DNA of 64,000 bases from Chiloscyllium plagiosum (GCF_004010195.1 NC_057718.1:91411145-91475144), one strand, 5' to 3'. Positions 1 through 64,000 are shown, counted from the first letter of the stretch. Notes: generated by a model from the letters alone, not told the origin. A program made the numbers and translations.

Positions 1-104
1 AGAACATAGAACATAGAAGAATACAGCGCAGTACAGGTCCTTCGGCCCTCGATGTTGCGCCGATCCAAGCCCACCTAACCTACACTAGCCCACTATCCTC
101 CATA
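1..104 (-). mobile_element. CR1-type LINE 3' end fragment
   Basis: Reverse-complemented CR1-like tail: (agaacat)n repeat followed by 'tacagcgcagtacaggtccttcggccc'; interrupted at ~105 by a Penelope-like insert. Confidence 0.6.
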
Positions 105-922
105 TTCTGGATTAGTGGTGCTGGAAGAGCACAGCAATTTAGGCAGCATCCGAGGACAGGCAAAATCGACGTTTCGAGGAGGGTGGGGGTGGGGAGAGAG
201 TAGCATAGAGTACAATAGGTAGGTGGGGAAGGAGATGAAGGTGATAGGTCAGGGAGGAGAGGGTGGAGTGGATAGGTGGAAAAGGAGATAGGCAGGTAGG
301 ACAAGTCCGGACAAGTCATGGGGACAGTGCTGAGCTGGAAGTTTGGAATTAGGATGAGGTGGGGGAAGGGGAAATGAGGAAGCTGTTGAAATCCACATTG
401 ATGCCCTGGGGTTGAAGTGTTCCGAGGTGGAAGATGAGGCGTTCTTCCTCCAGGCGTCTGGTGGTGAGGGAGCGGTGGTGGAGGAGGCCCAGCACCTCCA
501 TATCCTCGGCAGAGTGGGAGGGGGAGTTGAAATGTTGAGCCACTGGGAACACTTCAACCCCAGGGCATCAATGTGGATTTCAACAGTTTCCTCATTTCCC
601 GTTCCCCCACCTCATCCTAGCTTCTAACCTCCAGAAACTCGGTCCCCTGACCTGTCCGGACTTGTCCGACCTGCCCAGCTTCTTTTCCACCTATCCACTC
701 CACCCTCTCCTCCCTGACCTATCACGTTCATCTCCTTCCCCACTGACCTATTGTACTCTATGCTACTCTCTCCCCCCCCCCCCCCCCCCCTAGCTTATCT
801 CTCCACGCTTCAGGCTCTCTGCCTTTATTCCTGATGAAGGGCTTTTGCCCGAAACGTCGATTTTGCCTGTCCTCGGATGCTGCCTGAATTGCTGTGCTCT
901 TCCAGCACCACTGATCCAGAAT
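105..922. mobile_element. Fold-back Penelope-like element fragment (GIY-YIG endonuclease C-terminus plus pseudo-LTR)
   Basis: 105-177 is the reverse complement of 850-922, and ~180-428 of ~548-790. The minus ORF 349-552 reads PVAQHFNSPSHSAEDMEVLGLLH...RRLEEERLIFHLGTLQPQGIN, typical of a PLE endonuclease C-terminus. Hammerhead core at 831-858. Confidence 0.8.
831..858 (+). ncRNA. Minimal hammerhead ribozyme core (family A)
   Basis: CTGATGA-A-GGGC-TTTT-GCCC-GAAA-C-GTC: both catalytic boxes, a 4-bp stem II, palindromic ACGT in place of stem III, and a GUC cleavage triplet. Confidence 0.7.
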
Positions 923-1694
923 CCTGAAACACATTAAAGTCCATTGGATAAGACTATCCCTGGTTGGCAGTTCATGGCACAGATACATGCAGCTTTTCAT
1001 GAGGCACACCTTTGTACAGTGTTGTAAAACATAAACAATAAGGTGGACCTTGCCAGATGAATACACAATGCCACTGGTACTGTAACAGCTTAATATCATT
1101 ATGCTGTGCAATTCATATTGTCATGCCAAGTGGCAGACAAAACTCCTCTGTGGTATATATGCCTGTCGACACTGCAGAATATGAAAAAGGAGCCTCTACC
1201 ATTTTAGTTTTAAAAACAGGCACTGAGAAACAGGCTTAATTTTGTATTATTTGTAGTCATGGCAGATAGCAGGAAACCATGTGATATTGAAATAACATTT
1301 ACTAATCAAAAATAACATTCCACCAAACACGTATATCTGATCCTATTTAATAACACTAAAGACCACATACCTCACAATGTAAACGTGATCCATTAATTCT
1401 CATTACTTTCTGTGATCAATTTAGTTTTAGTTGCTGGGGAGTTTATTTGCCAATGCAATATTGACTTGGCTATATCATAAGAAGGAATGAACAAAGACCC
1501 AAAAGAAAAATTTAAACTTATATTTTGTCTTTCATGTCCCAAGGACTTCATACCAAATAACATATATTTCAAGTGATACATAGCCAAACATGGCAGTTAA
1601 TTTTCACACACTAAGGTACGTTCAACTAGAAAGTAGGAAGAAAATCAAATTAATCTTTTGTAATACTTGTTCAGGCAAATGTGGTTTAGATGGC

Positions 1695-2064
1695 TTTACT
1701 GTGTCCAGTTTTGGTCACACTGATAAAGGAAGGATATTATTAAATTGGTGAGGGTTCAGAAAAGGATAACCAGAATGTTGCTGGGACTGGAGGATTTGAG
1801 TTATAAGGACAGGCTGGATAGGCTGGGAGTTTTTTCATTAGAGTGTAGGAGGTTGAGGGGTGACCTTACAGAGGTTTATAAAATCATGAGGGGCATAGAT
1901 AAGGTGAAAAGAAAACACCAGAGGACATAGTAAATGGAGGTAAAGGTACAACATTTTTTTTTAAAATGACAGGTACATGAATAGGAAATGTTTAGAGGGA
2001 TATGGGCCAAACACTGGTGAGTGGGACTAGTTTAGTTTGGGATATTTAATCGGCATGGACACGT
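1695..2064 (+). mobile_element. CR1 LINE 3' fragment (RT C-terminus)
   Basis: RVQKRITRMLLGLEDLSYKDRLDRLGVFSLECRRLRGDLTEVYKIM is a CR1 ORF2 C-terminal motif. Confidence 0.85.
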
Positions 2065-2490
2065 TGGGATTGTATTCGTTGGAGTTTAGAAGATTAAGGG
2101 GAGACTTAATAGAGACGTACAAAATAATACATGGCTTGGAAAAGGTGGATGCTAGGAAATTGTTTCCTTTAGACGAGGAGACTAGGACCCGTGGACACAG
2201 CCTTAGAATTAGAGGGGGTCATTTCAGAACAGAAATGCGGAGACATTTCTTCAGCCAGAGAGTGGTGGGCCTGTGGAATTCATTGCCACGGAGTGCAGTG
2301 AAAGCCGGGACGCTAAATGTCTTCAAGGCCGAGATTAATAGATTCTTGTTGTCTAGAGGAATTAAGGGCTACGGGGAGAACGCTGGTAAGTGGAGCTGAA
2401 ATGCGCATCAGCCATGATTGAATGGCGGAGTGGACTCGATGGGCCGAATGGCCTTATTTGCACTCCTATGTCTTATGGTCTTATGGTCTT
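2065..2490 (+). mobile_element. Second, younger CR1 LINE 3' end adjoining or nested in the first
   Basis: LGLYSLEFRRLRGDLIETYKII...TRGHSLRIRGG...FFSQRVVGLWNSLP with stop at 2399; 3' UTR ends in (tcttatgg)n. Confidence 0.85.
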
Positions 2491-2589
2491 AAATGAAAGG
2501 ATAGCCCATTTGCCAACTCAATGGAGGACAAGGTACTGCTGCAGGGGACTCATATGAGGACCTTAACGGTCAGCACTCTCCTCTTCCTT

Positions 2590-3045
2590 GGATGGGTGCA
2601 GCTCCAACAACATTCAGGAAGCTTGACACAATCCAGGACAAATCCATCTGATTGATTAGTACCACATCACAAGCATTCAGTCACTCCATCAGCAATTCTC
2701 AGCAGCAGCTACAAGAACGCGCTGCAGAAATTCACCAAAGATCTTGAGAGTGTATCTTCTAAACCCACGACAATTCCATCCAGAAGGACAAGGGCAGCAG
2801 ATATATGGAAACCCCATTACCTGCAAATTCCCTTCCAAACCACTCTCCTGACTTGGAAATATATTGCCTTTCCTTCACTGTTACTGGGCATATATCATTG
2901 AACTCCCTTCCTAACTGCACTGTGTGTCTATCCTCAGCACGTGGACTGCAGCTCACCTCCACCTTCTCGAGGAAAACGAGGGATGAGCAATAAATGCTAG
3001 CTCAATCAGCAATGCTACATCGCACGAGTGAACTGATAAAAAAGA
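2590..3045 (+). mobile_element. Degenerate CR1/L2-group LINE 3' fragment
   Basis: Eroded 'KLDTIQDK'-type coding remnant, then a 3' UTR ending 'gagcaataaatgctag...gtgaactgataaaaaa'. Confidence 0.55.
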
Positions 3046-3836
3046 CCTATCCTGCCTTTGGCTGGCATCTCAGATAATGAGAATTAAGGTGGCTACATGT
3101 CAGGAATGCAACTGTGAACATTCTGCCACAAAATTAGCCACCTGCCCCCACTACTTTCCTGCCAAATGATCACGATAAGAATTAGTCTCTAATAGGATTA
3201 AAGCAAGAAGAGAAACAAAATCCATGAAACATAGAAACTGAACATCAGAACAAAAGTGAACATTCTGATGATTGTATTCAGACTTTAGAGCAGACTCCAG
3301 AGTAAAGAGTGGCTATAGGTAAGTCAATAGCTTTTAGATGAAAGTCATCAAAAGACAATAGGGCCTTGTTTGTTTGAACTCATGCAAAAGAAGTCAACAA
3401 GACATTGGGCTGAATTTTCCCACTCCTGATCTGCAGCATCACTAAATGCAACCAAGACAGCAGGCCAAATGTCTGCTGTATCTCACTTTGTTTTGTGGCA
3501 TGGCTTCTGCATGTCTTCAACCATGTCATTACTGGTTAGCCCTTGTTGCCCAGTAGCTTGACACAAATCCAGCTGGCACAGTGGAATGGAGGCATCAAGA
3601 TTGCCGTCAGGATATTTGGCATTGGTTTGCATGATTTACTGCCTAAGGTCACACAGCAGCCAGATATTGAGGGAGAGAAAACACTCAGTTCCAGTTTGTG
3701 GCAGATTTGACGCATGACCCTTGCGAAAATTTGTGTGTGGAATCAAAGGCACCTTGCACTTTGGAAAGCTTGCAGTTTGACCATGTATGTATCATGGGAG
3801 GAGGTTATACAATTCTGCAAGTATCTCCAATTCCTA

Positions 3837-5953
3837 CTTGGGTGGGCAAGGTAAGAAATCACACAACACCAACTTATAGATCAATGGGTATATTTGAAAA
3901 CACTAGCTTTTAGAGTGCTGCTCCTTCATCAGGTGCTAATGAGAGAGGAAGACCCTAGACACAGAATTTATAAGGAAAAGATCAAAGGCACATACAATTC
4001 ATGCAAACCAATTGAACATACCTAAGATGGCTCTTACATCTTTAATCATTTGGAATGGAGGTGGAAATTTTGATTGATTAATATGCAAATCCCAGAATTT
4101 CTGTCAAGTCACTGCCCTGAGATAAGTTAAGGTGTTATCAGTATAAAGGAGGTTACACCTCTGGTCAAAGAATGTATTTTATGTGTGACGTCTTGTTTGG
4201 AGTTTGTCTGTGTCCTAATCTGGAGTCAGACTGGTTTTATTTCCAAAGTAGGAGTTTATAAAATTTGAAAGAGTGTGTGCGAGTGTGAGGGAGTTTGTGC
4301 ATCTGAGAGAGAGTGTGTGTCCGTGTGTGTGTAAGAGATACTGTGTGTGTGCGTTTAAGAGAGAATGTGTGCAAGTGTGAGGGACTACAGGTGTATGCAT
4401 CTGAGAGAGTGTGCATGTGAGTGTGTATGTATGAGAGAAGGTCTGTATGTATGAGAGAAGGTACGTATGAGAGAATATGTGTGTGAGAGTGTATAGTGCT
4501 GTGGAGTCACTGTAGGGCAACATGAACCCAAAATCCCTGTTGAGGTCATCCTCATGGGTACCGAACGTGGCATCAGCCTCTGCTCGGCAATTCTGAGTTG
4601 TTGAGTATCCTGAAGTCCTGTCTGGTGATTGTCCGTGGTGTCCATTTATCCATGGTCATAGCATCTGCATCGTTTCACCAATAAACCATTCCTCAGGGCA
4701 TCCTTGCCTGCAACATATGCGATGTACAACGTTGGCCAAGTCATATGAGTAACTGCCGTGCATGTGGTGGGTCATGTCCCCATGTGTAATGGCAGAATCC
4801 ATGTCAATGCTCTGACATATCTTGCAGAGACTGCCCTGACATGGTTGTGTGGTGTTTTGGTCGATGTTGTCCTGAAGGCTGGGTATTTGCTGCGAATAAT
4901 GGTCTATTTAAGGTTTGGCGGTTATTTAAAGGCAAGTAGTGGATGTGTAGGAAGAATCTTGGTGAGGTATTCATCATCGTTGATAATGTGTTGCAGGCTG
5001 AGAAGAACATAGCGTAGTTTCTCTGCTCCCGGGAAGTAATCCTGAAGGGTACTCTATTGGTTTTATCCTGCATCTGTCTTCTAAGGAGGTCATTACGGTT
5101 TTTTGCTATGGCACATCAGAACTGGTGATCGTTGAGTTGAGCATCGTACCCCGTTCTTATGAAGGCCTCTTTAACACCTTCAAGTTTCTAACGCATCCTT
5201 CCTCATCTAAACAGATCCTATGTATGTGTAGGGCTTGTCCATAGGGGTTGGCTTTTCTAATATGTTTAGGGTGGAAGCTCAAGAAATGCAGCACTTGTAA
5301 GGTTATCTGTAAGTTTGTGATAGAGTGAGGTATTGAGTTGTCTGTCCTTGATGGAGGTGCGTGTGTCCAAGAATGAGATTGATTCCAAAGAATAGCCCAT
5401 GGTATGTCTGAGGGTGAGATTTTGTGAAATCTGTGGGGTGAATTTGCATATACAGATACATTCTATTTCATTCAAAAAGCACACAATTTGTAGACAGTCA
5501 GTCAATGTGGCATTTTATAAACTCCTACTTTGGAAATGAAACCAGTCTGACTCCAGGTTAAGCCACAGACAGACTCCAAACAAGATCTCAAACCTAAAAT
5601 ACATTGTCTGACCAGAGGTGTCTCCTCCTTTACGTTAATGACACCCTAAGTTATCTCGGGGCAATGACTTGAAAGAAATTCTGGGATTTGCATATTAATC
5701 AATCAAAGCCTGTACCTCCATTTTTACTGATCAAAGATTTAAGAGCCATCTTAGGTGTGTTCAATTCCTTCAAATGAGTTGTATGTCTCTTTGATCTTTT
5801 CCTTATAAATTCTGGATCTAAGGTCTTCCTCTGTCACTCTGACCTGATGAAAGAGCTGTGCTCCGAAAACCAATGTTTTCAAATAAATCCATTGGATGTG
5901 TCTTATGATTTTTGACCTTTTCCAACCCAGTCAACACCAGTACCTCCACATCA
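3837..5953 (-). mobile_element. Penelope-like retroelement with inverted pseudo-LTRs, RT C-terminus and GIY-YIG endonuclease remnants
   Basis: ~3837-4264 is an inverted copy of ~5512-5932. Between them, minus-strand remnants YSLESISFLDT...SLYHKLTD (RT thumb side), DKTNRVPF, and a Cys-rich/GET endonuclease region ending LQDTQQLRIAEQRL. Eroded hammerhead cores near 3906-3932 (-) and 5844-5870 (+). Confidence 0.8.
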
Positions 5954-8900
5954 TGTTTCAATGGAGTCAAACCTGTAAAATTTCATCACCACAGTCACTT
6001 TCACAAGCACAGGAGATTTAGTTCTTGTCTTGTTAATGTGGTCATATTTGTGAATGCAGCAGGTGTCAGATTTTCGTGATGTTACAAGCATAGAAACAAA
6101 GAAAGCAGGAAGAAGGGTAGGCCATTTGGCCCATTTAGCCTACTTCATTATTAGTATGATGGTAGCTGATCCTCTATCTTAATGGCGTAGTTGTGCTCTC
6201 TCTCCAAACCACTAGTCACCTTTAGTGCATTTTTCTCCTCAATGTACTAAATGATTTAGTCCCACAGCCTTATGTGGTGGATAATTCTGCAGCTTCACCT
6301 GTCAATTAAATTGAACAGTCCGGAGGAGTGAAAATACTCGATTTTTTTCACTCCTGAGATTAATCATAAAAGTATTCGAATTATTTTTAGGTGTGTGTTG
6401 TTTCAATTCAGTATTTAGTTGACCAATAATATAGCTTTTTTTGTATAAATAAGTTAGATAGATCTCTTGAATTAATCAAAGTAAGGAGTTAGTTTTATTA
6501 ATTACTTACTGAAGTAAAGTATAAAGCTTATTAAAAAGGTAAGAACTCAGTCTGTGGCATAGATATACAAGCAGAATACCAAGTTATAGGGAGGGGAGTT
6601 TAGGTTGGAACAAAGCTAAAGTCCGTAAGTAAAAGAATTATACATTCCCAAGATTCCTTTGGAGCTCTAGTGGTGTTATGGACAATGTTAGGTTGTTGTT
6701 CTTCTGGATGCAGTCTCTTTTAAACTGTACACTATTATAGAATGGGTAATATAGTTTTATTCTTAAACTCTCTAACTCTATGATTATTCCAACTTGTGAA
6801 AAGGACAGAGTCCAACTTCGAAAAGAACTATTGAGGGAGAGCTGATGTTACTCTTCCCTCCTACAGGCCTTCTTAATGTTACTACACTCTGTAATAAACA
6901 GACAAGCTTAATCATAGTTTTTCATAAGGGGGAAGTTTTGGTCATGGCACACAACTGAGGCCATGTTAAAAAAGGAGTTTCATTCTCTTGTTGTCAATGA
7001 TACGATGCCCCTGAAATTGTTCAGAAGTCTTCAGTAATCTTATGCACTGTCAGTTCTGATTGTTCCCTTTTGTCTCTGGTAGTTTCTACAGATGAGATGC
7101 TTGCTGCTTATTTCCTTAGGGTTTTGTCCAAAGAATGACAAATATTACATTCATAGGGAAACTGTCCATACAGTTTTCCTGTTAATCCACATAAGAGGTT
7201 TTTAGAAAACTTTGACATTTTAAAACAGTGTCCTTGCTCATTTAAAGGCTTTTTTTTCATATGGAAGTCCCAGAATTAAATAAATTGATGGAATTAAAGA
7301 TTAATAGTCCATATATTCCAACTCTGAGACAGTGAGGACATCCTTACTTACATTATAGCTCCATGAGCACTGTAGGAAGATGCGACTCTCCTTTCAATTC
7401 GCAGTCCCCACCCCAGTTCCAGCAGCCTCCCCTGCTCTGTATGATCTTTGCTCATTCTCCAAATATTCCAAAGATACTGCCTAGTAGTGCACCCATTTCT
7501 GGGAGCAACTAGAGTCATAGAGATAAACTACTTTGTGCAAAAAGCCTTAACGTCAGCAAGAATTTCTTCAGTACCTTTCACACTACTTCTGATAGACTTC
7601 TGCAACCTGAAACAACTAAAGAAAACATCGAACACTTGTAGCACTGTGACAGTCAGAAAAAAGAAACAACTGGCTACTAACCTGTGTCCCTTTAAAAATC
7701 ATTGGTACAATGTTAGATATTTTCTCATTAACCTGATGTACCTCTGAAGAAAATAGTTGTTGAACATGGGAAGTAGGAATACTACCACTGCACCACAAAA
7801 GCCCAACTAAGCCAGGCCTCATGTTAGATATTTTCTAACCAAACTGGTCAGATATACTGTGACATATTTATAGAGTAAGTGGGACCTGAACATAGGCCTC
7901 CTGGCTCAGAGGTACGGACACTACCATTGCAACATAGCAGCCCTCCAGGTGGGATGGTTTTGTTGCTGCTGAGACCATTTAGTTGTGAGAGTTAAAGATA
8001 GAATGGACTGCAGTGTGGAGCTCCAAACTGACATTGCAGGTGGGAAATCAGTATGGCTCACTGATTACTTTTATGATCTGCCAGTAAATGTTTTCTCTAC
8101 GCTTGTACTCAAATGACAGTTGACACAATTTGCCCCAACAATGTCCATGCACATCACATCTATCATTTTAGACCTCCAAGAGCATTCATGGTGAACACAC
8201 AACAGGCATTATTTAACTCAATTTCTCACATTACAGTTCTCTTCTTTGTGAGTATTTCCAACTTTGACAGTGTCATGGACCCATAAAAGTATGGGCTTTG
8301 ATTTTGCTCTTTTGGGAAAGGAACCAATTTTACTAACGTAAACGAAGCATACTTTCTTCCCTTGGACTTTTACTTGAGAACTTTCAAATCCAAAAATAGC
8401 ATTTTAAAACTAATACATGGACATTATTCTACCAAAGATGAGTACAAATGCACAAATAAAAATGACCTAAATAATAATCTATTTGGAATTTTACTGCAGT
8501 TGTAATCCAAAATAATTGAATAATCCTTAAATAAGTAAACTTTGACAATATTGGAGAAATATTTGAAATTCATCATTGGACAAAGCATTACCCTTGATTC
8601 CATATATAGACTGTATTATCTGACAGCAGTTCAAGTCTTTAAGTAGGAAAACTCCTCTTTCAATTCAATAGACTAGAATCTCTGATTAATGCAGATTATT
8701 TTGCTTCTAGGCTTGTGTGGAAGGCTCTGTGCCTTCTATAGCTGTGATGTTCATACCTGTAAAGAAGAAAGCTGGGATCAGCTGAAGCTTTCAGAATAGT
8801 GCAGTGGGCTGAATTTTCCCAGTCCCTGAACAATAGTGAGTCAGTTGGGAAAAATGGGATTCTTGAACAAACCAAAAAAAGTCAAATTTTCCACCCAAGG

Positions 8901-11900
8901 TTTGAATAACAAGATGAGAATTTTGCTATTAAATGGCAAGAAGGCCATTTGCATGTGTTAACATCTCAATATGACCTATCTCACTTCATTTATGTGTAAT
9001 TTGCGCTCTCTCACATGGAACATGGAAACTAGCTGGTGACAGTTCCTAATATGAAGGTCAGAGCAGGCTCGCCACTTATTCCTCCAGGCCTCTGTCTTGA
9101 CCAGCCATTCCCATTGCCTCATGACACAATCCATGAGCAGTAACCACTTGCATCATCCATTCACACAGGTTGGCATCAGATGTGCAGCAGTGTCACCATA
9201 TTATAATTGCACAACTCCAACTCACTTAGAATACAGTTACCCACAGTTGTATTGCATATAGGGTTAGGCCACTTTGCATATCGGGTCAGGCTGCCATCTC
9301 ATGGATTGGAGCAGAGTGCATCTCAGGGTTCTTAGCTTGCTGACTTAGTACTCTATGCCTATTTGGAATGCTCACAGCATTCCTCAATTGCCATACCTTG
9401 CCTTTTTTTGTGCATTACCATCACATTCAGGCGGCATGTCATCACATATGGATTGTCTTGGCTTTTACAATGGGTACAAAGCCAGGCAACTTCCATGGTA
9501 GCCAGCAGTGATGAGTCAAGCGGTGGTTATGTTGTTTTATGGCACTGTGCTATGTCATTGTCACACCTGCAGCATTTGCCAGCAAACACACTGAGTGTGC
9601 TTTGATCAAAGGCCATGTCCCAAAGTAGAAGAGGAGTAGTCCCCAGTCAAATCAAGGAGTTCTGTCATCAGTCCAGGACTTTAGATGCGGTCATTTGGGT
9701 GCTTTGGACAGTCCAGGTCCTGGGTTCCATGTCATTATAGCAATGAGCTACCATCATTTCCACAGAAAACCTGTTGTTCCAATTCAGTCAGGGTGTAGGA
9801 CACGGTTATTCCTAAACAATGATAAGGTGCTATGCCACACTGCTCATTAGGGAAAGAATAATACTAACATTGACAGGGTTCATAGTACGATACTCAGGAT
9901 GGACAACCTGTGTAGCTTTATTTTTGTAATTCCAGTTACTATGGCAGGCTTTCACACAGGTGATGTAAAGTACCAATGCATTTACTATTGTGAGCTTCAA
10001 TTTGCAATGATGTGTCACCTCTGCCATCTATATTCCCTCTGAAGCTTTCCTTCCCCCCACCCCCCACCTCCCCCATTACATTACATGCAATGTGAAACAT
10101 GATGGACTATTTGTGGCTGGCAGCAATTGCCCTGATGCACAATCGGGTTTTAAATATGACACTCATGACAGAAATCCTGGCAGGTCCCAGCCGTGGTGAG
10201 CAATTACTACAGGTGAGCACTAGATGGCATAATAGAATTCAGACCCACTCAAGGGACTTAATAATAGGGAGATCTTTGTTAAAACAATTTGAGGTTGAAT
10301 TTGGTTCAGCCTCCTGCCTATACTGCAATAACTGATTTGAGCTGACTCTTAATAATATCACTATTGGTTTCATAACCTGGAATTAAGGAAAAGAAAATCT
10401 AGGGTTGGTATTCATGCACCCCAGCTCAAAATGCAGGTGCTTGGATAGTCTATGGATGGTTTACGAGTATGTACTGCAGGCTTGATTTCTAACTCCTGTA
10501 TGGGAGAGGTGTGTACCAGAATGGACTCGGATTTTTGCTCCTTGCCACCACTAATTTGCACTGCTATATTTTAGTGTTAGAGAACTATTATTATACTATT
10601 TCATTGTAGGAACATGGACCATTCTGTTTAATTGTATTAATCTTGACACAGCAAATGTGTGTCTTCACTGCAGTGATATTAGCACAGCCCTGAGGATACA
10701 CAGAACAACTAACCTTTAATTAAATGTCAGATTTTTGTAAGTCAGAGCCACATTTGAGTGTCATGGGGTTCTGTTCCTCAGAGATTATGTTGCTTCTTTT
10801 TCTGTCAGCTGTACTAGACAATTTCTGACTGACATCCCTGTCATGCTAGTATTGATACTGCCGTTAATCTTTTCTGGATTTCATCACATTCGCAAGGATA
10901 ATGGCTGTGTGAAATAATGACAGAAAGTATATCAACAAGTTTGCACTTACATAGCACGATTCATATAAGCATTCCAAGACATTGCAGGAGTTAAACCAAC
11001 AAAAATAGTCACTGAGCCAAGCAAGGAGATGATGAGCTGGATTTTGATTTTTGGCTTGTGATCTTGTCATCGAGGTGATTTTCCTGTTCCATCCCTAATC
11101 CACACCATCACCTGACAATCAATGCCAGTTTCAAAGAGATGGCCAATTGTTAGCCAAGTGGTGCATTTACTATCCAGTTTGGGGCAGTGGGCATGGAAAG
11201 GAAACTGGGTTTGAGTGTGACAGGCCAATTTTAAATGTCAAATGGCATTTACCTTGGATTGGAAGAAAGATAAATCAATGGGAAGGCTCTCATGCAATGG
11301 CAGCCAGTAGTACCTTTGAAGGTGATGACTGCATTGTATTTGCAGAGTGTTGAATTTCCAGAGAGCAACATACAATGATCAGTGAACCAGGCAAATAGGC
11401 AAGGCCAGACTTGCCTCTTAAAGTGGATAGCTGCAGCATTGTCAGCCCATGTGGGTACAGTGTTGCAAGTGCTTTGGTGACCTTCTACGGGCTGGAATAC
11501 CCAAACAAAAGGCATCCAATTCTGTGTCACCAACACATCCAGAGGCTGAACAGCCTGAGGGCACATAGTGCCCTATAACATAGAAAATATTCATGCACTG
11601 AGCACTATTGAGCAATTGGAAAATTGCCCACCACAATCAAACGTGGAAGAAGGCTTCATGGTCTTGACACTCTCACACTTGATCTTGCAGGGAAAGTGAG
11701 CTTACAAGAGAAGAAAAGTGCTAATTTAAGCGGTGGAGTGTCCTATCAGGTTATTCCAATATCTATGGTTAAAGCTGCCAATGTGAGAGCACATCAGAAA
11801 ATTAGATATGGTGAACTGGGAGTTGTCAGTTCATGGCTGGTGAAGTGATCTTCCAATGTTCAGGTGATGACGATGGTGCTCTAGGTTCTTCAATTTCCTC

Positions 11901-13435
11901 CATGCCAATACATAACCTGTAATGGCTTGAAACAGCTATAGAAGCAGCTTCTGACAAACGGAAGTTTTCATTAACCCGCTTTTTATATTTACCACATGAT
12001 CATTTGTGGATGGGGAGTCAGCTCATGACAATGTGAAGTTATTGTCGTCTTCAACAGAGGAAGAAGCCAGCACCAGCACAAGTCAAGCATGTCCTCCACC
12101 AGCATATAGGCTCTCATGTCAGTGGGCCTCACACAGAGTTTATAACAGACAGCACAGGGTAATCAGCACTTCACTGAAGATGTGACAGAGGCAACGTAAC
12201 CGGTAAGCAGATCCTTCTCTAAAGATGAAGATCAGACAGCCATGCTCAGCTGGATGGAAATTCAGAGCCTCAGGAATCTGACACAAGGCAAGTCACCATG
12301 TAGCACTGGCAGGACACATGTGCTCAAATATTGGTGTTCCTAGAGAGAGGAAAGAATCGTGATTAGAGAACGGAAGAGTCCATCCATGAAATGTGCTCCG
12401 TGAAGGCATACAAGCCCATGAATCAATGCCACGTTTGCAACTTTTGCCTGGCCAGTGACAATGCTATTGTAAGGATAAATGGAGAGAATGCCAGATGCAC
12501 CCCTGGTGCCAGATACTTTTGGCATCCATGTAAGGGCTGAAGCAGTCAGCAAAGATGTTCAGGAATCCGATACTCCTGGGATCAGCCAGAAAGCCACAGC
12601 ATTACAGGGAGGTCCTGTGACCAAGGCTACCCTTATTTCAATGTAGATGGAGCATCCTGTGGCAGAGCCTCCATTGGTACCATATCAAGATTGAATGCCT
12701 TGGGTCTCTCAACTGCATGTACTTCACCCCATCAAAGCAGACATTTAATGATTAGATCCAAATTTGTGTCATTTGATAGCATGAAGGCACAAGAGGAACA
12801 AACTAGAGTAAATTTGTTGAAAGAGTATGTCAAGTGGAGTCTTGACTTCCAGGTAATGTGGGAAACAATGGAAACTTGTATATTGTGTGAATTTCAGGTG
12901 AAATCACTCCTTCTGGAAAAAGTAGGTTCTGTGCCAAACTCATCCCAGGATTAGGCATCCTCAGGAGAAAACATGCATCAATTTGTGTCTTCTTTGCCTC
13001 CCTTCCATCCTGGTCAATGTTTTGAGGTTTCAATTGAATCTGAGGAAGCCCTCCCAAGAATCTGCTTCACCAATATTTCCTCCACCTCTTTCTCCAAGCA
13101 AGTGTATGCTACTTGTTTATATCCCTTCCTTCGAAGTCCATGCCGTGCGGTGCTGTGTTAGGAGTGAAGTCCAGGCATAGAAGCAAATCCCACAGATCTC
13201 AATTCTGGTGGCCCAGTAAATGGTGAACTCAATGCAATCCAAAGCTGTGAGGTTGCAAGGTGTTAGTCAGGTCCATTACCATTCCTTTGAAAGGAACTAT
13301 CAACACCAATGCCACTTTATCAGCTACTGGCAAGGTGTGCACCAGCAAGAGGTGAAAAACAATGTGTTCTTCTACATGGACACAGAATTCTGCTGCTTTA
13401 ATAGGCCTGATGCTCCATCATGTCCAGAATACCCT

Positions 13436-13488
13436 AGTATACCCCATATTGACAGTATACCCCATATTGACTGTATACCCCATATTGA
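13436..13488. repeat. 18-bp tandem repeat, about 3 copies
   Basis: (agtataccccatattgac) x3 with single substitutions. Confidence 0.85.
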
Positions 13489-13829
13489 AAAGTATCACAT
13501 TTATGCCTTCCTTGTAGCTCTGTGTACCTTATAACCAGTGAACTGTATTTGCTATTGGAGCACCTGCTGTTCATTGCTATTCATCTCTAACTCAGAGTAG
13601 CTCTGCCCACTGTCCAGGAATGCTTTCCTTTTTACCAGAAGTGCTATAATAGCTAGCTGGGCCCCCACCTGTGCTCCACCAACCCCTGGATGTTCACTCC
13701 CCCAAATATCACAAGATTCAACAGACCAAACCAGCTACTCCAGACCAAACCTCTGCACACTCTATCATGGTTTGCCACTCCATGAAGATGTCTGATTCCT
13801 TACACTTTTAATAGATCACTGTTAAATAC

Positions 13830-14639
13830 TGGAGAAAGTGAGGACTGCAGATGCTGGAGATCAGAGTCAAAATGTGTGGCACTTGAAAAGCACAGCCAGC
13901 ATCCGAGGAGTAGGCGAGTCGACATTTCAAGCATAATCTCTTCATCAGGAATGTGGGGGCCTGCTGAGAGATAAATGGGAGGGGGTGGGGCTGGGTGGTA
14001 GGAGTCTGGGAATATGACAGGTAGATGAAGGTGGGGGGGTGATGATGATAGGTCAGAGCAGAGGGTGGAGTGGATGGGTGGAGAGGAACATGGACAGGTA
14101 GGACAGTTCAAGAGGGTAGTGCCAAGTTGGAGCGTCGGATCTGGTATAAGGTGGAGGGAGGGGAGATGAGGAAACGGGTGAAATCGACATTGATGCTGTG
14201 TGATTGGACGGTCCCAAGGCAGAAGATGGGATGTTCTTTACTTATCTCATCTTCCAGCTTGGGATCCTTCAACCACATGGAATCAATGTCAGTTTCACCA
14301 GTTGCCTCATCTACGCTCCTCCCATGTTATCCCAGATCCAATTCTCCAACTCAGCACCACCCTCTTGGACCGCTCTACCTGTCCATGTTCCTTCCCTTCT
14401 ATCTGCTCCACCGTCTGCTCTGACCTATCCCCATCACCTCCCCCCCCCACCTTCATCTACCTATCACATTCCTAGCTACCTTCCCCCAGCCCCACACCCC
14501 TCCCATTTATCTCTCAGCCCCATTGAACCCCCCCCCCCCCCCCAACATTCCTGATGAAGAGATTATGCTCAAAACATCGACTCTTTAGCTCCTCAAATGC
14601 TGCTTGACCGGCTGTGCTTTTCCAGCACTACGTTTTTCA
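13830..14639. mobile_element. Fold-back Penelope-like element with 13-bp TSD
   Basis: ~13870-14200 is inverted relative to ~14280-14639. LIFQLGILQPHGIN endonuclease tail. Eroded hammerhead cores at ~13921-13948 (-) and 14551-14578 (+). TSD cactgttaaatac at 13817-13829 and 14640-14652. Confidence 0.8.
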
Positions 14640-15899
14640 CACTGTTAAATACACTCACCTATTCTAGTTAGCTCCCTCCTGCAATGTCGTCTCCTCTTTA
14701 TAACAAGGTTGTGTCCTTGCATGTTACCCCAAATTCAACGTCTGCCTTTCAGCAGACTCTCAACTGATTTGTTATAACCGTCAATTGTTGACCCAACACT
14801 TTAAAGAGAGTTGCCGCTACATAATACCTGAAGTCTTCACCAAAATGACTATGACCACATGAGAACCGAGCACGCTGTACAGTGATGCAAAATTGTTAGC
14901 ATGCTCACCTCTATTTGGGATAATTCCTCAGCCTATTGAATGTTCCATCTATTATCATTTGAGACGAAAGATTTGATCAAAAATGTAGATTTCTTGTGAG
15001 TGTTTTAAAGGAGAATAGAAAAATAGAGAGGTTAATACATTAAAAAAGACATAAATGGGACTGAAATTTAAGCCTGGAAGAATAATCTTGTATTTCCATC
15101 ACGAGCGTACATTTTTAATTAAACTTTTGGATTGGAAGTAAACTTTTTTTTGTGCCAATACCACTTTTCTTGATTGGAAATCACTGAAGAAAGTTTATTT
15201 TGGCATGGTCCTTGTCTAATTTATGACTGATTAATATTTATTATTGAATGAGTTGTTCAATAAATACATTCACTCAGGTAACCAAAGGAAACCTAACCTT
15301 TGATTATTATTTCAGATAAATTATTACTTTTGATTTTTAACATATGTAACTATCATCAAAGAATAAGCATGATTATAGTTTACTACAAGTTTCACTTCAT
15401 TTAATAATGATTGAGAAAGAATCTAAGCTTGCCTACAACTTTTGAAATTATTAAGAAATACTGAGAAATGCAAGTCTTAACAAAATAAAACATTACTTAT
15501 ATTAATTTCCACATAGTTCCTATAATTCTAATAATTGATGTTTGATTTCACTAAGTTAAATATTTCTCCCTAATTATTTTTCAGTTGCAACTTTCAAATG
15601 TAGACACAGTTACTTGCTATTACTCCATTTTACTGTTATAAAAGCATGCGAAAACCTCATTAAAAGTGACCAGCTGATCCATGAAGCCTGTCTCATGTAG
15701 TCATGGTACAACTGCACATCATGACCACAAGTGTTCTTATTCACCAAATTATTTAATCTCCTGGCAAAGGTTAAAAAAACCAATTTGAAAAATGTTTAGA
15801 CTACTTGAGGGAAATTTTAGAAATTTATCTTCAATGTCTAATGGTGTTCAAAATATTTTCCAGGAGACTATGTTGATATTTCACCTTATTTCTTGATTA

Positions 15900-16535
15900 T
15901 GTCACAAAGCTAGTCCTTTTATTTTCTAAAAGCTGTTCTTTGGCTCAAGGATACACCGTTCTTGATTTTTTTCAGAGGGGTAGTAAACCAGGCTCCAATC
16001 AGTCTGATTTGGTACAGAGATGAAAAGGATATTGAGAGGCATTTTGTTTATAGGTAAACAGATGAGACTTCAGGCCAAAGTGGTCATATTTTAGAAGTGA
16101 CCTGTGGAATGAAAGGGGACTGGTCAGCTCTGTAGCTGAGCAATTTAATTTAGTCCAGAACTGGTTGGGAGTTCAACAGTGAACTGTGTGGAAACTCTCT
16201 CTTCTGCCCCTCTAACTTCAACCTGGAAGCATCTGAGCCTTTTTTGTACTGTGTTTTAAAGGGGTTATGGTTATTGGGACTATTGTGTATATTCAGAATA
16301 GCATACTTAAGTCTAGTTTGGATAGACTGGGTTCTGTCGGGGTTCTTTATTCTGTTTTTCGTGTTTTATTGTGTAATTTTGTGAATACATTTTTTGTCTG
16401 TTTTAAACCTGGGAGTCAACCTCGCTAACTTAATCCAGGTAATTTTCACTGTACACTTACCGAAACAAATTTCAAAGTTATACTCTGGGCTGCCTGCTTA
16501 AGAATGTTTTGAGTGATCTGGCCTAATCCATAACA
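15900..16535 (+). repeat. 5' LTR (636 bp)
   Basis: Starts tgtcacaaagctagtc and ends taaca; direct repeat of 19962-20593. Confidence 0.92.
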
Positions 16536-16636
16536 GATTTTAGGCGCTTTGTGGGACTTTAAACAGCAAGTGGTAGGTGCTAGTGTCTTTATTTTGAGTG
16601 TTGATTTGGTTGGGTAGGACAAAGCTTGGGATAGTA

Positions 16637-17570
16637 ATGGCTCTTTCAGTCACCAAAGGTTTTCTGGATGTGGATGCGGTGACTTTGGAAGTTTTGCAAA
16701 AAGTGAATAACACCAAGCTGCAGAAATTAGCAGAGAAGCTGGAATTGGAACTGCCTGCTTCTGAGAGGAAAGAAGAGATAATTACAACAGTAGCTCAGCA
16801 TTTAAACTTGCTGGAGAAACCATCAGAATCTGTAGAGATGGTAAGAATTCAATTGCAAATGAAGCAGCTTGAGTTAGAGGCGAGAGATAAAGAAAGGGCA
16901 GCAGAAATGAAACAGTTTGAGTTACGATTAAAAGCAGAAGAGAGGGAGAAAGAGAGAGCAGAGAAAGATAAAGACAAAGCTTTTGAACTTCAAAAACTGA
17001 CAATTGAAAAGGAAAGTCTGCTTAAAAGGCTGGAGATAAAGGCTGAGGGTGGCTTAGCAAGGAAGAGAGTGAGAATGAGCAAGTCCCTGGTAGTCAGAAA
17101 TCTAGTGAGAAACTGTTTAATTATATTCAAGCATTGCCTAAAATGATGAGAAGGACGTGGAAGCCTTTTTCATCTAATTTGAAAAGGTGGCTAAACAAAT
17201 GCAGTGGCAAGTGGCAATGTGGGTTTTGTTGATTCAAATGAAACTTGCAGGGAGGGCTGTTGAGGTATTCTATACAGGAGGTATCTGGGAGTTTGAGGAG
17301 GTGAAAAACTCAACTTTAAATGCATATGAGCTTGTACCAGAAGCCAATTGACAACATTTCAAGAATCTAAGGACAGACCTGGTCAAACCTATATTGAGTT
17401 TGAAAGGATCAAGCAGAGTAATTTTGATAGATAGATAAGAGCTTTAAAAATCGAGCAAAACTATGATGCCCTTAAGAGAGGTAGTTATTTTGGAGGAATT
17501 CAAAAATTCACTACCTGACGTAATGGAAACTCATATGGAAGAGCAGAGAGTTAAAACAGCAAGGTTAGCA
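16637..17570 (+). pseudogene. gag remnant (coiled coil plus capsid/SCAN-related region)
   Basis: MALSVTKGFL...KLQKLAEKLELELP...E/K/R-rich coiled coil, then frameshifted DEKDVEAFF..FEKVAKQMQW..AYELVPEA..LEEFKNSLP..EEQRVKTA. Confidence 0.75.
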
Positions 17571-17571
17571 A

Positions 17572-18359
17572 GGATTCTGTCAGTCCCCTGCCTCAAACAA
17601 AAAGTGGGAATAAGTATTTATTAACAATCATGGATGTGTCAACTAGATTTCCAGAGGCAATCCCATTATGCAACATCACAGCAAAAAGGGTTGTAAAAGA
17701 ATTACTTAATTTTTTTATTAGATACAGACTGCCAATAGAGATCCAGTCAGATCAAGGATTAAACTTCACATCTAAACTATTCAAGGAGGTTATGGATACT
17801 TCGGGAATAAAGCAATTCAAATCTACTCTGTACCACCCAGAATTGTAGGGAGTGCTAGAGAGATGGCATCAAGCATTAAAGACCATGTTGAGGACTTATT
17901 GTCGGGATTATCCAGATGATTGGGATAAGGGAGTTCTGTTTGTTTGATTAAAGTGAAATTAAATAGTCAGAATTCAGAGATCACCTATTTGGACTATGTG
18001 TCAAATTTTAAAGAGCTGGAGAGTTGGCTAAACAGTATGTAAAAGTACCACAGCACACCATGAAATAGGACGCAAATAAGAAATCACAGATTCACAATTT
18101 TGCAATTGGGGATAAGGTATTGGTGTAACTTCCAGTGACAGGTGAGCCTTTAAAAGCCAGGTTTAGTGAACTTTATCAAATTGAGAGGAAATTGAGTAAG
18201 GTGAACTACTTGATAAGGACTCCAGACAGGAAGAAATCTCACAGAGTGTGTCATGTGAATATGCTCGAAAGGTATTTTGACAGGGAAGAAAAGCAAGAGG
18301 AGAAGGTGTTAATGATTACAGCACAGATGGAAGAACAAAGTTCAGAGGATTCTGAATAG
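17572..18359 (+). pseudogene. Integrase core and C-terminal remnant
   Basis: PLPQTKSGNKYLLTIMDVSTRFPEAIPL...IQSDQGLNFTSKLF...STLYHPE...LERWHQALK; C-terminal PLKARFSELYQI...CHVNML. Confidence 0.88.
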
Positions 18360-18514
18360 GACATTCCTCAAATCAAATTGGACAATGAGGAAGTTGACAA
18401 AAATTGGGATAAATTATTGAGTTATCTCTCACAAGAAAATCAAATGACCTGAAAGAGTTATTGTTATAACATGAGGAGATAGGCGGAAATAAACTGGGAA
18501 GTACTAACCTAATT

Positions 18515-19790
18515 GTGCATGATGTAGATATAGGAGATGCTATTCCGATTAAACAACATCCTTATAGGCATAATCCTCTAAAGTTGGCACAGGTTCAGAA
18601 GGACATAGAGCGCATGCTCCAAGATAGCATAATCCAAGTGAGTTACAGTGACTGGAGCTCACCCATAGTCATGGTGCCAAAGCCAGATGGTATCCAACAA
18701 TTATGTGTGGACTGTCGCAAAGTCAACCCGGTTACAAAGACTGATGCATATCCAACTCCGCAGTTGGAGGACTGTGTCAAAAACGTGGGACAAGCAACTT
18801 ACATTTCTAAGTTGGACTTGCTCAGAGGCTACTGGCAAGTACCTCTGTCAGAGAGAGCAAAGGCAATTTCAGCTTTCGTAACACCTAATGGACTATATCA
18901 GTTCAAAGTCATGTCATTTGGTATGAAAAACGCACCAGCCACATTTCAGAGACTGACTAATAAGGTCATTGCTGGATTACCCAAATGTGCTGTTTACATT
19001 GATGACCTGGTGATTTTTAGTCACTCATGGAAAGAACATTTATAGTGTTTATTGGACTAGTTTGATCGACTTCGGAAGGCAGGCTTGCTAAAAGTGAATT
19101 TGCCAAAGCCGGAGTCACTTTACTGAGCCATGTTATTGAACCAGTGGCCCCACGGGATGCAAAAATGAAAGTAATTCGGGAATTTCCCACACCGTTGACG
19201 AAAGGAGCGTCAACGGTGGGATTGAGTTTGTAGGATTGGGTGGATTTTACGCCAAGTTTGTGCTGAACTTTAGCAGTGTGACTGCTCCATCCACTGTATT
19301 GTTAAGGAAAGGGCAAGAAGTTTCAGTGGACAGCGGACTTTCAAAAGGCATGTGACAGTCTAAAAACTGTGTTAACCAGTGCCCCAGTATTAGCCACACC
19401 AGATTACACACAACCTTTCAAGTTGGCTAACGATGCCAGTGATGTGGGTGTTGGTGCGGTGCTCCTGCAGGAGGATGACGAAAGGATAGAAAGACCCATC
19501 ACGCAATTTTCCAGGCAGTTGAATTTCATCAACAGAAATATTCAACAGTGGAGAAAGAGACTTTAAGTTTGGTGTTGGCATTACAATATTTCAGTGTTTA
19601 TATTACCAGCAATGCATCTGAGACAATCGTATACACTGATCATAACCCATTGATGTTTGTGAAAAAATTTAAGAACAAAAATGCCAGACTGTTTAGATGG
19701 AGTTTGTTGTTGCAGCCATTCAGTTCAACAATTATGCATGTGACAGGTCGCGAAAACATGATGGCTAATGCGTTATCAAGACTCAAATGA
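18515..19790 (+). pseudogene. Reverse transcriptase plus RNase H remnant
   Basis: PIKQHPYR..SDWSSPIVMVPKPDG..KLDLLRGYWQVP..FGMKNAPATFQR..YIDD (gypsy RT); then DASDVGVGAVLLQ, EKETLSLV, YTDHNPL, NMMANALSR (RNase H). Confidence 0.92.
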
Positions 19791-19961
19791 GATATGGAGG
19801 CATTTGCTAGCGGGTGTAATGCAGCCTGAATTTGCATGTGGTTCTGCATGTTTGCATGTTTATAGTGGATATGTGTGTTTAGACTACTAACCGGGTTTTC
19901 GAAGGGTTAAAAATCAAGCCATCTTTTGATATTGATGATTCATTTTTTTTAAGGGGGGAGT

Positions 19962-20593
19962 TGTCACAAAGCTAGTCGTTTTTTTCTAAAATCTGTTCCT
20001 TTTCTCAAGGATACACTGTCCTTGATTTTTTTCAGAGTGATAATAAACCAGGCTGGGCTCCAATCAGTCTGGTTTGGTACAGAAATGAAAAGGATTTTGA
20101 GAGGCCTTTTGTTTATACGTAAACAGATGAGACTTCAGGCCAAAGTGGTCATGTTTTAGAAGTGACCTCTATAATGAAAGGGGACTGGTCAGCTCTCTAG
20201 CTGAGCAGTTTAGTTCAGTCCAGAAGTGGTTGGGAATTCAACAGTGAACTGTGTGGAAACTCTCTCTTCTGCCCTTCTAACTTCAATCTGTAAGCATCTG
20301 ACTCTTTCTGTACTGTGTTTTACAGGGGGTTTGCTTATTGGGACTGTGGTGTATATTTGGAATAGCATATTTAAGTCTCGTTTGGATCGACTGAGTTCTG
20401 TTGGGGTTCTTTATTCTGTTCTTCGTGTTTCTTTGTAATTTTGTGAATACATTTTTTGTTTTAAACCTGGTAGTCAACCTTGCTAACTTAATTCGAGTAA
20501 TTTTCACTGTACACTTACTGAAACAAATTTCAAAGTTATGGTCTGGGCTGTCTGCTTAAGAATGTTTCGAGTGGTCTGGCCTAGTTAATAACA
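19962..20593 (+). repeat. 3' LTR (632 bp)
   Basis: Follows the polypurine tract; tgtcacaaagctagtc...taaca. Confidence 0.92.
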
Positions 20594-20890
20594 ATTAATC
20601 TAAAGTAGTTTGCACTCTTAATGAAATGAAACAGTTTTACCTTTCAGCTTGTGAAATGATACGTCCCTTTTGGTTAATAGTGACTCCAATATCTAACTCC
20701 AAAAGTAGCTTGAAGATTATTACCCAACAATTACTAGAACTCTTACCAATTTTTATAAATGCACCACAGAAATCATCCTAACTGGATACATCACAGCTTG
20801 GTATGGTAACTGCTCTGCCTGAGACCACAAGAAACTATAGAGTTGTGAACATAGCCCAATCCATCATGAAAACCAGCCTTCTTTCATTGA

Positions 20891-21122
20891 GCTGAAAAAT
20901 GAGATGCTGGAAAAGCGCAGCAGTTCAGGCAGCATCCAAGGAGCAGGAGAATCGACGTTTCGGGCATAAGCCCTTCTTCAGGAATGAGCTTCATTCCTGA
21001 AGAAGGGATTATGCCCGAGACATCGATTCTCCTGCTCCTTGGATGCTGCCTGACCTGCTGCGCTTTTCCAGCAACACATTTTTCATCTCTGATCTCCAGC
21101 ATCTGCAGTCCTCACTTTCTCC
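20891..21122. mobile_element. Short palindromic Penelope-derived element with two divergent hammerhead cores
   Basis: Arms mirror around gaatgagcttcattc (~20989). Minus core 20954-20981 is intact; plus core 20997-21024 is eroded. Confidence 0.8.
20954..20981 (-). ncRNA. Minimal hammerhead ribozyme core (family A)
   Basis: Minus strand reads CTGAAGA-A-GGGC-TTAT-GCCC-GAAA-C-GTC. Confidence 0.7.
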
Positions 21123-21853
21123 TTCTTCCTATTGACTCCGTCTACAGTTCCCGCTGCCTCGGGAAAGCAGCCGACATCATCAAAGATCAATCCCACCCAG
21201 CTATACTCTCTTCCATCAGGCAGAAAATACAAATGTTTGAAAACACATACCAGCACACTTAAGAGTAGCTTCTTCCCTGTTGTTGTCAGACTTAAGAACA
21301 GACCTCTCATATATTAGAGTTGATCTTTCTCTGCAGCTGTAACACTATATTTTGCATTCTGTTCTATTACCATTATATACTTTTATAAGGTATCATTTGT
21401 CTGGTTAGCATGCAAAACAACACTTTTCACTGTATCTCAGTACATATGACAATAATAAATCAAATCAAAATATAAATGCCAACATTATATTAATCAGTCT
21501 GTTAGATTTATCTTCATGAAAACATACTGAGGTTAATAGCTATCAAAATCACTGATGTGCGAACTGAACACAGAGAGTGATGTGTTCTCTGCATTGGACA
21601 CATTCATGAAGTGCAAGTCCCTGAATCTTCAACTTGATAAAATAGAGCTTTCCAAGAAAAATGTTAACTCTCTTAATTAATAAAGTAATTATTAATATGG
21701 AACATGCCCTCAAAGAATTCATTGACCAGATTATTCTCAGAGATTTTTGAAGAAAATGTGATGGTTACAGAACCTATTATCAATGGTTGAGGATAAAATG
21801 TAGTGGTATCTAGACAGTATTGTAATCAGTAATGAACCATTTTCTCTTTTCAG

Positions 21854-21944
21854 CTATCTAAGTGAGCCTTGGTGCATGAGTATATATCATGATCGTTTCA
21901 TGGACTTCAAACAAGAAGTGCGGCAGTTAATGGAATCCCACAAG
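21854..21944 (+). CDS. CFAP61: Cilia- and flagella-associated protein 61, penultimate coding exon
   Basis: Acceptor tttctcttttcag, donor AAG|gtatct; 91 nt reading (S)YLSEPWCMSIYHDRFMDFKQEVRQLMESHK, matching the recalled CFAP61 motif EPWC..HDRF; phase-compatible with the next exon. Not in the ORF track. Confidence 0.88.
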
Positions 21945-22789
21945 GTATCTCATTCTCTTTTATGGTTACTGTTTTGAAAGTGAAAACATATTTTCACAAT
22001 ACAAAAGAAAAGAACTGTGGAATACTGCAGAAATCCAAACTAAAAACGGAAATTGCTGGAAATACCCAGCAGGTTGAATAGAATTTACGGAGACTGAAGT
22101 GGCTGGAGACTGATCTTAGTAAATTAAAAGCAGAAGTGAAGAATAATCAGCACAATTTACTTTATAGTTTCCTGACTGCTGATTGTTTATTCCTGTGTGA
22201 ACAGGTTGCTGGCCACCTGGTATAGTAACATGACAGCGGGGTGGCGGGGAGGGGGATTTACGTTTTATTGTTTTAATTTGAGTTTTACTGACAGTGCTGG
22301 AAATCTGAGGCAGGCTCTCTACCTAGCTCACTTGGGGAACTGGCAGCATACTCAGCTTTTCCAAGGAAGCCCCTGACCTGACTTCACACACACACAGGGA
22401 GTACATGTTGTGCATATTACATACTGTAATGTCAGGATATTTTTGCACCTTTGGCTACCCAATGCCAAATGTTGCTGTAATTATTAACCCAGTGTTCACC
22501 AGCCAAGTCATTACATGATTTCGTGGTGGTAGCCATTTTGCAACTAAAGAAAGCAAATTTTGTTAAATGTAGCCATTAGGCAGTAAAGAACTTGAATATT
22601 ATTGCAAAAAGAGGCACTTTGTCAAAACTTTTATCTTCCAAGAAAAAACAATGTGAAGAGAAAACAAAATTTGTAGTGTATGAGAGAGAGTGCAGAATGG
22701 TTTCCAAGTTGACTTTGATTAGTCAGGATGTTGCCATGGAGAATGTACAGGTTACATAAAAGTATGTAACCTGTGCATTCTCCATGGCC

Positions 22790-23940
22790 CTTGAGCCAGT
22801 TTTCATCAAGCTCAATACCCTAATCCTGCCTTCCCCCTATATCCCTTGATCTCTTTAGCCTCAAGTATTATATCTCCCTCCTTCTTGAAAACATGATGCT
22901 TTGGTCTCAACCACATTCTGTGGTAGTGAATTCCACAGGCTCACCTCTCTCTGGGTGAACAAATTACTCCTCATCTCAGTCATAAAAGGTTTACCCCTTA
23001 TCCTTAAACTATGACCCTTGCTTCTAGATTCCCTCACCATCAGGAACATATTCATGCATCTAACCTGTCTAATCCAGTTAGAATTTTATGGTTTCTATGA
23101 GATTTCCTGTCATTCTTCTAAACTCCAGTGAACACAATCGTAATCAACACAATTTCTCTTCTGCCATCCTAGGAATCGATTGGTAAACCTTTTGTGCACT
23201 CCCTATATAGCAAGAACATCCACAATATTTCAGGTGTGGCCTCACCAAAACCTGTATAATTGCAACAAGATATCCTTGTTACTGTACTCAAATCATTTTG
23301 CTATGAAGGTCAATATATAGTTTGCCTTATTTACTGCCTGTAGCACCTGCACACTTACTTTCAGTGATTGCTGCATGAGGACACCCAGGTCTGTTGAACA
23401 TTGCCCTTGCTCAATTCACAGCCATTCACATCATAATCTATCTTCCTATTTTTGCTACCAAAGTGGATAACCTCACATCTATCCACATTATACTGCATCT
23501 GCCATGCATTTGTCCACTTACTCAACCTGTCCGAATTACACTACAACATCTCTGCATCCTCCTCACAGTTCACCTTTTCACCCAGCTTTGTGTGAAAAAT
23601 TTGAGATATTACATTTAGTTCCCTCGTCTAAATCATTAACATATGAATAGATGGTGTCCTCAGCTGGCTCGCCACCACCTGCCATTCAGAAAAAGACCCA
23701 TGTATTCCTACTGTTTATTTCCTGTCTGCCAACTAATTTTCTGTCCATCTGAAAGCACTACCCAAACTCATGCACTTTAATCTTACACATTATTCTCTTT
23801 TGTGGGACTTTGGAAAAAGCCTTCTGAAAGTCCGAATGGACCACATCGATTGGTTGCCCGATCAACTCTAATAGTTACATCCTGGAAGGAACCAAGATTT
23901 TTCAAGCATGATTTCACTTGTGTAAATACATAATGATGTC
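22790..23940 (-). mobile_element. Degenerate CR1 LINE fragment
   Basis: Minus ORF ESRSKGHSLRIRGKPF..NLFTQREVSLWNSLP and further RT remnants. Confidence 0.8.
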
Positions 23941-25193
23941 CTACGGATCTCTACAAATTTCACGTAAACTGTAAACCAGGCAGGTTGACTCTGATTGATC
24001 AAGGCATTACCCTAAGAAATTAAACAGAGAATGACTGTCACTTATTTTGTTGTGTGAAAACAGGCAGTTATATATGTACCTGTGAAGAAGAGAGCCCCAT
24101 GTATTAGTTCATGTAGTTTTCCAAATCAAATCCTGGTAACCATTAAAAATCACTCAACATCAGGTTATATTCCAACTGGCTAGCTTCCAAATAAACCTGT
24201 TGGACTATAACCTGGTGTTGTGGGTGATTTTTAACTTTGTTCACTCCAATCCAACAGTGGCTCCTCCACATACTGGAAACCCAACTGACAACTCTAATTT
24301 GGTTGTCAGCATAATCTTTGTGTATTTAGGATTTAGCAAGTGTTGCCCAGTCACAGTCACCACATCAGTACTGAAACGCAGATAGTTGTGCCACTAACAG
24401 GATGTTGTCATCAAGCCAAAACATTCTTCCAATCACACCAACGGATTATTCGATAAATAAATGTCAATGTTGTTGGTGTGGTGCTCGTTACGTAGGCCGT
24501 ACGGCTCAAAGACCAGGAGATTATATCAAATAGCACAACTCCCTGAATATTCATAATAAGCAAGGTGCTGACTGTCCCCAATCAGCGCGTTCCCTATCTA
24601 AACAGGAAACAGGTTAAGCTGATCTCGCTGGTGTTGGTACCTCCCATCAGTACTTCCAATCCATATTTCCTTTCAAAACAGTTATCACACTAAATGTTTT
24701 TGTCAAAAAGGTTATGAAATGTTTTGGAACACACTGAGCGCACCAAAAGCATAATATAAATGTTTATTTTCTCTGTGTTGTGAGACTTTGTCACCTGCCT
24801 ATGGGAGTGCATGGAAATGATGTTTGTACCGGTTCACGGAGGAAAATGTGTTTTAGCTAATATTTATTCATCGTTTGCTGCTAATGGGGACCTATCTCTG
24901 CGCGTGTGGCTAATTAGCTGTGAAGGTTTTGGAATGCGTCGTGTTAATTATGAGTTAAGATGATTCCTTTATTTGACCATGTTTTGACCTGCCCTTTGCA
25001 GTTTCTTGACGAAAGTGTGAATTTTCGTACAGTTTATGGTCCAGTTAAGTCTGAAGCTGAGGCCTGTGAAATAATGTTTGTTGGGTCCATTATGATTTTT
25101 TTTTGCTTGATAAATCACAGTGAAATCAGCAAGCTTTGGCTGATTCTCGAGCTTGGTCGTCATAAGATTGTTTTTTTTCTCTTTCACCGCAAG

Positions 25194-25394
25194 GTGAATG
25201 TCGAGGAGCCTATCGAGGAGCTGATTCGTCGGATAGCGGATGGAGAGCTGCTGGTACCAGGAAATACCAAGGAATTTTTGGAGCAGCAATTTGCGAAAGA
25301 CGGTTACCAGAAGTTGGTAGAAAAAAGCGTCCTAAACTACCTGAGCTACAATCGTTACCACCTCCCAATGTTTGCAAGGCCTGGTATTGTTTAG
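25194..25394 (+). CDS. CFAP61: CFAP61 terminal coding exon
   Basis: Acceptor ttttttttctctttcaccgcaag; VNVEEPIEELIRRIADGE...KLVEKSVLNYLSYNRYHLPMFARPGIV*, matching the recalled vertebrate CFAP61 C-terminus (YNRYHLPM.A.PGIV); directly upstream of INSM1 as in human. Confidence 0.92.
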   Translation: MNVEEPIEELIRRIADGELLVPGNTKEFLEQQFAKDGYQKLVEKSVLNYLSYNRYHLPMFARPGIV

Positions 25395-26164
25395 ATATCA
25401 ACAGTGAGGGAGGGGTTTGTATTGAAATTAATTTCTCTTAATGTTTGCTCAGTCCAGAAAACTTTGCCAATGATTAATAATGTCCAGTTTAATGGACATT
25501 AACTTTGTACACCCCAGTCCAACACCGGCTTCGCCAAATCAGTTTATTGGAGGCACGCTGTTGATGCACTTAGCCAGAAGATGGCGCACGATTACAAGGC
25601 TAATGGGTGGGAGATGGAAGCCCCCCCACCCCTCCCTCTCCCCACAAGATTTTGTTTCCTTTAAAATGTTTACTCGAGTGTAGCTTTTCGTGTACAACAA
25701 ATAAAGCGGGTGTTCATTTCCTCGAATGCAAGGTGTTTGTCAGTCTTGTGCACCGTTTTGCCCCTGCATTCAGCGTAAAGCTGGTCGGGAAACAGCACCT
25801 GATCAACACACACAGGCAACAGGAAGAACATGGGGGGGATCTCTTTCCAGAGAAATTTCACCCTGAACAAGAGGGTGTGGACCATATGCAAAATTAATGC
25901 TGAAAAATTTATTCTTTTGCGTGTTACTCTTGGCGATGAGCTTGTGGTATTTTCGCCAGACTATTAATAGAGACAAAAAAAACTGCAGGTGCTGGAAATG
26001 TGAAACAAAAACAGGTTTGGAGAAATTCAGCAAGTCTGGTAGCCTTTGTGGAGAGAGAAACGGTTAATGTTCATTAACTCGAAACGTTATCTCTGTTTAC
26101 TCTCCACTGGCGCTGCCAGACCGACCGACTTTCTCCAGCCCTCTGTTTTTAAATTCTGTTTATT

Positions 26165-26460
26165 AATTCAGAGACCAAGGTAATGTTCTGGGAGAGGGTT
26201 CGAGCTCCACCCTGGCAGATGGTAGAATTTGAACATCTGGAATTAAGAGTCTAATGACCATGAAACAATTGGCGATTGTGGGGAAACCCCTTTTGGCTCA
26301 GGGAAGGAAATCTGCTGACCTTCCCTGCTCTGGCCTACATGTGACTCCAGACCCATAGTAATGTGGGTGACTCTTAACTGCCCCCTGGGCAATTAGGGAC
26401 GGGCAATAAATGCTGGCCTGGGTAAGGAGGTCACACACATCCTGTGAATGAATATTTAAA
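26165..26460 (+). mobile_element. SINE-like repeat (related copy at ~28430-28690)
   Basis: B-box-like ggttcgagctcc, shared core 'agggaaggaaat..gcc.tcc..tctggcctacatgtgactccaga', LINE-like tail gggcaataaatgctggcc. Confidence 0.6.
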
Positions 26461-28100
26461 AAGTGAATCTTCAAACCGGAATCAATTACACCAGAAATCA
26501 CTTTACAGCTGTGACTGACTTCTCTTACTTCACATTTAAAAGCTGTTGCCTGGATAATTTTTTAAAAATCCAGTGATGGTGATTATTTTCAAGTCCCCGT
26601 ATTGTTTTGCCTTTTACACTTGCTGACTGTTTAAGTGGGGCAAGGGATAATGAGATTGTATGTACGCCCCATTTCAATAATTCCAAGCGATGGTTCACTG
26701 GAGCGGGCCTTCCAGCTCGCAATCTCCAAAGAGCATCGATTGACCTGAGTCTCTCTGGACGAACCCCATTTGGGTATTTCCCGTCGGCTTAAATGTTTAG
26801 CTATAACCCCTGTGAGCGCTGACTGAAGGCGACACGTGGAGATTTATTAACAGATCGGAAAGAGTCCCGTGGAGTTTCAGATTCCCCAAATGTGAATGTT
26901 CTCTTTAAAAAAAAACAAATGTTTCTGCCGTTTTCCAACACTTTTACAATGAAATGACATTGTCCTTTCGGGAACATGTCACCGAAGATGGGCTTTACCG
27001 TTCATTCTGGAATTAAAAAATAAAACTGGGCATTATTTAGATCAAGGTAGATAGAATATTTCCGAAGGAATAAAAGTTTCGCTTTCAAATGGGGGGGGGG
27101 GGGGGGGGGGTGCATTTGTAATCAACTAGTACCGTTACATTTTGTACATGTATTGGTAATATTTGTCAGCAGACAGGCGGCTGGGGTGTTTGTTCTTGTG
27201 ATGAATGTGGAAAGGTCTCTGACAGATGTAGATCTTCCTGTTGGGATCGGTGTGTGGCCTTCCAGCCTGTGGGTTGGGTTTCTCTCTCTCTCTCTCTCTC
27301 TTTCTGAGTTTGTCGCTGGGCTGTGTGCACACGGCTGGTGGTGATAAGGCAAGTCCGGGTGTGTACTTTACTAAAAGGAGCCTTAAGCCACATAGCAACC
27401 TGCAGCTGTATGTTAATGAGCGTGTGTGTGCAGTGGAGCCGCCTCACAATCCAAACACCGTCTCTCTGACCAGTAACGCCCCTCGAGAAACCAAAAATCC
27501 CCTCCCCAGAAACGGACAGCAAAAAAAGAGATAAAATCCCCATCTCCTCTCGAGAACGCGGCACAAACAGTTTCACGAAGACGGTGTAGATTTTAGGTTG
27601 AGAATTTGATCAAAACGCGCCGAGCGAAATCACCTCAACAAGTAGTCAACCAACATCCACGGTATGGAGCAGGAAAATAAAGTCTTAACTCAGAGCTTTC
27701 TCTGAAAACCTGAGAGGTAATAACTAATGGACCGCTGTATTGAATGAAAACCCGCCCGATTAGGCTGCATTTATCTCGCTTAATTCTCCCCCACCTTGTT
27801 TTTTTTAACCATATTGGATTCCCCAAGTGTTTGTACCAGGGAGAAACATTGTCCGTGTGTAGATTGTATTGGGAGGTGGACGCTGATTTCAAAGCAAAGG
27901 TGATCACTGGAAGTTACAGAGAAAACATACCAGTGCAGAAGACTTAATATTCCCATTTGCTAAGACCCCAAAGTGGAGCATTTTCCACTTTTAAATCCGG
28001 TTCCAACCGAAAGGCAGATTGCCCAGCGCGAACATGGTCTGCACTGAACAGGTTCAATTCAATCCGTTTTTAAAATCGGTTGATTTTTTTTATTGCGTCA

Positions 28101-28282
28101 AGATTAGAGTGGTGCTGGAAAAGCACAGCAGGTCAGGCAGCATCCGAAGAGCAGGAGAATCGATGTTTCGGGCAAAAGCCCTTTCCTATGCTCCTTGGAT
28201 GCTGCCTGGCCTGCTGTGCTTTTCCAGCACCACTCTAATCTTGACTCTAATCTCAAGCATTTTCAGTACCCATTTTCGCCTA
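28101..28282. mobile_element. Short fold-back Penelope-derived element
   Basis: agattagagtggtgctggaaaagcacagcagg... is mirrored by ...cctgctgtgcttttccagcaccactctaatct; partial minus-strand hammerhead near 28160-28183. Confidence 0.7.
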
Positions 28283-28988
28283 GTTGATATTATTTTTGCC
28301 CCAAAACTTGCCCAGTGCGAATTAAAAACAAGGATAAAAACGCCACCATTAGTTCTGAGGGTCACTGGACCCCGAAACGTTAACTCTGCTGAGTTCCTCC
28401 AGCATTTTCTGTTTTTGTTTCTGATCTATCGGGGAGGCAATGTCCTAGTGGTATTATCGCTAGACTCTTCATTCAGACACCCAGATCATGTCTTGGGCAG
28501 AGGGTGAAATTTGAATTTAATAAAAATCTGGAAGTTAGCTTCCTAATGATTTCCAATTGTTGGGTAAATCCCATCTGGTTCACTAATGTACTTTAGGGAA
28601 GGAAATTGCCATCCTTCCCTGGTCTGGCCTACATGTGATTCCAGATGAACAGTAAATGATGGCCTAGCCAGCTTAGCCCACAAATGAATAAGAAAGTGAA
28701 CATTTCCAGCTCTTCCGATTGTTTTTTTTTTAAAGTCGGATGTTTTCCTGCGGTTAAATTGAGCCAGGGTGTGAGAGGGAGTAAATTCAAGGTAAAATGT
28801 CCTTACTGTTTGGAAACGCAATGGATTCCAATTCCAAAGCCCCACAGAGATACAATCATAAGAATCAACAAAACAAGTTTAGGTACGCTTTCCATTTAAG
28901 GACGCAGCCCCTTAAAATTAGACGTTGAGATTTTTTAAAAGTGTCAATATCTGAAATGAACGATACAAGTTGGAAATATCTCATTTGT

Positions 28989-29420
28989 CTTTTTTTATTT
29001 CAAATATATACTTTATTCATAAAAATCTATTTGCATAGGTACATTGTCACAAAAGCAGGTCGGATCTGTGCAGTTGCATATCAAATAAATAAACAAAACA
29101 TTGGACTTGGACTCTAACCGTTAAAAAAAAGTCAACTCCTAGATTTTTATTTCAAAAATATACTTTATTCATAAAACAAATCTCTGTTTATATACATTGT
29201 CACAAAAGCAGTTCGGTTCTGTACAGTTGCATAAAAAGTAAACAAACAAAACACTGGACTCTGTCTCCATCCACACAAAAAAAGTCAAGTCCACAGCCAG
29301 TACCAATATTCACACACACCTGAGGCACCAGGAGGCTCCCACAACCGAACAGAACCCCATTTACTATCAACAGGAAGACCCCTCCCCTCAGCGGCGCATC
29401 TTTATTGGACTTGGGAGGGG
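28989..29420 (-). mobile_element. Two tandem 3' ends of a poly(A)-type LINE (Tx1/L1-like)
   Basis: 28989-29138 and 29143-29291 are diverged direct repeats; the minus strand ends atgaataaagtatatttgaaataaaaaa. Confidence 0.55.
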
Positions 29421-30889
29421 AAGCGGAGCCCCTGGATACTGTCAAGAATTTAATCAAAACAATGAAAGCGGTTCTCTGTTTAATGAACGTCAAGTGGACA
29501 ATGCACGCTTTGGTCTAAACTAACCAGTGTTTTATTTCTGTTCACCCCCCCCCCCCCCCCCCAGCATAAATCCCTGCAAGATTCGGATTTGCTGTGCAAT
29601 TATCTTAATTTGTCCAGCAGCTTTATGCTAATATCCTCTCCACAATAGCCAGTCGTTCGCGTGCTTTTCAATCTCCTGGTCAAAAGAGAGATGAAAGTAA
29701 ATCATATCAACAGCGACGGGCGCAGCCAAAACAACCAGGAGACACACTCCCTACACCATTCAATTATTCAGCACCACAACAAAAAAAACGACACATCTCC
29801 ACATCTTTTATGCACCATTCCTCCCTCCCTCCCTCCCTCTGTATTTTCTTTCCTCTTTACAGCGGCCGTTCGCTGAGTGGATGAGCATTTAGTCCCGGAG
29901 CAAAATAAGCGCCGCCGAGGCTAACCATTTCCACATTGATTTGGGGATTTTTTTTTTTAACGTGTAGAGGGGACGCCTCTTCTGATAGAATTCTGATAGA
30001 AGCTGTCGCGGAATCAGAGATCCCCCCATCCCTTATAGAAACGTCAACATTTAAAGAACAGCGGATGTTGTAAAATCAGAAACAAAAACAGAAGTCGCTG
30101 GGAAAGCTCAGCGGGTCCGACAACATGCTGTGTGTTTCTGTTTCAACTTTTCCTTCACGTGTGGCCAGAGTCGTAGGGTGGAGAGGGGGCGGGGGGGGGG
30201 GGGAGTATTCCTGCGATTTTTCAGAATAAAATCCTGCCGCAGCCACAACTAATCTGAGGAAATCTAACAGCGAGAGATGGGGGGAACAATCACAGCTGAT
30301 GATGAATGTGGCAGTCATCCAGAAAGGTTAAACATTAACCTTCTCACAAAGATACACAACGAGAGGAAACTTGGTGAATTATGTTTATGAGTGATACCGA
30401 GAGTGAGTTGAGCCGCGGGTGGACATAAAGGCGACTCCCTGTAATCGGGACTCCTGCCTTTTCTCCACCCCCGTTGTTTTGGGCTCGTGTTGAAATGGCC
30501 TGGGGGTTAATTTCATTCACAAAAGCCCCGGGCGGGCTGGGGTGGGAGAAGGCTATGGATAAGAAGCTTTCTTTTTGTGTGTGTGTGAGTGTACTGCTGC
30601 TGTCCCCCCGCCTCCCTGGGTTCCCGCAGCAGTCTCCCCGCTGCTGCTGATGGACGGCCCCAGTTGGCAGTTCTCCGATTGCCAGCGGACACTCACAAAG
30701 AGCGGACGCGTGTCGGGGCCGAGAGGGGAGGAGCTGGGCGTGTGGCAGCCGCCCCCAGGGAGAGAGGAACACACACACACATCCAAACCGAGCAACCCAT
30801 ACCCATAGACAGGCTCACAGCTGCTCAGTCCCTATCCACCGCGGCCCGTCACAGAGAGAATATTCACCTGACCGAGGGCAGGACATGTA

Positions 30890-31230
30890 TGTGTGAGAGA
30901 TGAGAATGTATGTGGGGTGATGTCTGTGTCTGTGTGAGGCTGGTGTTAATGTGTGAGGGTAATGTTGGTGGGGGTAATGTCTGTGTGTGAGGCTAGTGTT
31001 AATGTGTGAGGGTAATGTTGGTGGGGGTAATGTCTGTGTGAGGTCAATGTGGGTATGTGAGTGAGAGAAGATAGTGTTTGTGTGTGAGTATGGGGAAATG
31101 TTTGTGGGAGGTGGGGTTGAGTGTGTGTGTTATTATGGGGTAATGTTCAAAAGTGTGTGAGGATTAACTGCGGTTTTGGGGATAATGTTTGTGAGTGTGT
31201 GTATGTGTGAGAGCAGTGTGTGTCTGTGTA
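30890..31230. repeat. TG/GT-rich degenerate simple repeat containing a ~52-bp duplication
   Basis: 'gtgtgaggct.gtgttaatgtgtgagggtaatgttggtgggggtaatgtct' occurs twice, among (tg)n runs. Confidence 0.75.
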
Positions 31231-31884
31231 GGGGAGTGAGGAGAGATTATAGGCTCCGTTGGGAACACTCTCAAACAGCAATATTCTTGGGTTGGGGTGG
31301 GGGAGAGAAAGGGAGAGAGAGAGAGAAAATCTTATCATTCACCCGGAATTATGACGACTGTAATTTAAATCGAGATTCTGGTCAGAACAATGGAAGTTTA
31401 AATGTTCCTAACAGATAAATAACAGGCATAAGGACGATGCAAACTCTTCAACTGCCGCTTTCCAGAAGACTCAAAAATCTCCGCTTTATTTTCTCCTCCC
31501 CCACCCCCACAAACATAGGTTTCCCTTTAACCTGCGAGTTTTAGGATGTCCTTTCCCTGCCCCTTACACTGCCTCAACTCCAAATCTGTTGACAAGCGAG
31601 AGGCACAGAAAAGTCTCTTTAGAATGGAACCGCATGTGCGGAATCAGATATTGGGAATCATCGTTCCTAAATAAAAGACACATTTAGAGTGGAACCATGC
31701 AAAAGTAAAATTACCCTTTAAACGGGGACTGGAGAAATGTTTCACAGTGGAATACTGGCCTTGTTCAATGATTTCTTTGGGTCGACTGTATCATGAAGGG
31801 TTCCGGATTCTCATCAGATATGAGTGGGGCCGCCTTCGGCCCTTCGAATTTGATGTGTGGGGCTTGGAGAGAATAATTTCCACT

Positions 31885-32480
31885 CATGTTGTGTGTCTTT
31901 GGGTCCTGTGACCGTATGTCTGTGTGAATTGATGCCTGTATGTTTCGCCGTCCATGAGTCACGTTTCCGTCTGTTGTGTCTCCTGAGTCTGTGTGCCCAG
32001 TCTCTTTGCGACTCTATGTCTGCCTGTGTCAGTCTGAGTCTTTGTGTCACTCAATGTGTCTTGCGTCTCTCTGAGTCTGTCTACGTGTGTGCGTCTGAGA
32101 CTTTTTGAGTCTTTGTATCTCTCTGAGGCTTGTGTGTGTCTGAATCTGAGTCTGTGTCTCTGAGCCTGTGTCTTTGAGTCTGTGCATCTCTCTCAGTCGA
32201 TGTGGCTCTCTGTCCCTGTGTGTCTCCCTCTCTATGAGTGTCATCGGTGCAGAAAGAGGTTCAACTGCCGCACACCGGTGCAGCTGTGAGCCTGTTTGCG
32301 TCTGTGTGTGTCTCTCTCTGTCTGAGTCTGTGTGTCTCTCTATTTGAGTCTGTGTGTGTCTCTCTCTGTCTGAGTCTGTGTGTCTCTCTATTTGAGTCTG
32401 TGTGTGTGTCTCTCTGAGTCTGTGTGTCTCTCTCTCTGACTGAGTCTGTGTCTACATCTTCTCTCTGCATCTCTCTCTCC
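31885..32480. repeat. (TG/TC) compound microsatellite upstream of INSM1
   Basis: Repeated gagtctgtgtgtctctct units. Confidence 0.8.
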
Positions 32481-32609
32481 CTCCCAACACAACACAGCAC
32501 ACCTCAGTCCCTGCACATCAAATCTGCTTACTGATAGTGGAAAAACTGGGTATGGGGATGGGCGATGGGGGGGGGGGGGGTGGTGGAGAGAGAGAGAGAG
32601 AGACAGACT

Positions 32610-32760
32610 CGGCCTTCCATTGGCTGGGCTCCAGCTTTCCGCGCTTGTGATTGGCCGAGGGAGGCCACTCGGCCAGCGGTGGTGGAAGGAGGGGGTGGGG
32701 GTGAGGAGACTGGGAGCGGCCCCGGCCTTAAAGGGAGCGGGGGAGCGAGGGCAGGGGGAG
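32610..32760 (+). promoter_or_regulatory. Putative INSM1 core promoter
   Basis: Two inverted CCAAT boxes (ATTGG 32619-32623 and 32650-32654, 31 bp apart), a GC/GT box ggggtgggg near 32692-32700, and TATA-like TTAAA at 32728-32732, at the start of the CpG island. Confidence 0.6.
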
Positions 32761-33005
32761 ACAGAGAGACACAGAGAGGGAGAGAGGCGGCGGCGGTGGG
32801 GGCAGGAGGCTGGCGAGATGCCATTCACTCACCGGGCACCAGCCTCCAGATAGAAACCAGGAGAGGCTGTTTATACCCGACCCTGGCACTCACCCGCTTC
32901 GTTTATTTATTAATTTATTTATTTATTTTTAAGGAAAACAAGTGCCTTCGATTGTATTTATTATTTTTCTTATTCCTGGGTCCACCCACCCACACCCTCC
33001 CAAAG

Positions 33006-34355
33006 ATGCCCAGAGGATTCCTGGTGAAGAGAAGCAGGAAATCGACCCCGGTCTCTTACCGAATCCGCTCCGAAGATGCAGCCCCGGGGCTGGAGACTTT
33101 CCCAGCTCCGGTCTCCGGTTACCCCCGGGGTTTGTCGAGCGGGCTCCCGGCCGTGCCCCGGGAGCTGGAGCAGCCGCCGCTGCCTCTCCCGCAGCCGCCG
33201 GTGGCGCGGCCGGTGAGCCGGGAGCACGGCCCCCGCTTCCTGAGCCTGGCGTCGCCGGCGGGAGCCGAGTCTTTCCCGCAGCCGCCCGCCGCGCCCCCGC
33301 CGTTCGCCGGCGCCTTGGACCGGGCGCTGCTGCTGCTGGCGCCGGCGGACGGCCAAGCGGCTCAGCGCCTTCCCCACCATCACCCCCCCCACCCCCACCC
33401 CCACCAGCAGCACCAGCACAACAACAACAACTGCAGCAGCGTTGGAGGAGGTAGCGCCGCCCCGCAGCACAGGCAGAGCGTCAAAGCGGCCGCCCCCAAG
33501 AAAGCCAAAGCCATCAGGAAACTCAACTTCGAGGATGAGGTGACCACTTCCCCGGTGCTGGGCTTGAAGATTAAGGAGGGGCCGGTGGAGGTCAAGCCGA
33601 GGTCGGGGGCGGCAGGAGGAGGAGGGGGTGCAGCAGGAGGAGGAGGAGGAGGAGGAAAACCCCTCGGGGAGTTTATCTGCCAGCTCTGCAAGGAGGAGTA
33701 CATGGACCCCTTCTCCCTGGCGCAACATAAGTGCTCTCGCATCGTGCGGGTGGAGTACCGCTGCCCGGAGTGCGACAAGGTCTTCAGCTGCCCGGCCAAC
33801 CTGGCATCACACCGCCGCTGGCATAAACCCCGGGCCCAGACCCCCGCCACCTCCAGCCCCAAGGGGGAACCCGGCAAAGCCAGCCCCGGGGAGGCAGCCG
33901 CCAAGGAGCCCAGTGACCGGGACACCCCGAGCCCCGGCTCCGCTCCCTCCGAGTCCGGGTCCGAGGACGGTCTCTATGAGTGTCACCGGTGCAGCAAGAG
34001 GTTCCGGCGCCAGGCTTACCTGCGGAAGCACCTGCTCTCCCACCCAGGGGACCCCTACCCCCCGTTCCCCGGCGGAGGAGTGGGCGAAGCGGCCGACAAG
34101 AAGCTCCCGGCGCCCGGCCAGCTCCCCAAGGCGGGCTCCGAGTACCACCCGTGCCAACTGTGCGGCGAGACCTTCCCCAGCAAGGCGAGCCAGGAGCGCC
34201 ACCTCCGCCTGCACACCTCCGAGGTGTTCCCTTGCAAGTACTGCCCGGCCACTTTCTACAGCTCTCCTGGACTCACCAGACACATCAATAAATGCCACCC
34301 GTCAGAAAATAGGCAAGTTATCCTTCTCCAAATGCCAGTGCGCCCTGCCTGTTAG
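33006..34355 (+). CDS. INSM1: Insulinoma-associated protein 1 (SNAG-domain zinc-finger repressor), single exon, 449 aa
   Basis: N-terminal SNAG motif MPRGFLVKR; conserved [24 protein letters not shown]; five zinc fingers (first atypical C2HC); C-terminus [22 protein letters not shown]61/RALGAPA2 synteny distinguishes it from INSM2. Confidence 0.97.
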
Positions 34356-35180
34356 AAAAGGAAGAGAGAGAGAGAGAGAGAGAGAGACGGGGGGTGACAA
34401 ACCGTGCCTTTCCTAGTTGCTACTTAGCCACATCCTGAGAGAGAGAGGAAGAGAATAAAAATCAAATCAACTTCGCTGTTGTTTTTTTAAACGCTAACGC
34501 CTTTCCGTGTACTGTACCTTCATCTCACAAACTGCACCTTTCACTCAAAACAATAACAGCTTTAATGTAGCTTTGTGATACACTGGACACATGGAGATTT
34601 TCAGTTGTCTTGAACAAAGCAGTAATTAGAACATTCCTTTAGATTAGCCACAAATGCCTTGGATTACTGATCCGAATGTTTCACCACAATGATGTAAATG
34701 CCTTAATTTTTCGAAGCTTTCCACGTTTTACCTTCAATGGGTTTGTTGCATATAATTTTACTGTCTGGATATATGTATTGATTGCTAAATGAATACATTT
34801 TTATAATTTATTCGTTTTATTTATTTATTAAAAGAAGTTATTGTGATAATATTGCATTATTTCGTTATCTATTTTGATGTTGTGTCTGTTTGGTTCAGTA
34901 GCTTATGACGTTTCCATTTTTCCCATATTTCAAACCGATCTTGATTTTGTAAACACACATGAAATTTTTTTTGGATCACTTTAAACACCATCGTTTCTGC
35001 TCCCCTCCCATCACCCACTCGTGTGAAGCTGTCGACTGCTCTTAAATTAAATGCAATCCCTTTTTCTACACAACTTATTTTCTTAACTGTTAGCTTTTAT
35101 ATCGTGGTTCCAAATGTATGTTCCCGACTGTGTTTGTTACTGGATATTTACATATATTAAAATACGTCTAAATTATCTGT
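34356..35180 (+). other. INSM1 3' UTR with poly(A) signals
   Basis: AU-rich and repeat-free; AATAAA 34454-34459 and ATTAAA 35156-35161, the latter followed by GT-rich sequence. Confidence 0.6.
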
Positions 35181-37313
35181 GGCCTTCGTGTTCATCGTTT
35201 ATTCCCGGTTACAAACAGGTTCAGTTATACGGCGGGGAGGGGGGGGGGGGTGCAGGTGTTCTCTAACCACTGGATATCTGCGCATTCCTATCTGGGAATA
35301 TATTTGGTTCCTACTCTGATTAGGCGCTATTCCATTTATTTCCACAGAAGTACGTATTATTTTGAGAGAGATATATAGACTCCATGTGGTGTGTAAAAAT
35401 ACCACTTTCTGTAAATTAAAAGTTGTAAAACAGTTTACAATGTAAAATGTGAATGTTAAGTATTTATCGTAGTAACCTGCCACACACGGCTACAGATCTG
35501 GAATCCGGTCTGAGAGACAACTATAGTGTTAGCATCACAGAGGGAGCTAAGGTTTAACAGCATCATTCTGACACAACAGGTTAAAGTGAACCGACTCTCT
35601 GCAGAAATACTTTCATCTCGAGAAGTCACAAACGCGAGGGACTTACCCAAGGCGCAACATCTGCTTTACTTTCAAAATGGTCTGGCAGAAACGGCGGCGA
35701 GAGAAACAGAAGCTGTTCCTCTCCAGAAAGGAAAGAGACAGGTTCGATTCGAAACTTAAACTCCGATTCTGTCTCCACAGGTGCTGCCAGACCTACTGAG
35801 TGTGCGGTAATTCTTGAAACGCTCTTGCCAGAATGAAAATCACTTGATATCTTCCCCTTGTCAGATTCACCAATACCCTGAAGAATCTTTCTTCACCAGA
35901 TTAATTCCGTTTACAAATACAATTAAACATTTGAGGGTAAGGTTTTTAGAATGAGTAAAATCAGTAAAACAGACTGAGGATATTTTAAAAATGATCAGAA
36001 TCGAGGGGGGAGTGGGTTGATGCCCTTGTGAGGAACTTTGATGTGGTGGTTAAAGAAAGTAGTTTAATATCGCTGACAATTGTTTAAACAGTCCCTAAAC
36101 ACGCCATTGATTTATTAATGATTTATTCATGCGACCGCGCCATCCCAATTTCAATCGCTTTCTGATTGCAGTTACTTGTTTACAATGTGGAGCATGTAGG
36201 CCGCGTCCAGAGCATCTCCGGGGAAGATATACGTCGACGCCTGAAAGCGTTTTCTCGCTGGGACCAGGAAATAATAGGATTAGGCAAGCAACCCCGGAAG
36301 AAGATATTGTAAAATGAATGATCTTTCTAAAAAAAATATGAAATCTGCAAGTTCTTAAACATTATGTCAAAATTTATTTTAAGAAAAAGATTTGAAATAC
36401 TGAAACAAAAAAAACGGGAATTGCTGGAGAAACCCAGCAGGTCTTGCAGCATCTGTGGAGAGAGAAAACATATCGACCCCAATGACCCTTCTTCAGAAAT
36501 GCTGAGTTCATCTGCAGAGAGAGGTGATTGAGTACGTTAACATCATCCGGTCTTTGTTCAACGCTGTGACTATAATTGAAGGTACATGGAGCCGCTGCAC
36601 GGATCAGTTGACTGTAAAGTTCTGTGAGACCAAATAATTCCTTTGAACTAACATCCCATAACAAAATCGCCAGCGCCCAAAAATATTTACAATAAAAGCT
36701 TCGCAAATATAGCACCTTTGGCATCTTGGGTTTGCTTATGACGCTTTGTGCCTGCCTTGTAGGATTCCTAACCCAATTGCTTTGGTTTTGCCACTTAGCG
36801 AACGTTCTCCATTAACTGGGTCGGGGATTTCCTCTTGGCTGCTTAGAAGCGCATTTTCACGGATGACTGATGGGCACAGGGTGGTCGGTCAGGGAGGACG
36901 ATGAACACCTTGCATTTCTGACGCTGGGTTCTAAACTATTTTGATGATCTTCGAAAGGATTTTAGTGACCCGGGGATTCTGGAATATTCTGAAGACGCCG
37001 TGAACTTATTTTAGTACATCGATTGACGGTTAAATGGCCAGAGGCCATGTACATAGAATTTAGCGCAAAGGAATACAACTGATACAACAAGACAAATCTA
37101 ATTTGATTTTCTTTTAGAAATGAACCCACAGGTCTCAAGTTACTGTGCAAAGGGTGTTTGGATTAAATAATAGTCGCTCGGAAAGAAGTATCAGTAACTT
37201 GCTAAAAAAATGATTTGAGTCAAACTGTTTGTTTTGACTTTAGATTTACTAACCTGGCTGCGACCTACAGTCACTGCGGTGATACATTTAGTTTCCTGAA
37301 TGACAATTTAACT

Positions 37314-37507
37314 TCAAAGTTTGTGAGAAGATTTGTAGCTCGGGTCCTCGTTGCTGTGGTTCTGTTCGCCGAGCTGGAAGTTTTTGTTGCCAACGTTTCG
37401 TCCCCTGTCTCGCTTCACGGGAGCCTCCCAAGCACTGAGGATGTCACCTAGATAGGGGACGAAACGTTTGCAACAAAAACTTCCAGCTCGGCGAACAGAA
37501 CCACGGC
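37314..37507. mobile_element. Short fold-back Penelope-derived element with perfect 12-bp TSD
   Basis: 37353-37410 is inverted relative to 37450-37507; TSD gacaatttaact at 37302-37313 and 37508-37519. Confidence 0.85.
37432..37471 (+). ncRNA. Minimal hammerhead ribozyme (family C)
   Basis: GCA-CTGAGGA-T-GTCACC-TAGATA-GGGGAC-GAAA-C-GTT-TGC: 3-bp stem I (GCA/TGC), stem II with one mismatch, GUU triplet. Confidence 0.7.
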
Positions 37508-38380
37508 GACAATTTAACTATTGCAGACCTTAAACTTGCTGCCGTTTTGAAGAGTTGCGAAAACAAAGGCTGAAGGTCAATGGATTTTTAAAAATATGGG
37601 TAAGAACGAGGAATATTAAAGAAGGATTCCTTTCAGGCCAGTGGCATTATAAGGAAAATCCATGGGTGAAGTTTATTGTTTCGAGTTAAATGGTGGTCAC
37701 GCTAGAAAGAAAGCGGATTTTCCCCATAGGTTTGCAACGACATCCTAACCCCCCTCCCCCCCCCCCCCCCCCACACACACAACCCCATTGTGTTCATGCC
37801 TTTAATGATGAGAGAACATCTTCCCAATGGGAAAGGGAGTCTATCACTGCGCTGTTGCAGTTTTCCATGTGGGAAAAATTCTCATTCCTCTTCACTGGGG
37901 ATACATCCCAAGAAATGATGAATTTTTACACACACACACATACACACAGGCGTTACCCTTTATTTTCAATACATGTAAATGGCAGTCTAAAGAAAATAGT
38001 TTTAAAAAATGTTGGTGCCCGCCCACCCCCATCTTTTGTCCATAATTGCCGGGAAGATCAATGCGAGTAATTTGCAATATGACCACTCTAGTCTTTGATT
38101 TGCATCCTGGCTCCTAATGTCGACAATAAACTGCATTTTAACTGAAAGCAATATATGAACCGAGCAAAATCCTAATCTGCAGATCCTGCTGCAAATATGC
38201 ATTATCCTTCAACAGGTGGACATTTCCTCGGGCCCAGTAAAAGACAGATTTCAATCATTTAGCACACTCGCTGCATTTAAGATTTCACAAAACAGATGAG
38301 AAATGACGCTGGGCAGAGCAGGCATCAGTTCAGGGACAATGCGAGTGTCCTGCACAGCTTCGGGTCAAATTAGTATAAAG

Positions 38381-38496
38381 GTAAAAACAATGACTGCAGA
38401 TGCTGGAAACCCTGGACTAGAGTGGTGTTGGAAAAGCACAGCAGTTCAGGCAGTATCCGAGGAGCAGGAAAATCCTGCACCACTCTAATCCAGAAT
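38381..38496. mobile_element. Truncated fold-back Penelope-derived element
   Basis: Family A sequence; TSD caaa(t/g)tagtataaag at 38366-38380 and 38497-38511. Confidence 0.7.
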
Positions 38497-39445
38497 CAAA
38501 GTAGTATAAAGACTGTTTCCCCATGAAACAGGAGCGGGAAGGAGATAGTTGCAGTAACATATAGGACCATCAAAATATTGACTCAAGGGGCAAGTCAAAT
38601 GGAAGCTAATCATTCACACACACAGCGTCTCTCCCGACTCTCCCCGTTCGACCATGTTTCATTGCTTATGGGGCTAATTGAGTTGGTTGGTTATTAGTTT
38701 CCCCGTTTTGATTTAATAATCCCATCATTTTGAGTTTATTTTGCAACAAAAAGAACGATTTTAACATAATCACCGTAGCGATGTCCAGTATATAGCTAAA
38801 CACAGGCAATCCCTTTTACTTGACTTTTATGAGCAGAAATCAAGTTAGAACTCATTTTCAAACACAAGATTGAAATCACCAAAGAGCTATTCATTTTTAA
38901 ATCGATCACCGCTGGCATGGAAGTTTAGCTTGTGGGATATGGTGTCTCTTTCTCGATGTCAGTCAAATAAATCAAAGTCCCATTTGTCTTTAACGATTAC
39001 CTTTAAAGATGAACAGCGACCGGGACATTTGGGAGCGGTGATCATATTTAATTACATCGCGCCTGTTGCGTCCGGTATTCTTTCAGTCACCCATTTAACC
39101 ACGTCCTTCGTACATTTTATTGTCATTATTTTTGAACGCGATAGTCAATTCACAGGTCAAAGTGACTGCACTTCAACCTGATTTCCCAAATTTCATTCCA
39201 GTTCCCATTCGATTTGCAAAGTAATTCTCCGTGAAATAGAATTAGAATTATACAATTCATAGATCCTGTAATTCCCATTCTATTTCATTGATAATTACTT
39301 TCCAGTTGATAACATACTGCGTCTCTCTTTCCATCAAGTATGGGGGGGGGGGGGAATGGTGTTTCACCCTCGTTCCGGGGCAGAGTCACGGGAATTGCTC
39401 CGTGGTTCTCCCCAGTCCCATGAGATCGCAGTGTCATGTCCTGAT

Positions 39446-39575
39446 CAGCTTGTTAAAAATTGTCCGACACGCGGTCCATTGGGAATACACTTTAAAACAG
39501 GAAAGGTGAGGTAATTCCCGATATTCCCAAGTGTATTCCCAATGGACCGCGTGTTGGACAACTTTTAACAAACTG
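39446..39575. repeat. 47-bp inverted repeat with 36-nt spacer
   Basis: 39446-39492 versus 39529-39575, with 3 transition mismatches. Confidence 0.9.
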
Positions 39576-39626
39576 GTCCTCATTCCCAAAGATTCTGCGT
39601 CTTTAGAGTCAACTATTCTCGCAGTT

Positions 39627-39806
39627 CGATTAGATTACTTACAGTGTGGAAACAGGCCCTTCGGCCCAACAATTCCGCACCGACCCACCGAAGAGCAATC
39701 AATCCAGACCCATTCCCCTACATTTACCCCTTCACCTCACACTACGGGCAATTTAGCACGGCCTATTATCCTAACCTGCACATTTTTGAACTGTGGGAGG
39801 AAACAG
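39627..39806 (-). mobile_element. SINE 3' portion (HE1-like; same family as 56572-56914)
   Basis: ttagattacttacagtgtggaaacaggcccttcggccc...ggcaatttagcacggcc...ctgtgggaggaaac. Confidence 0.65.
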
Positions 39807-40019
39807 CAAGTTGGTCAACCTGAAGCTGGAGAGCCAGGGCGGTTAGTTTGGGGGCGTTAAACACCTCAGGGGGGAAAAAAAGTGTTTTACCAAACAAAGG
39901 TCACTTCTCGGGGAATGACCCTGGCAGAGTGCCCCAGGTTGGAATATTTGAGCAGCTTGCTGCATTATCTCGATTGAACGTTATAAACAGCTGCATGTGG
40001 CTGCCTTGTTTACACAAGC

Positions 40020-40380
40020 ACAGAGTTTGCTGGAGAAACTCAGCAGGTCTGGCAGCCTCCTTGCGGAAAGTAGAGTTAATGTTTCGAGCTGACTTCGCTC
40101 TTGGTAGGGAGAACACTCTTACACCTCAGTTTGCATCTATTTTACACTTTAACCCTCTCACCGTCATTAACAATCCCTTTGTTTTTCTGCATTGTCCTTT
40201 TCTGCTTCTGTCATTCATATATATATAGATATATAATTAGCAACACCTTTCAGTTCTGAAGAAGTCATCTCAGACTCGAAACGTTAATTCTGTTTCTCTC
40301 TCCATGGATGCTGCCAGACCTGCTCTGCTTGTCTGGATTTTATTTCAGATTTTCAGCATCCACAGTATTTTGCTTTTATT
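40020..40380. mobile_element. Fold-back Penelope-derived element (family D) with hammerhead core at 40256-40285
   Basis: 40020-40087 mirrors ~40276-40325; CTGAAGA-AGTC-ATCTCA-GACT-C-GAAA-C-GTT. Confidence 0.65.
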
Positions 40381-40588
40381 CAGCTCTAATTATATATTAA
40401 TAGACCCAAGTCCTGGGGAAAGATCAGGTACAGATACAAAGCTGATCCTTGGGATCAACAGATTTAGGAGCAAAACCACCAAATTCGTGACCTAATAAAC
40501 CAAATCACTACAAAAAAAACCCAAAGAAATGCTGGAAAACAGAAATTGCTGGAAAAACTCAGCGAGTCTGGGGAGAGAAAGCAGAGTT

Positions 40589-40619
40589 AACGTTTCTGGT
40601 CGAGTGATCCTTTCCTCAG
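40589..40619 (-). ncRNA. Slightly eroded hammerhead core (family D)
   Basis: Minus strand agtt-CTGAGGA-AAGGATC-ACTC-GACCA-GAAA-C-GTT-aact, with 4-bp stem I agtt/aact. Confidence 0.55.
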
Positions 40620-40742
40620 AACTCAAAACTTCGGCTTGACTTTTTCAGAAATGTTTCTGTTTCTAATTTACGGCAGCAGCTGTTCTTTCGGGTTTTATTT
40701 TAAACTACATTTCTCATTTGTTTACCTGGTCTTAGATTGTTA

Positions 40743-40944
40743 GCTGAAAATGTGCTGCTGGAAAAGCGCAGCAGGTCAGGCAGCATCCAAGGAGCAGGAG
40801 AATTGACAGGACTGCCATTCCTGAAGAAGGGCTCATGCCCGAAACGTCGATTCTCCTGTTCCCTGGATGCTGCCTGACCTGCAGCGCTTTTCCAGCAACA
40901 CATTCTCAGCTCTGATCTCCAGCATCTGCAGTCCTCACTTTCTC
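40743..40944. mobile_element. Short fold-back Penelope-derived element with intact hammerhead core (40821-40848, +)
   Basis: CTGAAGA-A-GGGC-TCAT-GCCC-GAAA-C-GTC; inverted arms; TSD cttaga(t/c)tgtta at 40731-40742 and 40945-40956. Confidence 0.82.
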
Positions 40945-43739
40945 CTTAGACTGTTACCCTCTTTTTGGGAAGTCTTTTTTTAAAATAGAAACTGCCTTGT
41001 GGTTGAGGGTGCATTGAAGGAATTAGAAACGAGGCTACTGGGATAGTGATAAATAAGCCATTAAAACAGACAGTAAAAGGAACCAGGGCGCTTTCTCAGG
41101 CCAGCATAATACAGAGTACACGTTAAACCAATACATTTACAAAACAAAAACATCCAGAACTTCTTTATTTCACGGAGCGGCCAATGGAACGGTCGCCGGG
41201 TGGATTAGAGCTATGTACACCTGGAAGCCAAGTTTAGAATTAGTACAAACGGGTTTCAGCTCAAAGTGACCCTGCAATGAAGAGGAATGAGACTCCCTGG
41301 CCACGATGCTCTCACTCAATTTGACAGCAGCAAATCCAAAAGTGTCGCCAATGAGGCTGTGTAACACGCTGGGGTTTGGACGCCTTCTGGAAACACTGTG
41401 AATCCCGCTTGCCTTCAAGTAAATGGGCACCAGGAACAAATGCATGTTTTAAAAAAAATGTCGGGAGCAAGTGTACGGTTAAAAAAAAAGGAAGGCAGGA
41501 GCTCGGTAAAGGAGACAGCTGCAGCATCAAGTGGATTGGTTTAAGATCCAACGAGGGATGGAATAGATCTGCTGAAGCTCCCACTTTTCTGTATTTTGTT
41601 ATCTTACCTTTCCAGAAACGGGTTCGTGAATTTACAATATTCTCACTTCAACAGGTATTTCTGTGCTCATTAAAGTTACAGACTCAGAGCTGGGCTAAGG
41701 CTAGTGGAGGAGGGGGTTGGTCAGAGATCCTGTCAGCTCTCCCCTTCAGTTGCTGTGTTAACGCTCGGGTATCCAGGGAGAAGGAGCATCTGCCGGCACC
41801 ACGGAGGGCTGTCGAGAGCGATGGGGGCTGCAGCTTGACCCCGGACAATATTATTTCAGTTTAAATAAGTTTCCGTTCACTTTCTATCAATTTCCGTTAA
41901 CCATTGGGTTGTGCCGTGTGTTACCATTCTGTCTTTTAACCATTTGAGGGTTTTGTTTTAAGTAAAAGCCACTCTGCCCATCCGTCGCGTCGCTCAGGGT
42001 AATGTTGAATCGGAAACATTCAAAATGCCTGCCAAAGACCATCAGAGCTTTGCCGCAGACGGGGCTATTTTTAAATGTCAGCGCAGTAACAGCGCTTCCT
42101 AACTCGTCTTGCAATTTCCATCAGTCCCATTTGTAACTTAGGAAAAATGAGAATGTCGGTGCCGGGGCAGCTTAACAAAGACAAGTTAAAATTTTATCGG
42201 AAATAACATTATAGCCATAAAGCAGAAGAGCCAAGAGACAGCAAGATGCAATAAAAATTAGAACGTTATTATTTATAACTTACTCTTGCGGGTTTTAAAT
42301 ATATAAAAGATGTCTGGAATTTAAACTTAATATATTTTTCCTGGTAAAGTTCTTCCTTTGCAGTTTCTAAGGAAACCGCATCAGTATTAATAACAAATCA
42401 GGGATAAACGTGATGTTCATGTGAAAGAAATGATTGGGACCCGAAAACGGTAGCAGAATTCTTCCTGTCCAATAGCCTGGGACTGATCAGTGCCTAATGG
42501 GCTCAGTCACAGCTCGGTACTCTCTCGGCAGCACTGGCCTGAAAAGGAGTTGTGCTGTCCTTGTGTCTTCATGAGCTTCTCATCTCGCTAGTACCAACCT
42601 GGTCCAGGACCTAGTCAGGATGCACACTGGGTAGGGAAGTTGCAGGTGACCAGCCCACAGGAGGGACCGTGAATATTTTCTATATTTTGTGATACCGCCC
42701 AATTGCCCAGCATTAACTAAATGGCAACTGTGTATTCAGAAGGATTTTTTTTATAGCCACGGCAGATTTTGACTTGCTTTCAGAGGCTCAGCGCCGTTAT
42801 TTAAAACAATACAAACCTGCGGCGAATGCTCCACATTGAAGACCGACAGAATGGCTTGGCACTTAAGAGTTTCTCTTACAACGAGTCCCGCAAATTAGCC
42901 ACACCATTAATTGAAATGATGGCAGGCATGGTAGCTTTGATTACATTTTAAATTAAATATAAAATTAAATATATTGTTAGTGTTGCACTAAATTTAATGG
43001 ATGTATGTATGTATCTTCACTTATTTCATTAAACTGATAACTTCTCTCAGGATTGATAAAGTCAGCAATTTCCTGGCTATATTTCAATAACACCACAAAT
43101 GGTGACGGGGGGGGGCATGGTTTACATCAGAAGTTTCATCCTTTCAAAATAATTGATATTCCTCTGGTCAGCGGGAGCCAATTTTCATTTATCAATGCAC
43201 TTCAAGTAAACCTCTTCCCTGACTAAAAGGTAAATGTAGATTTCTTCTGGTTACGCTTTGCACAATTCCAAGTCTCACACCATCTTCATTTAGCAAATGC
43301 TCCTTCATTGTTGCTGGCTTGAAATCTCAGAGGGTCCTAACTTACAACACTGTAGGTGTATTTAGATCACACAGGCTATCAGTGGTTCAGGACGGAGCTC
43401 ACCACCAATGTATCTCTCTTTGCTGAGCAGACATGGAACAATTAGAAACTGCCTCCACTTGGGATCATCAGCCACATACACAAGCAATTTCTATAAAGTG
43501 CGTCCATGGCACAGTGTAACAAATGGACTGTACATGGCCCAACCATCACCTTCACTGAGCATTTAGGGATGGGCAATAAATACTCATTGCGTGAGCGATA
43601 GCTACCTCCCATGAACAAATAAATAGTGCATATTTACACTGCTTTAATGAAAATAAAGATTTTCTAAAAAATGCAGCTCGGAACATGAATATTTCTTTCC
43701 ATAATATTCCTAAAACAAATGATTATTTATTGTCCACTG

Positions 43740-44970
43740 AACTGGCAAGTCACTCTTCTCTAGTCCCTGGGGAAATATCAGAGGACTGGAGGACAGCGAA
43801 TGTGGTTCCACTTTTCAAACAAGGTGGTAGGGATGAATCAGGAAATTACAGACTGGAGAGTCTCACGTCAGTGCTGGGGAAACTATGGGAGAAAATTCTG
43901 AATGAGAAAATTAATGGTTTTGGAATTCAGGGAAACATGGAGAGATGGATCAGAAACTGGCTTAGTAATAGGACACAAAGGGTCGTTATAGAAGGCTGTT
44001 CCAGCAGTGTACAAGATTAGTACTGTGACCTTAATTGTTTGTTATATATATATAAATGATATAGATGAAAATGTGGGGGACATGTTTGAAGATTACACCA
44101 AGATTGGTAGGGTGATTCATAGTGAAGATGATGGTTGTACGTTACAGGAAGATATAAATGGGTTGGTCAGATGTGCAGAGCAGTGGCAGATGATACTTAA
44201 CTCTAGCAAGTGTGAGGTGATACACTTTGGAAGAAACAACAAGACAGAGCATTTAATGAATGGCAGGACGCTGGGTAGTTCAGAGGAACAGAGGGATCTT
44301 GGGGTAATTATTCACAGATCCCCGAAATCGGCAGACCAGATGAATAGGATAAGAAAGAAGGAATATGTGACACTTGCTTTCGTTAGTCTGGGCATAGAAT
44401 CTAATAGCAAGGAGGTCATGTTGGAGGTGTACAGATCATTAGTAGGCCACAGTGGGAGTAGTGTGTGCAGTTCTGGTTACTTCACTACAGGAAGGATGTG
44501 ATAGCACTAGAGAATATACAGAGGAGACTCATCAGATGTCACCTGGGATGGTGCAATTGAGCTACAAGGACAGGCTAGACAGATTGGACTGTTTTCTTTA
44601 GAACAAAGGCGGCTTTGGAATGGGGCATGATTGAGATGTATAAGATTATGAAGGGAATGAATAGGATAATTATGAAGCAGCTGCTTCCCTTACTTGAGGG
44701 GTCAATCATGAGGTGGTATAGTCTTAGTGTAAGGGGCAGAAGAGTCAGAGGGGATTTGCAAAAAAAAACTCAGATGGTGGTGGGAATCTGGGGAAGTAGT
44801 TGAGGCTGGAAACCTTTAAGAAAATTGAATGATCACCTGAAATATCATTACATCCAAGGATATAGGACAAGGGCAGGAAATTGGGATTCATGCACCTTTG
44901 TTGTAGCAATTGTTAGTGCAGAATAGATGGACTGAAGGGTCTTTTCTGTACTGTAGGACTCTCTATGAGT
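43740..44970 (+). mobile_element. Degenerate CR1 LINE (RT domain)
   Basis: EDWRTANVVPLFKQG..GNYR..SLTSVLGK..WIRNWLSNRTQRVVIEG..IYIND..DYTKIG..KCEVIHFG. Confidence 0.88.
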
Positions 44971-45269
44971 TACCTGTATATATACCTGTCCACAGAAGTT
45001 TATAGTTAGGACCAAAGACGTTGGCTTCAGATGTACCAATATTTAATTGTTAAAGCTCATGAACACTGTACTGGATGATAGATAAGCAGTCTAGTAATCT
45101 AGGAGAGAAATGGTGACTGTTTAGATCGGAGTGTTGTCAGCATACATATAAAAGTGTTGCCAGGTGATGTTGCCAATGAGCAAGAAATTGGTGGGACTCA
45201 AGTATCTTTGGAGGAATAGCCATCAGGTTCAGGAGCGGGGCAGGTGTAACTGGTAATGATCTCCTACAA

Positions 45270-46140
45270 CCTCTCCATCAGGCAGAAGATACAGAAGCCT
45301 GAACACAACAACTTCATCCCGGCTGATATTAGACTGATGGACTCTCTTGCATCAAATAATAGCGATCTTAGTGACGTTGATCTCGCCTAGCGCACATCCA
45401 GTGTAATGTAACCTGTATGTCTCCAAGTGTTTTTACAACCTCTGATCTGTACATCCTTGCTTCCAATGGTCTGCCAGCACTGCTCGTAAACAAAGATTTT
45501 TGCAAGGTTTGTGAAGGTTCGTAGCTCAGGTTGAGGTTTAGGGTGTAGGTTTGCTCGCTGAGGTTTTTTTCATCCGTGTGTAGGGCTACGAGGGAGAGAG
45601 GGTCGTGTCTTTTTGTGGCTAGCTGGTGTTTGTGTATCCTGGTGGCTAACTTTCTTCCTGTTTGTCCTACATGGTGTTTGTGGCAGTCCTTGCATGGAAT
45701 TTTGTAGATGACGTTGGTTTTGTCCATGGGTTGTACTGGGTCTTTTAAATTTGTTAGTTTTTGTTTGAGTGTGTTGGTTGGTAGCAACACATCTATGCTG
45801 GGACAGGCTAAGCAAAGACATGTCAGAGAATTCCTAGAGGCCTGGCACTCCAACCACAACGCCATAATCAAACACACAGATCTAGATGCCATCTATCAAC
45901 CCCTCAGAGAACGAACAGGAAATGACATCACCACAAACCCCATCTAGGAGAAAGATATAAATAGAAAGCAGGAGACAACAGCTTCGCTTCACTTGGAGGT
46001 CGTCACTGATGATGTACCTAGCCAGGCAATGAAACGTCTGGATATCAAACCTACAGCTCAGCGAGCAAACCTACACCCTAAACCCCATAAACAAAGATTT
46101 TCACCGTACTTCAGTACATGTGACAACAAATCAATCAACT
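45270..46140 (+). mobile_element. Rex1-like 3' fragment hosting a Penelope insertion
   Basis: ccatcaggcagaagatacagaagcctg (PSGRRYRSL) at ~45275; the tail resumes after 46101 and ends acatgtgacaacaaatcaatc. Confidence 0.65.
45501..46087. mobile_element. Penelope-like element with internally inverted GIY-YIG endonuclease, inverted termini, hammerhead core and 14-bp TSD
   Basis: Minus ~45570-45790 reads KDPVQPMDKTNVIYKIPCKDCHKHHVGQTGRKLATRIHKH; plus ~45790-45910 reads REFLEAWHS..LDAIYQPL; 45535-45562 mirrors 46057-46084; CTGATGA..GAAACGTC at 46006-46038; TSD taaacaaagatttt at 45487-45500 and 46088-46101. Confidence 0.88.
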
Positions 46141-49100
46141 TGAGATGAACTTTTGTCAGTAGACAAGGAGAAAGGAGGGATGGTGCAGAGGCAGTTGATC
46201 AGATGGTCTCAGTCTTAGCTACAAAGTTGTCCATGAGCTCCTTGCATTTGTGCAGGTAAGGGTGGAAGAGCCAGGAGTGAGAAGTTTAAGGAGGTGCTTT
46301 CAGTAGAGAAGAGATGACGTTCCATGATGCCACTGAAATTGTAAATGCAAGCAGAACCCAATGATATTTTACAAGGTGCAGTGAATGACTAAAGCATTTG
46401 TCCAACGTATCAGTTCAAGTTTGCATTTTTTGGACTTGGGGAAGTAAACTATAATAGATGATATAAGCATGCTTCCTGCAAAAAGACAGAATTTACTTTT
46501 GCAGCATGATATTGAAAGGAGATAGCAGTGATCAGGAAATAGGGTAACCTCATCTTGGTACATAAAATATTAAGTAACATTGAAAAAAAGCTCAGAATGT
46601 AATTTAAAATAAAACAAGTAGCACTGCAGGATACAAATGAACCTTTTCTTTCCTTTGACCTTGTTTATATTCTATTACATATTTTTAATAAAACAACATC
46701 ATCCTGCACTAAAATATGCAGCACAATACAAAGAACCTGTTTAAATTTCATGAGATCGCCACTGTTTAAAATCAGTCATGTTATGTAATATTATCTTGAA
46801 AACTGACATCAAGTAATGAAAAGCAACACTAAAATTTGCTTGCAGCAGACCAACACATTTAATAAACACTAAAAAAAATCACAAAAATTAGTAACTAATT
46901 CAATATTTTGGAATTCACTTTGCATTTCCCTTTTGTAAATACAGTGGAACTTTAATGTAATTGCATTAGCAATAATAAAATAAGCATTCAAAGAAAACAG
47001 CAATTAATTTAAACTCGATTTTTAATGATGTCTCTCTTCATAACAATTCACAAAGGCATCCTGAACTTTCATCTTAAAATATTTTTGATAATATTAATAC
47101 AGATAAGCATCCTCAAGCTTTCTCCTTTCATAAACCATATTTTACAGAATGCACAACAGAAAGACAGCCTCCAAAATAACTTATTCATGTGATATCAAAG
47201 ACCAAGACTGGCTAATTTTATTCGTATTTGATGGCAAAGACTTGAATGATTAAATCTTTGTAAACATTTCAAACAAACATCTAAGTGTTTTGCGTGCGAG
47301 TCTCCAGATCATTTCTCCTTCCAGTTATTTGATTTTTTTTTCTTCATTCACTTTGTGCTGATGTAGTGAGACAGAACAAGACAAGAACCACTGTACACAA
47401 CACAAATTGTAATGCTTGGCTCAACTGCGATTCTCACTTTCCAATACTTCTACCGAGGCAGCAGGAAATACATTGAGAAAATCTCCCACAGCAGGCATCT
47501 TCAGACTTAAATAGCTGGATTCTAAACTAATATTTTCTAGACCATCTTTTACATTTACAATTGAGATTTTGAGTATTAAGAGACTAATACATACCTTTAA
47601 TATTCTCCATGGATTGCAATTCAAAAGGGAATTTCTTAAAATTCTAAAAAGCTAATCATTATATCTCAAGCTGCACTAGCTTGCTTTAAATGGTGTTTAA
47701 GATTAGTTCAGCAGGGTGACTTCAGCCAATTAGCTTGATTTTGCCTTATGGTTGGAAGTACAGCTGCATTTCTACATTTTGAAATAATAATTTGCAATAA
47801 TTTTATTAGTTTTAATATATTTACTATTATCTACCTGTCTTTATTCAGGATAGGTTTAGGTCAAGAAAAACATCACATGCATCTCTAAATTTCAGACTTA
47901 ATAGTAAACACGTTCAGTCCTTAGCAACAATACTTAAAATGTATGTTAATGCACAAGTAGTCTTTTCTGGTTGGTGGGAGAACAAATATAATATTGATTT
48001 CTCTTTTTAATAAGCCAAATAACAATAGCAAAGTCTCAGAAAAGTGAACAAATGTGATCATATTTGAGAGTGAAAAGACTGAAAGGAACATTGTCCAGGA
48101 CAAAAGGAGTTTTCTGATCAGTGGTATTTAGTAGTTTATTGGTTAACAATTGTTCCTAGAATGATATGAGTCACGAGATTCCAGAACTGTGGTGATGTCC
48201 TTCTGAGGAAGCTTCTGACAGATGACTATACAAATGCATTGACAAGGTAGTCTGTTTACCCATCATCTTGTGAGATCTGATGATCCAATTATACTTCATT
48301 ACACTAATGCTAGATATTTTAGATACATTTCCAATGGCGTTTGCCATGTTGGAACATGATCACCTGGAAGAGGTGGTTCATGCTGTTGGTACTGCATTTT
48401 TAGGTTTTGTTATCCTTTGAGAAAACACAATGAGTTGAACAACAATTAAATTAGCATGATGAGCAGTAAGAGCAGTGTAATATGAAATGGTGCTACAACA
48501 AAATGGTGCATCAAAAAGATTTTTAAAAAGTTCTTCTATTTGAGGCAGTCAAAATAAAGTATAACAAGAATGTACTAAGAAGCGTCACTAAGATCTTCTA
48601 GATGTGTAGTTAATAATTAATCCCATCACTGATAGACTCCAAAGAAAGAATGGAACCAATTACAACATTCACATTTTTAAACATTGAATTTTAAAACCAA
48701 TTATTTATCAGTTTTACAAAATTCACTGGTAGTTCAAGGCTGCTAACTGGAATTTTGCAATAGCATTACTTGCTTCGGTCGTGTGTGAGCAACAATGAGA
48801 CCTTCTTAAGGAGGGAGACAGAGAAGAAATAATGCAAAAGCAGTCAGATGGGAATTCACAATGAATAAACAAAATTTGGTTCAGACATAAGTTGGATGTG
48901 GGCCAGAAATGTATTGGCGTGAAGAGACAACTTTTCAAAACATGCAAATATTTCTATCAACTACAATGCTTGACATTGATAGATAGTACGGGTTAACCTG
49001 GAGAATCTAAATGTTACCTAACGCTCCAGCTCTTCTGTTTAATAATTAGATAATAAAATACAGTATTATGTAATGCAGCACTACTTATCGTTTGCCAATA

Positions 49101-52100
49101 GGTCACCAAAAAAAATGCAAAACTGCAAATTGTCAGATGTTCTTATTCAAATTGAAAAACAAATTCAAGGGGTATTTGAAGATTAAACCTACTAAAACTG
49201 ATTATTATTTTAAATTTAGTTGGAACATATTTTAGATAAACACAAAATAGTATGACTTTTCAACACTTCCTTGGATATGTTTCTTTGATGAAAAGCCGTT
49301 ACCCAGACTTTATGATACAGAGCAATATCCATTTTAGTTGAGGACAGGCTTGGTTGTTCATCGTTAATTAATCATGCTTCAGAGGCAATTCTTCACTCAT
49401 CTCTTCCTCAAGCCCCAAAGTTAAACCTCAGAGCTTATTTGATGGAAATTTAAAAATAAAATGCCACAAGACCAGTGTCTCTACAAAATTAGAGTCACTT
49501 GCTTAACAAGAGGAACTCTGAGATACTTAATCTGGTTCCACAAAATATTATTTTAAATTCATATAGAAAATATTTCAAGTTAAATATTCAAATTGCTTTA
49601 CAACCTTTCCTGGTAAAAAGGCTACATAGTTAAGTAATCAGCATTACATTTCACTGCAGAAAGTCTGCACTCAGCATTTACAGGAGTGACTAAGGACATA
49701 TTTCAGCAATTTAAGAGTTCTTTGGCAACTGATGTATGTTTAAAAAATGTCCAGTGTGACGAGAAAACTTTAGACAATATATACATTAATAAGGGTTTGA
49801 AAGTATCTGACGAACACTTAAGTATTTTGGAGCTATATAACTGTAATAAAGGCACAAGAGTCTTCTACTTTTTATTGCTTTTGAATGTCACCACACTAAA
49901 CCTCTGAATTAAACTAACTAGAATTCGTATACTGCTGTATTGTATTACAGTCAGCTAAGACTGAAACTTTAACCAAAAGGATTAAATGTTTATATCCAGT
50001 TTACAGTGATTGACACGTGGAAGAAAATTCAGAAGAGGGCAGGTTTGCTCACTTAATGGAAGACATAATCTTCAGTGGGATCAATTCTATTAATCCAAAG
50101 TGAACTGAAAAGTTGAAAGTTGGACATTTTTTGCAAACACATTTTGCCTGATGAACTAGTGACATGCATAAACTAAAATCCTCACAATTCCATGAACTGT
50201 GGTTAACAATATCATGATGTAAACTGATCAACATATCTAGGCATAAATTAAGTAATTGAGGTATAATTCAGATAAGAAGAGTACACACATTCAATTTAGA
50301 TGGTATTTATCTAGACACCTATTAATCCTTTAGTTACTGAGGATCTCAGTCATCAACAGAAGTAGGAAGCACATGGCATTTTCAAGTTCAGGTTGGACAA
50401 TGTGAATTAGGAAATATATAAAGGCTGTGTGAGTGCACTTCTTTAATTCTGCTTTACAATATTGATTACTAGAAAGTCACACACCTCTAAAGAAAACATT
50501 CTTTAAAAGCTGTTCTTATTGAGAAAGATTATTTAAAAAGATAGATAAATCAAAGTTAAGCTGACAACTATTTAGAAACTATTTTTTTATAGGAAGGTAC
50601 AATTTTTAGCTGTAACATGGTAAGGAAGAATGCCATTTCGAACAAAAATTATATTAACACTACAAGACTGCATTTATGTTCCATATGCTCAGTGCAAATC
50701 ACCTGAGGCTGTATCTTTCAAGAAGCACAATAATTGACTAAAACCAGCAGCAAGATGGAAGAGGTGAATCATAACTTACAAAGGCTACTTTTTATATTTT
50801 GCTTATCAAATATTACTCCATATTTACATATATAATAAAAATAAAGCGTTATACATTTGACAACCAAAGAGCACATTCACGTGACTGATACACAAAGAAC
50901 AAGTGCAACAGAAACAGTACTGTCATATAATTCAAAGATAAACACATAAGTAACATCACTTCAGAACATTAAAGTTCTCCCTGTAAAAAAAAATCCCATT
51001 AGTAGATTTCAATAGAACTTGGAAGATCAAATTCTTACATTTCTTCTGTTTAGAGTACTCAACAAGACATAATTTCAGCAATAAATAGTCCAGATAGCCC
51101 ATATGTCAATGCTGATTGAAGCATACAGGAAGACAGAAAGGTTTCCAGGAGGATGATAAAAATGAAATGAGCTACAAAAAAACCCAGATAAAATGGTAAT
51201 GAAATTACTGCTTCATGTGTCACAATCTTCAAGTCACAAAAAGTGACAAATAATCTTCAGTAGAAAAGTCCAAATGAATTATCTACGTGTGCAGTCGTTT
51301 TGCCTCTCGGTTTTCTCGTGGCAAAATGTATCAAAATGATGAAAATTAACAGCAACTGGTTCATTCAGTACTTTGAAGCTGTGGCTAAAAGTGCAGTTGG
51401 GTGGCAAAAATATAAAACAACCTTATGGCTGTTGATTTAGAATTTTTAGAATAGGCCAAGACTGAATGATGGATTCCATAATGCAGCACCTTTAGAAGTA
51501 TTATTCCATCATGGCCATATTCTTTTCTGAACTGACAGCTAAATAACTGGGGATGCATGTAACATAAACAAGATAAATAAAAATCTACAGTGTAAGATTG
51601 GAACATCAAGAATTTTAACTCTCATGTTTCACCATTTTAATAATGAATACAGTTTATAATTAGATATGGCTTGCGCAGGAGACAACTCAGTTAACAGTTC
51701 CAGGTTGAAAACTTGTCAGAGCTGCCAATAAATATTTTCGGCATGGTAATGCACCATTTAGGCATGAAATAAGTTATGCATCATATGTTTTCATCTCCAA
51801 ATTAGCTCAACTGCTTGTTTTCTATTATCCTCCTGTTGTTTTTGTGCTTGTAACTTTGTAAGAGCAAAATAAGTTAAGATCAACGTAAATATTAAAAAGG
51901 GCAAGTATGCCTTATGTGGAAATCTGAACGTTATTCTTTCTTTGATTGTAATCATAAATTTGTCTTACAAGGAACAGGAAATAAAAGATAACTTAAAAAG
52001 TGTTTTCTCTTTGCTTTCCTGGCACATAATCACTCAAACATAATGCAAATAGTCAAATGCAGAGAGACAATTGACATGTGGGTGAATGGCTCAGTGATTG

Positions 52101-53049
52101 CTTCACTGGTTCCGGTGCTTTACTTAATCTACAAGACCACAGCAGTAACCTTTTATTAACTTAAAATTCTAGGTAACTTTTTAAACTTTAACTATCTTAC
52201 ACTTGAGCATCAAAACAGTCACATTATATGGAATGAAGGAGCAGGAGTATGAGAAGAGAGCCTGTTGCTGATTGGAAGGCTGGCAAATCAGGTAGACCAA
52301 AATAGAGGCCACTGGAAACATCCTTATACAGAAAACATAATGTTCATACAAGTAATCTTAGCTGAGTGTGTTTAGACAATTTCACTTCTAATTTTTCAAA
52401 TTTTCGAGATTCCTGGTTGACACTCATTACTTTTACTGAGAAAGAAGAGGCCTCATTTTCCCATCATGGCATAATATTAACTGAAAATATTAAGAAGGCT
52501 GTGGTATTAACTCAAGGTTTAAGAGTGTCTGGCTAGCATCATGATAACTTCAATGTCATAATCACAGAGCTGTAAGCTGAGTCCATTTTCAATCTGTCAC
52601 TGAACATAATACCTGTGCTCGACAGTCCCGAGTGCGGTCATAATTCAAAGGCCTCTCTAAGCAGCTAGCAATGACTTCATGGTGCAAGTGATATCATATG
52701 CTATAGTTACCGTTGTTATGGCATGGGTATGACATCATGCACCCATTTCAAGATATCTGGAAGTATTGTCATGATGCCCTCACCACAACAACGTCTCCTA
52801 CCTTCTCCACAACGCTGACATTTATACTGTAAATGGGTCAACCCCAGTGTTGGAACCTTCTAGTACCATTCAGGTTTACACCATTCTCTCTCTGTACCTT
52901 GCTTTTGAAATTTAACTTGATTTCAAAGAAAGAAGGAGGGTTCAAATCCCATTCAAAATAGATGTCATTTTAAGAACAGAATATCGGATGCAAATTGAAG
53001 AGGCTGGAAAGCAAGCCTCAGCTCACAACTTGTCTGTGTAAAGTTTTTT

Positions 53050-53204
53050 TTAGCTTGAAGATTTGCTTAAAGAACTGGCAGATCGACGAAGTTTCCCAGA
53101 GACCTTGTTTTTTGTGGCATGTGGCAGTGGTGGGGAAGCCTGATTTGCAGGGTCAGTTCCCACAGCAATGGGCATTTCAGTGCTTAGATTCCCATTAAGA
53201 CAAC
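53050..53204 (-). CDS. RALGAPA2: Ral GTPase-activating protein alpha-2, 3' terminal coding exon (long C-terminus)
   Basis: Acceptor ttttgtgtaatttttcag|GT (phase 1); CLNGNLSTEMPIAVGTDPANQASPPLPHATKNKVSGKLRRSASSLSKSSS*, resembling the recalled RalGAP-alpha long-isoform tail (KLRRS..S..KS); position and orientation match human synteny. Confidence 0.75.
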
Positions 53205-53574
53205 CTGAAAAATTACACAAAAAGGGTGAATTAATTTGTTGTTTCAAATAAATATAAATTTAAAAAACATTGAGATAGAAGACAATAAATTGTCACTAAG
53301 ATACATTGAACTTGAATTGGTTAGGCTGGGCTTCAAATTTCAGATGAAATTCAGTTACAAATGCAAAATCTTTCATGAACTGCCACAATTGACCAGTGTA
53401 CCAATAACAATTGTGTTTTATCCCTTTACCTGAAAAAAAATATTCTGAGATGTATTTGACGGAGTTGTGTCTTTGATTTAGTTAAGAAGTATAACCTGAT
53501 GCAGTTTTAGCCAGACATCTTAAAATGGGCTGATGACCGTAAAGAAACAATTTTAATAAGAGCTTCCAGTTTTC

Positions 53575-54005
53575 CACATAGAGTCAAAGAGATGTACAGC
53601 ATGGAAACAGACCCTTCAGTCCAACCCATCCATGCCGACCAGATATCCCAACCCAATCTAGTCCCATCTGCCAGCGCCCGGCCCATATCTCTCTAAACCC
53701 TTCCTATTCATATACCCATCCAAATCCCTCTTAAATGCTGCAATTGTACCAGCCTCCACCACTTCCTCTGGAAGCTCATTCCATACACATACCACCCTCT
53801 GTGTGAAAAAGTTGCCCCTTAGGTCTCTTTTATATCTTTCCCCTCTCAGCTTAAACCTATGCCCTCTAGTTCTGGACTCCCCGACCCCAGGGAAAAGACT
53901 TTGTCTATTTATCCTATCCATGCCCCTCATAATTTTGTAAACCTCTATAAGGCCATCCCTCAGCCTCCGACGCTCCAGGGAAAACAGCCCCAGCCTGTTC
54001 AGCCG
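53575..54005 (-). mobile_element. CR1 LINE 3' end, well preserved
   Basis: RLNRLGLFSLERRRLRDGLIEVYKIMRG..TRGHRFKLRG..FFTQRVVCVWNELP..AGRWD*. Confidence 0.9.
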
Positions 54006-56571
54006 CATTTAAAATAACTGAAAATGAATAAAAATTGTTAGTTTCATTCGTGCATAATCAATTCTTAGTAAATTAAATCAGTGATGCCACACCATCTGAT
54101 ACTTTTGATCACCTGTAGACTTGTTATTCAGCCTGTCGACTCGCCACTCACACCATTTGTACTTATCTGTTGACACTGGAATTATCATGCCATTATCTCT
54201 CCACCTATATATTCTGTGCTTGTGCATGCCCCTCCACTTCACCCGACGAAGGAGCAGTGCTTCTAAACCTTGCGATTTTAAATAAACCTGTTGGAGTATA
54301 ATCTGGCATTGAGAGACTTCTGGCTTAGTAAATTAAATATTCTTGATATTAAACTTTGAAAACAGGTGAAATACTGTCTATGTGCCTGAAAAAATAAGCA
54401 CAACTTGAAGACCCTTCCTGAATCGTGACCAGTGAGTGAGGCCTGTTTTGTGGTTGGGCATGATGTGGGTGAAACAAATCCTGACCTGGCAGCAAAGATG
54501 ACAGAAACATAAACAAATTGCAGCCTTGGAAATAATGCACATATATTTAAAATGTGTTGGCTTAGCTGTTTCTGTCTGGATTGTTATGGTATTAATAGAA
54601 GCAAATCAAGAAACGAGATTCCTGGGCTCTTGCAGAACAACCTACAAGAGCAATGCTATAACAGCTACCTCGATGAAATATACATACACACATAGACATA
54701 CACACACACATATACTTATCCGTGAGATATATAATTTACATATATATATGTATATATCATTTGTTTATTTCAAACATATTTTATGCTTTTTGTGTTGTGA
54801 TAGTGTGACATTTTAATCAGTTTTCTGAGAGCGGTTTGTGGCAATTAGTGTTTACAAACAGTGATCTGAAAGGATTTTGTAATTTTTGGATTGTTAAAGT
54901 TATATAAATTAAATCAAATCCAATTCGGCGTTTTCCTTGGTTATTAGAGGTGGATTTAGAGGTAGTGAAGGGTAGAGAAAATGAGAAAAAGCACGTGTTG
55001 AATAGGAATACCCATGTGTCCCCAGCTCCTCCTGCTTTTCCCAGCAGTGACTTGTAAGAGTGGTCAGTACCCATCAGATTTTCAACCCAAAAATGAAATT
55101 GACATCCAGAAAAAGATACTAAAGGGGAAAATTTAGTTTTAGGATTCTAAGAACTATTTGAAGAGACTTAATCTTCATTTTGCTGAGATGCTCTAGTAAA
55201 GGTGTGCAACGAGTTTCAGAATCAAGTATAACATTTTTGAAAAATTCCAAATGCTATGAGGTTTATTTATTTTAAACATGATTTGTTAATTGTGCATTGT
55301 TTCCATTTATTTGCATTAGGAAGGTGGATTCCAGATGGCCAATGGACTATTTTAAGTCCATTACCTACCTGGAATCTAGAGCTTCCCTCCTGTTTTTGAA
55401 TTCAGTTTGGGGACATTGCAATTGAAAGCACCTAAACAAAAAATATATACTTTATATCAGGGAGCAGACATCCAAACAGAGGTGAATATTAAGAAGTTAT
55501 AAATTAAACACATATTCTAATAAATCCAAACTCTTGAGAAAAATGTTACAGAACTCAGTGATAGAGCACATGTTGACAAAATGATGATCTTCTCAGATTG
55601 TATAATAGGATGGAGAAATAATAGTAGCTACAAGAAAACAGTGAATTAAAATGAACCAGCATACTGATAACTGTTAAGACTCAAATGTTTTGCTAGTTTC
55701 TTTTCTAAAGACATTTGTTCTGCAGCAGATCTGCTTTATGCAGTTGTGTCTTTTCAACTGGTTCCTTAATTTATTTTGATGTTGTATTTATCAATTTAAT
55801 CTCTTTCAACTAAAATTTTTCACAATAAATTGGAACTCAGAAGTGTTGAAAGCAAAGTGAAATGTGAAATTCAGTTAGCATTGTATTATAATCTCAGAAC
55901 TGGATGAAAACACATTAAGACAGTCCAATTTTAATATTTAACATTTTAAAATACCTGTCAGATACTTTCACTTAAGTTCAAATGTTTCTCTCTGTAAATA
56001 ATCTATCAGTAGTCAGTGCACAACCTCCAAATAATTAATTTGTAAAGACGAGTCTTCATAAAACAAGTTAATATTAGGGTCATCTCTATCTATTCCTCAT
56101 GTCATCTTTGTTTTTGAAAATATCGATGCTATATTTAATTGTTCGATGTTAGTACTCAGTTTGATTGAATTAAAATCAATTTTCAAGAGCATCGGGGCAA
56201 CGGGCAAAACAATTTTACAAGCAGAGTACTGGGGTATCCCAACTGCCTTCATGCAGTAGCTACATACATACAATTTGCAAAGGATCTTATTGCATAGCAA
56301 TCTGGTAGGAGAATACTGGAGTATTTCCCCCAATTCCCCACCACTTCGTAAAAAGCAAATAGCACTTAATCAGTCAACTAAGAGTAAAAAGATCCAACTC
56401 AGCACAAACTAGGAATAAAGCTTGACATCTTCCTGGTCTGCAGGATATTCACAGCTGTCTTATTACACAGTACATATTACTACACAGTAATGTGTCTTTC
56501 TCCTTAGCTGCCTGAGGAAAGGTAGAAAGATCAATTTTCTATAAAGTTGATAACTATCGAGTGATGTATAT

Positions 56572-56914
56572 TCATAGAATCCCTAACAGTGTGAAAGCAG
56601 GCCATTTCGCCCATTGAGTCCAAACCGACCCTATGAAGAGCATCCCACCCAGACCCATTTCCCCTACACTATCCCTATAACCCTGCATTTCCCATGGTTA
56701 ATGCACATAACCTGCATTCCCTGGACACTATGTGAAATTTAGCATGACCAAACCTGCACATCTTTGGACTGCGTGAGGAAACTGAAGTACCCAGGGCAAA
56801 CCCTTGCAGACATGGGGAGAATATGCAAACTCCACAGTCAGATACCAGAGACTGGAATTGCACCCGGGTCATTGCCCCTGAGAGATAGCAGTGCTAACCA
56901 AGGAGCCACTGTGC
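56572..56914 (-). mobile_element. tRNA-derived SINE (HE1-like), near full length
   Basis: Minus head gcacagtggctccttggttagcactgct...gacccgggtgcaattcca (A/B boxes), central core, and CR1-like tail ending gggattctatg. Confidence 0.75.
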
Positions 56915-58542
56915 CTGGAAATATTGATTACTTATTTGACTAAGTGTAACAATACAAGTTAAATGTGAATAATATCTGTTGCTGAGAGCAGCTGTCACAT
57001 AAATGTAGTGTGTCGTGCTGTGCACCGGTAGCAAGAGATGGACATTTGTTCATGTTGGTAAAATACAGTAGTTTTTGTACAAAACAAATTCACAAATTTA
57101 TGCAAAGCCATCAGCATTTTCCTATCATCAGGTTCTATCCCTTTGCTCAGTTGCAGATATCTGTCTATTGTTACCATATATATTAGTTCAATTTTTACTG
57201 TATACAAGAAAACACTTTTCATAATTCATAATTTTAGATAGTTTACCTTGAATGACTAAGCAATTTTATTGTTGCTTGCATTTTACAGTGAGGAAAACAG
57301 ATACACTTTTTCACTATCATCATGATCTGGCACCATTTTGAATAGTCTTAAGGATAAGAAAAAATAGTAAGATACAACTTGAAGAGAGTCCATCGGTCCT
57401 GTGCCAGTTCATCATCAATGACATTTGCACTACCATCTCTCCTCCACCACTTTGCCGTCTGCAACAGACCCAACCAACTTTGATGTCTCCACTCTTCAGG
57501 TGCCATCCTTTGCTACTGGGCGGCTTTTGTCTGCCACCACCTCACTGCCACCTGCGCCGGACCCACCAATGTCCGAATTGCATCTCTCACTGATGGGTCC
57601 AACTCAATGTCGCTGCAAAGCCCTTCCACCACTTCTTCATTGCTGCCAGCGCTGGGCTCACCTTGCAGACACTGCCTCTGTCGATGTTGTGGCTGCTGAT
57701 TCAGATGCCAGGTTCCATGCTCACTCCAGAAAAATAAGTAGGGGCTCACTTGCTACAGTCACAAGTTCCATGCTGAGCCCACTTGAGTTTGTGTTGGAGT
57801 TCATTGCTGCTGCTGATGCTGTCCAAGCTCAAGACATGAGGTAAGTAAAAAGAAAAGTAATCGGAGTGGATGTGCTCTACTCCTCTGCTACATTGATTGC
57901 TTTCACATAAAGGTTTCCTTCGATTTTGTTTATATATTTGTTTTTGAAGTCATGCATGTACTATTGCTGTTCATTGTTTCACACCTACTTTCTCATTTCC
58001 TTCCCCTCTTACAGGCATCCTTTCTTCTTTAACCAAAGGATGGGGTGGCAGCCTCTTTTAGGATGTGATATCTTTAGAGGTGTGGCATCAGAGCTAAACT
58101 AGCTTGAATATTTGCTGAGGTATGATTTCATACCTAAGTCACAGAGCAAACTGTTGTATTGATGTTTTGGTAGTTTTAAAATAAGCAGTACAAGCTTTCC
58201 AGCATCATTGGAGGAAATTGTAACTTTTTGAACTATTCTCAGCAGGGGGGTTTGGTCACATGTGGGAAACCGTAAAGACAGGGTACCACCCTCCCCTAAA
58301 ACTTGCCCAGTCCCAGAGGGGCCACATTCTGAGGAATGTTCATTGGTTGCAGGCAGGTCTTCTGCCCTGATCTGGTAGGACAGGAAGTCCCACCTCGGAT
58401 TCACTGGCAGCTCCCTGGTCTCAGCAATGTCACTGCAAGTTGATAAAATTCTTCCCCAAGTTTCACCAATACATTTGTCACTTGCTTTGTCATCTGATTT
58501 CTGCATTTCTCAACATTCCAAAGAAGCAAGCATAATGATGAC

Positions 58543-58643
58543 TTTCCTCATTCCTGAAGAAGGGCTTATGCCCGAAACGTCGATTCTCCTGTACCCTGGA
58601 TGCTGCCTGACATGCTGCGCTTTTCCAGCAACACATTTTCAGC
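58543..58643 (+). mobile_element. ~100-bp monomeric Penelope-derived insert with intact hammerhead core (58554-58581)
   Basis: CTGAAGA-A-GGGC-TTAT-GCCC-GAAA-C-GTC; TSD taatgatgac at 58533-58542 and 58644-58653. Confidence 0.8.
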
Positions 58644-60649
58644 TAATGATGACCTGTACAATTAAGCCGAGTTGAACTATTTGCACATACACTGCAAAGA
58701 TGACATTTGAAAGACTGGTTAGGTTTTTGAACACAGAAATAATTCCGACAAAGTAGCCTTTCACAAATATTTCCCTTGACCTGATGTGGGGGTCTGTAAA
58801 TGTTAAGAGATTTTCTTCCCTGTTGATGGAAAGATCTTGCTTGCCTCCGAGAAAGTTTGGCTGGAGATTGCAGACCAGATTAATAACAGGAAGGTAGTTC
58901 CACACTTCAGGAAATGATGCCAGAAGACTTCAATGACCTAACCAGGTCAGTCAAGGCAAGAGTTATGGCACAATCAAGTATATATAAGCACAACTCCTGC
59001 TTTATTTCACAATCCCAGGTTTAGTCCAGCACAGCACTCCTCAAACTAACTTACCTTGCAGCTGCATCCATTTCTGTCTCTCTGTGCACTTCCTCACATT
59101 TGCATCTTGGATCCAACCATAGATACACACACACAACTTTATGCAATGTCATGATTTGGAGGTCATACTTATCCTCCATAGCAAGCCTCATCAAATGTCC
59201 ATCCAATTTTCCACAATAGGTATCTTCTTTTTCTCGTTAAAGGAAGAGAACACACACCCAGGAGAAGCAACAAACTTCGCACAATGATTGCTGCAGAGGA
59301 CTGGCGCTGGAGAAAACCATAGTTAGACTTTAAATAAAAACAGGCATTATTGCAATAATCTTTGCAATCCTAAAAAAAACCAAGTCTAGCAACTAACGTT
59401 TCCTCTTGACCTTGTATATGAAAACAAAACTGAATATTACCCAGCTACAAGGCATACAACACTTACTCACATAACATTGATGTCCACAGCCAATAAAATT
59501 TTTTAATGTGCACAATGTTGACTGAACATCTTGACCATTCTAATTCATGCCTTTCATCAGGAGATGATACAGGATGACAAAGATTCCTCCAATGAGGTCA
59601 CTCGCTCTAGGGATGCGCTATCAAACTGAAAAAAAATCACCCATCCTGGCAACATGGTATCAGTCGCTTGTGTAGTGCAATTACTGACACATTTTGAGGT
59701 ATGGCAGGTACTGTCTGCAGATCACTGGCCAGGGCTAATGGAAAAGGAGTTGAGATCAACAGTGACTTTGACAGACATTGGATAATTGGTGTCCACTTGG
59801 TCTATTTGGCAGGAAAATCTTTTTCCAAGCAACTGCAAATGTCTGTTATGACGCAACAGCTTACCCTAAGCTTCTGGAGACTCTGGTTTTATTCAGTATT
59901 TTGAATGCATTATCTATATTTTAAATTGGGGCAAAAAGTTTTTTTTGGGTTACTGCCAAGATTAAAAGAAAATTATGTTGCAGCTTACTAAGTGGATTCT
60001 GTAGAACTCAGCAGAGTTATGATTAACTTCTGAGAAGGATATGATGGGCAGGCAGTGTACATAAGAAAATAAATCCAAAGGGAAGGAATACCTCTTTCAG
60101 AAATCTTTGCTTCCTGAACGTTTGCAGAGTTATCACATAACCAGTCTTTAGAAAGTCAATTGAAAGAACTTCAGAAATCTGAAGTGTTTATCAGTTTCAT
60201 ATAATCTACAGAAATGGAGAGGGGAAAAATATCAAGCACTTATACAAATGATCGAGACATTTCTTCATTCGTTTATTTACACGAAGAGCTTGCAATTTCA
60301 TATTGATATCACATTCTATTCTTAGGTCTTTGGACACAATTTCACAGAACAATACAACATTGATAATTTTAAAATTGCTCTGACTATTCCTCTGCACTGT
60401 CCAGGTAAATTACTTTCTAATTAATCAATCTGATTGATTTACTTCTCTTAACAGATTGGTATTGGTAGGATTACCACCAAATAGTCCTTGTGGAGATGAA
60501 ATCCTTCCTTCACATTAAAGGTACCCACTATCATATTGTCTGCAAAACACAGTATCAAATGAGCTAGATTTTAATCAGATCGAGAAACTCAAAACTGGTC
60601 CATCTATTACTACCTGTAACTTCATGGTGTGGCATACTCCTCATTCTAC

Positions 60650-61590
60650 AAGTCAGTGATCAAGCGTGGTTCAAGGGGCACACTCCAGGAACAGCACTAA
60701 GTATACCTAAAAATGAGGTGGCAACCTGATGAAGCTGCATCACAGGATTATTTGCCTGCCAAGTGGTGAAAGCAGCATGCGAAGGGCGAAATTAGGTGAT
60801 TCCCACAACCAACAGATCAGTTCTAAGCTCTGTAGTACTGCCACATTTAATCCTAAGTGGTAGCGGACAATTAACTCACTGAAGGAGAAGGTTCTACAAA
60901 CATCCCCACCCTCAGTGATGGGGTTGCCCAGCATAAAAGGTAAGGCCAAAGCATTTGCAAGCATGTTCAAACAAAGTGCCAAGTGGATGATTTATCTTGG
61001 CCTTCTCCTGAAGTCCTCAGCATCACAGTTACTAGCCTTCATAAAAACAAACGATTGCAGGCACAGGACACGGAAAAGTCTATGGAGCCCTGACAACATT
61101 CTGGTAATGGTAATGAAGACACGTGTTATAGAATTAGCTGTGCTCCTCGGCAAGCTGTTCCAGTAATTACAACATAAGCATCTACTTTGCAATGTAGAAA
61201 AGTCCTCAAGGTTTTTCCCAACTCCTAAAAGAAAGACAGATCCAACCCAGCTAATTATCATCCAATCATTAGCAAAGTGACAGAACGTGTTGTCGATAGT
61301 GCTATTAAGCAGCACATACTCAACAATAACCAGGTCACTGATGTTTAGTTGGATTCCAACATGGTCATAGCTCCTGACCTCAACCTTGTTCCAAACATGG
61401 GAAGAAGACCTGAACTGAAAGAGAGAATCTGAGTGACTGTCTACTATATCAAGGCAGTTTTTGACTGATTGTGACATCAAGGACACTGGCAAAACTGGAG
61501 TTAATTAGATTCGGAGAAATCTCTTGGCTGGCTGGAATTGTTACTAGCACAAAGCAATATGGTTGTAATTGTTAAGGTTAATGGTCTCAG
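60650..61590 (+). mobile_element. Old CR1/L2-group LINE ORF2 remnant
   Basis: KAKAFASMF..SPDNILVMVMKT..ELAVLLGKLFQ..SNPANY remnants. Confidence 0.65.
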
Positions 61591-62121
61591 AACAAATTTG
61601 GAATAAGGAAACCCAATTAACCACTGAATTATTCACTTGTTTTAGAATAAACTCCATAGTCTGACATCCAATTTTTATGCTTCTCCATTGCTGGTTTCTT
61701 GGGCACCTCAAAATTAATTGTGCCATTGGCGGTCATCATGCCTTAAGTTGCAAGTGCCTTTAAAGTCTTGAACGCACTTTCCCAACCCATCTTCCCTCTC
61801 TTCCTCTTTAAGAAATTGTTTAAAACCATCCTCTGATTGAGCTTTTGTTTATCTGTAATAATATCTTTATTGTGGCTTTGTTCCGAATTTCATTTGATTG
61901 TACTCCCCTGAAATATCTTGGGATATTGCATTTACCAGAACATACTATGCAAGACAAATCAAACTGTTGTTAAATGAACTAAGTATTGGATGACATAGGA
62001 AAAAAAGAAGAGCCTTTAATTCAATGTTTCTCTTTTTACGGTAACTATGGTTTCAGAGTTACTGTTTGAGAAGCTGCCATGGAATTGTTGGATTATGATA
62101 ACTCCAAACACAAAATCGTTT

Positions 62122-62232
62122 CTCAGTCAGTCATAGAGTCAAACAGCATGGAAACAGACCCTTTGGTCCAACGAGTTCACGCCAACCATAATCTCAAACT
62201 AAACTAGTCCCACCTGTGTGCACCTGGCCCAT
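62122..62232 (-). mobile_element. CR1 3' tail fragment
   Basis: agtcatagagtc..acagcatggaaacagaccc..ggtccaac..aactagtcccacctg, similar to 53575-53680. Confidence 0.7.
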
Positions 62233-64000
62233 CATTACCAATTATATGAAGGTAGTGTTGAGTGCAGTATAAAACTATATAGATCAGTCTCAAGCTTGGA
62301 TATAATGTTCTCTGAGCTGAAAGAGTATCCGAATAATCCTTGGATAGGTTTCTCCTTAAAAGTGAGTTACTTGGTTTTGCTCCTGGAATGCCAGTTGTGG
62401 TCAGTTCCTCAGATTAGGATGGGAATTCTTTAGAAAACAACTAAAACTGTCTGGCAGGACTTGACAGTACCTTTAAAAGACACTCCAGTATGTGACAGGG
62501 TGACTGTCACCACTTCAACTTGGGAAGAAAGCTTGAAAGCTGAAAAAGATATGGTAGAGGAGACTCTCAATGGGAATGGTGATTAAATAAATGTGGACAT
62601 AAATTTGCTTTGTGCCAAGAACTGATACATAGGAGGTAAACAGAAAAATATAATTTCCATATCCACCTTCAGGCTTGGACACTACAGGGATTGCCTATTA
62701 TTCATGCATATCTATAATTGTGCCTAAATTACTATTTTGTGGTTTGTTCTTAAAAAAATGAAAGTAATAATTTCTAAACTAAAATTTTGTTTCAACATGA
62801 TATAGCAGTGTAGTCTTCAATTAGTGATAACTACCAGAGAACTCTCAGCGCAGAAATAATGTGCCAGATGATATTCACCAGGGAAAAATACCACTGGAAA
62901 AATACAGCTCAAAAATCATCCAGTTAGACAAATGATCTAGCTCCTTTATAAGACCATATACACATGTATAAACCTTTAGCTTTTTATTATGTAAAACACT
63001 TATTTTTAAAACTCAACTGAATTCCAGTCAGCATTGAAAGATAGCATCCTTATTCTCCTCTTATTTAAAACAGGCTAAAAAAATAAACAAATGTACAATT
63101 AATAATTGCATGTTGTAATAAAGAAAAGGCTGTTTCTGCATTTCACAGGCCTGTCTGTGTGCCTGCAAGTAGCAATAGGAGAATATTGATCAAATTCACT
63201 ATGCTACTCACTTATGTTGTGTTTTGAGTACGTTGTATTCAATTCTCCTGGTCATTGAATTTGATTAGTTAGTTCTGGGTGTGGACTCAAAGAAGTAAAT
63301 TCTTTGTTTGGGATATGGTATTGAGGTAGATGATCAGCCAGTATTTAGAAAGGGTGAATGACCTATTCCTGCTCCTGTGCATATTTTGGAACCTTCAGTT
63401 GAAAATTTGAGAAGGTGTGATGTGTGATCCATGCTCAACAAGACAAGTAAATTGTACAAGTTGCTCGAAGCTGCAGCTGTCAATATGGAGCAGACATTTT
63501 AAATCATGTGAATAAAAATTATATATGTAGAAACTAGAGTTATCTCTGCATAGCTGAGATACAAAATATAAACCAAATGTAGCAAAACAATCTTGAAGCT
63601 AATGACGTAGAAATTCTTGACAAACAATGTTAATACCTGCCTTAAGAAGTGGGTTTAAGATGAGTGGCAAGCAGTTATGGACAGTTGTCTTGAGTGAAAG
63701 GAGTAAACTGACTCCTGGGATCTGACATTCTCAGGGAGGTTCAAACAACAAGTCCCCTTAGAAGTGTAGAGATTAGAGAACGATTCTCATGTTCCAAATC
63801 ACGCTCATTGAACTCAGTTGGAGAGAATTGGAGGTTTGCCACTGGACCAATTTCAAACTTGTTAGGTCCCAGAACTCAACTAGCGTGGACCAAGCCCCCT
63901 TTTACAAACCGATAACTCATCCAAACTGGCACCGCACTTCAACTTCCAGCCAGCCAGGCCCCAGCTTTTACACAGACAGCCACCCCCAGACTCAGACCTT

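Follow-up and report, generated by a model that had tools for sequence, protein, structure and literature searches.

Hammerhead-bearing Penelope-like elements and the shark repeats

Minimal hammerhead ribozymes have been described in the pLTRs of metazoan Penelope-like elements (PLEs), including the fish Neptune, Poseidon and Xena elements (Cervera and de la Pena 2014, PMC4209133), and the association of ribozyme and PLE, together with the opposite-strand pairs that derive from truncated PLEs, is already in print (PMC4209133, PMC8557442). Dimer cleavage of PLE hammerheads was reported by Lunse et al., as summarised in PMC6765202. Published PLE insertions exhibit truncation, an inverted copy and a one-sided tail (PMC8557442, PMC3846280). 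In vitro experiments with PAc, the Poseidon element of Anolis carolinensis, demonstrated two internal RT start sites, extension of both strands and uncleaved RNA as the dominant template (PMC11167929). The Penelope element of D. virilis has an internal Inr/DPE promoter (PMC2377424), and transcription begins 46 nt ahead of an intron that ends next to helix I (PMC2377424, PMC4209133). No shark names occurred in the two supplement files of PMC4209133 that were searched, and a literature search whose coverage excluded most subscription journals, Dfam and Repbase returned no paper on shark PLE hammerheads or on a start-site or run-off reading.

We analysed a window of 64,000 nucleotides from Chiloscyllium plagiosum, in which the preliminary description had recognised about four families of hammerhead-bearing repeats; four were found (A, B, C and D), each tied to PLE coding sequence. 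Like the minimal hammerheads of PMC4209133, they have a type I core with an extra nucleotide before stem II, a palindromic 15.2-16.2 and a short helix I; they form multiple consensus families per genome and occur mostly as single motifs from truncated PLEs, with opposite-strand pairs 100-700 bp apart. They differ in the shorter stem II of family A (4 bp) and in a stem I of just 2 bp, compared with a helix I of 4-5 bp in that paper. The numbers also differ, as do the descriptors behind them: the shark genome holds 56,654 exact copies of the family A motif and approximately 224,000 cores, whereas approximately 4,000 were given for coelacanth and 9,000 for Xenopus. With endonuclease-positive PLE insertions (PMC8557442, PMC3846280) the repeats share strong 5' truncation, an adjoining inverted truncated copy, an optional one-sided tail of 30-40 bp, target duplications and occasional in-trans copying, but the commonest unit here is just the ribozyme plus tail, whose 5' end is sharply placed 3-5 nt upstream of the core, a form for which the literature search gave no precedent. 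With PAc they share a hammerhead immediately before the tail and probably also a pair of internal RT start sites defining the tail, extension of both strands and an uncleaved RNA template (PMC11167929). The PAc ORF starts inside stem II; the main A1 ORF follows the tail and starts approximately 135 nt past the cut. Animal non-LTR retrozymes (bioRxiv 10.64898/2026.07.22.740005; PMC7229834) are likewise non-coding, derived from pLTRs and equipped with a type I hammerhead, but they are arranged head to tail with one ribozyme per unit. Copies in the window are single or head-to-head, and self-BLAST and arm mapping detected inverted neighbouring pairs and no tandem dimers. Ribozyme units in head-to-tail order, with short ORF-start pieces between them, were found only outside the window, in a rare class of ORF-start copies.

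Hammerhead cores and Penelope-like coding sequence

A two-box descriptor gave nine matches in the window, while 200 dinucleotide shuffles of the same sequence gave a mean of 0.19 and a maximum of 2. When a stem II of at least 4 bp was required, the window retained six matches against a shuffle mean of 0.015. Eight of the nine are the cores that had been listed as intact or near-intact, and the match at 30296 is probably due to chance. All eight were located at the coordinates and on the strands reported, but stem II is kept in just five: those at 831, 20981, 40821 and 58554 and, with one A-G mismatch, 37435. It is broken at 40256, 40619 and 46006 (scores 1, 0 and 2). At the nine positions listed as eroded copies the family sequence was recognisable in every case, 28160 being a fold-back without the CUGA box. 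The observation that the commonest short repeat bears a hammerhead and is not a tRNA SINE was borne out: family A forms the largest self-BLAST repeat cluster (7 loci), and the tRNA head with A and B boxes that marks tRNA-derived SINEs was not detected by ARAGORN (0 tRNA) or by a B-box scan (one weak match).

The boxes, stem II and palindrome of a minimal type I hammerhead were found, in agreement with the preliminary description. CUGANGA and GAAA boxes flank a paired stem II, with 33 of 65 A1 arms fully intact, and the motif, which as a monomer has no helix III, carries the stem III palindrome at 15.1-16.1 and U-H at the cut. The palindrome is ACGU followed by C/U in families A, B and C, and AGCU followed by A in family D; the core GAAA-C-GT(C/T) proposed for all copies holds for the other families, but the GGAGC/GCTCC family reads GAAA-GCT-A. 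Helix I comprises 4-5 bp in family B, 3 bp in C and D and 2 contiguous bp in A1 and A2, with 4 bp in one A subfamily. The Infernal search suggested as a check fails on this minimal form because Rfam cmscan returned no hammerhead family (0/8 matches at E up to 5). The best Rfam match, mir-2756 (46 bits, cut-off 61), was rejected; it is the family A fold-back stub at 28097-28281. MFE folding of five cores, as monomer and dimer and from families other than D, gave the active dimer fold in 0/5, a model outcome that is uninformative for motifs that would be expected to need help. Compensatory changes between families were confirmed in stem II, the palindrome and the stem I pairs; within families the decay of the core looks neutral. 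Among A1 copies, core decay reached 9.9% at CpG sites and 1.1% at non-CpG sites, compared with 1.9% downstream, and G12 was changed in 9 of 65 arms; purifying selection on dispersed copies was not seen in these 65 arms, a sample slightly biased to an intact first box.

Genome-wide, 233,832 two-box cores were counted in 3.56 Gb, which leaves the approximately 224,000 above control and confirms a high copy number. This corresponds to about one core per 16 kb, with tens of thousands intact; family C contributes 2,458 exact copies. The motifs of the supposed dense population are real, but the window holds only about twice the genome average (9 per 64 kb against 233,832 per 3.56 Gb).

The Penelope origin was sustained for all four families through RT/GIY-YIG coding sequence. 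In the window, tblastn places remnants of GIY-YIG or RT immediately 5' of the ribozyme for families A, C and D, and a PLE coding remnant occupies this position in 3 of 30 family B loci. At locus L109 a 497-aa frame precedes an A2 hammerhead by approximately 220 nt; its GIY-YIG match (E 2e-4) falls slightly short of the Pfam cut-off. The RVT_1 match of this frame (residues 18-107) was rejected as the PLE RT because it looks like a CR1-type piece fused upstream, and the PLE assignment therefore rests on the homologue search: the 393-aa PLE part had 169 longer homologues, and most of the 120 listed carry RVT_1 and many carry GIY-YIG. RT followed by a C-terminal GIY-YIG was found upstream of the pLTR in partial frames, and a hammerhead pLTR was seen on both sides of the ORF on different copies, since the ribozyme and tail precede the ORF start (143 exact junctions) and also follow the ORF end. 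The family A ORF begins just after the long tail, and the reading frame that follows the tail can be aligned, starting at residue 1, with the N-terminus of a homologue (E 2e-18). Pfam found no PLE domain in the short remnants among the window frames. No gap-free full-length ORF was recovered, assembly gaps being present in 11 of 12 candidate regions, and long open frames considered as intact elements turned out to be mostly assembly gaps. A Cys-rich linker between RT and endonuclease, which separates the Neptune from the Penelope/Poseidon clade (PMC8557442), is present in the A2 frame and absent from the C frame; families A, B and D are probably Neptune-type and family C Penelope/Poseidon-type. 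Judged by their sequence, the hammerheads are minimal type I motifs in the pLTRs of PLEs with RT and GIY-YIG.

Table 1. Hammerhead-bearing repeats and related fold-backs along the window
Positions	Strand	Feature	Further detail
100..543	-	Family A2 inverted arm: GIY-YIG C-terminal remnant, 3' pLTR, ribozyme with 5' half deleted, short tail	GIY-YIG remnant 352-567 (tblastn to L109 ORF, 96.7% over 60 aa); with 544-923 a fold-back derivative, inversion junction 529-559 at 9 genomic loci
544..923	+	Family A2 sense arm: last endonuclease codons, pLTR, intact hammerhead, short tail	
831..858	+	Minimal type I hammerhead, A2	Cut predicted 3' of GUC; GGGC/GCCC as stem II
3856..5440	-	Family D PLE 3' part: decayed RT C-terminus, linker, GIY-YIG, pLTR, eroded hammerhead	Coding remnant ~4630-5415 (tblastn E 4e-10); hammerhead near 3906-3930
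5512..5963	+	Family D inverted pLTR arm, tail	Eroded hammerhead at 5844
13831..14639	both	Older family A fold-back pair with endonuclease remnants	Eroded hammerheads 13921-13948 (-) and 14551 (+); 13-bp target duplication
20889..21122	both	Family A1 head-to-head stub pair	Minus arm: intact core 20954-20981, short tail; plus arm: eroded core 20997, long tail; arms begin 6-7 nt 5' of core
24143..24271		Family D fold-back of tail pieces	Absent from the preliminary list
25966..26161		Family B fold-back	Hammerhead reduced to 3' half
28097..28281		Family A fold-back without CUGA box	Source of sub-threshold mir-2756 match
28342..28425	+	Family B stub	Core at 28355, small deletion
36381..36500	-	Family B eroded stub	
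37313..37512		Family C2 fold-back	Hammerhead 37435-37468 on plus arm; 12-bp target duplication
38379..38500		Family A2 tail-only fold-back	Predicted cut site is the start of the minus arm; target duplication of 10 bp
40022..40366		Family B pair	Tail 40022-40086 on minus; core 40256-40285 in plus arm, its stem II broken
40536..40623	-	Family B stub	Core 40589-40619, stem II damaged; start 4 nt 5' of core
40742..40948		Family A1 fold-back	Plus arm: intact core 40821-40848, long tail, begins 5 nt 5' of core; filler-containing junction common to locus L002
45480..46087		Family C1 (Penelope/Poseidon-type) fold-back, tails both sides	GIY-YIG N-half 45563-45781 (-), C-half 45786-46016 (+); hammerhead 46006-46038
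54205..54319	+	Family D eroded stub	Core near 54243
58541..58650	+	Family A1 single stub	Core 58554-58581 intact, tail short; target duplication of 10 bp

5' ends, tails and the proposed route of integration

The 5' ends of A1 copies were mapped on tail-anchored arms from the first 3 Mb of one scaffold, collected by an exact 30-nt match that favours young copies; seven of 109 arms adjoined gaps and were dropped. Of the remaining 102, 31 ended 3 to 5 nt upstream of the ribozyme (+3 to +5), and the wider interval 0 to +8 took in 39. A further 31 ends fell within the ribozyme, 3 fell at the cut site (±2) and 3 downstream; 2 lay at +9 to +39 and 24 at +40 or further. The ending rate was 0.23 per nt at +3 to +5. 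Of 19 family B arms that reach the core, 15 stop within 0-6 nt; in family D, 12 of 24 stop within 0-9 nt. No clear pile-up was seen in a small, incidental and ribozyme-selected sample of family A2 (n = 12), with 3 ends at +4/+5 and 9 at +35 or further. Tails have two preferred 3' end points after the hammerhead, and 23 of 33 fold-backs combine a long with a short tail. Exact target duplications measured 12-16 bp in 15 of these 33 pairs and at least 7 bp in 19; an exact-match search found none in the other 14. The inverted truncated copy, the one-sided tail and the target duplication of PLE insertions are thus all present.

Since the A1 5' ends pile up at the ribozyme edge, few lie at the cut site and the ORF starts after the tail, the stubs look like run-off cDNAs. 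We consider it likely that the repeats are insertions by several autonomous endonuclease-bearing PLEs and that the stubs are run-off cDNAs of the uncleaved RNA 5' end. If they were instead ordinary 5'-truncated products primed at the 3' pLTR, the pile-up at the ribozyme's 5' edge would reflect RT stalling or cDNA joining at this structure or sequence. Strong 5' truncation is indeed typical of PLEs (PMC8557442), 24 of the 102 arms pass well beyond the ribozyme, and 24 of the 31 ends inside it belong to fold-backs, which suggests that local palindromes favour junctions. However, a stall would be expected 3' of stem II and not 3-5 nt beyond the whole motif, the peak is equally sharp in single arms (16/48) and fold-back arms (15/54), and the ending rate beyond +5 drops to only 0.004 per nt. 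Arms with an ORF start, which derive from the 5' pLTR, stop at the same place, only 1 of 13 scored first arms extending past +6. An origin by stalling or joining therefore appears quite unlikely.

Reverse transcription of RNA cleaved by the ribozyme, or of circles closed where it cleaves as in the model proposed in PMC4209133, might also have produced the stubs. A few arms do start at the predicted cut (38379-38474 in the window and the 3 of 102 in A1), but the ending rate there (0.006 per nt) is below that inside the ribozyme (0.016), most stubs retain sequence 5' of the cut, and tandem junctions connect variable ORF positions to the 5' edge of the ribozyme and not to the cut. The 5'-end counts and ending rates largely refute such an origin for A1, and we regard it as highly improbable.

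Under the run-off reading, an initiator-like site approximately 4 nt ahead of the CUGA box would be the start of the element RNA, and the RT/GIY-YIG protein would nick both DNA strands and prime internally at the two tail sites. Priming on the 5' tail copy would run off at the RNA 5' end after approximately 100-140 nt and leave a hammerhead-plus-tail stub; two such cDNAs joined end to end would give the fold-backs. Longer copies with endonuclease remnants would result from priming at the 3' pLTR, and the rare head-to-tail dimers from jumps from the RNA 5' end into the ORF start. The template would be mostly uncleaved RNA. Selection may act on the ribozyme in source elements alone; there it would probably cut as a dimer by way of the ACGU/AGCU palindrome, approximately 32 nt from the RNA 5' end. 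Most genomic copies would be dead on arrival and a small minority recopied. Not all PLEs start at the edge of the ribozyme, because the D. virilis start precedes the intron that abuts helix I. Among 2,701 raw reads from a single-cell poly(A) run that matched the pLTR-ribozyme-ORF stretch, neither a pile-up of starts or ends nor a splice signal was detected; these reads came from both strands, and 93% continued into unrelated sequence. In a second raw RNA run, 0 reads matched this stretch.

Secondary copying and the PLE integration record

The preliminary description had proposed a separate system of non-autonomous ribozyme retroelements. In such a system the hammerhead-plus-tail module (100-140 nt) or the fold-back hairpin would be a SINE- or retrozyme-like element of its own, with an internal promoter and priming sites, transcribed from dispersed copies and copied in trans by the PLE protein. 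The ends of the stubs are fairly fixed and they begin at an initiator-like site, the promoter of the D. virilis element is internal (PMC2377424), and pLTR-driven in-trans copying is described in a rotifer (PMC3846280). Head-to-tail ribozyme units with short ORF-start spacers exist, and retrozymes have been reported in one chondrichthyan (bioRxiv 10.64898/2026.07.22.740005). One A1 haplotype was found in 6 short and 0 long arms, but the five commonest haplotypes occur in both and account for 55 of 64 short arms (27+13+8+5+2). The PLE protein of the anole requires RNA past the priming sites, as far as nt 172 of the ORF (PMC11167929), a stretch missing from the stubs, and only 143 exact tail-to-ORF junctions stand against 81,263 exact tails. 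Fold-back junctions gave 31 distinct 50-mers in 33 pairs; most are unique, and of the recurrent ones, shared by 2 loci and by 3 loci, the simple ones lie at microhomologies.

The filler-containing junction of 40742-40948 recurs in L002, and the exact fold-back junction of window 1-922 was found at 9 loci, which differ in their flanks and show nested SNP patterns. Three of these loci are gap-free, whereas 4 of the 9 copies stop at one and the same edge of an assembly gap and may in part be artefacts of the assembly. This lineage of 9 copies compares with tens of thousands of others. Secondary mobilisation exists but is minor. As the main explanation, a distinct non-autonomous system is opposed by the shared haplotypes, the neutral decay and the PLE pieces; the data support it only weakly, and we think it improbable.

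A broader version can be formulated with little confidence. If PLE RNA started at the first bases of stem I, the initiator, the ribozyme and both priming sites would form one module of approximately 100-140 nt. Run-off copies would keep the internal promoter, and some might multiply in trans as minimal Pol II 'ribozyme SINEs' that would seed approximately 200,000 hammerheads and the head-to-tail units from which retrozymes would arise. A cut 32 nt from the cap would switch the RNA between translation and use as template.

For the PLEs as a group, this genome adds scale and a very large natural record of integration products. The record fits the 2024 in vitro result of two internal priming sites and an uncleaved template (PMC11167929), and it predicts the element RNA start to within 3 nt. 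The role of the PLE hammerhead and the origin of inverted pLTR structures are therefore testable. In genome annotation, the stubs should be labelled as PLE fragments and not as SINEs, MITEs or microRNA hairpins.

Hammerhead cores in the window

With a descriptor of two catalytic boxes and the stem III palindrome we detected nine matches in the window, compared with a mean of 0.19 and a maximum of 2 in 200 dinucleotide shuffles; when a stem II of at least 4 bp was demanded, there were six matches versus 0.015 in the shuffles. One of these six, at 30296, lay outside all families and is probably due to chance. The eight cores listed in the preliminary description were all found with their coordinates and strands, stem II being kept in five and broken in those at 40256, 40619 and 46006. 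The repeat had also been described as not a standard tRNA SINE, and signs of such a SINE were absent from the window; the proposed Rfam check found no hammerhead there. Family representatives, which were real genomic copies, mapped as 36 BLAST segments covering 4,071 bp, some arms (single element-derived copies) being divided into two segments, and family A formed the largest cluster in self-BLAST. No ribozyme stubs (short hammerhead and tail copies) were mapped with these representatives between 30132 and 35733.

The catalytic boxes were constant across families A–D, while paired changes distinguished the families in stem II (A, GGGC/GCCC; B, GGGTC/GACCC; C, a 6–7-bp stem; D, GGAGC/GCTCC), in stem I, and in the palindrome, which reads ACGU in families A, B and C and AGCU in D. 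The flanks of A and B were related (72–75%), and BLAST detected no similarity of C and D flanks to A/B, or of C to D. The paired change between families fits ribozyme selection in the source elements. In the A1 core of dispersed copies CpG sites were changed in 9.9%, and non-CpG change was 1.1% versus 1.9% downstream; G12 was altered in 9 of 65 copies and 33 of 65 were fully intact. These copies show neutral-like decay. The excess conservation proposed earlier as a test was thus found between families, where the boxes are fixed, but not among A1 copies.

Features of the window
Position	Strand	Feature
1-104	-	Resembles 3' end of a LINE, presumably CR1-type
100-923		Fold-back (two head-to-head arms)
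367-546	-	Family A endonuclease or RT remnants upstream of ribozyme
546-614	+	Family A endonuclease or RT remnant upstream of ribozyme
1972-2399, 22914-23139, 43595-44501, 53582-54004, 62129-62232		Fragments resembling LINE 3' regions, presumably CR1-type
4632-5415	-	Family D endonuclease or RT remnant upstream of ribozyme
15900-20593		Decayed LTR retrotransposon, direct repeats ~635 bp, 88% identity; by resemblance presumably Gypsy-like
18470-19045		RVT_1 remnant inside this retrotransposon
22733-22788, 28992-29292, 39215-39304, 39443-39578		Inverted or self-similar repeats outside the four families (self-BLAST)
32538-34355	+	Stop-free frame with INSM1 (insulinoma-associated 1) orthologue and C2H2 fingers; INSM1 was the top PDB hit (E 1e-109)
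40742-40948		Fold-back with filler-containing junction
45563-45781	-	Family C endonuclease or RT remnant upstream of ribozyme
45786-46016	+	Family C endonuclease or RT remnant upstream of ribozyme

Penelope-like source elements and re-copied fold-backs

The hammerhead repeats of the window are pieces of Penelope-like elements (PLEs). Besides the remnants tabulated for families A, C and D, endonuclease/RT remnants lay on the ribozyme's strand in 3 of 30 family B loci. At another locus, L109, a 497-aa frame with a weak GIY-YIG match ended ~220 nt 5' of an A2 ribozyme, and its PLE part had 169 longer homologues. In 143 loci the long tail continued exactly, on its 3' side, into a frame that aligned with homologue N-termini from residue 1. 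Since remnants or a frame precede the ribozyme and an N-terminal frame follows the tail, the autonomous element carries ribozyme and tail at either end. No full-length gap-free copy was recovered, gaps being present in 11 of 12 candidate regions. A Cys-rich linker, which PMC8557442 gives as a criterion for Neptune versus Penelope/Poseidon, was present in the A frame and absent from the C frame; the linker by itself suggests that A may be Neptune and C Penelope/Poseidon. Both family A tail end points resembled splice acceptors, with a pyrimidine-rich stretch and then AG directly before the ORF start (loci L003, L023 and L190, 1440-1512), and no spliced joints were seen there in RNA reads.

The preliminary description took the copies for a high-copy non-autonomous system. 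The inversion junction of the fold-back at 100-923 was common to 8 further loci with differing flanks and nested differences, 3 in gap-free loci; four copies, the window's included, terminated at one common gap edge and could in part be artefacts of assembly. The junction at 40742-40948 was shared with locus L002, and simple junctions recurred, in 2 and in 3, among 33 A1 pairs. Re-copying of fold-backs therefore happens, which favours a separate system, as does one haplotype of 6 arms seen in short arms only. However, 55 of 64 short arms had one of five haplotypes also present in long arms, and a separate high-copy non-autonomous system is a less likely reading. Three loci (L114, L117 and L119) held a re-copied fold-back sublineage with a ~55-bp tandem duplication, several copies being in L117. 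Of the 9 loci sharing that inversion junction, 4 also carried sequence 1-104 along with the PLE fold-back; the window start is an assembly gap edge.

Anatomy of insertions and 5' ends of arms

We collected 109 A1 arms via the tail only, around the first 100 listed tail matches (scaffold C1, 0–3 Mb), and removed 7 gap-adjacent ones (n = 102). The anatomy of the insertions was directly visible. Tail ends were bimodal, ~37 nt apart. The 33 head-to-head pairs joined long and short tails in 23 cases, two short tails in nine and two long tails in one; exact target duplications measured 12–16 bp in 15 pairs and 7–9 bp in 4, and none was found in 14. Such pairs, tails and duplications are PLE insertion hallmarks in the literature (PMC8557442, PMC3846280), and opposite-strand ribozyme pairs derived from truncated PLEs are on record in PMC4209133.

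The 5' ends of the 102 arms, counted in nt upstream of the first C of the core, piled up at the ribozyme edge (+3 to +5 in 31, 0 to +8 in 39); 31 lay within the ribozyme, 3 within 2 nt of the cut site, 3 downstream of it, 2 at 9–39 nt upstream and 24 at 40 nt or more. The ending rate per nt was 0.23 at the peak and 0.004 just past it, compared with 0.016 within the ribozyme and 0.006 at the cut; the peak was seen in single arms (16/48) and in fold-backs (15/54). Ends in B (15 of 19 core-reaching arms at most 6 nt upstream) and D (12 of 24 arms at most 9 nt upstream) lean the same way; an incidental A2 sample had no clear pile-up of this kind (3/12). We take the A1 and B peak position to resemble an initiator consensus. 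A pile-up at the ribozyme edge was not found in the literature searched.

In a sample of 30 ORF-start loci, 12 of the 13 first arms scored ended at or before +6, and 7 of the 16 loci with a second same-strand arm had it begin at +2 to +9, which is what jumps from the RNA 5' end to the ORF start would leave. The arm pattern did not match circles closed at the cut site as a source.

Proposed mechanism and abundance

For an anole PLE, PMC11167929 demonstrates RT starting at two internal sites, which define the tail, and extension of both nicked strands on uncleaved RNA as template. We infer that the element RNA would begin ~4 nt upstream of the ribozyme; a 100–140-nt run-off cDNA, the stub, would then result from priming at the 5' tail, and two such cDNAs would give a fold-back with one long and one short tail, presumably by twin priming. 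Any cleavage is likewise presumed. From ~2% of one raw RNA run 2,701 reads matched, on both strands; 93% extended into unrelated sequence, and among these mostly read-through reads there was no pile-up of starts or ends. A second raw run gave 0 matching reads.

The gap-rich 3.56-Gb assembly contained 233,832 matches to the two-box descriptor versus 9,875 for the reversed control, an excess of about 224,000. Exact matches numbered 56,654 for the family A 29-nt motif with intact stem II (control, 0), 81,263 for the A1 tail, and, as anchors, 4,825 for D, 2,458 for C and 319 for B, an old family that is under-counted. Core density in the window was only ~2 times the genome average, so the window is not a special cluster. 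The whole is a very abundant example of the hammerhead-PLE kind described in 2014. In A1 the loop II ATG starts an upstream frame of 26 codons, located on the 5' side of the predicted cut site (L190, 1380-1550, and family A stubs), and hammerhead cleavage would take this frame away along with the cap.
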